64,000 nt of DNA, taken from NCBI GenBank assembly GCA_964016885.1, contig OZ024744.1, forward strand, positions 127,038,001-127,102,000, read 5' to 3'. This DNA is from Eledone cirrhosa (Eukaryota). The position numbers were made by a program, and so were the translations under genes. Positions 1 through 64,000 of the stretch are shown in pieces. Within the stretch, counting starts at the first letter, position 1. Each line of letters begins with the position of its first letter. The notes below the pieces were generated by a model. That model ran no database searches and was not told where the DNA came from. It was given only the letters and a program-made list of their open reading frames with translations.

Positions 1-2480
1 TTAAGTTGGGGTTAAGTTAAGTTGGGGTTAAGTTAAGTTGGGTTTAAGTTAAGTTGGGGCAAAGTTAAGTTGGGGCTAAGTTAAGTTGGGGCTGAGTTAA
101 GTTGGGGTTAAGTTAAGTTGGGGTTGAGTTAAGTTGGGGTTACGTTAAGTTAGGGTTGAGTTAAGTTGGGGTTGAGTTAAGTTGGGGTTGAGTTAAGTTG
201 GGGTTAAGTTAAGTTGGCGTTAAGTTAAGTTGGGGTTAAGTTAAGTTGGGGTTAAGTTAATTTGCGGTTAAGTTAGGTTGTGGGTTAAGTTAAGTTGGGG
301 TTAAGTTAAGCTGGGGTTAAGTTGGGGTAAGTTAAGTTGGGGTTAAGTTAAGTTGGGGTTAAGTTAAGTTGGGGTTAAGTTAAGTTGGGGGTAAGTTAAG
401 TTGGGGGCAATTTAAGTTGGGGTTAAGTTAAGTTGGGTTTAAGTTAAGTTGGGGTTAAGTTAAGTTGGGGTTAAGTTAAGTTGGGGTTAAGTTAAGTTAG
501 GGTTAATTTCAGTTGGGGTTTTGTTAAGTTGGGGTTAAGTTAAGTTGGGGTTAAGTTAAAGTTGGGGTTAAATTAAGTTGAGGTTAAGTTAAGTTGGGGT
601 TAAGTTAAATTGGGGTTAAGTCAAGTTGAGGTTAACTTAAGTTGGGGTTATGTTAAGTTGGGGTTAAGTTAAGTTCGGCTTGAGTTAAGTTGGGGTTAAG
701 TTAAGTTGGGGTTAATTTAAGTTGGGGTTAAGTTAAGTTGGGGTTAAGATAAGTTGGGGTTAAGTTAAGTTGGGGTTAAGTTAAGTTGGGGTTGAGTTAA
801 TTTGGGGTTAAGTTAAGTTGGGGTTAACTTAAGTTGGGGTTAAGTTGGGGTTAAGTTAAGTTGGGGTTAAGTTAAGTTGGGGGTAGGTTAAGTTGGGGGC
901 AATTTAAGTTGAGGTTAAGTTAAGTTGGGGTTAAGTTAAGTTGGGGTTAAGTTAAGTTGGGGTTAAGGTAAGTTGGGGTTAAGTTAAGTTAGGGTTAATT
1001 TCAGTTGGGGTTTTGTTAAGTTGGGGTTAAGTTAAGTTGGGGTTAAGTTAAAGTTGGGGTTAAGTTAAGTTGGGGTTAAGTTAAGTTAGGGGTAATTTCA
1101 GTTGGGGTTATGTTAAGTTGGGGTTAAGTTAAGTTGGGGTTAAGTTAAGTTGGGGGTAAGTTAAGTGGGGTGTAAGTTAAGTTGGGGTTAAGTTAAGTTG
1201 GGTTTCAGTTCAGTTGGGGTTAAGTTAAGTTGGGGTTAAGTTAAGCTGGGGGTAAGTTAAGTTGGGTGTAAGTTAAGTTGGGGTTAAGTTAAGTTGGGGT
1301 TAAGTTAAGTTGGGGGTTAGTTAAGTTGGGGGCAAGTTAAGTTGGGGTTAATTTAAGTTGGGGTTAAGTTAAGTTGGGGTTATGTTAAGTTGGGGTTAAG
1401 TTAAGTTGGGGGTAAGTTAAGTTGAGGGTAAGTTAAGTTGGGGTTAAGTTAAGTTGGGGTTAAATTAAGTTGGGGGTAAGTTAAGTTGGGGGTAAGTTAA
1501 GTTGGGGTTAAGTTAAGTTGGGGTTAAATTAAGTTGAGGTTAAGTTAAGTTGGGGTTAAGTTAAATTGGGGTTAATTTAAGTTGGGGGTAAGATAAGTTG
1601 GGGCTAAGTTAAGTTGGGGCTAAGTCAAGTTGGGGTTAAGTCAAGTTGAGGTTGAGTTAAGTTGGGGTTAAGTTAAGTTGGGATTAAGTTAAGTTGGGGT
1701 TAAGTTAAGTTCGGCTTGAGTTAAGTTGGGGTTAAGTTAAGTTGGGGTTAATTTAAGTTGGGGTTAAGTTAAGTTGGGGTTAAGATAAGTTGGGGCTGAG
1801 TTAAGTTGGGGTTAAGTTAAGTTGGGGTTATGTTAAGTTGGGGTTAAGTTGGGGCTAAGTTAAGTTGGGGCTGAGTTAAGTTGGGGTTAAGTTAAGTTGG
1901 GGTTGAGTTAAGTTGGGGTTAAGTTAAGTTGGGATTAAGTTAAGTTGGGGTTAAGTTAAGTTCGGCTTGAGTTAAGTTGGGGTTAAGTTAAGTTGGGGTT
2001 AATTTAAGTTGGGGTTAAGTTAAGTTGGGGTTAAGATAAGTTGGGGTTAAGTTAAGTTGGGGTTAATTTAAGTTGGGGTTGAGTTAATTTGGGGTTAAGT
2101 TAAGTTGGGGTTAACTTAAGTTGGGGTTAAGTTGGGGTTAAGTTAAGTTGGGGTTAAGTTAAGTTGGGTTTAAGTTAAGTTGGGGCAAAGTTAAGTTGGG
2201 GCTAAGTTAAGTTGGGGCTGAGTTAAGTTGGGGTTAAGTTAAGTTGGGGTTGAGTTAAGTTGGGGTTACGTTAAGTTAGGGTTGAGTTAAGTTGGGGTTG
2301 AGTTAAGTTGGGGTTGAGTTAAGTTGGGGTTAAGGTAAGTTGGCGTTAAGTTAAGTTGGCGTTAAGTTAAGTTGGGGTTAAGTTAAGTTGGGGTTAAGTT
2401 AATTTGCGGTTAAGTTAGGTTGTGGGTTAAGTTAAGTTGGGGTTAAGTTAAGCTGGGGTTAAGTTGGGGTAAGTTAAGTT
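1..2480 (+). repeat. Higher-order block copy A1 (paralogous to about 5255-7840)
   Basis: Rare variant GGGGCAAAG at C60 and C2186 recurs at C5314 and C7547 (offsets 5254 and 5361). TAAGGTAAGTTGGCG at 2331 recurs at 7692 (offset 5361). Confidence 0.85.
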
Positions 2481-5254
2481 GGGGTTATGTTAAGTTGGGG
2501 TTAAGTTAAGTTGGGGTTAAGTTAAGTTGAGGTTAAGTTAAGTTGGGGTTAAGTTAAATTGGGGTTAATTTAAGTTGGGGGTAAGATAAGTTGGGGCTAA
2601 GTTAAGTTGGGGCTAAGTCAAGTTGGGGTTAAGTCAAGTTGAGGTTAACTTAAGTTGGGGTTATGTTAAGTTGGGGTTAAGTTGGGGCTAAGTTAAGTTG
2701 GGGCTGAGTTAAGTTGGGGTTAAGTTAAGTTGGGGTTGAGTTAAGTTGGGGTTAAGTTAAGTTGGGATTAAGTTAAGTTGGGGTTAAGTTAAGTTCGGCT
2801 TGAGTTAAGTTGGGGTTAAGTTAAGTTGGGGTTAAGTTAAGTTAGGGGTAATTTCAGTTGGGGTTATGTTAAGTTGGGGTTAAGTTAAGTTGGGGGTAGG
2901 TTAAGTTGGGGGCAAGTTAAGTTGGGGTTAAGTTAAGTTGGGGTTAAGTTAAGTTGGGTTTAAGTTAAGTTGGGGCTAAGTTAAGTTGGGGCTAAGTTAA
3001 GTTGGGGCTGAGTTAAGTTGGGGTTAAGTTAAGTTGGGGTTGAGTTAAGTTGGGGTTATGTTAAGTTAGGGTTGAGTTAAGTTGGGGTTGAGTTAAGTTG
3101 GGGTTGAGTTAAGTTGGGGTTAAGTTAAGTTGGCGTTAAGTTAAGTTGGGGTTAAGTTAAGTTGGGGTTAATTTAAGTTGGGGTTAAGTTAAGTTGGGGT
3201 TAAGATAAGTTGGGGTTAAGTTAAGTTGGGGTTAAGTTAAGTTGGGGTTGAGTTAATTTGGGGTTAAGTTAAGTTGGGGTTAACTTAAGTTGGGGTTAAG
3301 TTGGGGTTAATTTAAGTTGGGGTTAAGTTAAGTTGGGGGTAGGTTAAGTTGGGGTTAAGTTAAGTTGGGGTTAAGTTAAGTTGGGTTTAAGTTAAGTTGG
3401 GGCTAAGTTAAGTTGGGGCTAAGTTAAGTTGGGGCTGAGTTAAGTTGGGGTTAACTTAAGTTGGGGTTAAGTTGGGGTTAAGTTAAGTTGGGGGTAGGTT
3501 AAGTTGGGGTTAAGTTAAGTTGGGGTTAAGTTAAGTTGGGGTTAAGTTAAGTTGGGTTTAAGTTAAGTTGGGGCTAAGTTAAGTTGGGGCTAAGTTAAGT
3601 TGGGGCTGAGTTAAGTTGGGGTTAAGTTAAGTTGGGGTTAAGTTGGGGTTATGTTAATTTAGGGTTGAGTTAAGTTGGGGTTGAGTTAAGTTGGGGTTGA
3701 GTTAAGTTGGGGTTAAGTTAAGTTGGCGTTAAGTTAAGTTGGGGTTAAGTTAAGTTGGGGTTAAGTTAAGTTGGGGTTAAGTTAATTTGCGGTTAAGTTA
3801 GGTTGTGGGTTAAGTTAAGTTGGGGTTAAGTTAAGCTGGGGTTAAGTTGGGGTAAGTTAAGTTGGGGTAAGTTAAGTTGGGGTTAAGTTAAGTTGGGGTT
3901 AAGTTAAGTTGGGGTTAAGTTAAGTTGGGGTTAAGTTAAATTGGGGTTGAGTTAAGTTGGGGTTAAGTTAAGTTGGGGTTAAGTTAAGTTGGGGTTAAGT
4001 TAAGTTGGGGTTAAGTTAAGTTGGGGTTCAGTTAAGTTGGGGGTAAGTTAAGTTGGGGTTAAGTTAGGTTGTGGGTTAAGTTAAGTTGGGGTTAAGTTAA
4101 GCTGGGGTTAAGTTGGGGTAAGTTAAGTTGGGGTTAAGTTAAGTTGGGGTTAAGTTAAGTTGGGGTTAAGTTAAGTTGGGGGTAAGTTAAGTTGGGGGTA
4201 AGTTAAGTTGGGGGCAAGTTAAGTTGGGGTTAAGTTAAGTTGGGGTTAAGTTAAGTTGGGGTTAAGTTAAGTTGGGGTTAAGTTAAGTTGGGGTTAAGTT
4301 AAGTTGGGGTTAAGATAAGTTAGGGTTAATTTCAGTTGGGGTTATGTTAAGTTGGGGTTAAGTTAAGATGGGGTTAAGTTAAAGTTGGGGTTAAGTTAAG
4401 TTGGGGTTAAGTTAAGTTAGGGTTAATTTCAGTTGGGGTTATGTTAAGTTGGGGTTAAGTTAAGTTGGGGTTAAGTTAAGTTGGGGGTAAGTTAAGTGGG
4501 GTGTAAGTTAAGTGGGGGTTAAGTTAAGTTGGGGTTCAGTTCAGTTGGGGTTAAGTTAAGTTGGGGTTAAGTTAAGCTGGGGGTAAGTTAAGTTGGGTGT
4601 AAGTTAAGTTGGGGTTAAGTTAAGTTGGGGTTAAGTTAAGTTGGGGGTTAGTTAAGTTGGGGGCAAGTTAAGTTGGGGTTAATTTAAGTTGGGGTTAAGT
4701 TAAGTTGGGGTTATGTTAAGTTGGGGTTAAGTTAAGTTGGGGGTAAGTTAAGTTGAGGGTAAGTTAAGTTGGGGTTAAGTTAAGTATAGGTTAAATTAAG
4801 TTGGGGGTAAGTTAAGTTGGGGGTAAGTTAAGTTGGGATTAAGTTAAGTTGGGGTTAAATTAAGTTGAGGTTAAGTTAAGTTGGGGTTAAGTTAAATTGG
4901 GGTTAATTTAAGTTGGGGGTAAGATAAGTTGGGGCTAAGTTAAGTTGGGGCTAAGTCAAGTTGGGGTTAAGTCAAGTTGAGGTTAACTTAAGTTGGGGTT
5001 ATGTTAAGTTGGGGTTAAGTTGGGGCTAAGTTAAGTTGGGGCTGAGTTAAGTTGGGGTTAAGTTAAGTTGGGGTTGAGTTAAGTTGGGGTTAAGTTAAGT
5101 TGGGATTAAGTTAAGTTGGGGTTAAGTTAAGTTCGGCTTGAGTTAAGTTGGGGTTAAGTTAAGTTGGGGTTAATTTAAGTTGGGGTTAAGTTAAGTTGGG
5201 GTTAAGATAAGTTGGGGTTAAGTTAAGTTGGGGGTAGGTTAAGTTGGGGGCAAG

Positions 5255-7840
5255 TTAAGTTGGGGTTAAGTTAAGTTGGGGTTAAGTTAAGTTGGGTTTA
5301 AGTTAAGTTGGGGCAAAGTTAAGTTGGGGCTAAGTTAAGTTGGGGCTGAGTTAAGTTGGGGTTAAGTTAAGTTGGGGTTGAGTTAAGTTGGGGTTACGTT
5401 AAGTTAGGGTTGAGTTAAGTTGGGGTTGAGTTAAGTTGGGGTTGAGTTAAGTTGGGGTTAAGTTAAGTTGGCGTTAAGTTAAGTTGGGGTTAAGTTAAGT
5501 TGGGGTTAAGTTAATTTGCGGTTAAGTTAGGTTGTGGGTTAAGTTAAGTTGGGGTTAAGTTAAGCTGGGGTTAAGTTGGGGTAAGTTAAGTTGGGGTTAA
5601 GTTAAGTTGGGGTTAAGTTAAGTTGGGGTTAAGTTAAGTTGGGGGTAAGTTAAGTTGGGGGCAATTTAAGTTGGGGTTAAGTTAAGTTGGGTTTAAGTTA
5701 AAATGGGGTTAAGTTAAGTTGGGGTTAAGTTAAGTTGGGGTTAAGTTAAGTTAGGGTTAATTTCAGTTGGGGTTTTGTTAAGTTGGGGTTAAGTTAAGTT
5801 GGGGTTAAGTTAAAGTTGGGGTTAAATTAAGTTGAGGTTAAGTTAAGTTGGGGTTAAGTTAAATTGGGGTTAAGTCAAGTTGAGGTTAACTTAAGTTGGG
5901 GTTATGTTAAGTTGGGGTTAAGTTGGGGCTAAGTTAAGTTGGGGCTGAGTTAAGTTGGGGTTAAGTTAAGTTGGGGTTGAGTTAAGTTGGGGTTAAGTTA
6001 AGTTGGGATTAAGTTAAGTTGGGGTTAAGTTAAGTTCGGCTTGAGTTAAGTTGGGGTTAAGTTAAGTTGGGGTTAATTTAAGTTGGGGTTAAGTTAAGTT
6101 GGGGTTAAGATAAGTTGGGGTTAAGTTAAGTTGGGGTTAAGTTAAGTTGGGGTTGAGTTAATTTGGGGTTAAGTTAAGTTGGGGTTAACTTAAGTTGGGG
6201 TTAAGTTGGGGTTAAGTTAAGTTGGGGTTAAGTTAAGTTGGGGGTAGGTTAAGTTGGGGGCAATTTAAGTTGAGGTTAAGTTAAGTTGGGGTTAAGTTAA
6301 GTTGGGGTTAAGTTAAGTTGGGGTTAAGGTAAGTTGGGGTTAAGTTAAGTTAGGGTTAATTTCAGTTGGGGTTTTGTTAAGTTGGGGTTAAGTTAAGTTG
6401 GGGTTAAGTTAAAGTTGGGGTTAAGTTAAGTTGGGGTTAAGTTAAGTTAGGGGTAAATTCAGTTGGGGTTATGTTAAGTTGGGGTTAAGTTAAGTTGGGG
6501 TTAAGTTAAGTTGGGGGTAAGTTAAGTGGGGTGTAAGTTAAGTTGGGGTTAAGTTAAGTTGGGTTTCAGTTCAGTTGGGGTTAAGTTAAGTTGGGGTTAA
6601 GTTAAGCTGGGGGTAAGTTAAGTTGGGTGTAAGTTAACTTGGGGTTAAGTTAAGTTGGGGTTAAGTTAAGTTGGGGGTTAGTTAAGTTGGGGGCAAGTTA
6701 AGTTGGGGTTAATTTAAGTTGGGGTTAAGTTAAGTTGGGGTTATGTTAAGTTGGGGTTAAGTTAAGTTGGGGGTAAGTTAAGTTGAGGGTAAGTTAAGTT
6801 GGGGTTAAGTTAAGTTGGGGTTAAATTAAGTTGGGGGTAAGTTAAGTTGGGGGTAAGTTAAGTTGGGGTTAAGTTAAGTTGGGGTTAAATTAAGTTGAGG
6901 TTAAGTTAAGTTGGGGTTAAGTTAAATTGGGGTTAATTTAAGTTGGGGGTAAGATAAGTTGGGGCTAAGTTAAGTTGGGGCTAAGTCAAGTTGGGGTTAA
7001 GTCAAGTTGAGGTTGAGTTAAGTTGGGGTTAAGTTAAGTTGGGATTAAGTTAAGTTGGGGTTAAGTTAAGTTCGGCTTGAGTTAAGTTGGGGTTAAGTTA
7101 AGTTGGGGTTAATTTAAGTTGGGGTTAAGTTAAGTTGGGGTTAAGATAAGTTGGGGCTGAGTTAAGTTGGGGTTAAGTTAAGTTGGGGTTATGTTAAGTT
7201 GGGGTTAAGTTGGGGCTAAGTTAAGTTGGGGCTGAGTTAAGTTGGGGTTAAGTTAAGTTGGGGTTGAGTTAAGTTGGGGTTAAGTTAAGTTGGGATTAAG
7301 TTAAGTTGGGGTTAAGTTAAGTTCGGCTTGAGTTAAGTTGGGGTTAAGTTAAGTTGGGGTTAATTTAAGTTGGGGTTAAGTTAAGTTGGGGTTAAGATAA
7401 GTTGGGGTTAAGTTAAGTTGGGGTTAATTTAAGTTGGGGTTGAGTTAATTTGGGGTTAAGTTAAGTTGGGGTTAACTTAAGTTGGGGTTAAGTTGGGGTT
7501 AAGTTAAGTTGGGGTTAAGTTAAGTTGGGTTTAAGTTAAGTTGGGGCAAAGTTAAGTTGGGGCTAAGTTAAGTTGGGGCTGAGTTAAGTTGGGGTTAAGT
7601 TAAGTTGGGGTTGAGTTAAGTTGGGGTTACGTTAAGTTAGGGTTGAGTTAAGTTGGGGTTGAGTTAAGTTGGGGTTGAGTTAAGTTGGGGTTAAGGTAAG
7701 TTGGCGTTAAGTTAAGTTGGGGTTAAGTTAAGTTGGGGTTAAGTTAATTTGCGGTTAAGTTAGGTTGTGGGTTAAGTTAAGTTGGGGTTAAGTTAAGCGG
7801 GGGTTAAGTTGGGGTAAGTTAAGTTGGGGTTATGTTAAGT
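5255..7840 (+). repeat. Higher-order block copy A2
   Basis: Same ordered markers as 1-2480, with about 107 extra bp near 5920-6030 that explain the offset change from 5254 to 5361. Confidence 0.85.
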
Positions 7841-10800
7841 TGGGGTTAAGTTAAGTTGGGGTTAAGTTAAGTTGGGGGTAAGTTAAGTTGGGGGCAATTT
7901 AAGTTGGGGTTAAGTTAAGTTGGGTTTAAGTTAAGTTGGGGTTAAGTTAAGTTGGGGTTAAGTTAAGTTCGGGTTAAGTTAAGTTAGGGTTAATTTCAGT
8001 TGGGGTTTTGTTAAGTTGGGGTTAAGTTAAGTTGGGGTTAAGTTAAAGTTGGGGTTAAGTTAAGTTGGGGTTAAGTTAAGTTAGGGGTAATTTCAGTTGG
8101 GGTTATGTTAAGTTGGGGTTAAGTTAAGTTGGGGTTAAGTTAAGTTGGGGGTAAGTTAAGTGGGGTGTGAGTTAAGTTGGGGTTAAGTTAAGTTGGGGTT
8201 CAGTTCAGTTGGGGTTAAGTTAAGTTGGGGTTAAGTTAAGTTGGGATTAAGTTAAGTTGGGGTTAAGTTAAGTTCGGCTTGAGTTAAGTTGGGGTTAAGT
8301 TAAGTTGGGGTTAATTTCAGTTGGGGTTAAGTTAAGTTGGGGTTAAGATAAGTTGGGGTTAAGTTAAGTTGGGGTTAAGTTAAGTTGGGGTTGAGTTAAT
8401 TTGGGGTTAAGTTAAGTTGGGGTTAACTTAAGTTGGGGTTAAGTTAAGTTGGGGTTAAGTTAAGTTGGGGGTAGGTTAAGTTGGGGGCAAGTTAAGTTTG
8501 GGTTAAGTTAAGTTGGGGTTAAGTTAAGTTGGGTTTAAGTTAAGTTGGGGCTAAGTTAAGTTGGGGCTAAGTTAAGTTGGGGCTGAGTTAAGTTGGGGTT
8601 AAGTTAAGTTGGGGTTGAGTTAAGTTGGGGTTATGTTAAGTTAGGGTTGAGTTAAGTTGGGGTTGAGTTAAGTTGGGGTTGAGTTAAGTTGGGGTTAAGT
8701 TAAGTTGGCGTTAAGTTAAGTTGGGGTTAAGTTAAATTGGGGTTAAGTTAAGTTGGGGTTAAGTTAGGTTGTGGGTTAAGTTAAGTTGGGGTTAAGTTAA
8801 GCTGGGGTTAAGTTGGGGTAAGTTAAGTTGGGGTAAGTTAAGTTGGGGTTAAGTTAAGTTGGGGTTAAGTTAAGTTGGGGTTAAGTTAAGTTGGGGTTGA
8901 GTTAAGTTGGGGTTGAGTTAAGTTGGGGTTAAGTTAAGTTGGGGTTAAGTTAAGTTGGGGTTAAGTTAAGTTGGGGGTAGCTTAAGTTGGGGGCAAGTTA
9001 AGTTGGGGTTAAGTTAAGTTGGGGTTAAGTTAAGTTGGGTTTAAGTTAAGTTGGGGCTAAGTTAAGTTGGGGCTAAGTTAAGTTGGGGCTGAGTTAAGTT
9101 GGGGTTAAGTTAAGTTGGGGTTGAGTTAAGTTGGGGTTATGTTAAGTTAGGGTTGAGTTAAGTTGGGGTTGAGTTAAGTTGGGGTTGAGTTAAGTTGGGG
9201 TTAAGTTAAGTTGGCGTTAAGTTAAGTTGGGGTTAAGTTAAGTTGGGGTTAATTAATTTGCGGTTAAGTTAGGTTGTGGGTTAAGTTAAGTTGGGGTTAA
9301 TTTAAGCTGGGGTTAAGTTGGAGTAAGTTAAGTTGGGGGTAAGTTAAGTTGGGGTTAAGTTAAGTTGGGGTTAAGGTAAGTTGGGGTTAAGTTAAGTTGG
9401 GGTTAAGTTAAGTTGGGGTTGAGTTAAGTTGGGGTTGAGTTAAGTTGGGGTTAAGTTAAGTTGGGGTTAAGTTAAGTTGGGGTTAAGTTAAGTTGGGGTT
9501 AAGTTAAGTTGGGGGTAAGTTAAGTTGGGGTTAAGTTAATTTGCGGTTAAGTTAGGTTGTGGGTTAAGTTAAGTTGGGGTTAAGTTAAGCTGGGGTTAAG
9601 TTGGGGTAAGTTAAGTTGGGGTTAAGTTGGGGTTAAGTTAAGTTGGGGGTAAGTTAAGTTGGGGGCAAGTTAAGTTGGGGTTAAGTTAAGTTGGGGTTAA
9701 GTTAAGTTGGGGTTAAGTTAAGTTGGGGTTAAGTTAAGTTGGGGTTAAGTTAAGTTGGGGTTAAGTTAAGTTGGGGTTAAGTTAAGTTAGGGTTAATTTC
9801 AGTTGGGGTTTTGTTAAGTTGGGGTTAAGTTAAGTTGGGGTTAAGTTAAAGTTGGGGTTAAGTTAAGTTGGGGTTAAGTTAAGTTAGGGTTAATTTCAGT
9901 TGGGGTTATGTTAAGTTGGGGTTAAGTTAAGTTGGGGTTAAGTTAAGTTGGGGTTAAGTTAAGTTGGGGTTATTTTAAGTTGGGGGTAAGTTAAGTTGAG
10001 GGTAAGTTAAGTTGGGGTTAAGTTAAGTTGGGGTTAAATTAAGTTGGGGGTAAGTTAAGTTGGGGGTATGTTAAGTTGGGGTTAAGTTAAGTTGGGGTTA
10101 AATTAAGTTGAGTTTAAGTTAAGTTGGGGTTAAGTTAAATTGGGGTTAATTTAAGTTGGGGGTAAGATAAGTTGGGGCTAAGTTAAGTTGGGGCTAAGTC
10201 AAGTTGGGGTTAAGTCAAGTTGAGGTTAACTTAAGTTGGGGTTATGTTAAGTTGGGGTTAAGTTGGGGCTAAGTTAAGTTAGGGCTGAGTTAAGTTGGGG
10301 TTAAGTTAAGTTGGGGTTGAGTTAAGTTGGGGTTAAGTTAAGTTGGGATTAAGTTAAGTTGGGGTTAAGTTAAGTTCCGCTTGAGTTAAGTTGGGGTTAA
10401 GTTAAGTTGGGGTTAATTTAAGTTGGGGTTAAGTTAAGTTGGGGTTAAGATAAGTTGGGGTTAAGTTAAGTTGGGGTTAAGTTAAGTTGGGGTTGAGTTA
10501 ATTTGGGGTTAAGTTAAGTTGGGGTTAACTTAAGTTGGGGTTAAGTTGGGGTTAAGTTAAGTTGGGGTTAAGTTAAGTTGGGGTTGAGTTAAGTTGGGGT
10601 TAAGTTAAGTTGGGGTTAAGTTAAGCTGGGGTTAAGTTGGGGTAAGTTAAGTTGGGGTAAGTTAAGTTGGGGTTAAGTTAAGTTGGGGTTAAGTTAAGTT
10701 GGGGTTAAGTTAAGTTGGGGTTAAGTTAAGTTGGGGTTGAGTTAAGTTGGGGTTAAGTTAAGTTGGGGTTAAGTTAAGTTGGGGTTCAGTTAAGTTGGGG

Positions 10801-13800
10801 GTAAGTTAAGTTGGGCTTAAGTTAATTTGCGGTTAAGTTAGGTTGTGGGTTAAGTTAAGTTGGGGTTAAGTTAAGCTGGGGTTAAGTTGGGGTAAGTTAA
10901 GTTGGGGTTAAGTTAAGTTGGGGTTAAGTTAAGTTGGGGTTAAGTTAAGTTGGGGGTAAGTTAAGTTGGGGGCAAGTTAAGTTGGGGTTAAGTTAAGTTG
11001 GGGTTAAGTTAAGTTGGGGTTAAGTTAAGTTGGGGTTAAGTTAAGTTGGGGTTAAGTTAAGTTGGGGTTAAGTTAAGTTAGGGTTAATTTCAGTTGGGGT
11101 TATGTTAAGTTGGGGTTAAGTTAAGTTGGGGTTAAGTTAAAGTTGGGGTTAAGTTAAGTTGGGGTTAAGTTAAGTTAGGGTTAATTTCAGTTGGGGTTAC
11201 GTTAAGTTGGGGTTAAGTTAAGTTGGGGTTAAGTTAAGTTGGGGGTAAGTTAAGTGGGGTGTAAGTTAAGTTGGGGTTAAGTTAAGTTGGGGTTCAGTTC
11301 AGTTGGGGTTAAGTTAAGTTGGGGTTAAGTTAAGCTGGGGGTAAGTTAAGTTGGGTGTAAGTTAAGTTGGGGTTAAGTTAAGTTGGGGTTAAGTTAAGTT
11401 GGGGGTTAGTTAAGTTGGGGGCAAGTTAAGTTGGGGTTAATTTAAGTTGGGGTTAAGTTAAGTTGGGGTTATGTTAAGTTGGGGTTAACTTAAGTTGGGG
11501 GTAAGTTAAGTTGAGGGTAAGTTAAGTTGGGGTTAAGTTAAGTTGGGGTTAAATTAAGTTGGGGGTAAGTTAAGTTGGGGGTAAGTTAAGTTGGGGTTAA
11601 GTTAAGTTGGGGTTAAATTAAGTTGGGGGTAAGATAAGTTGGGGCTAAGTTAAGTTGGGGCTAAGTCAAGTTGGGGTTAAGTCAAGTTGAGGTTAACTTA
11701 AGTTGGGGTTATGTTAAGTTGGGGTTAAGTTGGGGCTAAGTTAAGTTGGGGCTGAGTTAAGTTGGGGTTAAGTTAAGTTGGGGTTGAGTTAAGTTGGGGT
11801 TAAGTTAAGTTGGGATTAAGTTAAGTTGGGGTTAAGTTAAGTTCGGCTTGAGTTAAGTTGGGGTTAAGTTAAGTTGGGGTTAAGTTAAGTTGGGGTTAAT
11901 TTAAGTTGGGGTTAAGTTAAGTTGGGGTTAAGATAAGTTGGGGTTAAGTTAAGTTGGGGTTAAGTTAAGTTGGGGTTGAGTTAATTTGGGGTTAAGTTAA
12001 GTTGGGGTTAACTTAAGTTGGGGTTAAGCTGGGGTTAAGTTAAGTTGGGGTTATGTTAAGGTGGGGGTAGGTTAAGTTGGGGGCAAGTTAAGTTGGGGTT
12101 AAGTTAAGTTGGGGTTAAGTTAAGTTGGGTTTAAGTTAAGTTGGGGCTAAGTTAAGTTGGGGCTAAGTTAAGTTGGGGCTGAGTTAAGTTGGGGTTAAGT
12201 TAAGTTGGGGTTGAGTTAAGTTGGGGTTATGTTAAGTTAGGGTTGAGTTAAGTTGGGGTTGAGTTAAGTTGGGGTTGAGTTAAGTTGGGGTTAAGTTAAG
12301 TTGGCGTTAAGTTAAGTTGGGGTTAAGTTAAGTTGGGGTTAAGTTAATTTGCGGTTAAGTTAGGTTGTGGGTTAAGTTAAGTTGGGGTTAAGTTAAGCTG
12401 GGGTTAAGTTGGGGTAAGTTAAGTTGGGGTTAAGTTAAGTTGGGGTTAAGTTAAGTTGGGGTTAAGTTAAGTTGGGGTTGAGTTAAGTTGGGGTTGAGTT
12501 AAGTTGGGGTTGAGTTAAGTTGTGGTTGAGTTAAGTTGGGGTTAAGTTAAGTTGGGGTTAAGTTAAGTTGGGGTTAAGTTAAGTTGGGGGTAGCTTAAGT
12601 TGGGGGCAAGTTAAGTTGGGGTTAAGTTAAGTTGGGGTTAAGTTAAGTTGGGTTTAAGTTAAGTTGGGGCTAAGTTAAGTTGGGGCTAAGTTAAGTTGGG
12701 GCTGAGTTAAGTTGGGGTTAAGTTAAGTTGGGGTTGAGTTAAGTTGGGGTTATGTTAAGTTAGGGTTGAGTTAAGTTGGGGTTGAGTTAAGTTGGGGTTG
12801 AGTTAAGTTAGGGTTAAGTTAAGTTGGCGTTAAGTTAAGTTGGGGTTAAGTTAAGTTGGGGTTAAGTTAATTTGCGGTTAAGTTAGGTTGTGGGTTAAGT
12901 TAAGTTGGGGTTAAGTTAAGCTGGGGTTAAGTTGGAGTAAGTTAAGTTGGGGGTGAGTTAAGTTAGGGTTAAGTTAAGTTGGGGTTAAGTTAAGTTGGGG
13001 TTAAGTTAAGTTGGGGTTAAGTTAAGTTGGGGTTGAGTTAAGTTGGGGTTGAGTTAAGTTGGGGTTAAGTTAAGTTGGGGTTAAGTTAAGTTGGGGTTAA
13101 GTTAAGTTGGGGTTAAGTTAAGTTGGGGTTAAGTTAAGTTGGGGGTAAGTTAAGTTGGAGTTAATTTAATTTGCGGTTAAGTTAGGTTGTGGGTTAAGTT
13201 AAGTTGGGGTTAAGTTAAGTTGGGGTTAAGTTGGGGTAAGTTAAGTTGGGGTTAAGTTAAGTTGGGGTTAAGTTAAGTTGGGGTTAAGTTAAGTTGGGGG
13301 TAAGTTAAGTTGGGGGCAAGTTAAGTTGGGGTTAAGTTAAGTTGGGGTTAAGTTAAGTTGGGGTTAAGTTAAGTTGGGGTTAAGTTAAGTTGGGGTTAAG
13401 TTAAGTTAGGGTTAATTTCAGTTGGGGTTTTGTTAAGTTGGGGTTAAGTTAAGTTGGGGTTAAGTTAAAGTTGGGGTTAAGTTAAGTTGGGGTTAAGTTA
13501 AGTTAGGGTTAATTTCAGTTGGGGTTATGTTAAGTTGGGGTTAAGTTAAGTTGGGGTTAAGTTAAGTTGGGGGTAAGTTAAGTGGGGTGTAAGTTAAGTT
13601 GGGGTTAAGTTAAGTTGGGGTTCAGTTCAGTTGGGGTTAAGTTAAGTTGGGGTTAAGTTAAGCTGGGGGTAAGTTAAGTTGGGTGTAAGTTAAGTTGGGG
13701 TTAAGTTAAGTTGGGGTTAAGTTAAGTTGGGGGTTAGTTAAGTTGGGGGCAAGTTAAGTTGGGGTTAATTTAAGTTGGGGTTAAGTTAAGTTGGGGTTAT

Positions 13801-16800
13801 GTTAAGTTGGGGTTAAGTTAGGTTGGGGTTAAGTTAAGTTGAGGGTAAGTTAAGTTGGGGTTAAGTTAAGTTGGGGTTAAATTAAGTTGGGGGTAAGTTA
13901 AGTTGGGGGTAAGTTAAGTTGGGGTTAAGTTAAGTTGGGGTTAAATTAAGTTGAGGTTAAGTTAAGTTGGGGTTAAGTTAAATTGGGGTTAATTTACGTT
14001 GGGGGTAAGATAAGTTGGGGCTAAGTTAAGTTGGGGCTAAGTCAAATGGGGTTAAGTCAAGTTGAGGTTAACTTAAGTTGGGGTTATGTTAAGTTGGGGT
14101 TAAGTTGGGGCTAAGTTAAGTTGGGGCTGAGTTAAGTTGGGGTTAAGTTAAGTTGGGGTTGAGTTAAGTTGGGGTTAATTTAAGTTGGGATTAAGTTAAG
14201 TTGGGGTTAAGTTAAGTTCGGCTTGAGTTAAGTTGGGGTTAAGTTAAGTTGGGGTTAATTTAAGTTGGGGTTAAGTTAAGTTGGGGTTAAGATAAGTTGG
14301 GGTTAAGTTAAGTTGGGGTTAAGTTAAGTTGGGGTTGAGTTAATTTGGGGTTAAGTTAAGTTGGGGTTAACTTAAGTTGGGGTTAAGTTGTGGTTAAGTT
14401 AAGTTGGGGTTAAGTTAAGTTGGGGGTAGGTTAAGTTGGGGGCAAGTTAAGTTGGGGTTAAGTTAAGTTGGGGTTAAGTTAAGTTGGGTTTAAGTTAAGT
14501 TGGGGCTAAGTTAAGTTGGGGCTAAGTTAAGTTGGGGCTGAGTTAAGTTGGGGTTAAGTTAAGTTGGGGTTGAGTTAAGTTGGGGTTATGTTAAGTTAGG
14601 GTTGAGTTAAGTTGGGGTTGAGTTAAGTTGGGGTTGAGTTAAGTTGGGGTTAAGTTAAGTTGGCGTTAAGTTAAGTTGGGGTTAAGTTAAGTTGGGGTTA
14701 AGTTAATTTGCGGTTAAGTTAAGTTGTGGGTTAAGTTAAGTTGGGGTTAAGTTAAGCTGGGGTTAACTGGGGTAAGTTAAGTTGGGGTAAGTTAAGTTGG
14801 GGTTAAGTTAAGTTGGGGTTAAGTTAAGTTGGGGTTGAGTTAAGTTGGGGTTAAGTTAAGTTGGGGTTAAGTTAAGCTGGGGGTAAGTTGGGGTAAGTTA
14901 AGTTGGGGTAAGTTAAGTTGGGGTTAAGTTAAGTTGGGGTTAAGTTAATTTGCGGTTAAGTTAGGTTGTGGGTTAAGTTAAGTTGGGGTTAAGTTAAGCT
15001 GGGGTTAACTGGGGTAAGTTAAGTTGGGGTAAGTTAAGTTGGGGTTAAGTTAAGTTGGGGTTAAGTTAAGTTGGGGGTAAGTTAAGTTGGGGGCAAGTTA
15101 AGTTGGGGTTACGTTAAGTTGGGGTTAAGTTAAGTTGGGGTTAAGTTAAGTTGGGGTTAAGTTAAGTTGGGGTTAAGTTAAGTTGGGGTTAAGTTAAGTT
15201 AGGGTTAATTTCAGTTGGGGTTATGTTAAGTTGGGGTTAAGTTAAGTTGGGGTTAAGTTAAAGTTGGGGTTAAGTTAAGTTGGGGTTCAGTTGGGGTAAG
15301 TTAAGTTGGGGGTAAGTTAAGTTGGGGTTAAGTTAAGTTGGGGTTAAGTTAAGTTGGGGTTGAGTTAAGTTGGGGTTAAGTTAAGTTAGGGTTAATTTCA
15401 GTTGGGGTTATGTTAAGTTGGGGTTAAGTTAAGTTGGGGTTAAGTTAAAGTTGGGGTTAAGTTCAGTTGGGGTTAATTTCAGTTGGGGTTATGTTAAGTT
15501 GGGGTTAAGTTAAGTTGGGGTTAAGTTAAAGTTGGGGTTAAGTTAAGTTGGGGTGAAGTTAAGTTAGGGTTAAGTTAAGTTGGGGTTAAGTTAAGTTGGG
15601 GTTAAATTAAGTTGGGGTTAAGTTAAGTTGGGGTTAAGTTAAGTTGGGGTTAAATTAAGTTGGGGTTCAGTTAAGTTGGGGTTAAATTAAGTTGGGGTTA
15701 AGTTAAGTTGGGGTTAGTTAAGTTGGGGTTAAGTTAAGTTGGGGTTAAGTTAAGTTGGGGTTAAGTTAAGTTGGGTTTAAGTTAAGTTGGCGTTAAGTTA
15801 AGTTGGGGTTAAGTTAAGTTGGGGCTAAGTTAAGTTGGGGTTAATTTAAGTTGGGGTTAAGTTAAGTTGGGGTTAAGTTAAGTTGGAGTTAAGTTAAGTT
15901 GGGGTTAAGTTAAGTTGGGGTTCAGTTCAGTTGGGGTTAAATTAAGTTGGGGTTAAGTTAAGTTGGGGTTATGTTAAGTTGGGGTTAAGTTAAGTTGGGG
16001 TTAAGTTAAGTTGGGGTTAAATTAAGTTGGGGTTAAGTTAAGTTGGGGTTATGTTATGTTGGGGTTAAGTTAAGTTGCGGTTAAGTTAAGTTGGGGTTAA
16101 GTTAAGTTGGGGTTAAGTTAAGTTGGGGTTAAGTTAAGTTGGGGTTAACTTAAGTTGGGGTTAAGTTTGGGTTAAGTTAAGTTGGGGTTAAGTTAAGTTG
16201 GGGGTTAGTTAAGTTGGGGGCAAGTTAAGTTGGGGTTAATTTAAGTTGGGGTTAAGTTAAGTTGGGGTTATGTTAAGTTGGGGTTAAGTTAAGTTGGGGT
16301 TAAGTTAAGTTGGGGTAAGTTAAGTTGGGGTTAAGTTAAGTTGGGGTTAAATTGAGTTGGGGGTAAGTTAAGTTGGGGGTAAGTTAAGTTGGGGTTAAGT
16401 TAAGTTGGGGCTAAGTTAAGTTGGGGCTGAGTTAAGTTGGGGTTAAGTTAAGTTGGGGTTGAGTTAAGTTGGGGTTAAATTAAGTTGGGATTAAGTTAAG
16501 TTGGGGTTAAGTTAAGTTCGGCTTGAGTTAAGTTGGGGTTAAGTTAAGTTGGGTTTAATTTAAGTTGGGGTTAAGTTAAGTTGGGGTTAAGATAAGTTGG
16601 GGTTAAGTTAAGTTGGGGTTAAGTTAAGTTGGGGTTGAGTTAATTTGGGGTTAAGTTAAGTTGGGGTTAACTTAAGTTGGGGTTGAGTTGGGGTTAAGTT
16701 AAGTTGGGGTTAAGTTAAGTTGGGGTTAAGTTAAGTTGGGGGTAGGTTAAGTTGGGGGCAAGTTAAGTTGGGGTTAAGTTAAGTTGGGGTTAAGTTAAGT

Positions 16801-19800
16801 TGGGGGTAAGTTAAGTTGGGGTTAAGTTAAGTTGGGTTTAAGTTAAGTTGGGGCTAAGTTAAGTTGGGGCTAAGTTAAGTTGGGGCTGAGTTAAGTTGGG
16901 GTTAAGTTAAGTTGGGGTTGAGTTAAGTTGGGGTTATGTTAAGTTAGGGTTGAGTTCAGTTGGGGTTGAGTTAAGTTGGGGTTGAGTTAAGTAGGGGTTA
17001 AGTTAAGTTGGGGTTAAGTTAAGTTGGGGTCAAGTTAATTTGCGGTTAAGTTAGGTTGTGGGTTAAGTTAAGTTGGGGTTAAGTTAAGCTGGGGTTAAGT
17101 TGGGGTAAGTTAAGTTGGGGGTAAGTTAAGTTGGGGTTAAGTTATGTTGGGGTTAAGTTAAGTTGGGGTTGAGTTAAGTTGGGGTTGAGTTAAGTTGGGG
17201 TTGAGTTAAGTTGGGGTTAAGTTAAGTTGGGGTTAAGTTAAGTTGGGGTTAAGTTAAGTTGGGGGTTAGTTAAGTTGGGGGCAAGTTAAGTTGGGGTTAA
17301 TTTAAGTTGGGGTTAAGTTAAGTTGGGGTTATGTTAAGTTGGGGTTAAGTTAAGTTGGGGTTAAGTTAAGTTGGGGGTAAGTTAAGTTGGGGTTAAGTTA
17401 AGTTGGGGGTAAGTTAAGTTGAGGGTAAGTTAAGTTGGGGTTAAGTTAAGTTGGGGTTAAATTAAGTTGGGGGTAAGTTAAGTTGGGGGTAAGTTAAGTT
17501 GGGGTTAAGTTAAGTTGAGGTTAAATTAAGTTGAGGTTAAGTTAAGTTGGGGTTAAGTTAAATTGGGGTTAATTTAAGTTGGGGGTAAGATAAGTTGGGG
17601 CTAAGTTAAGTTGGGGCTAAGTCAAGTTGGGGTTAAGTCAAGTTGAGGTTAACTTAAGTTGGGGTTATGTTAAGTTGGGGTTAAGTTGGGGCTAAGTTAA
17701 GTTGGGGCTGAGTTAAGTTGGGGTTAAGTTAAGTTGGGGTTGAGTTAAGTTGGGGTTAAGTTAAGTTGGGATTAAGTTAAGTTGGGGTTAAGTTAAGTTC
17801 GGCTTGAGTTAAGTTGGGGTTAAGTTAAGTTGGGGTTAATTTATTGTTGGGGTTAAGTTAAGTTGGGGTTAAGATAAGTTGGGGTTAAGTTAAGTTGGGG
17901 TTGAGTTAATTTGGGGTTAAGTTAAGTTGGGGTTAACTTAAGTTGGGGTTAAGTTGGGGTTAAGTTAAGTTGGGGTTAAGTTAAGTTGGGGGTAGGTTAA
18001 GTTGGGGGCAAGTTAAGTTGGGTTTAAGTTAAGTTGGGGCTAAGTTAAGTTGGGGCTAAGTTAAGTTGGGGCTGAGTTAAGTTGGGGTTAAGTTAAGTTG
18101 GGGTTGAGTTAAGTTGGGGTTATGTTAAGTTAGGGTTGAGTTAAGTTGGGGTTGAGTTAAGTTGGGGTTGAGTTAAGTTGGGGTTAAGTTAAGTTGGCGT
18201 TAAGTTAAGTTGGGGTTAAGTTAAGTTGGGGTTAAGTTAATTTGCGGTTAAGTTAGGTTGTGGGTTAAGTTAAGTTGGGGTTAAGTTAAGCTGGGGTTAA
18301 GTTGGGGTAAGTTAAGTTGGGGTTAAGTTAAGTTGGGGTTAAGTTAAGTTGGGGTTAAGTTAAGTTGGGAGTAAGTTAAGTTGGGGGCAAGTTAAGTTGG
18401 GGTTAAGTTAAGTTGGGGTTAAGTTGGGGTTAAGTTAAGTTGGGGTTAAGTTAAGTTGGGGTTAAGTTAAGTTAGGGTTAATTTCAGTTGGGGTTATGTT
18501 AAGTTGGGGTTAAGTTAAGTTGGGGTTAAGTTAAAGTTGGGGTTAAGTTAAGTTGGGGTTAAGTTAAGTTAGGGTTAATTTCAGTTGGGGTTATGTTAAG
18601 TTGGGGTTAAGTTAAGTTGGGGTTAAGTTAAGTTGGAGGTAAGTTAAGTGGGGTGTAAGTTAAGTTGGGGTTAAGTTAAGTTGGGGTTCAGTTCAGTTGG
18701 GGTTATGTTAAGTTGGGGTTAAGTTAAGCTGGGGGTAAGTTAAGTTGGGTGTAAGTTAAGTTGGGGTTAAGTTAAGTTGGGGTTAAGTTAAGTTGGGGGT
18801 TAGTTAAGTTGGGGGCAAGTTAAGTTGGGGTTAATTTAAGTTGGGGTTAAGTTAAGTTGGGGTTATGTTAAGTTGGGGTTAAGTTAAGTTGGGGTTAAGT
18901 TAAGTTGGGGGTAAGTTAAGTTGGGGTTAAGTTAAGTTGGGGGTAAGTTAAGTTGAGGGTAAGTTAAGTTGGGGTTAAGTTAAGTTGGGGTTAAATTAAG
19001 TTGGGGGTAAGTTAAGTTGGGGGTAAGTTAAGTTGGGGTTAAGTTAAGTTGGGGTTAAATTAAGTTGAGGTTAAGTTAAGTTGGGGTTAAGTTAAATTGG
19101 GGTTAATTTAAGTTGGTGGTAAGATAAGTTGGGGTTAAGTTAAGTTGGGGTTAAGATAAGTTGGGGTTAAGTTAAGTTGGGGTTAAGTTAAGTTGGGGTT
19201 GAGTTAATTTGGGGTTAAGTTAAGTTGGGGTTAAGTTAAGTTGGGGTTAAGTTGGGGTTAAGTTAAGTTGGGGTTAAGTTAAGTTGGGGGTAGGTTAAGT
19301 TGGGGGCAAGTTAAGTTGGGGTTAAGTTAAGTTGGGGTTAAGTTAAGTTGGGTTTAAGTTAAGTTGGGGCTAAGTTAAGTTGGGGCTGAGTTAAGTTGGG
19401 GCTGAGTTAAGTTGGGGTTAAGTTAAGTTGGGGTTGAGTTAAGTTGGGGTTATGTTAAGTTAGGGTTGAATTAAGTTGGGGTTGAGTTAAGTTGGGGCTG
19501 AGTTAAGTTGGGGTTAAGTTAAGTTGGCGTTAAGTTAAGTTGGGGTTAAGTTAAGTTGGGGTTAAGTTAATTTGCGGTTAAGTTAGGTTGTGGGTTAAGT
19601 TAAGTTGGGGTTAAGTTAAGCTGGGGTTAAGTTGGGGTAAGTTAAGTTGGGGTTAAGTTAAGTTGGGGTTAAGTTAAGTTGGGGTTAAGTTAAGTTGGGG
19701 TTAAGTTAAGTTGGGGTTGAGTTAAGTTGGGGTTGAGTTAAGTTGGGGTTAAGTTAAGTTGGGGTTAAGTTAAGTTGGAGTTAAGTTAAGTTGGGGGTAA

Positions 19801-22529
19801 GTTAAGTTGGGGTTAAGTTAATTTGCGGTTAAGTTAGGTTGTGGGTTAAGTTAAGTTGGGGTTAAGTTAAGCTGGGGTTAAGTTGGGGTAAGTTAAGTTG
19901 GGGTTAAGTTAAGTTGGGGTTAAGTTAAGTTGGGGTTAAATTAAGTTGGGGTTAAGTTAAGTTGGGGTTATGTTAAGTTGGGGTTAAGTTAAGTTGCGGT
20001 TAAGTTAAGTTGGGGTTAAGTTAAGTTGGGGTTAAGTTAAGTTGGGGTTAAGTTAAGTTGGAGTTAAGTTAAGTTGGGGTTAACTTAAGTTGGGGTTAAG
20101 TTGGGGTTAAGTTAAGTTGGGGTTAAGTTAAGTTGGGGGTTAGTTAAGTTGGGGGCAAGTTAAGTTGGGGTTAATTTAAGTTGGGGTTAAGTTAAGTTGG
20201 GGTTATGCTAAGTTGGGGTTAAGTGAAGTTGGGGTTAAGTTAAGTTGGGGGTAAGTTAAGTTGGGGTTAAGTTAAGTTGGGGGTAAGTTAAGTTGGGGGT
20301 AAGTTAAGTTGGGGGTAAGTTAAGTTGAGGGTAAGTTAAGTTGGGGTTAAGTTAAGTTGGGGTTAAATTGAGTTGGGGGTAAGTTAAGTTGGGGGTAAGT
20401 TAAGTTGGGGTTAAGTTAAGTTGGGGTTAAATTAAGTTGAGGTTAAGTTAAGTTGGGGTTAAGTTAAGTTGGGGTTAAGTTAAGTTGGGGGTAAGATAAG
20501 TTGGGGCTAAGTTAAGTTGGGGCTAAGTCAAGTTGGGGTTAAGTTAAGTTGGGGTTAAGTTAAGTTGGGGTTAAGGTAAGTTGGGGTTATGTTAAGTTGG
20601 GGCTAAGTTAAGTTGGGGCTAAGTTAAGTTGGGGCTGAGTTAAGTTGGGGTTAAGTTAAGTTGGGGTTGAGTTAAGTTGGGGTTAAGTTAAGTTGGGATT
20701 AAGTTAAGTTGGGGTTAAGTTAAGTTCGGCTTGAGTTAAGTTGGGGTTAAGTTAAGTTGGGGTTAATTTAAGTTGGGGTTAAGTTAAGTTGGGGTTAAGA
20801 TAAGTTGGGGTTAAGTTAAGTTGGGGTTAAGTTAAGTTGGGGTTGAGTTAATTTGGGGTTAAGTTAAGTTGGGGTTAACTTAAGTTGGGGTTAAGTTGGG
20901 GTTAAGTTAAGTTGGGGGTAGGTTAAGTTGGGGGCAAGTTAAGTTGGGGTTAAGTTAAGTTGGGGTTAAGTTAAGTTGGGGGTAAGTTAAGTTGGGGTTA
21001 AGTTAAGTTGGGGTTAAGTTAAGTTGGGTTTAAGTTAAGTTGGGGCTAAGTTAAGTTGGGGCTAAGTTAAGTTGGGGCTGAGTTAAGTTGGGGTTAAGTT
21101 AAGTTGGGGTTGAGTTAAGTTGGGGTTATGTTAAGTTAGGGTTGAGTTAAGTTGGGGTTGAGTTAAGTTGGGGTTGAGTTAAGTAGGGGTTAAGTTAAGT
21201 TGGCGTTAAGTTAAGTTGGGGTTAGGTTAAGTTGGGGTCAAGTTAATTTGCGGTTAAGTTAGGTTGTGGGTTAAGTTAAGTTGGGGTTAAGTTAAGTTGG
21301 GGTTAAGTTGGGGTAAGTTAAGTTGGGGGTAAATTAAGTTGGGGTTAAGTTAAGTTGGGGTTAAGTTAAGTTGGGGTTGAGTTAAGTTGGGGTTGAGTTA
21401 AGTTGGGGTTGAGTTAAGTTGGGGTTAAGTTAAGTTGGGGTTAAGTTAAGTTGGGGGTAAGTTAAGTTGGGGGTAAGTTAAGTTGGGGTTAAGTTAAGTT
21501 GGGGTTAAGTTAAGTTGGGGTTAAGTTAAGTTGGGGTTAAGTTAAGTTGGGGTTAAGTTAAGTTGGGGGTTAGTTTAGTTGGGGGCAAGTTAAGTTGGGG
21601 TTAATTTAAGTTGTGGTTAAGTTAAGTTGGGGTTATGTTAAGTTGGGGTTAAGTTAAGTTGGGGTTAAGTTAAGTTGGGGGTAAGTTAAGTTGGGGTTAA
21701 GTTAAGTTGGGGGTAAGTTAAGTTGAGGGTAAGTTAAGTTGGGGTTAAGTTAAGTTGGGGTTAAGTTAAGTTGGGGGTAAGTTAAGTTGGGGGTAAGTTA
21801 AGTTGGGGTTAAGTTAAGTTGGGGTTAAATTAAGTTGAGGTTAAGTTAAGTTGGGGTTAAGTCAAGTTGAGGTTAACTTAAGTTGGGGTTATGTTAAGTT
21901 GGGGTTAAGTTGGGGCTAAGTTAAGTTGGGGCTGAGTTAAGTTGGGGTTAAGTTAAGTTCGGCTTGAGTTAAGTTGGGGTTAAGTTAAGTTGGGGTTAAT
22001 TTAAGTTGGGGTTAAGTTAAGTTGGGGTTAAGATAAGTTGGGGTTAAGTTAAGTTGGGGTTAAGTTAAGTTGGGGTTGAGTTAATTTGGGGTTAAGTTAA
22101 GTTGGGGTTAACTTAAGTTGGGGTTAAGTTGGGGTTGAGTTAAGTTGGGGTTGAGTTAAGTTGAGGTTAAGTTAAGTTGGCGTTAAGTTAAGTTGGGGTT
22201 AAGTTAAGTTGGGGTTAAGTTGGGGTAAGTTAAGTTGGGGGTAAGTTAAGTTGGGGTTAAGTTAAGTTGGGGTTAAGTTAAGTTGGGGTTAAGTTAAGTT
22301 GGGGTTAAGTTAAGTTGGGGTTGAGTTAAGTTGGGGTTAAGTTAAGTTGGGGTTAAGTTAAGTTGGGGTTAAGTTAAGTTGGGGGTAAGTTAAGTTGGGG
22401 TTAAGTTAATTTGCGGTTAAGTTAGGTTGTGGGTTAAGTTAAGTTGGGGTTAAGTTAAGCTGGGGTTAAGTTGGGGTAAGTTAAGTTGGGGTTAAGTTAA
22501 GTTGGGGTTAAGTTAAGTTGGGGTTAAGT

Positions 22530-25500
22530 TAAGTTGGGGGTAAGTTAAGTTGGGGGCAAGTTAAGTTGGGGTTAAGTTAAGTTGGGGTTAAGTTAAGTTG
22601 GGGTTAAGTTAAGTTGGGGTTAAGTTAAGTTAGGGTTAATTTCAGTTGGGGTTATGTTAAGTTGGGGTTAAGTTAAGTTGGGGTTAAGTTAAAGTTGGGG
22701 TTAAGTTAAGTTGGGGTTAAGTTAAGTTAGGGTTAATTTCATTGGGGTTATGTTAAGTTGGGGTTAAGTTAAGTTGGGGTTAAGTTAAGTTGGGGGTAAG
22801 TTAAGTGGGGTGTAAGTTAAGTTGGGGTTAAGTTAAGTTGGGGTTCAGTTCAGTTGGGGTTAAGTTAAGTTGGGGTTAAGTTAAGCTGGGGGTAAGTTAA
22901 GTTGGGTGTAAGTTAAGTTGGGGTTAAGTTAAGTTGGGGTTAAGTTAAGTTGGGGGTTAGTTAAGTTGGGGGCAAGTTAAGTTGGGGTTAATTTAAGTTG
23001 GGGTTAAGTTAAGCTGGGGTTATGTTAAGTTGGGGTTAAATTAAGTTGGGGTTAAGTTAAGTTGGGGGTAAGTTAAGTTGGGGTTAAGTTAAGTTGGGGG
23101 TAAGTTAAGTTGAGGGTAAGTTAAGTTGGGGTTAAGTTAAGTTGGGGTTAAATTAAGTTGGGGGTAAGTTAAGTTGGGGGTAAGTTAAGTTGGGGTTAAG
23201 GTAAGTTGGGGATAAATTAAGTTGAGGTTAAGTTAAGTTGGGGTTAAGTTAAATTGGGGTTAATTTAAGTTGGGGGTAAGATAAGTTGGGGCTAAGTTAA
23301 GTTGGGGCTAAGTCAAGTTGGGGTTAAGTCAAGTTGAGGTTAACTTAAGTTGGGGTTATGTTAAGTTGGGGTTAAGTTGGGGCTAAGTTAAGTTGGGGCT
23401 GAGTTAAGTTGGGGTTAAGTTAAGTTGGGGTTGAGTTAAGTTGGGGTTAAGTTAAGTTGGGATTAAGTTAAGTTGGGGTTAAGTTAAGTTCGGCTTGAGT
23501 TAAGTTGGGGTTAAGTTAAGTTGGGGTTAATTTAAGTTGGGGTTAAGTTAAGTTGGGGTTAAGATAAGTTGGGGTTAAGTTAAGTTGGGGTTAAGTTAAG
23601 TTGGGGTTGAGTTAATTTGGGGTTAAGTTAAGTTGGGGTTAACTTAAGTTGGGGTTAACTTAAGTTGGGCTTAAGTTGGGGTTAAGTTAAGTTGGGGTTA
23701 AGTTAAGTTGGGGGTAGGTTAAGTTGGGGGCAAGTTAAGTTGGGGTTAAGTTAAGTTGGGGTTAAGTTAAGTTGGGGTTAAGTTAAGTTGGGGGTAAGTT
23801 AAGTTGGGGTTAAGTTAAGTTGGGGTTAAGTTAAGTTGGGTTTAAGTTAAGTTGGGGCTAAGTTAAGTTGGGGCTAAGTTAAGTTGGGGCTGAGTTAAGT
23901 TGGGGTTAAGTTAAGTTGGGGTTGAGTTAAGTTGGGGTTATGTTAAGTTAGGGTTGAGTTAAGTTGGGGTTGAGTTAAGTTGGGGTTGAGTTAAGTAGGG
24001 GTTAAGTTAAGTTGGCGTTAATTTAAGTTGGGGTTAAGTTAAGTTGGGGTCAAGTTAATTTGCGGTTAAGTTAGGTTGTGGGTTAAGTTAATTTGGGGTT
24101 AAGTTAAGCTGGGGTTAAGTTGGGGTAAGTTAAGTTGGGGGTAAATTAAGTTGGGGTTAAGTTAAGTTGGGGTTAAGTTAAGTTGGGGTTGAGTTAAGTT
24201 GGGGTTGAGTTAAGTTGGGGTTGAGTTAAGTTGGGGTTGAGTTAAGTTGGGGTTAAGTTAAGTTGGGGTTAAGTTAAGTTGGGAGTAAGTTAAGTTGGGG
24301 TTAAGTTAAGTTGGGGTTAAGTTAAGTTGGGGTTAAGTTAAGTTGGGGTTAAGTTAAGTTGGGGTTAAGTTAAGTTGGGGGTTAGTTAAGTTGGGGGCAA
24401 GTTAAGTTGGGGTTAATTTAAGTTGGGGTTAAGTTAAGTTGGGGTTATGTTAAGTTGGGGTTAAGTTAAGTTGGGGTTAAGTTAAGTTGGGGGTAAGTTA
24501 AGTTGGGGTTAAGTTAAGTTGGGGGTAAGTTAAGTTGAGGGTAAGTTAAGTTGGGGTTAAGTTAAGTTGGGGTTAAATTAAGTTGGGGGTAAGTTAAGTT
24601 GGGGGTAAGTTAAGTTGGGGTTAAGTTAAGTTGGGGTTAAATTAAGTTGAGGTTAAGTTAAGTTGGGGTTAAGTCAAGTTGAGGTTAACTTAAGTTGGGG
24701 TTATGTTAAGTTGGGGTTAAGTTGGGGCTAAGTTAAGTTGGGGCTGAGTTAAGTTGGGGTTAAGTTAAGTTGGGGTTGAGTTAAGTTGGGGTTAAGTTAA
24801 GTTGGGATTAATTTAAGTTGGGGTTAAGTTAAGTTCGGCGTGAGTTAAGTTGGGGTTAAGTTAAGTTGGGGTTAATTTAAGTTGGGGTTAAGTTAAGTTG
24901 GGGTTAAGATAAGTTGGGGTTAAGTTAAGTTGGGGTTAAGTTAAGTTGGGGTTGAGTTAATTTGGGGTTAAGTTAAGTTGGGGTTAACTTAAGTTGGGGT
25001 TAAGTTGGGGTTAAGTTAAGTTGGGGTTAAGTTAAGTTGGGGTTGAGTTAATTTGGGTTTAAGTTAAGTTGGGCTTAACTTAAGTTGGGGTTAAGTTGGG
25101 GTTAAGTTAAGTTGGGGTTAAGTTAAGTTGGGGGTAAGTTAAGTTGGGGGCAAGTTAAGTTGGGGTTAATTTAAGTTGGGGTTAAGTTAAGTTGGGGTTA
25201 TGTTAAGTTGGGGTTAAGTTAAGTTGGGGTTAAGTTAAGTTGGGGGTAACTTAAGTTGGGGTTAAGTTAAGTTGAGGGTAAGTTAAGTTGAGGGTAAGTT
25301 AAGTTGAGGTTAAGTTAAGTTGGGGTTAAGTTAAGTTGGGGGTAAGTTAAGTTGGGGGTAAGTTAAGTTGGGGTTAAGTTAAGTTGGGGTTAAATTAAGT
25401 TGAGGTTAAGTTAATTTGGGGTTAAGTTAAGTTGGGGTTAAGTTAAGTTGGGGTTAAGTTAAGTTGGGGTTAAGTTAAGTTGGGGGTTAGTTAAGTTGGG

Positions 25501-26530
25501 GGCAAGTTAAGTTGGGGTTAATTTAAGTTGGGGTTAAGTTAAGTTGGGGTTATGTTAAGTTGGGGTTAAATTAAGTTGGGGTTAAGTTAAGTTGGGGGTA
25601 AGTTAAGTTGGGGTTAATTTAAGTTGGGGGTAAGTTAAGTTGAGGGTAAGTTAAGTTGGGGTTAAGTTAAGTTGGGGTTAAATTAAGTTGGGGGTAAGTT
25701 AAGTTGGGGGTAAGTTAAGTTGGGGTTAAGTTAAGTTGGGGTTAAGTTAAATTGGGGTTAATTTAAGTTGGGGGTAAGATAAGTTGGGGCTAAGTTAAGT
25801 TGGGGCTAAGTCAAGTTGGGGTTAAGTCAAGTTGAGGTTAACTTAAGTTGGGGTTATGTTAAGTTGGGGTTAAGTTGGGGCTAAGTTAAGTTTGGGCTGA
25901 GTTAAATTGGGGTTAAGTTAAGTTGGGGTTGAGTTAAGTTGGGGTTAAGTTAAGTTGGGATTAAGTTAAGTTGGGGTTAAGTTAAGTTCGGCTTGAGTTA
26001 AGTTGGGGTTAAGTTAAGTTGGGGTTAATTTAAGTTGGGGTTAAGTTAATTTGGGGTTAAGATAAGTTGGGGTTAAGTTAAGTTGGGGTTAAGTTAAGTT
26101 GGGGTTGAGTTAATTTGGGGTTAAGTTAAGTTGGGGTTAACTTAAGTTGGGGTTAACTTAAGTTGGGGTTAAGTTGGGGTTAAGTTAAGTTGGGGTTAAG
26201 TTAAGTTGGGGGTAGGTTAAGTTGGGGGCAAGTTAAGTTGGGGTTAAGTTAAGTTGGGGTTAAGTTAAGTTGGGGGTAAGTTAAGTTGGGGTTAAGTTAA
26301 GTTGGGGTTAAGTTAAGTTGGGTTTAAGTTAAGTTGGGGCTAAGTTAAGTTGGGGCTAAGTTAAGTTGGGGCTGAGTTAAGTTGGGGTTACGTTAAGTTG
26401 GGGTTGAGTTGAGTTGGGGTTATGTTAAGTTAGGGTTGAGTTAAGTTGGGGTTGAGTTAAGTTGGGGTTGAGTTAAGTAGGGGTTAAGTTAAGTTGGCGT
26501 TAATTTAAGTTGGGGTTAAGTTAAGTTGGG
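22530..26530 (+). repeat. About 4-kb higher-order block copy B1
   Basis: Private markers GGGGATAAATTAAG (23212), TTCGGCGTGAG (24836), TTTGGGCTGAG (25891) and TTACG..GAGTTGAG (26391) recur at 27601, 29113, 30168 and 30668. Confidence 0.9.
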
Positions 26531-26919
26531 GTTAAGTTGGGGTTAAGTTAAGTTGGGGTTAAGTTAAGTTGGGGTTAAGTTAAGTTAGGGTTAATTTCAG
26601 TTGGGGTTATGTTAAGTTGGGGTTAAGTTAAGTTGGGGTTAAGTTAAAGATGGGGTTAAGTTAAGTTGGGGTTAAGTTAAGTTAGGGTTAATTTCAGTTG
26701 GGGTTATGTTAAGTTGGGGTTAAGTTAAGTTGGGGTTAAGTTAAGTTGGAGGTAAGTTAAGTGGGGTGTAAGTTAAGTTGGGGTTAAGTTAAGTTGGGGT
26801 TCAGTTCAGTTGGGGTTATGTTAAGTTGGGGTTAAGTTAAGCTGGGGGTAAGTTAAGTTGGGTGTAAGTTAAGTTGGGGTTAAGTTAAGTTGGGGTTAAG
26901 TTAAGTTGGGGTTAAGTTA

Positions 26920-29900
26920 AGTTGGGGGTAAGTTAAGTTGGGGGCAAGTTAAGTTGGGGTTAAGTTAAGTTGGGGTTAAGTTAAGTTGGGGTTAAGTTAA
27001 GTTGGGGTTAAGTTAAGTTAGGGTTAATTTCAGTTGGGGTTATGTTAAGTTGGGGTTAAGTTAAGTTGGGGTTAAGTTAAAGTTGGGGTTAAGTTAAGTT
27101 GGGGTTAAGTTAAGTTAGGGTTAATTTCAGTTGGGGTTATGTTAAGTTGGGGTTAAGTTAAGTTGGGGTTAAGTTAAGTTGGGGGTAAGTTAAGTGGGGT
27201 GTAAGTTAAGTTGGGGTTAAGTTAAGTTGGGGTTCAGTTCAGTTGGGGTTAAGTTAAGTTGGGGTTAAGTTAAGCTGGGGGTAAGTTAAGTTGGGTGTAA
27301 GTTAAGTTGGGGTTAAGTTAAGTTGGGGTTAAGTTAAGTTGGGGGTTAGTTAAGTTGGGGGCAAGTTAAGTTGGGGTTAATTTAAGTTGGGGTTAAGTTA
27401 AGCTGGGGTTATGTTAAGTTGGGGTTAAATTAAGTTGGGGTTAAGTTAAGTTGGGGGTAAGTTAAGTTGGGGTTAAGTTAAGTTGGGGGTAAGTTAAGTT
27501 GAGGGTAAGTTAAGTTGGGGTTAAGTTAAGTTGGGGTTAAATTAAGTTGGGGGTAAGTTAAGTTGGGGGTAAGTTAAGTTGGGGTTAAGGTAAGTTGGGG
27601 ATAAATTAAGTTGAGGTTAAGTTAAGTTGGGGTTAAGTTAAATTGGGGTTAATTTAAGTTGGGGGTAAGATAAGTTGGGGCTAAGTTAAGTTGGGGCTAA
27701 GTCAAGTTGGGGTTAAGTCAAGTTGAGGTTAACTTAAGTTGGGGTTATGTTAAGTTGGGGTTAAGTTGGGGCTAAGTTAAGTTGGGGCTGAGTTAAGTTG
27801 GGGTTAAGTTAAGTTGGGGTTGAGTTAAGTTGGGGTTAAGTTAAGTTGGGATTAAGTTAAGTTGGGGTTAAGTTAAGTTCGGCTTGAGTTAAGTTGGGGT
27901 TAAGTTAAGTTGGGGTTAACTTAAGTTGGGGTTAACTTAAGTTGGGCTTAAGTTGGGGTTAAGTTAAGTTGGGGTTAAGTTAAGTTGGGGGTAGGTTAAG
28001 TTGGGGGCAAGTTAAGTTGGGGTTAAGTTAAGTTGGGGTTAAGTTAAGTTGGGGTTAAGTTAAGTTGGGGGTAAGTTAAGTTGGGGTTAAGTTAAGTTGG
28101 GGTTAAGTTAAGTTGGGTTTAAGTTAAGTTGGGGCTAAGTTAAGTTGGGGCTAAGTTAAGTTGGGGCTGAGTTAAGTTGGGGTTAAGTTAAGTTGGGGTT
28201 GAGTTAAGTTGGGGTTATGTTAAGTTAGGGTTGAGTTAAGTTGGGGTTGAGTTAAGTTGGGGTTGAGTTAAGTAGGGGTTAAGTTAAGTTGGCGTTAATT
28301 TAAGTTGGGGTTAAGTTAAGTTGGGGTCAAGTTAATTTGCGGTTAAGTTAGGTTGTGGGTTAAGTTAATTTGGGGTTAAGTTAAGCTGGGGTTAAGTTGG
28401 GGTAAGTTAAGTTGGGGGTAAATTAAGTTGGGGTTAAGTTAAGTTGGGGTTAAGTTAAGTTGGGGTTGAGTTAAGTTGGGGTTGAGTTAAGTTGGGGTTG
28501 AGTTAAGTTGGGGTTGAGTTAAGTTGGGGTTAAGTTAAGTTGGGGTTAAGTTAAGTTGGGAGTAAGTTAAGTTGGGGTTAAGTTAAGTTGGGGTTAAGTT
28601 AAGTTGGGGTTAAGTTAAGTTGGGGTTAAGTTAAGTTGGGGTTAAGTTAAGTTGGGGGTTAGTTAAGTTGGGGGCAAGTTAAGTTGGGGTTAATTTAAGT
28701 TGGGGTTAAGTTAAGTTGGGGTTATGTTAAGTTGGGGTTAAGTTAAGTTGGGGTTAAGTTAAGTTGGGGGTAAGTTAAGTTGGGGTTAAGTTAAGTTGGG
28801 GGTAAGTTAAGTTGAGGGTAAGTTAAGTTGGGGTTAAGTTAAGTTGGGGTTAAATTAAGTTGGGGGTAAGTTAAGTTGGGGGTAAGTTAAGTTGGGGTTA
28901 AGTTAAGTTGGGGTTAAATTAAGTTGAGGTTAAGTTAAGTTGGGGTTAAGTCAAGTTGAGGTTAACTTAAGTTGGGGTTATGTTAAGTTGGGGTTAAGTT
29001 GGGGCTAAGTTAAGTTGGGGCTGAGTTAAGTTGGGGTTAAGTTAAGTTGGGGTTGAGTTAAGTTGGGGTTAAGTTAAGTTGGGATTAAGTTAAGTTGGGG
29101 TTAAGTTAAGTTCGGCGTGAGTTAAGTTGGGGTTAAGTTAAGTTGGGGTTAATTTAAGTTGGGGTTAAGTTAAGTTGGGGTTAAGATAAGTTGGGGTTAA
29201 GTTAAGTTGGGGTTAAGTTAAGTTGGGGTTGAGTTAATTTGGGGTTAAGTTAAGTTGGGGTTAACTTAAGTTGGGGTTAAGTTGGGGTTAAGTTAAGTTG
29301 GGGTTAAGTTAAGTTGGGGTTGAGTTAATTTGGGTTTAAGTTAAGTTGGGCTTAACTTAAGTTGGGGTTAAGTTGGGGTTAAGTTAAGTTGGGGTTAAGT
29401 TAAGTTGGGGGTAAGTTAAGTTGGGGGCAAGTTAAGTTGGGGTTAATTTAAGTTGGGGTTAAGTTAAGTTGGGGTTATGTTAAGTTGGGGTTAAGTTAAG
29501 TTGGGGTTAAGTTAAGTTGGGGGTAACTTAAGTTGGGGTTAAGTTAAGTTGAGGGTAAGTTAAGTTGAGGGTAAGTTAAGTTGAGGTTAAGTTAAGTTGG
29601 GGTTAAGTTAAGTTGGGGGTAAGTTAAGTTGGGGGTAAGTTAAGTTGGGGTTAAGTTAAGTTGGGGTTAAATTAAGTTGAGGTTAAGTTAATTTGGGGTT
29701 AAGTTAAGTTGGGGTTAAGTTAAGTTGGGGTTAAGTTAAGTTGGGGTTAAGTTAAGTTGGGGGTTAGTTAAGTTGGGGGCAAGTTAAGTTGGGGTTAATT
29801 TAAGTTGGGGTTAAGTTAAGTTGGGGTTATGTTAAGTTGGGGTTAAATTAAGTTGGGGTTAAGTTAAGTTGGGGGTAAGTTAAGTTGGGGTTAAGTTAAG

Positions 29901-30810
29901 TTGGGGGTAAGTTAAGTTGAGGGTAAGTTAAGTTGGGGTTAAGTTAAGTTGGGGTTAAATTAAGTTGGGGGTAAGTTAAGTTGGGGGTAAGTTAAGTTGG
30001 GGTTAAGTTAAGTTGGGGTTAAGTTAAATTGGGGTTAATTTAAGTTGGGGGTAAGATAAGTTGGGGCTAAGTTAAGTTGGGGCTAAGTCAAGTTGGGGTT
30101 AAGTCAAGTTGAGGTTAACTTAAGTTGGGGTTATGTTAAGTTGGGGTTAAGTTGGGGCTAAGTTAAGTTTGGGCTGAGTTAAGTTGGGGTTAAGTTAAGT
30201 TGGGGTTGAGTTAAGTTGGGGTTAAGTTAAGTTGGGATTAAGTTAAGTTGGGGTTAAGTTAAGTTCGGCTTGAGTTAAGTTGGGGTTAAGTTAAGTTGGG
30301 GTTAATTTAAGTTGGGGTTAAGTTAATTTGGGGTTAAGATAAGTTGGGGTTAAGTTAAGTTGGGGTTAAGTTAAGTTGGGGTTGAGTTAATTTGGGGTTA
30401 AGTTAAGTTGGGGTTAACTTAAGTTGGGGTTAACTTAAGTTGGGGTTAAGTTGGGGTTAAGTTAAGTTGGGGTTAAGTTAAGTTGGGGGTAGGTTAAGTT
30501 GGGGGCAAGTTAAGTTGGGGTTAAGTTAAGTTGGGGTTAAGTTAAGTTGGGGGTAAGTTAAGTTGGGGTTAAGTTAAGTTGGGGTTAAGTTAAGTTGGGT
30601 TTAAGTTAAGTTGGGGCTAAGTTAAGTTGGGGCTAAGTTAAGTTGGGGCTGAGTTAAGTTGGGGTTACGTTAAGTTGGGGTTGAGTTGAGTTGGGGTTAT
30701 GTTAAGTTAGGGTTGAGTTAAGTTGGGGTTGAGTTAAGTTGGGGTTGAGTTAAGTAGGGGTTAAGTTAAGTTGGCGTTAATTTAAGTTGGGGTTAAGTTA
30801 AGTTGGGGTT
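26920..30810 (+). repeat. About 4-kb higher-order block copy B2
   Basis: Offset from B1 is 4389, then 4277 after a 112-bp (7-monomer) deletion near 27910. Confidence 0.9.
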
Positions 30811-33800
30811 AAGTTAATTTGCGGTTAAGTTAGGTTGTGGGTTAAGTTAATTTGGGGTTAAGTTAAGCTGGGGTTAAGTTGGGGTAAGTTAAGTTGGGGG
30901 TAAATTAAGTTGGGGTTAAGTTAAGTTGGGGTTAAGTTAAGTTGGGGTTGAGTTAAGTTGGGGTTGAGTTAAGTTGGGGTTGAGTTAAGTTGGGGTTGAG
31001 TTAAGTTGGGGTTAAGTTAAGTTGGGGTTAAGTTAAGTTGGGGGTAAGTTAAGTTGGGGTTAAGTTAAGTTGGGGTTAAGTTAATTGGGGTTAAGTTAAG
31101 TTGGGGTTAAGTTAAGTTGGGGTTAAGTTAAGTTGGGGGTTAGTTAAGTTGGGGGCAAGTTAAGTTGGGGTTAATTTAAGTTGGGGTTAAGTTAAGTTGG
31201 GGTTATGTTAAGTTGGGGTTAAGTTAAGTTGGGGTTAAGTTAAGTTGGGGGTAAGTTAAGTTGGGGTTAAGTTAAGTTGGGGGTAAGTTAAGTTGAGGGT
31301 AAGTTAAGTTGGGGTTAAGTTAAGTTGGGGTTAAATTAAGTTGGGGGTAAGTTAAGTTGGGGGTAAGTTAAGTTGGGGTTAAGTTAAGTTGGGGTTAAAT
31401 TAAGTTGAGGTTAAGTTAAGTTGGGGTTAAGTCAAGTTGAGGTTAACTTAAGTTGGGGTTATGTTAAGTTGGGGTTAAGTTGGGGCTAAGTTAAGTTGGG
31501 GCTGAGTTAAGTTGGGGTTAAGTTAAGTTGGGGTTGAGTTAAGTTGGGGTTAAGTTAAGTTGGGATTAAGTTAAGTTGGGGTTAAGTTAAGTTCGGCTTG
31601 AGTTAAGTTGGGGTTAAGTTAAGTTGGGGTTAATTTAAGTTGGGGTTAAGTTAAGTTGGGGTTAAGATAAGTTGGGGTTAAGTTAAGTTGGGGTTAAGTT
31701 AAGTTGGGGTTGAGTTAATTTGGGGTTAAGTTAAGTTGGGGTTAACTTAAGTTGGGGTTAAGTTGGGGTTAAGTTAAGTTGGGGTTAAGTTAAGTTGGGG
31801 TTGAGTTAATTTGGGTTTAAGTTAAGTTGGGCTTAACTTAAGTTGGGGTTAAGTTGGGGTTAAGTTAAGTTGGGGTTAAGTTAAGTTGGGGGTAAGTTAA
31901 GTTGGGGGCAAGTTAAGTTGGGGTTAATTTAAGTTGGGGTTAAGTTAAGTTGGGGTTATGTTAAGTTGGGGTTAAGTTAAGTTGGGGTTAAGTTAAGTTG
32001 GGGGTAACTTAAGTTGGGGTTAAGTTAAGTTGAGGGTAAGTTAAGTTGAGGGTAAGTTAAGTTGAGGTTAAGTTAAGTTGGGGTTAAGTTAAGTTGGGGG
32101 TAAGTTAAGTTGGGGGTAAGTTAAGTTGGGGTTAAGTTAAGTTGGGGTTAAATTAAGTTGAGGTTAAGTTAATTTGGGGTTAAGTTAAGTTGGGGTTAAG
32201 TTAAGTTGGGGTTAAGTTAAGTTGGGGTTAAGTTAAGTTGGGGGTTAGTTAAGTTGGGGGCAAGTTAAGTTGGGGTTAATTTAAGTTGGGGTTAAGTTAA
32301 GTTGGGGTTATGTTAAGTTGGGGTTAAATTAAGTTGGGGTTAAGTTAAGTTGGGGGTAAGTTAAGTTGGGGTTAAGTTAAGTTGGGGGTAAGTTAAGTTG
32401 AGGGTAAGTTAAGTTGGGGTTAAGTTAAGTTGGGGTTAAGTTAAGTTGGGGTTAAGTTAAGTTGGGGGTAAGTTAAGTTGGGGTTAAGTTAAGTTGGGGT
32501 TAAGTTAAATTGGGGTTAATTTAAGTTGGGGGTAAGATAAGTTGGGGCTAAGTTAAGTTGGGGCTAAGTCAAGTTGGGGCTAAGTCAAGTTGAGGTTAAC
32601 TTAAGTTGGGGTTATGTTAAGTTGGGGTTAAGTTGGGGCTAAGTTAAGTTGGGGCTGAGTTAAGTTGGGGTTAAGTTAAGTTGGGGTTGAGTTAAGTTGG
32701 GGTTAAGTTAAGTTGGGATTAAGTTAAGTTGGGGTTAAGTTAAGTTCGGCTTGAGTTAAGTTGGGGTTAAGTTAAGTTGGGGTTAATTTAAGTTGGGGTT
32801 AAGTTAAGTTGGGGTTAAGATAAGTTGGGGTTAAGTTAAGTTGGGGTTAAGTTAAGTTGGGGTTGAGTTAATTTGGGGTTACGTTAAGTTGGGGTTAACT
32901 TAAGTTGGGGTTAACTTAAGTTGGGGTTAAGTTAAGTTGGGGTTAAGTTAAGTTGGGGGTAGGTTAAGTTGGGGGCAAGTTAAGTTGGGGTTAAGTTAAG
33001 TTGGGGTTAAGTTAAGTTGGGGGTAAGTTAAGTTGGGGTTAAGTTAAGTTGGGGTTAAGTTAAGTTGGGTTTAAGTTAAGTTGGGGCTAAGTTAAGTTGG
33101 GGCTAAGTTAAGTTGGGGCTGAGTTAAGTTGGGGTTAAGTTAAGTTGGGGTTGAGTTAAGTTGGGGTTATGTTAAGTTAGGGTTGAGTTAAGTTGGGGTT
33201 GAGTTAAGTTGGGGTTGAGTTAAGTAGGGGTTAAGTTAAGTTGGCGTTAATTTAAGTTGGGGTTAAGTTAAGTTGGGGTCAAGTTAATTTGCGGTTAAGT
33301 TAGGTAGTGGGTTAAGTTAATTTGGGGTTAAGTTAAGCTGGGGTTAAGTTGGGGTAAGTTAAGTTGGGGGTAAATTAAGTTGGGGTTAAGTTAAGTTGGG
33401 GTTAAGTTAAGTTGGGGTTGAGTTAAGTTGGGGTTGAGTTAAGTTGGGGTTGAGTTAAGTTGGGGTTGAGTTAAGTTGGGGTTAAGTTAAGTTGGGGTTA
33501 AGTTAAGTTGGGGGTAAGTTAAGTTGGGGTTAAGTTAAGTTGGGGTTAAGTTAATTGGGGTTAAGTTAAGTTGGGGTTAAGTTAAGTTGGGGTTAAGTTA
33601 AGTTGGGGGTTAGTTAAGTTGGGGGCAAGTTAAGTTGTGGTTAATTTAAGTTGGGGTTAAGTTAAGTTGGGGTTATGTTAAGTTGGGGTTAAGTTAAGTT
33701 GGGGGTAAGTTAAGTTGGGGTTAAGTTAAGTTGGGGGTAAGTTAAGTTGAGGGTAAGTTAAGTTGGGGTTAAGTTAAGTTGGGGTTAAATTAAGTTGGGG

Positions 33801-34850
33801 TTAAGTTAAGTTGGGGGTAAGTTAAGTTGGGGTTAAGTTAAGTTGGGGTTAAATTAAGTTGAGGTTAAGTTAAGTTGGGGTTAAGTCAAGTTGAGGTTAA
33901 CTTAAGTTGGGGTTATGTTAAGTTGGGGTTAAGTTGGGGCTAAGTTAAGTTGGGGCTGAGTTAAGTTGGGGTTAAGTTAAGTTGGGGTTGAGTTAAGTTG
34001 GGGTTAAGTTAAGTTGGGATTAAGTTAAGTTGGGGTTAAGTTAAGTTCGGCTTGAGTTAAGTTGGGGTTAAGTTAAGTTGGGGTTAATTTAAGTTGGGGT
34101 TAAGTTAAGTTGGGGTTAAGATAAGTTGGGGTTAAGTTAAGTTGGGGTTAAGTTAAGTTGGGGTTGAGTTAATTTGGGGTTAAGTTAAGTTGGGGTTAAC
34201 TTAAGTTGGGGTTAAGTTGGGGTTAAGTTAAGTTGGGGTTAAGTTAAGTTGGGGTTGAGTTAATTTGGGTTTAAGTTAAGTTGGGCTTAACTTAAGTTGG
34301 GGTTAAGTTGGGGTTAAGTTAAGTTGGGGTTAAGTTAAGTTGGGGGTAAGTTAAGTTGGGGGCAAGTTAAGTTGGGGTTAATTTAAGTTGGGGTTAAGTT
34401 AAGTTGGGGTTATGTTAAGTTGGGGTTAAGTTAAGTTGGGGTTAAGTTAAGTTGGGGGTAACTTAAGTTGGGGTTAAGTTAAGTTGAGGGTAAGTTAAGT
34501 TGAGGGTAAGTTAAGTTGAGGTTAAGTTAAGTTGGGGTTAAGTTAAGTTGGGGGTAAGTTAAGTTGGGGGTAAGTTAAGTTGGGGTTAAGTTAAGTTGGG
34601 GTTAAATTAAGTTGAGGTTAAGTTAATTTGGGGTTAAGTTAAGTTGGGGTTAAGTTAAGTTGGGGTTAAGTTAAGTTGGGGTTAAGTTAAGTTGGGGGTT
34701 AGTTAAGTTGGGGGCAAGTTAAGTTGGGGTTAATTTAAGTTGGGGTTAAGTTAAGTTGGGGTTATGTTAAGTTGGGGTTAAATTAAGTTGGGGTTAAGTT
34801 AAGTTGGGGGTAAGTTAAGTTGGGGTTAAGTTAAGTTGGGGGTAAGTTAA
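28400..34850 (+). repeat. About 2.45-2.48-kb higher-order repeat, about 2.5 tandem copies
   Basis: Marker TTAATTTGGGTTTAAGTTAAGTTGGGCTTAAC has its first C at 29351, 31832 and 34286 (spacing 2481, 2454). Confidence 0.8.
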
Positions 34851-36819
34851 ATTGGGGTTAATTTAAGTTGGGGGTAAGATAAGTTGGGGCTAAGTTAAGT
34901 TGGGGCTAAGTCAAGTTGGGGTTAAGTCAAGTTGAGGTTAACTTAAGTTGGGGTTATGTTAAGTTGGGGTTAAGTTGGGGCTAAGTTAAGTTGGGGCTGA
35001 GTTAAGTTGGGGTTAAGTTAAGTTGGGGTTGAGTTAAGTTGGGGTTAAGTTAAGTTGGGATTAAGTTAAGTTGGGGTTAAGTTAAGTTCGGCTTGAGTTA
35101 AGTTGGGGTTAAGTTAAGTTGGGGTTAATTTAAGTTGGGGTTAAGTTAAGTTGGGGTTAAGATAAGTTGGGGTTAAGTTAAGTTGGGGTTAAGTTAAGTT
35201 GGGGTTGAGTTAATTTGGGGTTAAGTTAAGTTGGGGTTAACTTAAGTTGGGGTTAAGTTAAGTTGGGGTTAAGTTAAATTGGGGTTAATTTAAGTTGGGG
35301 GTAAGATAAGTTGGGGCTAAGTTAAGTTGGGGCTAAGTCAAGTTGGGGTTAAGTCAAGTTGAGGTTAACTTAAGTTGGGGTTATGTTAAGTTGGGGTTAA
35401 GTTGGGGCTAAGTTAAGTTGGGGCTGAGTTAAGTTGGGGTTAAGTTAAGTTGGGGTTGAGTTAAGTTGGGGTTAAGTTAAGTTGGGATTAAGTTAAGTTG
35501 GGGTTAAGTTAAGTTCGGCTTGAGTTAAGTTGGGGTTAAGTTAAGTTGGGGTTAATTTAAGTTGGGGTTAAGTTAAGTTGGGGTTAACTTAAGTTGGGGT
35601 TAAGTTGGGGTTAAGTTAAGTTGGGGTTAAGTTAAGTTGGGGGTAGGTTAAGTTGGGGGCAAGTTAAGTTGGGGTTAAGTTAAGTTGGGGTTAAGTTAAG
35701 TTGGGTTTAAGTTAAGTTGGGGCTAAGTTAAGTTGGGGCTAAGTTAAGTTGGGGCTGAGTTAAGTTGGGGTTGAGTTAAGTTGGGGTTATGTTAAGTTAG
35801 GGTTGAGTTAAGTTGGGGTTGAGTTAAGTTGGCGTTGAGTTAAGTTGGGGTTAAGTTAAGTTGGCGTTAAGTTAAGTTGGGGTTAAGTTAAGTTGGGGTT
35901 AAGTTAATTTGCGGTTAGTTAGGTTGTGGGTTAAGTTAAGTTGGGGTTAAGTTAAGCTGGGGTTAAGTTGGGGTAAGTTAAGTTGGGGGTAAGTTAAGTT
36001 GGGGTTAAGTTAAGTTGGGGTTAAGTTAAGTTGGGGTTGAGTTAAGTTGGGGTTGAGTTAAGTTGGGGTTGAGTTAAGTTGGGGTTAACTTAAGTTGGGG
36101 TTAAGTTAAGTTGGGGTTAAGTTAAGGTGGGGGTAAGTTAAGTTGGGGTTAAGTTAATTTGCGGTTAAGTTAGGTTGTGGGTTAAGTTAAGTTGGGGTTA
36201 AGTTAACCTGGGGTTAAGTTGGGGTAAGTTAAGTTGGGGTTAAGTTAAGTTGGGGTTAAGTTAAGTTGGGGTTAAGTTAAGTTGGGGGTAAGTTAAGTTG
36301 GGGTTAAGTTAAGTTGGGGTTAAGTTAAGTTGGGGTTAAGTTAAGTTGGGGTTAAGTTAAGTTGGGGTTAAGTTAAGTTAGGGTTAATTTCAGTTGGGGT
36401 TATGTTAAGTTGGGGTTAAGTTAAGTTGGGGTTAAGTTAAAGTTGGGGTTAATTTAAGTTGGGGTTCAGTTAAGTTGGGGTTAAATTAAGTTGGGGTTAA
36501 GTTAAGTTCGGGTTAGTTAAGTTGGGGTTAAGTTAAGCTGGGGTTAAGTTGGGGTAAGTTAAGTTGGGGGTAAGTTAAGTTGGGGTTAAGTTAAGTTGGG
36601 GTTGAGTTAAGTTGGGGTTAAGTTAAGTTAGGGTTAATTTCAGTTGGGGTTAAGTTAAGTTGGGGGTAAGTTAAGTTGGGGTTAAGTTAAGTTGGGGGTA
36701 AGTTAAGTTGAGGGTAAGTTAAGTTGGGGTTAAGTTAAGTTGGGGTTAAATTAAGTTGGGGGTAAGTTAAGTTGGGGGTAAGTTAAGTTGGGGTTAAGTT
36801 AAGTTGGGGTTAAATTAAG

Positions 36820-39800
36820 TTGAGGTTAAGTTAAGTTGGGGTTAAGTTAAATTGGGGTTAATTTAAGTTGGGGGTAAGATAAGTTGGGGTTAAGTTAAGT
36901 TGGGGTTAAGATAAGTTGGGGTTAAGTTAAGTTGGGGTTAAGTTAAGTTGGGGTTGAGTTAATTTGGGGTTAAGTTAAGTTGGGGTTAAGTTGGGGTTAA
37001 GTTAAGTTGGGGTTAAGTTAATTTGGGGGTAGGTTAAGTTGGGGGCAATTTAAGTTGGGGTTAAGTTAAGTTGGGGTTAAGTTAAGTTGGGTTTAAGTTA
37101 AGTTGGGGCTAAGTTAAGTTGGGGCTAAGTTAAGTTGGGGCTGAGTTAAGTTGGGGTTAAGTTAAGTTGGGGTTGAGTTAAGTTGGGGTTATGTTAAGTT
37201 AGGGTTGAGTTAAGTTGGGGTTGAGTTAAGTTGGGGTTGAGTTAAGTTGGGGTTAAGTTAAGTTGGCGTTAAGTTAAGTTGGGATTAAGTTAAGTTGGGG
37301 TTAAGTTAATTTGCGGTTAAGTTAGGTTGTGGGTTAAGTTAAGTTGGGGTTAAGTTAAGCTGGGGTTAAGTTGGGGTAAGTTAAGTTGGGGTTAAGTTAA
37401 GTTGGGGTTAAGTTAAGTTGGGGTTAAGTTAAGTTGGGGTTAAGTTAAGTTGGGGTTGAGTTAAGTTGGGGTTGAGTTAAGTTGGGGTTAAGTTAAGTTG
37501 GGGTTAAGTTAAGTTGGGGTTAAGTTAAGTTGGGGGTAAGTTAAGTTGGGGTTAAGTTAATTTGCGGTTAAGTTAGGTTGTGGGTTAAGTTAAGTTGGGG
37601 TTAAGTTAAGCTGGGGTTAAGTTGGGGTAAGTTAAGTTGGGGTTAAGTTAAGTTGGGGTTAAGTTAAGTTGGGGTTAAATTAAGTTGGGGTTAAGTTAAG
37701 TTGGGGTTATGTTAAGTTGGGGTTAAGTTAAGTTGCGGTTAAGTTAAGTTGGGGTTAAGTTAAGTTGGGGTTAAGTTAAGTTGGGGTTAAGTTAAGTTGG
37801 AGTTAAGTTAAGTTGGGGTTAACTTAAGTTGGGGTTAAGTTGGGGTTAAGTTAAGTTGGGGTTAAGTTAAGTTGGGGGTTAGTTAAGTTGGGGGCAAGTT
37901 AAGTTGGGGTTAATTTAAGTTGGGGTTAAGTTAAGTTGGGGTTATGCTAAGTTGGGGTTAAGTTAAGTTGGGGTTAAGTTAAGTTGGGGTTAAGTTAAGT
38001 TGGGGTTAAGTTAAGTTGGGGGTAAGTTAAGTTGGGGGTAAGTTAAGTTGAGGGTAAGTTAAGTTGGGGTTAAGTTAAGTTGGGGTTAAATTGAGTTGGG
38101 GGTAAGTTAAGTTGGGGGTAAGTTAAGTTGGGGTTAAGTTAAGTTGGGGTTAAGTTAAGTTGGGGTTAAGTTAAGTTGGGGTTAAGTTAAGGTGGGGGTA
38201 AGTTAAGTTGGGGTTAAGTTAATTTGCGGTTAAGTTAGGTTGTGGGTTAAGTTAAGTTGGGGTTAAGTTAAGCTGGGGTTAAGTTGGGGTAAGTTAAGTT
38301 GGGGTTAAGTTAAGTTGGGGTTAAGTTAAATTGGGGTTAAGTTAAGTTGGGGGTAAGTTAAGTTGGGGTTAAGTTAAGTTGGGGTTAAGTTACATTGGGG
38401 TTAAGTTAAGTTGGGGGTAAGATAAGTTGGGGCTAAGTTAAGTTGGGGCTAAGTCAAGTTGGGGTTAAGTCAAGTTGAGGTTAACTTAAGTTGGGGTTAA
38501 GTTAAGTTGGGGTTAAGTTAAGTTGGGGTTAAGGTAAGTTGGGGTTAAGTTAAGTTGGGGCTAAGTTAAGTTGGGGCTAAGTTAAGTTGGGGCTGAGTTA
38601 AGTTGGGGTTAAGTTGGGGTTGAGTTAATTTGGGGTTAAGTTAAGTTGGGATTAAGTTAAGTTGGGGTTAAGTTAAGTTCGGGTTGAGTTAAGTTGGGGT
38701 TAAGTTAAGTTGGGGTTAATTTAAGTTGGGGTTAAGTTAAGTTGGGGTTAAGATAAGTTGGGGTTAAGTTAAGTTGGGGTTAAGTTAAGTTGGGGTTGAG
38801 TTAATTTGGGGTTAAGTTAAGTTGGGGTTAACTTAAGTTTGGGTTAAGTTAAGTTGGGGTTAAATTAAGTTGGGGGTAAGTTAAGTTGGGTGCAAGTTGA
38901 GTTGGGGTTAAGTTAAGTTGGGGTTAAGTTAAGGTGGGGGTAAGTTAAGTTGGGGGTAAGTTAAGTTGGGGTTAAGTTAAGTTGGGGTTAAGTTAAGTTG
39001 GGTTTAAGTTAAGTTGGGGCTAAGTTAAGTTGGGGCTAAGTTAAGTTGGGGCTGAGTTAAGTTGGGGTTAAATTAAGTTGGGGGTAAGTTAAGTTGGGGG
39101 TAAGTTAAGTTGGGGTTAAGTTAAGTTGGGGTTAAATTAAGTTGAGGTTAAGTTAAGTTGGGGTTAAGTTAAATTGGGGTTAATTTAAGTTGGGGGTAAG
39201 ATAAGTTGGGGCTAAGTTAAGTTGGGGCTAAGTCAAGTTGGGGTTAAGTCAAGTTGAGGTTAACTTAAGTTGGGGTTATGTTAAGTTGGGGTTAAGTTGG
39301 GGCTAAGTTAAGTTGGGGCTGAGTTAAGTTGGGGTTAAGTTAAGTTGGGGTTGAGTTAAGTTGGGGTTAAGTTAAGTTGGGATTAAGTTAAGTTGGGGTT
39401 AAGTTAAGTTCGGCTTGAGTTAAGTTGGGGTTAAGTTAAGTTGGGGTTAATTTAAGTTGGGGTTAAGTTAAGTTGGGGTTAAGATAAGTTGGGGTTAAGT
39501 TAAGTTGGGGTTAAGTTAAGTTGGGGTTGAGTTAATTTGGGGTTAAGTTAAGTTGGGGTTAACTTAAGTTGGGGTTAACTTAAGTTGGGGTTAAGTTGGG
39601 GTTAAGTTAAGTTGGGGTTAAGTTAAGTTGGGGGTAGGTTAAGTTGGGGGCAAGTTAAGTTGGGGTTAAGTTAAGTTGGGGTTAAGTTAAGTTGGGGGTA
39701 AGTTAAGTTGGGGTTAAGTTAAGTTGGGGTTAAGTTATGTTGGGTTTAAGTTAAGTTGGGGCTAAGTTAAGTTGGGGCTAAGTTAAGTTGGGGCTGAGTT

Positions 39801-42800
39801 AAGTTGGGGTTAAGTTAAGTTGGGGTTGAGTTAAGTTGGGGTTATGTTAAGTTAGGGTTGAGTTAAGTTGGGGTTGAGTTAAGTTGGGGTTGAGTTAAGT
39901 AGGGGTTAAGTTAAGTTGGCGTTAATTTAAGTTGGGGTTAAGTTAAGTTGGGGTCAAGTTAATTTGCGGTTAAGTTAGGTTGTGGGTTAAGTTAATTTGG
40001 GGTTAAGTTAAGCTGGGGTTAAGTTGGGGTAAGTTAAGTTGGGGGTAAATTAAGTTGGGGTTAAGTTAAGTTGGGGTTAAGTTAAGTTGGGGTTAAGTTA
40101 AGTTGGGGGTTAGTTAAGTTGGGGGCAAGTTAAGTTGGGGTTGAGTTAAGTTGGGGTTGAGTTAAGTTGGGGTTGAGTTAAGTTGGGGTTAAGTTAAGTT
40201 GGGGTTAAGTTAAGTTGGGGGTTAGTTAAGTTGGGGTTGAGTTAAGTTGGGGTTGAGTTAAGTTGGGGTTGAGTTAAGTTGGGGTTGAGTTAAGTTGGGG
40301 TTAAGTTAAGTTGGGGTTAAGTTAAGTTGGGGGTAAGTTAAGTTGGGGTTAAGTTAAGTTGGGGTTAAGTTAAGTTGGGGTTAAGTTAAGTTGGGGTTAA
40401 GTTAAGTTGGGGTTAAGTTAAGTTGGGGGTTAGTTAAGTTGGGGGCAAGTTAAGTTGGGGTTAATTTAAGTTGGGGTTAAGTTAAGTTGGGGTTATGTTA
40501 AGTTGGGGTTAAGTTAAGTTGGGGTTAAGTTAAGTTGGGGGTAAGTTAAGTTGGGGTTAAGTTAAGTTGGGGGTAAGTTAAGTTGAGGGTAAGTTAAGTT
40601 GGGGTTAAGTTAAGTTGGGGTTAAATTAAGTTGGGGGTAAGTTAAGTTGGGGGTAAGTTAAGTTGGGGTAAAGTTAAGTTAGGGTTAAGTTAAGTTGGGG
40701 TTAAGTTAAGTTGGGGTTAAATTAAGTTGGGGTTAAGTTAAGTTGGGGTTAAGTTAAGTTGGGGTTAAATTAAGTTGGGGTTAAGTTAAGTTGGGGTTAA
40801 ATTAAGTTGGGGTTAAGTTAAGTTGGGGTTAGTTAAGTTGGGGTTAAGTTAAGTTGGGGGTAAGTTAAGTGGGGTGTAAGTTAAGTTGGGGTTAAGTTAA
40901 GTTGGGGTTCAGTTCAGTTGGGGTTATGTTAAGTTGGGGTTAAGTTAAGCTGGGGGTAAGTTAAGTCGGGTGTAAGTTAAGTTGGGGTTAAGTTAAGTTG
41001 GGGTTAAGTTAAGTTGGGGGTTAGTTAAGTTGGGGGCAAGTTAAGTTGGGGTTATGTTAAGTTGGGGTTAAGTTAAGTTGGGGTTAAGTTAAGTTGGGGG
41101 TAAGTTAAGTTGGGGTTAAGTTAAGTTGGGGGTAAGTTAAGTTGAGGGTAAGTTAAGTTGGGGTTAAGTTAAGTTGGGGTTAAATTAAGTTGGGGGTAAG
41201 TTAAGTTGGGGGTAAGTTAAGTTGGGGTTAAGTTAAGTTGGGGTTAAATTAAGTTGAGGTTAAGTTAAGTTGGGGTTAAGTTAAATTGGGGTTAATTTAA
41301 GTTGGGGGTAAGATAAGTTGGGGTTAAGTTAAGTTGGGGTTAAGATAAGTTGGGGTTAAGTTAAGTTGGGGTTAAGTTAAGTTGGGGTTGAGTTAATTTG
41401 GGGTTAAGTTAAGTTGGGGTTAAGTTAAGTTGGGGTTAAGTTGGGGTTAAGTTAAGTTGGGGTTAAGTTAATTTGGGGGTAGGTTAAGTTGGGGGCAATT
41501 TAAGTTGGGGTTAAGTTAAGTTGGGGTTAAGTTAAGTTGGGTTTAAGTTAAGTTGGGGCTAAGTTAAGTTGGGGCTAAGTTAAGTTGGGGCTGAGTTAAG
41601 TTGGGGTTAAGTTAAGTTGGGGTTGAGTTAAGTTGGGGTTATGTTAAGTTAGGGTTGAGTTAAGTTGGGGTTGAGTTAAGTTGGGGTTGAGTTAAGTTGG
41701 GGTTAAGTTAAGTTGGCGTTAAGTTAAGTTGGGATTAAGTTAAGTTGGGGTTAAGTTAATTTGCGGTTAAGTTAGGTTGTGGGTTAAGTTAAGTTGGGGT
41801 TAAGTTAAGCTGGGGTTAAGTTGGGGTAAGTTAAGTTGGGGTTAAGTTAAGTTGGGGTTAAGTTAAGTTGGGGTTAAGTTAAGTTGGGGTTAAGTTAAGT
41901 TGGGGTTGAGTTAAGTTGGGGTTGAGTTAAGTTGGGGTTAAGTTAAGTTGGGGTTAAGTTAAGTTGGGGTTAAGTTAAGTTGGGGGTAAGTTAAGTTGGG
42001 GTTAAGTTAATTTGCGGTTAAGTTAGGTTGTGGGTTAAGTTAAGTTGGGGTTAAGTTAAGCTGGGGTTAAGTTGGGGTAAGTTAAGTTGGGGTTAAGTTA
42101 AGTTGGGGTTAAGTTAAGTTGGGGTTAAATTAAGTTGGGGTTAAGTTAAGTTGGGGTTATGTTAAGTTGGTGTTAAGTTAAGTTGCGGTTAAGTTAAGTT
42201 GGGGTTAAGTTAAGTTGGGGTTAAGTTAAGTTGGGGTTAAGTTAAGTTGGAGTTAAGTTAAGTTGGGGTTAACTTAAGTTGGGGTTAAGTTGGGGTTAAG
42301 TTAAGTTGGGGTTAAGTTAAGTTGGGGGTTAGTTAAGTTGGGGGCAAGTTAAGTTGGGGTTAATTTAAGTTGGGGTTAAGTTAAGTTGGGGTTATGCTAA
42401 GTTGAGGTTAAGTTAAGTTGGGGTTAAGTTAAGTTGGGGGTAAGTTAAGTTGGGGTTAAGTTAAGTTGGGGGTAAGTTAAGTTGGGGGTAAGTTAAGTTG
42501 AGGGTAAGTTAAGTTGGGGTTAAGTTAAGTTGGGGTTAAATTGAGTTGGGGGTAAGTTAAGTTGGGGGTAAGTTAAGTTGGGGTTAAGTTAAGTTGGGGT
42601 TAAGTTAAGTTGGGGTTAAGTTAAGGTGGGGGTAAGTTAAGTTGGGGTTAAGTTAATTTGCGGTTAAGTTAGGTTGTGGGTTAAGTTAAGTTGGGGTTAA
42701 GTTAAGCTGGGGTTAAGTTGGGGTAAGTTAAGTTGGGGTTAAGTTAAGTTGGGGTTAAGTTAAGTTGGGGTTAATTTAAGTTGGGGGTAAGTTAAGTTGG

Positions 42801-45800
42801 GGTTAAGTTAAGTTGGGGTTAAGTTAAGTTGGGGTTAAGTTAAGTTGGGGGTAAGATAAGTTGGGGCTAAGTTAAGTTGGGGCTAAGTCAAGTTGGGGTT
42901 AAGTCAAGTTGAGGTTAACTTAAGTTGGGGTTAAGTTAAGTTGGGGTTAAGTTAAGTTGGGGTTAAGGTAAGTTGGGGTTAAGTTAAGTTGGGGCTAAGT
43001 TAAGTTGGGGCTAAGTTAAGTTGGGGCTGAGTTAAGTTGGGGTTAAGTTGGGGTTGAGTTAATTTGGGGTTAAGTTAAGTTGGGATTAAGTTAAGTTGGG
43101 GTTAAGTTAAGTTCGGGTTGAGTTAAGTTGGGGTTAAGTTAAGTTGGGGTTAATTTAAGTTGGGGTTAAGTTAAGTTGGGGTTAAGATAAGTTGGGGTTA
43201 AGTTAAGTTGGGGTTAAGTTAAGTTGGGGTTGAGTTAATTTGGGGTTAAGTTAAGTTGGGGTTAACTTAAGTTGAGGTTAAGTTAAGTTGGGGCTAAGTT
43301 AAGTTGGGGCTGAGTTAAGTTGGGGTTAAGTTAAGTTGGGGTTGAGTTAAGTTGGGGTTATGTTAAGTTAGGGTTGAGTTAAGTTGGGGTTGAGTTAAGT
43401 TGGGGTTGAGTTAAGTTGGGGTTAAGTTAAGTTGGCGTTAAGTTAAGTTGGGATTAAGTTAAGTTGGGGTTAAGTTAATTTGCGGTTAAGTTAGGTTGTG
43501 GGTTAAGTTAAGTTGGGGTTAAGTTAAGCTGGGGTTAAGTTGGGGTAAGTTAAGTTGGGGTTAAGTTAAGTTGAGGTTAAGTTAAGTTGGGGTTAAGTTA
43601 AATTGGGGTTAATTTAAGTTGGGGGTAAGATAAGTTGGGGTTAAGTTAAGTTGGGGTTAAGATAAGTTGGGGTTAAGTTAAGTTGGGGTTAAGTTAAGTT
43701 GGGGTTGAGTTAATTTGGGGTTAAGTTAAGTTGGGGTTAAGTTGGGGTTAAGTTAAGTTGGGGTTAAGTTAATTTGGGGGTAGGTTAAGTTGGGGGCAAT
43801 TTAAGTTGGGGTTAAGTTAAGTTGGGGTTAAGTTAAGTTGGGTTTAAGTTAAGTTGGGGCTAAGTTAAGTTGGGGCTAAGTTAAGTTGGGGCTGAGTTAA
43901 GTTGGGGTTAAGTTAAGTTGGGGTTGAGTTAAGTTGGGGTTATGTTAAGTTAGGGTTGAGTTAAGTTGGGGTTGAGTTAAGTTGGGGTTGAGTTAAGTTG
44001 GGGTTAAGTTAAGTTGGCGTTAAGTTAAGTTGGGATTAAGTTAAGTTGGGGTTAAGTTAATTTGCGGTTAAGTTAGGTTGTGGGTTAAGTTAAGTTGGGG
44101 TTAAGTTAAGCTGGGGTTAAGTTGGGGTAAGTTAAGTTGGGGTTAAGTTAAGTTGGGGTTAAGTTAAGTTGGGGTTAAGTTAAGTTGGGGTTAAGTTAAG
44201 TTGGGGTTGAGTTAAGTTGGGGTTGAGTTAAGTTGGGGTTAAGTTAAGTTGGGGTTAAGTTAAGTTGGGGTTAAGTTAAGTTGGGGGTAAGTTAAGTTGG
44301 GGTTAAGTTAATTTGCGGTTAAGTTAGGTTGTGGGTTAAGTTAAGTTGGGGTTAAGTTAAGCTGGGGTTAAGTTGGGGTAAGTTAAGTTGGGGTTAAGTT
44401 AAGTTTGGGTTAAGTTAAGTTGGGGTTAAATTAAGTTGGGGTTAAGTTAAGTTGGGGTTATGTTAAGTTGGGGTTAAGTTAAGTTGCGGTTAAGTTAAGT
44501 TGGGGTTAAGTTAAGTTGGGGTTAAGTTAAGTTGGGGTTAAGTTAAGTTGGAGTTAAGTTAAGTTGGGGTTAACTTAAGTTGGGGTTAAGTTGGGGTTAA
44601 GTTAAGTTGGGGTTAAGTTAAGTTGGGGGTTAGTTAAGTTGGGGGCAAGTTAAGTTGGGGTTAATTTAAGTTGGGGTTAAGTTAAGTTGGGGTTATGCTA
44701 AGTTGGGGTTAAGTTAAGTTGGGGTTAAGTTAAGTTGGGGTTAAGTTAAGTTGGGGTTAAGTTAAGTTGGGGGTAAGTTAAGTTGGGGGTAAGTTAAGTT
44801 GAGGGTAAGTTAAGTTGGGGTTAAGTTAAGTTGGGGTTAAATTGAGTTGGGGGTAAGTTAAGTTGGGGGTAAGTTAAGTTGGGGTTAAGTTAAGTTGGGG
44901 TTAAGTTAAGTTGGGGTTAAGTTAAGTTGGGGTTAAGTTAAGGTGGGGGTAAGTTAAGTTGGGGTTAAGTTAATTTGCGGTTAAGTTAGGTTGTGGGTTA
45001 AGTTAAGTTGGGGTTAAGTTAAGCTGGGGTTAAGTTGGGGTAAGTTAAGTTGGGGTTAAGTTAAGTTGGGGTTAAGTTAAGTTGGGGTTAAGTTAAGTTG
45101 GGGGTAAGTTAAGTTGGGGTTAAGTTAAGTTGGGGTTAAGTTAAGTTGGGGTTAAGTTAAGTTGGGGGTAAGATAAGTTGGGGCTAAGTTAAGTTGGGGC
45201 TAAGTCAAGTTGGGGTTAAGTCAAGTTGAGGTTAACTTAAGTTGGGGTTAAGTTAAGTTGGGGTTAAGTTAAGTTGGGGTTAAGGTAAGTTGGGGTTAAG
45301 TTAAGTTGGGGCTAAGTTAAGTTGGGGCTAAGTTAAGTTGGGGCTGAGTTAAGTTGGGGTTAAGTTGGGGTTGAGTTAATTTGGGGTTAAGTTAAGTTGG
45401 GATTAAGTTAAGTTGGGGTTAAGTTAAGTTCGGGTTGAGTTAAGTTGGGGTTAAGTTAAGTTGGGGTTAATTTAAGTTGGGGTTAAGTTAAGTTGGGGTT
45501 AAGATAAGTTGGGGTTAAGTTAAGTTGGGGTTAAGTTAAGTTGGGGTTGAGTTAATTTGGGGTTAAGTTAAGTTGGGGTTAAATTAAGTTGGGGGTAAGT
45601 TAAGTTGGGTGCAAGTTGAGTTGGGGTTAAGTTAAGTTGGGGTTAAGTTAAGGTGGGGGTAAGTTAAGTTGGGGGTAAGTTAAGTTGGGGTTAAGTTAAG
45701 TTGGGGTTAAGTTAAGTTGGGTTTAAGTTAAGTTGGGGCTAAGTTAAGTTGGGGCTAAGTTAAGTTGGGGCTGAGTTAAGTTGGGGTTAAATTAAGTTGG

Positions 45801-48800
45801 GGGTAAGTTAAGTTGGGGGTAAGTTAAGTTGGGGTTAAGTTAAGTTGGGGTTAAATTAAGTTGAGGTTAAGTTAAGTTGGGGTTAAGTTAAATTGGGGTT
45901 AATTTAAGTTGGGGGTAAGATAAGTTGGGGCTAAGTTAAGTTGGGGCTAAGTCAAGTTGGGGTTAAGTCAAGTTGAGGTTAACTTAAGTTGGGGTTATGT
46001 TAAGTTGGGGTTAAGTTGGGGCTAAGTTAAGTTGGGGCTGAGTTAAGTTGGGGTTAAGTTAAGTTGGGGTTGAGTTAAGTTGGGGTTAAGTTAAGTTGGG
46101 ATTAAGTTAAGTTGGGGTTAAGTTAAGTTCGGCTTGAGTTAAGTTGGGGTTAAGTTAAGTTGGGGTTAATTTAAGTTGGGGTTAAGTTAAGTTGGGGTTA
46201 AGATAAGTTGGGGTTAAGTTAAGTTGGGGTTAAGTTAAGTTGGGGTTGAGTTAATTTGGGGTTAAGTTAAGTTGGGGTTAACTTAAGTTGGGGTTAACTT
46301 AAGTTGGGGTTAAGTTGGGGTTAAGTTAAGTTGGGGTTAAGTTAAGTTGGGGGTAGGTTAAGTTGGGGGCAAGTTAAGTTGGGGTTAAGTTAAGTTGGGG
46401 TTAAGTTAAGTTGGGGGTAAGTTAAGTTGGGGTTAAGTTAAGTTGGGGTTAAGTTATGTTGGGTTTAAGTTAAGTTGGGGCTAAGTTAAGTTGGGGCTAA
46501 GTTAAGTTGGGGCTGAGTTAAGTTGGGGTTAAGTTAAGTTGGGGTTGAGTTAAGTTGGGGTTATGTTAAGTTAGGGTTGAGTTAAGTTGGGGTTGAGTTA
46601 AGTTGGGGTTGAGTTAAGTAGGGGTTAAGTTAAGTTGGCGTTAATTTAAGTTGGGGTTAAGTTAAGTTGGGGTCAAGTTAATTTGCGGTTAAGTTAGGTT
46701 GTGGGTTAAGTTAATTTGGGGTTAAGTTAAGCTGGGGTTAAGTTGGGGTAAGTTAAGTTGGGGGTAAATTAAGTTGGGGTTAAGTTAAGTTGGGGTTAAG
46801 TTAAGTTGGGGTTAAGTTAAGTTGGGGGTTAGTTAAGTTGGGGGCAAGTTAAGTTGGGGTTGAGTTAAGTTGGGGTTGAGTTAAGTTGGGGTTGAGTTAA
46901 GTTGGGGTTAAGTTAAGTTGGGGTTAAGTTAAGTTGGGGGTTAGTTAAGTTGGGGTTGAGTTAAGTTGGGGTTGAGTTAAGTTGGGGTTGAGTTAAGTTG
47001 GGGTTGAGTTAAGTTGGGGTTAAGTTAAGTTGGGGTTAAGTTAAGTTGGGGGTAAGTTAAGTTGGGGTTAAGTTAAGTTGGGGTTAAGTTAAGTTGGGGT
47101 TAAGTTAAGTTGGGGTTAAGTTAAGTTGGGGTTAAGTTAAGTTGGGGGTTAGTTAAGTTGGGGGCAAGTTAAGTTGGGGTTAATTTAAGTTGGGGTTAAG
47201 TTAAGTTGGGGTTATGTTAAGTTGGGGTTAAGTTAAGTTGGGGTTAAGTTAAGTTGGGGGTAAGTTAAGTTGGGGTTAAGTTAAGTTGGGGGTAAGTTAA
47301 GTTGAGGGTAAGTTAAGTTGGGGTTAAGTTAAGTTGGGGTTAAATTAAGTTGGGGGTAAGTTAAGTTGGGGGTAAGTTAAGTTCGGGTAAAGTTAAGTTA
47401 GGGTTAAGTTAAGTTGGGGTTAAGTTAAGTTGGGGTTAAATTAAGTTGGGGTTAAGTTAAGTTGGGGTTAAGTTAAGTTGGGGTTAAATTAAGTTGGGGT
47501 TAAGTTAAGTTGGGGTTAAATTAAGTTGGGGTTAAGTTAAGTTGGGGTTAGTTAAGTTGGGGTTAAGTTAAGTTGGGGGTAAGTTAAGTGGGGTGTAAGT
47601 TAAGTTGGGGTTAAGTTAAGTTGGGGTTCAGTTCAGTTGGGGTTATGTTAAGTTGGGGTTAAGTTAAGCTGGGGGTAAGTTAAGTCGGGTGTAAGTTAAG
47701 TTGGGGTTAAGTTAAGTTGGGGTTAAGTTGGGGGTTAGTTAAGTTGGGGGCAAGTTAAGTTGGGGTTATGTTAAGTTGGGGTTAAGTTAAGTTGGGGTTA
47801 AGTTAAGTTGGGGGTAAGTTAAGTTGGGGTTAAGTTAAGTTGGGGGTAAGTTAAGTTGAGGGTAAGTTAAGTTGGGGTTAAGTTAAGTTGGGGTTAAATT
47901 AAGTTGGGGGTAAGTTAAGTTGGGGGTAAGTTAAGTTGGGGTTAAGTTAAGTTGGGGTTAAATTAAGTTGAGGTTAAGTTAAGTTGGGGTTAAGTTAAAT
48001 TGGGGTTAATTTAAGTTGGGGGTAAGATAAGTTGGGGTTAAGTTAAGTTGGGGTTAAGATAAGTTGGGGTTAAGTTAAGTTGGGGTTAAGTTAAGTTGGG
48101 GTTGAGTTAATTTGGGGTTAAGTTAAGTTGGGGTTAAGTTAAGTTGGGGTTAAGTTGGGGTTAAGTTAAGTTGGGGTTAAGTTAATTTGGGGGTAGGTTA
48201 AGTTGGGGGCAATTTAAGTTGGGGTTAAGTTAAGTTGGGGTTAAGTTAAGTTGGGTTTAAGTTAAGTTGGGGCTAAGTTAAGTTGGGGCTAAGTTAAGTT
48301 GGGGCTGAGTTAAGTTGGGGTTAAGTTAAGTTGGGGTTGAGTTAAGTTGGGGTTATGTTAAGTTAGGGTTGAGTTAAGTTGGGGTTGAGTTAAGTTGGGG
48401 TTGAGTTAAGTTGGGGTTAAGTTAAGTTGGCGTTAAGTTAAGTTGGGATTAAGTTAAGTTGGGGTTAAGTTAATTTGCGGTTAAGTTAGGTTGTGGGTTA
48501 AGTTAAGTTGGGGTTAAGTTAAGCTGGGGTTAAGTTGGGGTAAGTTAAGTTGGGGTTAAGTTAAGTTGGGGTTAAGTTAAGTTGGGGTTAAGTTAAGTTG
48601 GGGTTAAGTTAAGTTGGGGTTGAGTTAAGTTGGGGTTGAGTTAAGTTGGGGTTAAGTTAAGTTGGGGTTAAGTTAAGTTGGGGTTAAGTTAAGTTGGGGG
48701 TAAGTTAAGTTGGGGTTAAGTTAATTTGCGGTTAAGTTAGGTTGTGGGTTAAGTTAAGTTGGGGTTAAGTTAAGCTGGGGTTAAGTTGGGGTAAGTTAAG

Positions 48801-51300
48801 TTGGGGTTAAGTTAAGTTGGGGTTAAGTTAAGTTGGGGTTAAATTAAGTTGGGGTTAAGTTAAGTTGGGGTTATGTTAAGTTGGGGTTAAGTTAAGTTGC
48901 GGTTAAGTTAAGTTGGGGTTAAGTTAAGTTGGGGTTAAGTTAAGTTGGGGTTAAGTTAAGTTGGAGTTAAGTTAAGTTGGGGTTAACTTAAGTTGGGGTT
49001 AAGTTGGGGTTAAGTTAAGTTGGGGTTAAGTTAAGTTGGGGGTTAGTTAAGTTGGGGGCAAGTTAAGTTGGGGTTAATTTAAGTTGGGGTTAAGTTAAGT
49101 TGGGGTTATGCTAAGTTGGGGTTAAGTTAAGTTGGGGTTAAGTTAAGTTGGGGGTAAGTTAAGTTGGGGTTAAGTTAAGTTGGGGGTAAGTTAAGTTGGG
49201 GGTAAGTTAAGTTGAGGGTAAGTTAAGTTGGGGTTAAGTTAAGTTGGGGTTAAATTGAGTTGGGGGTAAGTTAAGTTGGGGGTAAGTTAAGTTGGGGTTA
49301 AGTTAAGTTGGGGTTAAGTTAAGTTGGGGTTAAGTTAAGGTGGGGGTAAGTTAAGTTGGGGTTAAGTTAATTTGCGGTTAAGTTAGGTTGTGGGTTAAGT
49401 TAAGTTGGGGTTAAGTTAAGCTGGGGTTAAGTTGGGGTAAGTTAAGTTGGGGTTAAGTTAAGTTGGGGTTAAGTTAAGTTGGGGTTAATTTAAGTTGGGG
49501 GTAAGTTAAGTTGGGGTTAAGTTAAGTTGGGGTTAAGTTAAGTTGGGGTTAAGTTAAGTTGGGGGTAAGATAAGTTGGGGCTAAGTTAAGTTGGGGCTAA
49601 GTCAAGTTGGGGTTAAGTCAAGTTGAGGTTAACTTAAGTTGGGGTTAAGTTAAGTTGGGGTTAAGTTAAGTTGGGGTTAAGGTAAGTTGGGGTTAAGTTA
49701 AGTTGGGGCTAAGTTAAGTTGGGGCTAAGTTAAGTTGGGGCTGAGTTAAGTTGGGGTTAAGTTGGGGTTGAGTTAATTTGGGGTTAAGTTAAGTTGGGAT
49801 TAAGTTAAGTTGGGGTTAAGTTAAGTTCGGGTTGAGTTAAGTTGGGGTTAAGTTAAGTTGGGGTTAATTTAAGTTGGGGTTAAGTTAAGTTGGGGTTAAG
49901 ATAAGTTGGGGTTAAGTTAAGTTGGGGTTAAGTTAAGTTGGGGTTGAGTTAATTTGGGGTTAAGTTAAGTTGGGGTTAACTTAAGTTTGGGTTAAGTTAA
50001 GTTGGGGTTAAATTAAGTTGGGGGTAAGTTAAGTTGGGTGCAAGTTGAGTTGGGGTTAAGTTAAGTTGGGGTTAAGTTAAGGTGGGGGTAAGTTAAGTTG
50101 GGGGTAAGTTAAGTTGGGGTTAAGTTAAGTTGGGGTTAAGTTAAGTTGGGTTTAAGTTAAGTTGGGGCTAAGTTAAGTTGGGGCTAAGTTAAGTTGGGGC
50201 TGAGTTAAGTTGGGGTTAAATTAAGTTGGGGGTAAGTTAAGTTGGGGGTAAGTTAAGTTGGGGTTAAGTTAAGTTGGGGTTAAATTAAGTTGAGGTTAAG
50301 TTAAGTTGGGGTTAAGTTAAATTGGGGTTAATTTAAGTTGGGGGTAAGATAAGTTGGGGCTAAGTTAAGTTGGGGCTAAGTCAAGTTGGGGTTAAGTCAA
50401 GTTGAGGTTAACTTAAGTTGGGGTTATGTTAAGTTGGGGTTAAGTTGGGGTTAAGTTGGGGCTAAGTTAAGTTGGGGCTGAGTTAAGTTGGGGTTAAGTT
50501 AAGTTGGGGTTGAGTTAAGTTGGGGTTAAGTTAAGTTGGGATTAAGTTAAGTTGGGGTTAAGTTAAGTTCGGCTTGAGTTAAGTTGGGGTTAAGTTAAGT
50601 TGGGGTTAATTTAAGTTGGGGTTAATTTAAGTTGGGGTTAAGTTAAGTTGGGTTTAAGATAAGTTGGGGTTAAGTAAAGTTGGGGTTAAGTTAAGTTGGG
50701 GTTGAGTTAATTTGGGGTTAAGTTAAGTTGGGGTTAACTTAAGTTGGGGTTAACTTAAGTTGGGGTTAAGTTGGGGTTAAGTTAAGTTGGGGTTAAGTTA
50801 AGTTGGGGGTAGGTTAAGTTGGGGGCAAGTTAAGTTGGGGTTAAGTTAAGTTGGGGGTAAGTTAAGTTGGGGTTAAGTTAAGTTGGGGTTAAGTTATGTT
50901 GGGTTTAAGTTAAGTTGGGGCTAAGTTAAGTTGGGGCTAAGTTAAGTTGGGGCTGTGTTAAGTTGGGGTTAAGTTAAGTTGGGGTTGAGTTAAGTTGGGG
51001 TTATGTTAAGTTAGGGTTGAGTTAAGTTGGGGTTGAGTTAAGTTGGGGTTGAGTTAAGTAGGGGTTAAGTTAAGTTGGCGTTAATTTAAGTTGGGGTTAA
51101 GTTAAGTTGGGGTCAAGTTAATTTGCGGTTAAGTTAGGTTGTGGGTTAAGTTAATTTGGGGTTAAGTTAAGCTGGGGTTAAGTTGGGGTAAGTTAAGTTG
51201 GGGGTAAATTAAGTTGGGGTTAAGTTAAGTTGGGGTTAAGTTAAGTTGGGGTTGAGTTAAGTTGGGGTTGAGTTAAGTTGGGGTTGAGTTAAGTTGGGGT
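36820..51300 (+). repeat. About 4.4-kb higher-order repeat domain containing an about 6.7-kb tandem duplication
   Basis: TTATGCTAAG C at 37947, 42397, 44698 and 49111. GGGTGCAAGTTGAG at 38891, 45610 and 50039. TAAGTCGGGTGT at 40967 and 47686. AAGTTATGTTGGGTTT at 39738, 46457 and 50897. Confidence 0.85.
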
Positions 51301-51359
51301 TGAGTTAAGTTGGGGTTAAGTTAAGTTGGGGTTAAGTTAAGTTGGGGGTAAGTTAAGTT

Positions 51360-52910
51360 GGGGTTAAGTTAAGTTGGGGTTAAGTTAAGTTGGGGTTAAG
51401 TTAAGTTGGGGTTAAGTTAAGTTGGGGGTTAGTTAAGTTGGGGGTTAGTTAAGTTGGGGGCAAGTTAAGTTGGGGTTAATTTAAGTTGGGGTTAAGTTAA
51501 GTTGGGGTTATGTTAAGTTGGGGTTAAGTTAAGTTGGGGGTAAGTTAAGTTGGGCTTAAGTTAAGTTGGGGGTAAGTTAAGTTGAGGGTAAGTTAAGTTG
51601 GGGTTAAGTTAAGTTGGGGTTAAATTAAGTTGGGGGTAAGTTAAGTTGGGGGTAAGTTAAGTTGGGGTTAAGTTAAGTTGGGATTAAGTTAAGTTGGGGT
51701 TAAGTTAAGTTCGGCTTGAGTTAAGTTGGGGTTAAGTTAAGTTGGGGTTAATTTAAGTTGGGGTTAAGTTAAGTTGGGGTTAAGATAAGTTGGGGTTAAG
51801 TTAAGTTGGGGTTAAGTTAAGTTGGGGTTGAGTTAATTTGGGGTTAAGTTAAGTTGGGGTTAACTTAAGTTGGGGTTAAGTTGGGGTTAAGTTAAGTTGG
51901 GGTTAAGTTAAGTTGGGGTTGAGTTAATTTGGGTTTAAGTTAAGTTGGGCTTAACTTAAGTTGGGGTTAAGTTGGGGTTAAGTTAAGTTGGGGTTAAGTT
52001 AAGTTGGGGGTAAGTTAAGTTGGGGGCAAGTTAAGTTGGGGTTAATTTAAGTTGGGGTTAAGTTAAGTTGGGGTTATGTTAAGTTGGGGTTAAGTTAAGT
52101 TGGGGTTAAGTTAAGTTGGGGGTAACTTAAGTTGGGGTTAAGTTAAGTTGGGGTTAAGTTAAGTTGGGGTTAAGTTAAGTTGGGGTTAAGTTAAGTTGGG
52201 GGTTAGTTAAGTTGGGGGTTAGTTAAGTTGGGGGCAAGTTAAGTTGGGGTTAATTTAAGTTGGGGTTAAGTTAAGTTGGGGTTATGTTAAGTTGGGGTTA
52301 AGTTAAGTTGGGGGTAAGTTAAGTTGGGCTTAAGTTAAGTTGGGGGTAAGTTAAGTTGAGGGTAAGTTAAGTTGGGGTTAAGTTAAGTTGGGGTTAAATT
52401 AAGTTGGGGGTAAGTTAAGTTGGGGGTAAGTTAAGTTGGGGTTAAGTTAAGTTGGGATTAAGTTAAGTTGGGGTTAAGTTAAGTTCGGCTTGAGTTAAGT
52501 TGGGGTTAAGTTAAGTTGGGGTTAATTTAAGTTGGGGTTAAGTTAAGTTGGGGTTAAGATAAGTTGGGGTTAAGTTAAGTTGGGGTTAAGTTAAGTTGGG
52601 GTTGAGTTAATTTGGGGTTAAGTTAAGTTGGGGTTAACTTAAGTTGGGGTTAAGTTGGGGTTAAGTTAAGTTGGGGTTAAGTTAAGTTGGGGTTGAGTTA
52701 ATTTGGGTTTAAGTTAAGTTGGGCTTAACTTAAGTTGGGGTTAAGTTGGGGTTAAGTTAAGTTGGGGTTAAGTTAAGTTGGGGGTAAGTTAAGTTGGGGG
52801 CAAGTTAAGTTGGGGTTAATTTAAGTTGGGGTTAAGTTAAGTTGGGGTTATGTTAAGTTGGGGTTAAGTTAAGTTGGGGTTAAGTTAAGTTGGGGGTAAC
52901 TTAAGTTGGG
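51360..52910 (+). repeat. 774-bp direct tandem duplication (2 copies)
   Basis: TGGGCTTAAG C at 51555 and 52329, and GGGCTTAAC C at 51950 and 52724, both with offset 774. Confidence 0.88.
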
Positions 52911-55900
52911 GTTAAGTTAAGTTGAGGGTAAGTTAAGTTGAGGGTAAGTTAAGTTGAGGTTAAGTTAAGTTGGGGTTAAGTTAAGTTGGGGGTAAGTTAA
53001 GTTGGGGGTAAGTTAAGTTGGGGTTAAGTTAAGTTGGGGTTAAATTAAGTTGAGGTTAAGTTAATTTGGGGTTAAGTTAAGTTTGGGTTAAGTTAAGTTT
53101 GGGTTAAGTTAAGTTTGGGTTAAGTTAAGTTGGGGGTTAGTTAAGTTGGGGGCAAGTTAAGTTGGGGTTAATTTAAGTTGGGGTTAAGTTAAGTTGGGGT
53201 TATGTTAAGTTGGGGTTAAATTAAGTTGGGGTTAAGTTAAGTTGGGGGTAAGTTAAGTTGGGGTTAAGTTAAGTTGGGGGTAAGTTAAGTTGAGGGTAAG
53301 TTAAGTTGGGGTTAAGTTAAGTTGGGGTTAAATTAAGTTGGGGGTAAGTTAAGTTGGGGGTAAGTTAAGTTGGGGTTAAGTTAAGTTGGGGTTAAGTTAA
53401 ATTGGGGTTAATTTAAGTTGGGGGTAAGATAAGTTGGGGCTAAGTTAAGTTGGGGCTAAGTCAAGTTGGGGTTAAGTCAAGTTGAGGTTAACTTAAGTTG
53501 GGGTTATGTTAAGTTGGGGTTAAGTTGGGGCTAAGTTAAGTTGGGGCTGAGTTAAGTTGGGGTTAAGTTAAGTTGGGGTTGAGTTAAGTTGGGGTTAAGT
53601 TAAGTTGGGATTAAGTTAAGTTGGGGTTAAGTTAAGTTCGGCTTGAGTTAAGTTGGGGTTAAGTTAAGTTGGGGTTAATTTAAGTTGGGGTTAAGTTAAG
53701 TTGGGGTTAAGATAAGTTGGGGTTAAGTTAAGTTGGGGTTAAGTTAAGTTGGGGTTGAGTTAATTTGGGGTTAAGTTAAGTTGGGGTAACTTAAGTTGGG
53801 GTTAACTTAAGTTGGGGTTAAGTTGGGGTTAAGTTAAGTTGGGGTTAAGTTAAGTTGGGGGTAGGTTAAGTTGGGGGCAAGTTAAGTTGGGGTTAAGTTA
53901 AGTTGGGGTTAAGTTAAGTTGGGGGTAAGTTAAGTTGGGGTTAAGTTAAGTTGGGGTTAAGTTAAGTTGGGTTTAAGTTAAGTTGGGGCTAAGTTAAGTT
54001 GGGGCTAAGTTAAGTTGGGGCTGAGTTAAGTTGGGGTTAAGTTAAGTTGGGGTTGAGTTAAGTTGGGGTTATGTTAAGTTAGGGTTGAGTTAAGTTGGGG
54101 TTGAGTTAAGTTGGGGTTAAGTTAAGTTGGGGTCAAGTTAATTTGCGGTTAAGTTAGGTTGTGGGTTAAGTTAATTTGGGGTTCAGTTAAGCTGGGGTTA
54201 AGTTGGGGTAAGTTAAGTTGGGGGTAAATTAAGTTGGGGTTAAGTTAAGTTGGGGTTAAGTTAAGTTGGGGTTGAGTTAAGTTGGGGTTGAGTTAAGTTG
54301 GGGTTGAGTTAAGTTGGGGTTGAGTTAAGTTGGGGTTAAGTTAAGTTGGGGTTAAGTTAAGTTGGGGGTAAGTTAAGTTGGGGTTAAGTTAAGTTGGGGT
54401 TAAGTTAATTGGGGTTAAGTTAAGTTGGGGTTAAGTTAAGTTGGGGTTAAATTAAGTTGGGGGTTAGTTAAGTTGGGGGCAAGTTAAGTTGGGGTTAATT
54501 TAAGTTGGGGTTAAGTTAAGTTGGGGTTATGTTAAGTTGGGGTTAAGTTAAGTTGGGGTTAAGTTAAGTTGGGGGTAAGTTAAGTTGGGGTTAAGTTAAG
54601 TTGGGGGTAAGTTAAGTTGAGGGTAAGTTAAGTTGGGGTTAAGTTAAGTTGGGGTTAAATTAAGTTGGGGGTAAGTTAAGTTGGGGGTAAGTTAAGTTGG
54701 GGTTAAGTTAAGTTGGGGTTAAATTAAGTTGAGGTTAAGTTAAGTTGGGGTTAAGTCAAGTTGAGGTTAACTTAAGTTGGGGTTATGTTAAGTTGGGGTT
54801 AAGTTGGGGCTAAGTTAAGTTGGGGCTGAGTTAAGTTGGGGTTAAGTTAAGTTGGGGTTGAGTTAAGTTGGGGTTAAGTTAAGTTGGGATTAAGTTAAGT
54901 TGGGGTTAAGTTAAGTTCGGCTTGAGTTAAGTTGGGGTTAAGTTAAGTTGGGGTTAATTTAAGTTGGGGTTAAGTTAAGTTGGGGTTAAGATAAGTTGGG
55001 GTTAAGTTAAGTTGGGGTTAATTTAAGTTGGGGTTGAGTTAATTTGGGGTTAAGTTAAGTTGGGGTTAACTTAAGTTGGGGTTAAGTTGGGGTTAAGTTA
55101 AGTTGGGGTTAAGTTAAGTTGGGGTTGAGTTAATTTGGGTTTAAGTTAAGTTGGGCTTAACTTAAGTTGGGGTTAAGTTGGGGTTAAGTTAAGTTGGGGT
55201 TAAGTTAAGTTGGGGGTAAGTTAAGTTGGGGGCAAGTTAAGTTGGGGTTAATTTAAGTTGGGGTTAAGTTAAGTTGGGGTTATGTTAAGTTGGGGTTAAG
55301 TTAAGTTGGGGTTAAGTTAAGTTGGGGGTAACTTAAGTTGGGGTTAAGTTAAGTTGAGGGTAAGTTAAGTTGAGGGTAAGTTAAGTTGAGGTTAAGTTAA
55401 GTTGGGGTTAAGTTAAGTTGGGTGTAAGTTAAGTTGGGGGTAAGTTAAGTTGGGGTTAAGTTAAGTTGGGGTTAAATTAAGTTGAGGTTAAGTTAATTTG
55501 TTGTTAAGTTAAGTTTGGGTTAAGTTAAGTTGCGGTTAAGTTAAGTTGGGGTTAAGTTAAGTTGGGGGTTAGTTAAGTTGGGGGCAAGTTAAGTTGGGGT
55601 TAATTTAAGTTGGGGTTAAGTTAAGTTGGGGTTATGTTAAGTTGGGGTTAAATTAAGTTGGGGTTAAGTTAAGTTGGGGGGTACGTTAAGTTGGGGTTAA
55701 GTTAAGTTGGGGGTAAGTTAAGTTGAGGGTAAGTTAAGTTGGGGTTAAGTTAAGTTGGGGTTAAATTAAGTTGGGGGTAAGTTAAGTTGGGGGTAAGTTA
55801 AGTTGGGGTTAAGTTAAGTTGGGGTTAAGTTAAATTGGGGTTAATTTAAGTTGGGGGTAAGATAAGTTGGGGCTAAGTTAAGTTGGGGCTAAGTCAAGTT

Positions 55901-58500
55901 GGGGTTAAGTCAAGTTGAGGTTAACTTAAGTTGGGGTTATGTTAAGTTGGGGTTAAGTTGGGGCTAAGTTAAGTTGGGGCTGAGTTAAGTTGGGGTTAAG
56001 TTAAGTTGGGGTTGAGTTAAGTTGGGGTTAAGTTAAGTTGGGATTAAGTTAAGTTGGGGTTAAGTTAAGTTCGGCTTGAGTTAAGTTGGGGTTAAGTTAA
56101 GTTGGGGTTAATTTAAGTTGGGGTTAAGTTAAGTTGGGGTTAAGATAAGTTGGGGTTAAGTTAAGTTGGGGTTAAGTTAAGTTGGGGTTGAGTTAATTTG
56201 GGGTTAAGTTAAGTTGGGGTTAACTTAAGTTGGGGTTAACTTAAGTTGGGGTTAAGTTGGGGTTAAGTTAAGTTGGGGTTAAGTTAAGTTGGGGGTAGGT
56301 TAAGTTGGGGGCAAGTTAAGTTGGGGTTAAGTTAAGTTGGGGTTAAGTTAAGTTGGGGGTTAGTTAAGTTGGGGGCAAGTTAAGTTGGGGTTAAGTTAAG
56401 TTGGGTTTAAGTTAAGTTGGGGCTAAGTTAAGTTGGGGCTAAGTTAAGTTGGGGCTGAGTTAAGTTGGGGTTAAGTTAAGTTGGGGTTGAGTTAAGTTGG
56501 GGTTATGTTAAGTTAGGGTTGAGTTAAGTTGGGGTTGAGTTAAGTTGGGGTTGAGTTAAGTAGGGGTTAAGTTAAGTTGGCGTTAATTTAAGTTGGGGTT
56601 AAGTTAAGTTGGGGTCAAGTTAATTTACGGTTAAGTTAGGTTGTGGGTTAAGTTAATTTGGGGTTCAGTTAAGCTGGGGTTAAGTTGGGGTAAGTTAAGT
56701 TGGGGGTAAATTAAGTTGGGGTTAAGTTAAGTTGGGGTTAAGTTAAGTTGGGGTTGAGTTAAGTTGGGGTTGAGTTAAGTTGGGGTTGAGTTAAGTTGGG
56801 GTTGAGTTAAGTTGGGGTTAAGTTAAGTTGGGGTTAAGTTAAGTTGGGGGTAAGTTAAGTTGGGGTTAAGTTAAGTTGGGGTTAAGTTAATTGGGGTTAA
56901 GTTAAGTTGGGGTTAATTTAAGTTGGGGTTAAGTTAAGTTGGGGGTTAGTTAAGTTGGGGGCAAGTTAAGTTGGGGTTAATTTAAGTTGGGGTTAAGTTA
57001 AGTTGGGGTTATGTTAAGTTGGGGTTAAGTTAAGTTGGGGTTAAGTTAAGTTGGGGGTAAGTTAAGTTGGGGTTAAGTTAAGTTGGGGGTAAGTTAAGTT
57101 GAGGGTAAGTTAAGTTGGGGTTAAGTTAAGTTGGGGTTAAATTAAGTTGGGGGTAAGTTAAGTTGGGGGTAAGTTAAGTTGGGGTTAAGTTAAGTTGGGG
57201 TTAAATTAAGTTGAGGTTAAGTTAAGTTGGGGTTAAGTCAAGTTGAGGTTAACTTAAGTTGGGGTTATGTTAAGTTGGGGTTAAGTTGGGGCTAAGTTAA
57301 GTTGGGGCTGAGTTAAGTTGGGGTTAAGTTAAGTTGGGGTTGAGTTAAGTTGGGGTTAAGTTAAGTTGGGATTAAGTTAAGTTGGGGTTAAGTTAAGTTC
57401 GGCTTGAGTTAAGTTGGGGTTAAGTTAAGTTGGGGTTAATTTAAGTTGGGGTTAAGTTAAGTTGGGGTTAAGATAAGTTGGGGTTAAGTTAAGTTGGGGT
57501 TAAGTTAAGTTGGGGTTGAGTTAATTTGGGGTTAAGTTAAGTTGGGGTTAACTTAAGTTGGGGTTAAGTTGGGGTTAAGTTAAGTTGGGGTTAAGTTAAG
57601 TTGGGGTTGAGTTAATTTGGGTTTAAGTTAAGTTGGGCTTAACTTAAGTTGGGGTTAAGTTGGGGTTAAGTTAAGTTGGGGTTAAGTTAAGTTGGGGGTA
57701 AGTTAAGTTGGGGGCAAGTTAAGTTGGGGTTAAGTTAAGTTGGGGGTAAGTTAAGTTGGGGGTAAGTTAAGTTGGGGTTAAGTTAAGTTGGGGTTAAATT
57801 AAGTTGAGGTTAAGTTAATTTGGGGTTAAGTTAAGTTGGGGTTAAGTTAAGTTGGGGTTAAGTTAAGTTGGGGTTAAGTTAAGTTGGGGGTCAGTTAAGT
57901 TGGGGGCAAGTTAAGTTGGGGTTAATTTAAGTTGGGGTTAAGTTAAGTTGGGGTTATGTTAAGTTGGGGTTAAATTAAGTTGGGGTTAAGTTAAGTTGGG
58001 GGTAAGTTAAGTTGGGGTTAAGTTAAGTTGGGGGTAAGTTAAGTTGAGGGTAAGTTAAGTTGGGGTTAAGTTAAGTTGGGGTTAAATTAAGTTGGGGGTA
58101 AGTTAAGTTGGGGGTAAGTTAAGTTGGGGTTAAGTTAAGTTGGGGTTAAGTTAAATTGGGGTTAATTTAAGTTGGGGGTAAGATAAGTTGGGGCTAAGTT
58201 AAGTTGGGGCTAAGTCAAGTTGGGGTTAAGTCAAGTTGAGGTTAACTTAAGTTGGGGTTAAGTTAAGTTGGGGTTGAGTTAAGTTGGGATTAAGTTAAGT
58301 TGGGATTAAGTTAAGTTGGGGTTAAGTTAAGTTCGGCTTGAGTTAAGTTGGGGTTAAGTTAAGTTGGGGTTAATTTAAGTTGGGGTTAAGTTAAGTTGGG
58401 GTTAAGATAAGTTGGGGTTAAGTTAAGTTGGGGTTAAGTTAAGTTGGGGTTGAGTTAATTTGGGGTTAAGTTAAGTTGGGGTAACTTAAGTTGGGGTTAA
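52400..58500 (+). repeat. Second cluster of the about 2.45-kb higher-order repeat
   Basis: GGGCTTAAC marker at 52724, 55156 and 57638 (spacing 2432, 2482). Confidence 0.8.
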
Positions 58501-61500
58501 GTTAAGTTGGGGTTAAGTTAAATTGGGGTTAATTTAAGTTGGGGGTAAGATAAGTTGGGGCTAAGTTAAGTTGGGGCTAAGTCAAGTTGGGGTTAAGTCA
58601 AGTTGAGGTTAACTTAAGTTGGGGTTATGTTAAGTTGGGGTTAAGTTGGGGCTAAGTTAAGTTGGGGCTGAGTTAAGTTGGGGTTAAGTTAAGTTGGGGT
58701 TGAGTTAAGTTGGGGTTAAGTTAAGTTGGGATTAAGTTAAGTTGGGGTTAAGTTAAGTTCGGCTTGAGTTAAGTTGGGGTTAAGTTAAGTTGGGGTTAAT
58801 TTAAGTTGGGGTTAAGTTAAGTTGGGGTTAAGATAAGTTGGGGTTAAGTTAAGTTGGGGTTAAGTTAAGTTGGGGTTGAGTTAATTTGGGGTTAAGTTAA
58901 GTTGGGGTTAACTTAAGTTGGGGTTAAGTTGGGGTTAAGTTAAGTTGGGGTTAAGTTAAGTTGGGGGTAGGTTAAGTTGGGGGCAAGTTAAGTTGGGGTT
59001 AAGTTAAGTTGGGGTTAAGTTAAGTTGGGTTTAAGTTAAGTTGGGGCTAAGTTAAGTTGGGGCTAAGTTAAGTTGGGCTGAGTTAAGTTGGGGTTGAGTT
59101 AAGTTGGGGTTATGTTAAGTTAGGGTTGAGTTAAGTTGGGGTTGAGTTAAGTTGGCGTTGAGTTAAGTTGGGGTTAAGTTAAGTTGGCGTTAAGTTAAGT
59201 TGGGGTTAAGTTAAGTTGGGGTTAAGTTAATTTGCGGTTAGTTAGGTTGTGGGTTAAGTTAAGTTGGGGTTAAGTTAAGCTGGGGTTAAGTTGGGGTAAG
59301 TTAAGTTGGGGGTAAGTTAAGTTGGGGTTAAGTTAAGTTGGGGTTAAGTTAAGTTGGGGTTGAGTTAAGTTGGGGTTGAGTTAAGTTGGGGTTGAGTTAA
59401 GTTGGGGTTAACTTAAGTTGGGGTTAAGTTAAGTTGGGGTTAAGTTAAGGTGGGGGTAAGTTAAGTTGGGGTTAAGTTAATTTGCGGTTAAGTTAGGTTG
59501 TGGGTTAAGTTAAGTTGGGGTTAAGTTAAGCTGGGGTTAAGTTGGGGTAAGTTAAGTTGGGGTTAAGTTAAGTTGGGGTTAAGTTAAGTTGGGGTTAAGT
59601 TAAGTTGGGGGTAAGTTAAGTTGGGGTTAAGTTAAGTTGGGGTTAAGTTAAGTTGGGGTTAAGTTAAGTTGGGGTTAAGTTAAGTTAGGGTTAATTTCAG
59701 TTGGGGTTATGTTAAGTTGGGGTTAAGTTAAGTTGGGGTTAAGTTAAAGTTGGGGTTAAGTTAAGTTGGGGTTCAGTTAAGTTGGGGTTAAATTAAGTTG
59801 GGGTTAAGTTAAGTTGGGGTTAGTTAAGTTGGGGTTAAGTTAAGCTGGGGTTAAGTTGGGGTAAGTTAAGTTGGGGGTAAGTTAAGTTGGGGTTAAGTTA
59901 AGTTGGGGTTGAGTTAAGTTGGGGTTAAGTTAAGTTAGGGTTAATTTCAGTTGGGGTTAAGTTAAGTTGGGGTTAAGTTAAAGTTGGGGTTAAGTTCAGT
60001 TGGGGTTAATTTCAGTTGGGGTTATGTTAAGTTGGGGTTAAGTTAAGTTGGGGTTAAGTTAAAGTTGGGGTTAAGTTAAGTTGGGGTAAAGTTAAGTTAG
60101 GGTTAAGTTAAGTTGGGGTTAAGTTAAGTTGGGGTTAAATTAAGTTGGGGTTAAGTTAAGTTGGGGTTAAGTTAAGTTGGGGTTAAATTAAGTTGGGGTT
60201 CAGTTAAGTTGGGGTTAAATTAAGTTGGGGTTAAGTTAAGTTGGGGTTAGTTAAGTTGGGGTTAAGTTAAGTTGGGGGTAAGTTAAGTGGGGTGTAAGTT
60301 AAGTTGGGGTTAAGTTAAGTTGGGGTTCAGTTCAGTTGGGGTTATGTTAAGTTGGGGTTAAGTTAAGCTGGGGGTAAGTTAAGTTGGGTGTAAGTTAAGT
60401 TGGGGTTAAGTTAAGTTGGGGTTAAGTTAAGTTGGGGGTTAGTTAAGTTGGGGGCAAGTTAAGTTGGGGTTATGTTAAGTTGGGGTTAAGTTAAGTTGGG
60501 GTTAAGTTAAGTTGGGGGTAAGTTAAGTTGGGGTTAAGTTAAGTTGGGGGTAAGTTAAGTTGAGGGTAAGTTAAGTTGGGGTTCAGTTAAGTTGGGGTTA
60601 AATTAAGTTGGGGGTAAGTTAAGTTGGGGGTAAGTTAAGTTGGGGTTAAGTTAAGTTGGGGTTAAATTAAGTTGAGGTTAAGTTAAGTTGGGGTTAAGTT
60701 AAATTGGGGTTAATTTAAGTTGGGGGTAAGATAAGTTGGGGTTAAGTTAAGTTGGGGTTAAGATAAGTTGGGGTTAAGTTAAGTTGGGGTTAAGTTAAGT
60801 TGGGGTTGAGTTAATTTGGGGTTAAGTTAAGTTGGGGTTAAGTTAAGTTGGGGTTAAGTTGGGGTTAAGTTAAGTTGGGGTTAAGTTAATTTGGGGGTAG
60901 GTTAAGTTGGGGGCAATTTAAGTTGGGGTTAAGTTAAGTTGGGGTTAAGTTAAGTTGGGTTTAAGTTAAGTTGGGGCTAAGTTAAGTTGGGGCTAAGTTA
61001 AGTTGGGGCTGAGTTAAGTTGGGGTTAAGTTAAGTTGGGGTTGAGTTAAGTTGGGGTTGAGTTAAGTTGGGGTTGAGTTAAGTTGGGGTTGAGTTAAGTT
61101 GGGGTTGAGTTAAGTTGGGGTTAAGTTAAGTTGGCGTTAAGTTAAGTTGGGGTTAAGTTAAGTTGGGGTTAAGTTAATTTGCGGTTAAGTTAGGTTGTGG
61201 GTTAAGTTAAGTTGGGGTTAAGTTAAGCTGGGGTTAAGTTGGGGTAAGTTAAGTTGGGGTTAAGTTAAGTTGGGGTTAAGTTAAGTTGGGGTTAAGTTAA
61301 GTTGGGGTTAAGTTAAGTTGGGGTTGAGTTAAGTTGGGGTTGAGTTAAGTTGGGGTTAAGTTAAGTTGGGGTTAAGTTAAGTTGGGGTTAAGTTAAGTTG
61401 GGGGTAAGTTAAGTTGGGGTTAAGTTAATTTGCGGTTAAGTTAGGTTGTGGGTTAAGTTAAGTTGGGGTTAAGTTAAGCTGGGGTTAAGTTGGGGTAAGT

Positions 61501-64000
61501 TAAGTTGGGGTTAAGTTAAGTTAGGGTTAAGTTAAGTTGGGGTTAAATTAAGTTGGGGTTAAGTTAAGTTGGGGTTATGTTAAGTTGGGGTTAAGTTAAG
61601 TTGCGGTTAAGTTAAGTTGGGGTTAAGTTAAGTTGGGGTTAAGTTAAGTTGGGGTTAAGTTAAGTTGGAGTTAATTTAAGTTGGGGTTAACTTAAGTTGG
61701 GGTTAAGTTGGGGTTAAGTTAAGTTGGGGTTAAGTTAAGTTGGGGGTTAGTTAAGTTGGGGGCAAGTTAAGTTGGGGTTAATTTAAGTTGGGGTTAAGTT
61801 AAGTTGGGGTTATGCTAAGTTGGGGTTAAGTTAAGTTGGGGTTAAGTTAAGTTGGGGGTAAGTTAAGTTGGGGTTAAGTTAAGTTGGGGGTAAGTTAAGT
61901 TGTGGGTAAGTTAAGTTGAGGGTAAGTTAAGTTGGGGTTAAGTTAAGTTGGGGTTAAATTGAGTTGGGGGTAAGTTAAGTTGGGGGTAAGTTAAGTTGGG
62001 GTTAAGTTAAGTTGGGGTTAAGTTAAGTTGGGGTTAAGTTAAGGTGGGGGTAAGTTAAGTTGGGGTTAAGTTAATTTGCGGTTAAGTTAGGTTGTGGGTT
62101 AAGTTAAGTTGGGGTTAAGTTAAGCTGGGGTTAAGTTGGGGTAAGTTAAGTTGGGGTTAAGTTAAGTTGGGGTTAAGTTAAGTTGGGGTTAAGTTAAGTT
62201 GGGGGTAAGTTAAGTTGGGGTTAAGTTAAGTTGGGGTTAAGTTAAGTTGGGGTTAAGTTAAGTTGGGGGTAAGATAAGTTGGGGCTAAGTTAAGTTGGGG
62301 CTAAGTCAAGTTGGGGTTAAGTCAAGTTGAGGTTAACTTAAGTTGGGGTTAAGTTAAGTTGGGGTTAAGTTAAGTTGGGGTTAAGGTAAGTTGGGGTTAA
62401 GTTAAGTTGGGGCTAAGTTAAGTTGGGGCTAAGTTAAGTTGGGGCTGAGTTAAGTTGGGGTTAAGTTGGGGTTGAGTTAATTTGGGGTTAAGTTAAGTTG
62501 GGATTAAGTTAAGTTGGGGTTAAGTTAAGTTCGGGTTGAGTTAAGTTGGGGTTAAGTTAAGTTGGGGTTAATTTAAGTTGGGGTTAAGTTAAGTTGGGGT
62601 TAAGATAAGTTGGGGTTAAGTTAAGTTGGGGTTAAGTTAAGTTGGGGTTGAGTTAATTTGGGGTTAAGTTAAGTTGGGGTTAACTTAAGTTTGGGTTAAG
62701 TTAAGTTGGGGTTAAATTAAGTTGGGGGTAAGTTAAGTTGGGTGCAAGTTGAGTTGGGGTTAAGTTAAGTTGGGGTTAAGTTAAGGTGGGGGTAAGTTAA
62801 GTTGGGGGTAAGTTAAGTTGGGGTTAAGTTAAGTTGGGGTTAAGTTAAGTTGGGTTTAAGTTAAGTTGGGGCTAAGTTAAGTTGGGGCTAAGTTAAGTTG
62901 GGGCTGAGTTAAGTTGGGGTTAACTTAAGTTGGGGTTAAGTTGGGGTTAAGTTAAGTTGGGGTTAAATTAAGTTGGGGGTTAGTTAAGTTGGGGCAAGTT
63001 AAGTTGGGGTTAATTTAAGTTGGGGTTAAGTTAAGTTGGGGTTAAATTAAGTTGGGGTTAAGTTAAGTTGGGGTTGAGGTAAGTTGGGGTTATGTTAAGT
63101 TGGGGCTAAGTTAAGTTGGGGCTAAGTTAAGTTGGGGCGGAGTTAAGTTGGGGTTAAGTTAAGTTGGGGTTGAGTTAAGTTGGGGTTAAGTTAAGTTGGG
63201 ATTAAGTTAAGTTGGGGTTAAATTAAGTTCGGCTTGAGTTAAGTTGGGGTTAAGTTAAGTTGGGGTTAAGTTAAGTTGGGGTTAAGATAAGTTGGGGTTA
63301 AGTTAAGTTGGGGTTAAGTTAAGTTTGGGTTGAGTTAATTTGGGGTTAAGTTAAGTTGGGGTTAACTTAAGTTGGGGTTAAGTTGGGGTTAAGTTAAGTT
63401 GGGGTTATGTTAAGTTGGGGGTAGGTTAAGTTGGGGGCAAGTTAAGTTGGGGTTAAGTTAAGTTGGGGTTAAGTTAAGTTGGGTTTAAGTTAAGTTGGGG
63501 CTAAGTTAAGTTGGGGCTAAGTTAAGTTGGGGCTGAGTTAAGTTGGGGTTAAGTTAAGTTGGGGTTGAGTTAAGTTGGGGTTATGTTAAGTTAGGGTTGA
63601 GTTAAGTTGGGGTTGAGTTAAGTTGGGGTTGAGTTAAGTTGGGGTTAAGTTAAGTTGGCGTTAAGTTAAGTTGGGGTTAAGTTAAGTTGGGGTTAAGTTA
63701 ATTTGCGGTTAAGTTAGGTTGTGGGTTAAGTTAAGTTGGGGTTAAGTTAAGCTGGGGTTAAGTTGGGGTAAGTTAAGTTGGGGTTAAGTTAAGTTGGGGT
63801 TAAGTTAAGTTGGGGTTGAGTTAAGTTGGGGTTGAGTTAAGTTGTGGTTGAGTTAAGTTGGGGTTACGTTAAGTTGGGGTTAAGTTAAGTTGGGGTTAAG
63901 TTAAGTTGGGGGTAGCTTAAGTTGGGGGCAAGTTAAGTTGGGGTTAAGTTAAGTTGGGTTTAAGTTAAGTTGGGGCTAAGTTAAGTTGGGGCTAAGTTAA

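What the first reader, a model, noticed from the sequence alone, without database searches (positions are those of the whole stretch)
1..64000. Compound telomere-like 16-mer (TTAAG)2-TTGGGG forming a pure array of at least 64 kb
Seen: the monomer is two TTAAG units plus TTGGGG, with a strict G-rich/C-poor strand bias and one orientation throughout. Known: TTGGGG is the Tetrahymena telomeric repeat, TTAAG is one substitution from the arthropod TTAGG, and compound motifs such as TTAGGTTGGGG are telomeric in bumblebees. The 11-mer variant here, TTAAGTTGGGG, is one base from that motif. Inference: this may be a non-canonical telomeric repeat, or a satellite derived from one (subtelomeric, interstitial or centromeric). 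I do not recognise the 16-mer as a described motif. If it is terminal, the orientation puts the chromosome end to the right.
Basis: partly seen in the sequence, partly recalled or inferred. Interest (0 to 1): 0.75.

Follow-up and report, generated by a model that had tools for sequence, protein, structure and literature searches.

The report
Octopus megabase satellite, not a telomere
The 16-letter repeat is real, but it fills an 8.4-million-base block inside a chromosome of what is likely an octopus whose assembled chromosome ends carry the ordinary animal telomere repeat, so it is satellite DNA that likely grew by repeated duplication, possibly from a short tract of the same repeat that sits behind broken ribosomal-RNA genes nearby.

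Summary
Observation confirmed; the telomere reading is not supported. The window holds 4,047 monomers of TTAAGTTAAGTTGGGG in one orientation, but only 36% are perfect, and variant order recurs in kilobase duplications, which points to recombination rather than telomerase. It lies near the left edge of an 8.38-Mb array on C28 that stops 1.15 Mb before the assembled end and holds inverted blocks. Of 39 chromosome ends tallied, 10 carry the canonical animal hexamer pointing outward and 0 carry the 16-mer. Hemocyanin genes point to an octopod. Other arrays lie mid-chromosome on C2 and C3 and internally on C18; three variant searches found none on other chromosome-scale contigs. This scan reported the same array before from other windows (e1-10311131, e1-10311083). 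Not seen in the earlier notes shown to me: a 14-copy tract of the 16-mer lies 1.4 kb behind the 28S end in defective rDNA units and shares a double variant and a neighbouring module with the C2 array; the left edge breaks into a zinc-finger repeat at a junction also present on C18; forward-to-reverse switches fall at TTAA. Centromere role and direction of origin are untested.

The parts
1..64000 (+). 16-bp satellite, 4,047 monomers, G-rich strand on +; the window is G000:C28:127,038,001-127,102,000, 70.5 kb inside the left edge of an array that runs from C28:126,967,457 to about 135,348,073
   Evidence: window; place; edges; interior sampled at intervals, not read through
38841..41010 (+). Near-exact duplication of about 2.2 kb; partner 6,719 bases further on
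   Evidence: (block at 40001 has a 99.9% copy at +6719)
45560..47729 (+). Partner of 38841-41010
   Evidence: (block at 46001 has a 100% copy at -6719)
23617..25617 (+). Near-exact duplication of about 2.0 kb; partner 4,277 bases further on
   Evidence: (block at 24001, 99.9%)
27894..29894 (+). Partner of 23617-25617
   Evidence: (block at 28001, 100%)
1278..2359 (+). Duplication of about 1.1 kb with partner 5,361 bases further on
   Evidence: (block at 6001, 99.6% at -5361)
9681..9776 (+). Longest run of perfect monomers in the window (6 copies)

Best explanation
This is part of an 8.4-Mb internal satellite array of a 16-bp monomer, not a chromosome end, in what is likely an octopod genome; it likely grew by repeated kilobase duplications and likely acts as passive heterochromatin in a repeat-rich region. 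Shown: internal position, a different repeat at chromosome ends, recurring variant order, inverted blocks whose forward-to-reverse switch lies at the monomer's palindromic TTAA, and an array edge with its flank present on two chromosomes. Inferred: unequal exchange or template-switching replication makes the duplications; fold-back at TTAA makes the inversions, which are then copied along; segmental duplication carried the repeat between C28 and C18. Inferred, weaker: the seed was a short tract of 14-16 monomers next to a 196/227-bp repeat module, the form still seen in the spacer of defective rDNA units (C28, C18) and in the 520-bp composite on C2, and the long arrays arose by amplifying the tract and losing the module. 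Deeper descent from the telomere hexamer is plausible but not shown.
For: Position. Ends: 10 of 39 carry the hexamer outward, 0 of 39 the 16-mer. Purity: hexamer-capped ends are 67-100% perfect units, the window 36%. Duplication: 36% of 20-monomer strings recur against 0 in 20 order shuffles; 17 of 32 one-kb blocks tested have a copy of at least 700 bp at 97% or more elsewhere in the window; near-identical copies of window 240-700 were all on C28 within 1.3 Mb (40 of 1,865 candidates scored). Inversions: 13 of 14 forward-to-reverse switches found in the C28 loci scanned have just TTAA between the two G/C tracts, the other has it doubled; the return junction recurs at 131, 132, 132.4 and 135 Mb. 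Shared junction: the C28 left edge cuts a degenerate C2H2 zinc-finger repeat, and the same junction with about 6 kb of flank at 92-97% identity lies on C18 at 4.80 Mb; uninterrupted paralogues lie nearby. Seed form: 14-copy tracts in 3 of 3 rDNA-derived units read at that place (L171, L189, L193) are followed by the 196-bp-family module in the same orientation as in the C2 composite; the double variant at monomer positions 9 and 14 is in 20% of 735 C2 monomers and 3 of 42 tract monomers, and rounds to 0.000 in 14,751 monomers of the long arrays.
Against: Passivity is assumed: no chromatin, CENP-A or expression data. Mean identity to one consensus is nearly the same (0.942-0.954) in all 12 groups sampled on four chromosomes, which could mean constraint by a binding protein or simply similar age. 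The double variant links the spacer tract to C2, not to the long arrays that hold this window. The rDNA units read are defective mosaics, so the tract may be a later insertion; in runs X5 and X6 the contigs that carry the second spacer variant stop matching 32 bases before the tract. The ZNF junction was not bridged by any record listed, and the C18 copy begins at a scaffold gap, so it may be a misplaced piece. The C28 end is not resolved to a telomere.
Confidence: 0.7

Rival explanations
1. The 16-mer is a heterochromatic interstitial telomeric sequence that diverged: a degenerate hexamer tract became a 32-bp hexamer-phased satellite and then the 16-mer. This concerns ultimate origin and is compatible with the best explanation.
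For: On C3 the array directly abuts about 240 kb of degenerate hexamer. A more diverged 32-bp sister satellite made of the same two modules flanks both C28 arrays and occurs at the C2 edge; it is closer to the 16-mer (9.5 edits, 0 of 600 shuffles) and to the hexamer array (10.5 edits, 1.3% of 600 shuffles) than shuffles of itself. The module that spaces the C2 composite also punctuates the C3 hexamer tract in the same orientation to the G strand.
Against: The 16-mer needs 5 edits per unit to match the hexamer array; 11.5% of 3,000 same-composition shuffles do as well (0.4% of random 16-mers). No run of two hexamers occurs in the window. On C3 the two arrays point in opposite directions with a sharp junction and no gradient. 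The three 32-mer tests were not corrected for multiple testing.
Confidence: 0.4
2. The 16-mer array is, or contains, the functional centromere of C28 and perhaps of C2, C3 and C18.
For: Megabase size, higher-order duplications, diverged sister satellite at the edge. Arrays at 50% of C2 and 49% of C3, two of the four giant chromosomes. An AT-rich 37-46-bp satellite flanks the C2 array and is interspersed in the C28 array.
Against: Found on only four chromosome-scale contigs, so it cannot be the general centromere repeat. C1 has no four-copy match but does have a 196-bp-family array of at least 200 kb from 279.7 Mb. C18 and C28 each have two separate arrays. Earlier notes favour the AT-rich or 196-bp families; I checked those only in part.
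Confidence: 0.17
3. The 16-mer is a compound telomerase repeat like the bumblebee 11-mer, and the window is a telomere.
For: G-rich strand bias and modular look; on C28 the G strand points mostly to the nearer end; 29 of 39 tallied ends reach no telomere repeat at all, C28's two ends among them.
Against: Internal arrays with non-telomeric DNA on both sides; hexamer at all 10 ends that reach a telomere-type repeat; inherited variant order and inversions, which telomerase does not write (established knowledge); mollusc, not insect.
Confidence: 0.02
4. The array or its length is an assembly artefact.
For: Three array edges end at 200-N gaps (C3 right, C18 at 4.79 Mb, C28 at 124.69 Mb); the best public holders may be the assembly's own sample.
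Against: 159 distinct monomers in ordered, region-specific patterns; very deep contig coverage and raw reads of another study on the repeat; the main C28 array has gap-free junctions at both edges.
Confidence: 0.03

Closest known systems
Heterochromatic interstitial telomeric sequences (het-ITS), e.g. Chinese hamster (PMC6410037, passages of section 2.1 and others)
   Same: Megabase internal block of G-rich telomere-like repeat, beside other satellites, at mid-chromosome sites; amplification by unequal crossing-over or slippage proposed.
   Different: Het-ITS consist of the organism's own telomere repeat; this monomer is 5 edits per unit away and the window has no tandem hexamers. The adjacent C3 tract, not the 16-mer, is the true het-ITS.
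rDNA intergenic-spacer-derived satellites: tomato (PMC2679016) and characiform As51 (PMC13170303); abstracts and outlines seen
   Same: A spacer subrepeat also forms long arrays elsewhere; in tomato the route passes through defective rDNA arrays that lose coding sequence, as the units beside this array have.
   Different: In those cases the subrepeat is shown in canonical spacers; here it is shown only in defective units, and the monomer is 16 bp and telomere-like.
Bombus compound telomere repeat (PMC9841428 and PMC10767889, passages)
   Same: An 11-nt variant in the window (about 150 copies) differs from it by one base; pentamer plus G-tract build.
   Different: The bumblebee motif is terminal by FISH, made in TRAP assays and templated by a telomerase RNA; this repeat is internal, in a mollusc whose ends carry the hexamer.
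Human acrocentric short arms (PMC10172130, abstract and outline) and HSat2/3-type short-period satellites (recalled)
   Same: rDNA-related arrays next to large short-period satellites, with segments shared between non-homologous chromosomes (here C18 and C28).
   Different: The rDNA here is defective, and exchange between C18 and C28 rests on one assembly; no population data.
Pol I terminator / fork-barrier repeats (mammalian Sal boxes bound by TTF-1, fission-yeast Reb1 sites; PMC5368702, passages)
   Same: Short repeated elements downstream of the large-subunit rRNA end; the tract here lies 1.4 kb behind the 28S end, directly after a T run.
   Different: No binding protein, no transcript end and no intact rDNA unit were examined; sequence likeness to those sites was not tested.

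Membership tests
Telomerase-synthesised telomeric repeat | Arrays at chromosome ends, G strand outward | tested here: not met
   0 of 39 tallied ends hold a 16-mer; 10 of 39 hold the hexamer outward. One more end (C20 start, 2 kb) holds neither. Both ends of C21-C26 and the far ends of C20 and C27 were not read.
Telomerase-synthesised telomeric repeat | Near-perfect single-orientation repeats without inherited variant order | tested here: not met
   36% perfect, kilobase duplications, inversions
Telomerase-synthesised telomeric repeat | TERT present and a telomerase RNA whose template matches the repeat | tested here: inconclusive
   Pfam PF12009 search found no match among 13 candidates, in an intron-rich genome and with no positive control; no template search was run
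Telomerase-synthesised telomeric repeat | BAL31 sensitivity, TRAP product, terminal FISH signal | not testable with these tools
   bench tests
Satellite DNA with higher-order structure | Long head-to-tail array of a diverging monomer | tested here: met
Satellite DNA with higher-order structure | Multi-monomer blocks more alike than monomers are to each other | tested here: met
   periods vary (0.8-6.8 kb and more), so there is no single fixed higher-order unit
Satellite DNA with higher-order structure | Array- or region-specific variant spectra | tested here: met
   spectra change along C28 and differ between C2, C3 and C18
het-ITS | Internal array made of the organism's telomere repeat or its direct variants | tested here: not met
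   no tandem hexamers in the window; 5 edits per unit, matched by 11.5% of shuffles
het-ITS | Large internal block at pericentromeric or fusion sites | tested here: inconclusive
   internal and mid-chromosome on C2 and C3; centromeres and fusion points not located
Centromeric satellite | One array on most or all chromosomes | tested here: not met
   matches listed only on C2, C3, C18 and C28; each listing stops at 100 rows, so unplaced scaffolds were not seen and arrays under about 100 kb could be missed
Centromeric satellite | CENP-A binding or methylation dip | not testable with these tools
   no chromatin data
rDNA-spacer-derived satellite | Monomer present as a subrepeat in an rDNA spacer | tested here: inconclusive
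   present in 3 of 3 defective units read at that place; no intact unit read; read-laying mixed
rDNA-spacer-derived satellite | Spacer form older or more widespread among relatives than the long arrays | not tested
   no related genomes are held; X6 contigs cover tract and module at similar low depth but none bridges them

The most novel reading that the evidence does not exclude
The 16-mer is the RNA polymerase I terminator and fork-barrier element of octopus rDNA, a Sal-box-like tract that a Myb/telobox protein reads, and it escaped from the spacer to become an 8-Mb telomere-like satellite that now binds that protein and organises the nucleolar and centromeric end of chromosome C28.
Probability: 0.08. 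Interest if true: 0.7.

Novelty: new member of a known kind. Interest (0 to 1): 0.3.

Why it matters
As a telomere claim it fails, and satellites of this kind are common. Its value is practical and local. Cephalopod centromeres and satellites appear little described (searches listed no paper on them by title), and this repeat gives a chromosome-restricted FISH and ChIP target on four chromosomes. The genome keeps several stages of one repeat side by side (14-copy tract, 520-bp composite, 32-bp sister, megabase array), with readable junctions, so the origin of a satellite can be tested by comparing relatives. It is also a caution for telomere-motif mining from reads: an abundant G-rich compound repeat can mimic an insect-type telomere in an animal with ordinary telomeres.

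Tried and rejected
TERT search: no match and no positive control, so uninformative. Rfam on the composite modules: only hairpin-driven microRNA matches far below their gathering scores; rejected. Coding potential: longest stop-free run 29 aa on + and 31 aa on -; rejected. G-quadruplex argument: mean G4Hunter-type score 1.08 against 1.50 for a terminal hexamer array; 6% of windows reach 1.5; weak and not used. Head-to-head telomere fusion at the C3 junction: the two G strands point away from the junction, not towards it; rejected. First guess that C28:124.7-126.3 Mb is an intact rDNA array: the unit read has only the 18S start and the 28S end around about 9 kb of scrambled fragments; rejected. 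DNA searches with the window and with the C2 spacer returned only local copies because 40 candidates are scored; they do not map distribution. Runs X4-X13 hold only 0.05-0.15 of the words; X4 and X5 show exact low-depth copies that may be carry-over, so they are not used as evidence of conservation. No genome-wide map of the telomere hexamer was obtained; the statement on ends rests on ends read directly. The 11-mer as a search term gave 9 papers, none on repeats by title (listing only). No supplements were opened; genome-paper supplements could hold satellite tables that I did not see.
Full report
Observation. The whole window is one tandem array of period 16. Decomposition gives 4,047 monomers, 1,443 of them perfect, 3,717 of full length at 94.7% mean identity, 150 eleven-mers and 159 distinct monomers. 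The unit occurs 1,443 times against 0 in 20 dinucleotide shuffles. The strand bias is as described: 907 C in 64,000 bases and no inverted copy. There is no open frame over 31 codons.

Place. The window is C28:127,038,001-127,102,000 of a 2,996-Mb assembly; C28 is 136,499,333 bases. The array starts at 126,967,457 and ends at about 135,348,073, 8.38 Mb in all, 1.15 Mb short of the assembled end, which finishes in an unrelated 30-bp repeat. I sampled the interior at intervals and did not read it through; every sample held the 16-mer, in places alternating with an AT-rich 37-bp-family satellite. A 5-kb sample at 133.0 Mb is wholly inverted and short inverted blocks occur at 128.66, 131, 132, 132.4, 135.0 and 135.35 Mb.

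Chromosome ends. Of 39 ends tallied (20 starts, 19 ends of chromosome-scale contigs), 10 consist of the canonical animal hexamer with the G strand outward and none holds a copy of the 16-mer; 29 reach neither. The C20 start also holds neither; 14 ends of C20-C27 were not read, and the lengths of C21-C26 were not seen. The capped ends are 67-100% perfect units, eight of ten above 90%, against 36% here. A cuttlefish genome paper names this hexamer as the only experimentally determined cephalopod telomere motif (PMC13218726, passages; its source, Adachi et al. 2014, not seen). A TERT search was uninformative.

Animal. The genome has molluscan hemocyanin genes (39 matches; one C1 gene shows seven units in a row). 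The best single-unit match is PDB 1js8 (855 bits) ahead of 4yd9_C (738); that these are octopus and squid proteins, and that octopods have seven units, is recalled. The mitochondrion reads in table 5 with nad2-cox1-cox2-atp8-atp6-like frames (gene names are my reading of the translations apart from COX1). An octopod is likely; I did not go further.

How it grows. Variant order is inherited: 36% of 20-monomer strings recur in the window against none in 20 order shuffles, and 17 of 32 one-kb blocks have a copy of 97-100% elsewhere in the window at varying distances. Variant spectra shift along C28 and differ between chromosomes while the consensus stays the same. In the C28 loci scanned, 13 of 14 forward-to-reverse switches have exactly TTAA between the G tract and its complement, and one return junction recurs over 4 Mb, which fits fold-back at the palindrome followed by passive copying (inference). 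The C3 junction with the hexamer tract also falls at TTAA.

Distribution. The four-copy pattern has 7,737 forward and 1,030 reverse matches, none on C1. Three single-variant 32-base patterns listed matches on C2, C3, C18 and C28 only; one search's list stops within C18, reach C28 and show nothing on C19-C27; C3's 0.6-Mb array gave 12, 1 and 24 matches, which sets the sensitivity; unplaced scaffolds were never reached. Arrays: C3 184,769,169-185,379,739, abutting about 240 kb of degenerate hexamer in the opposite orientation and ending at a gap; C2 about 209.196-209.875 Mb, a 520-bp composite of 15.6 monomers and a 270-bp spacer; C18 4,790,118-4,801,871 and 9,896,550-10,533,207; C28 124,599,482-124,691,518, mostly inverted.

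Edges. The left edge of the main array cuts a degenerate C2H2 zinc-finger repeat; the same junction with about 6 kb of flank at 92-97% lies on C18, and uninterrupted paralogues lie within 50 kb of it. No listed contig bridges the junction. The right edge passes through a short inverted block into 24 kb of a 32-bp satellite (72-75% matches) and then a non-LTR retroelement frame. The 32-mer also flanks the 124.6-Mb array and appears at the C2 edge. It is related to the 16-mer (0 of 600 shuffles as close) and weakly to the hexamer (1.3%), whereas the 16-mer itself is no closer to the hexamer than 11.5% of its shuffles.

The short-tract form. The C2 spacer, a module that punctuates the C3 hexamer tract, a 196-bp unit and a 227-bp satellite of unplaced scaffolds share one module; a 22-base piece of it has 18,414 matches, the first 100 on C1 from 279.70 Mb. 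A search with the 196-bp piece gave 39 identical copies on C28 between 124.69 and 126.30 Mb, mostly 30-70 kb apart, and one on C18, among 40 of 1,140 candidates scored. One such unit read in full has the 18S start, about 9 kb of scrambled rRNA fragments and the 28S end: a defective rDNA unit, as earlier notes of this scan say. In it, 1.4 kb behind the 28S end and just after a T run, stand 14 copies of the 16-mer followed by the 196-bp module. The same tract is in a second C28 unit (identical) and in a C18 unit. Its last monomer carries a double variant found in 20% of C2 monomers and in effect absent from the long arrays. In run X1 two variants of about equal depth cover the 28S end (3,979 and 3,609) and the spacer to about 60 bases before the tract (3,841 and about 3,700); the second may be intact rDNA (inference), but the rows shown do not say whether it enters the tract, and in X5 and X6 contigs with that variant stop matching 32 bases before it. 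So the link of tract, module and C2 composite is shown; that the spacer is the source, or that intact rDNA has the tract, is not.

Comparison and verdict. It works like a short-period satellite with irregular higher-order duplications; it fails the membership tests for a telomerase repeat, for a het-ITS in the strict sense and for a general centromere repeat. The closest precedents are het-ITS (PMC6410037, passages) and rDNA-spacer-derived satellites (PMC2679016, PMC13170303, abstracts); the bumblebee motif (passages) is a look-alike. I found no description of this monomer in the searches (listings only; the library lacks most subscription journals). The scan's own earlier reports on other windows of this array reached the same verdict on telomeres. 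A new satellite of a known kind, interest 0.3; the terminator-origin reading is open at about 8%.

Noticed in passing
G000:C28 (whole contig): C28 (136 Mb) stands out of size order after C27 (22 Mb), as sex chromosomes often do in assemblies, and four of the five positions sampled outside the array region between its start and 123 Mb were other tandem satellites (48, 68, 51, 64 bp). Sex-chromosome status is a guess.
   Followed up: no
L185-L189 (C28:125,029,001-125,075,000): Defective rDNA macro-unit of about 45 kb: 18S start, about 9 kb of 54- and 317-bp mosaics of rRNA fragments, 28S end, 16-mer tract, inverted 196-bp repeats; short hexamer-like tracts also lie in the unit. Pieces at 97-99% identity lie on C18 at 6.72-6.75 Mb.
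   Followed up: partly
L095-L098, L105-L107, L164 (C3:184.53-184.77 Mb): About 240 kb of degenerate telomere hexamer at the middle of a giant chromosome, punctuated near its right end every 1.3-2.5 kb by a 196/227-family module; a possible fusion scar.
   Followed up: partly
L195, L197, L194, L196 (C1:279.6-279.9 Mb): 196-bp satellite array of at least 200 kb next to a 20-bp satellite; related 20-bp repeats occur at the C2 array edge and in the C3 hexamer tract, so four chromosomes share a set of repeats.
   Followed up: partly
L183 (C625), C1125: Unplaced scaffolds carrying a 227-bp satellite at 99% identity, related to the 196-bp family.
   Followed up: partly
L056 (C19 end), L045 (C7 end): Assembled ends in other pentamer-built, telomere-looking satellites (25/50-bp and 33-bp periods), each on a chromosome whose other end has the true hexamer.
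   Followed up: no
L085, L152, L153, L160, L161: Clusters of degenerate C2H2 zinc-finger repeats with 61-, 72- and 100-bp minisatellites, shared between C28 (126.93-126.97 Mb) and C18 (4.80-4.85 Mb).
   Followed up: partly
L112:2940-6325; L155, L156: Non-LTR retroelement frame (endonuclease, reverse transcriptase, zinc-binding domain) just beyond the right edge of the C28 array; related elements (73-74%) lie left of the C18 array.
   Followed up: partly
C1:173.75-173.91 Mb, C26:21.93-22.02 Mb, C27:0.06 Mb: At least five hemocyanin genes in two clusters, the C26 pair inverted and near-identical, plus two divergent units on C27.
   Followed up: no
C2:345.14, 115.16-115.18, 206.20, 163.79 Mb: Nuclear copies of mitochondrial cox1 of different ages.
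   Followed up: no
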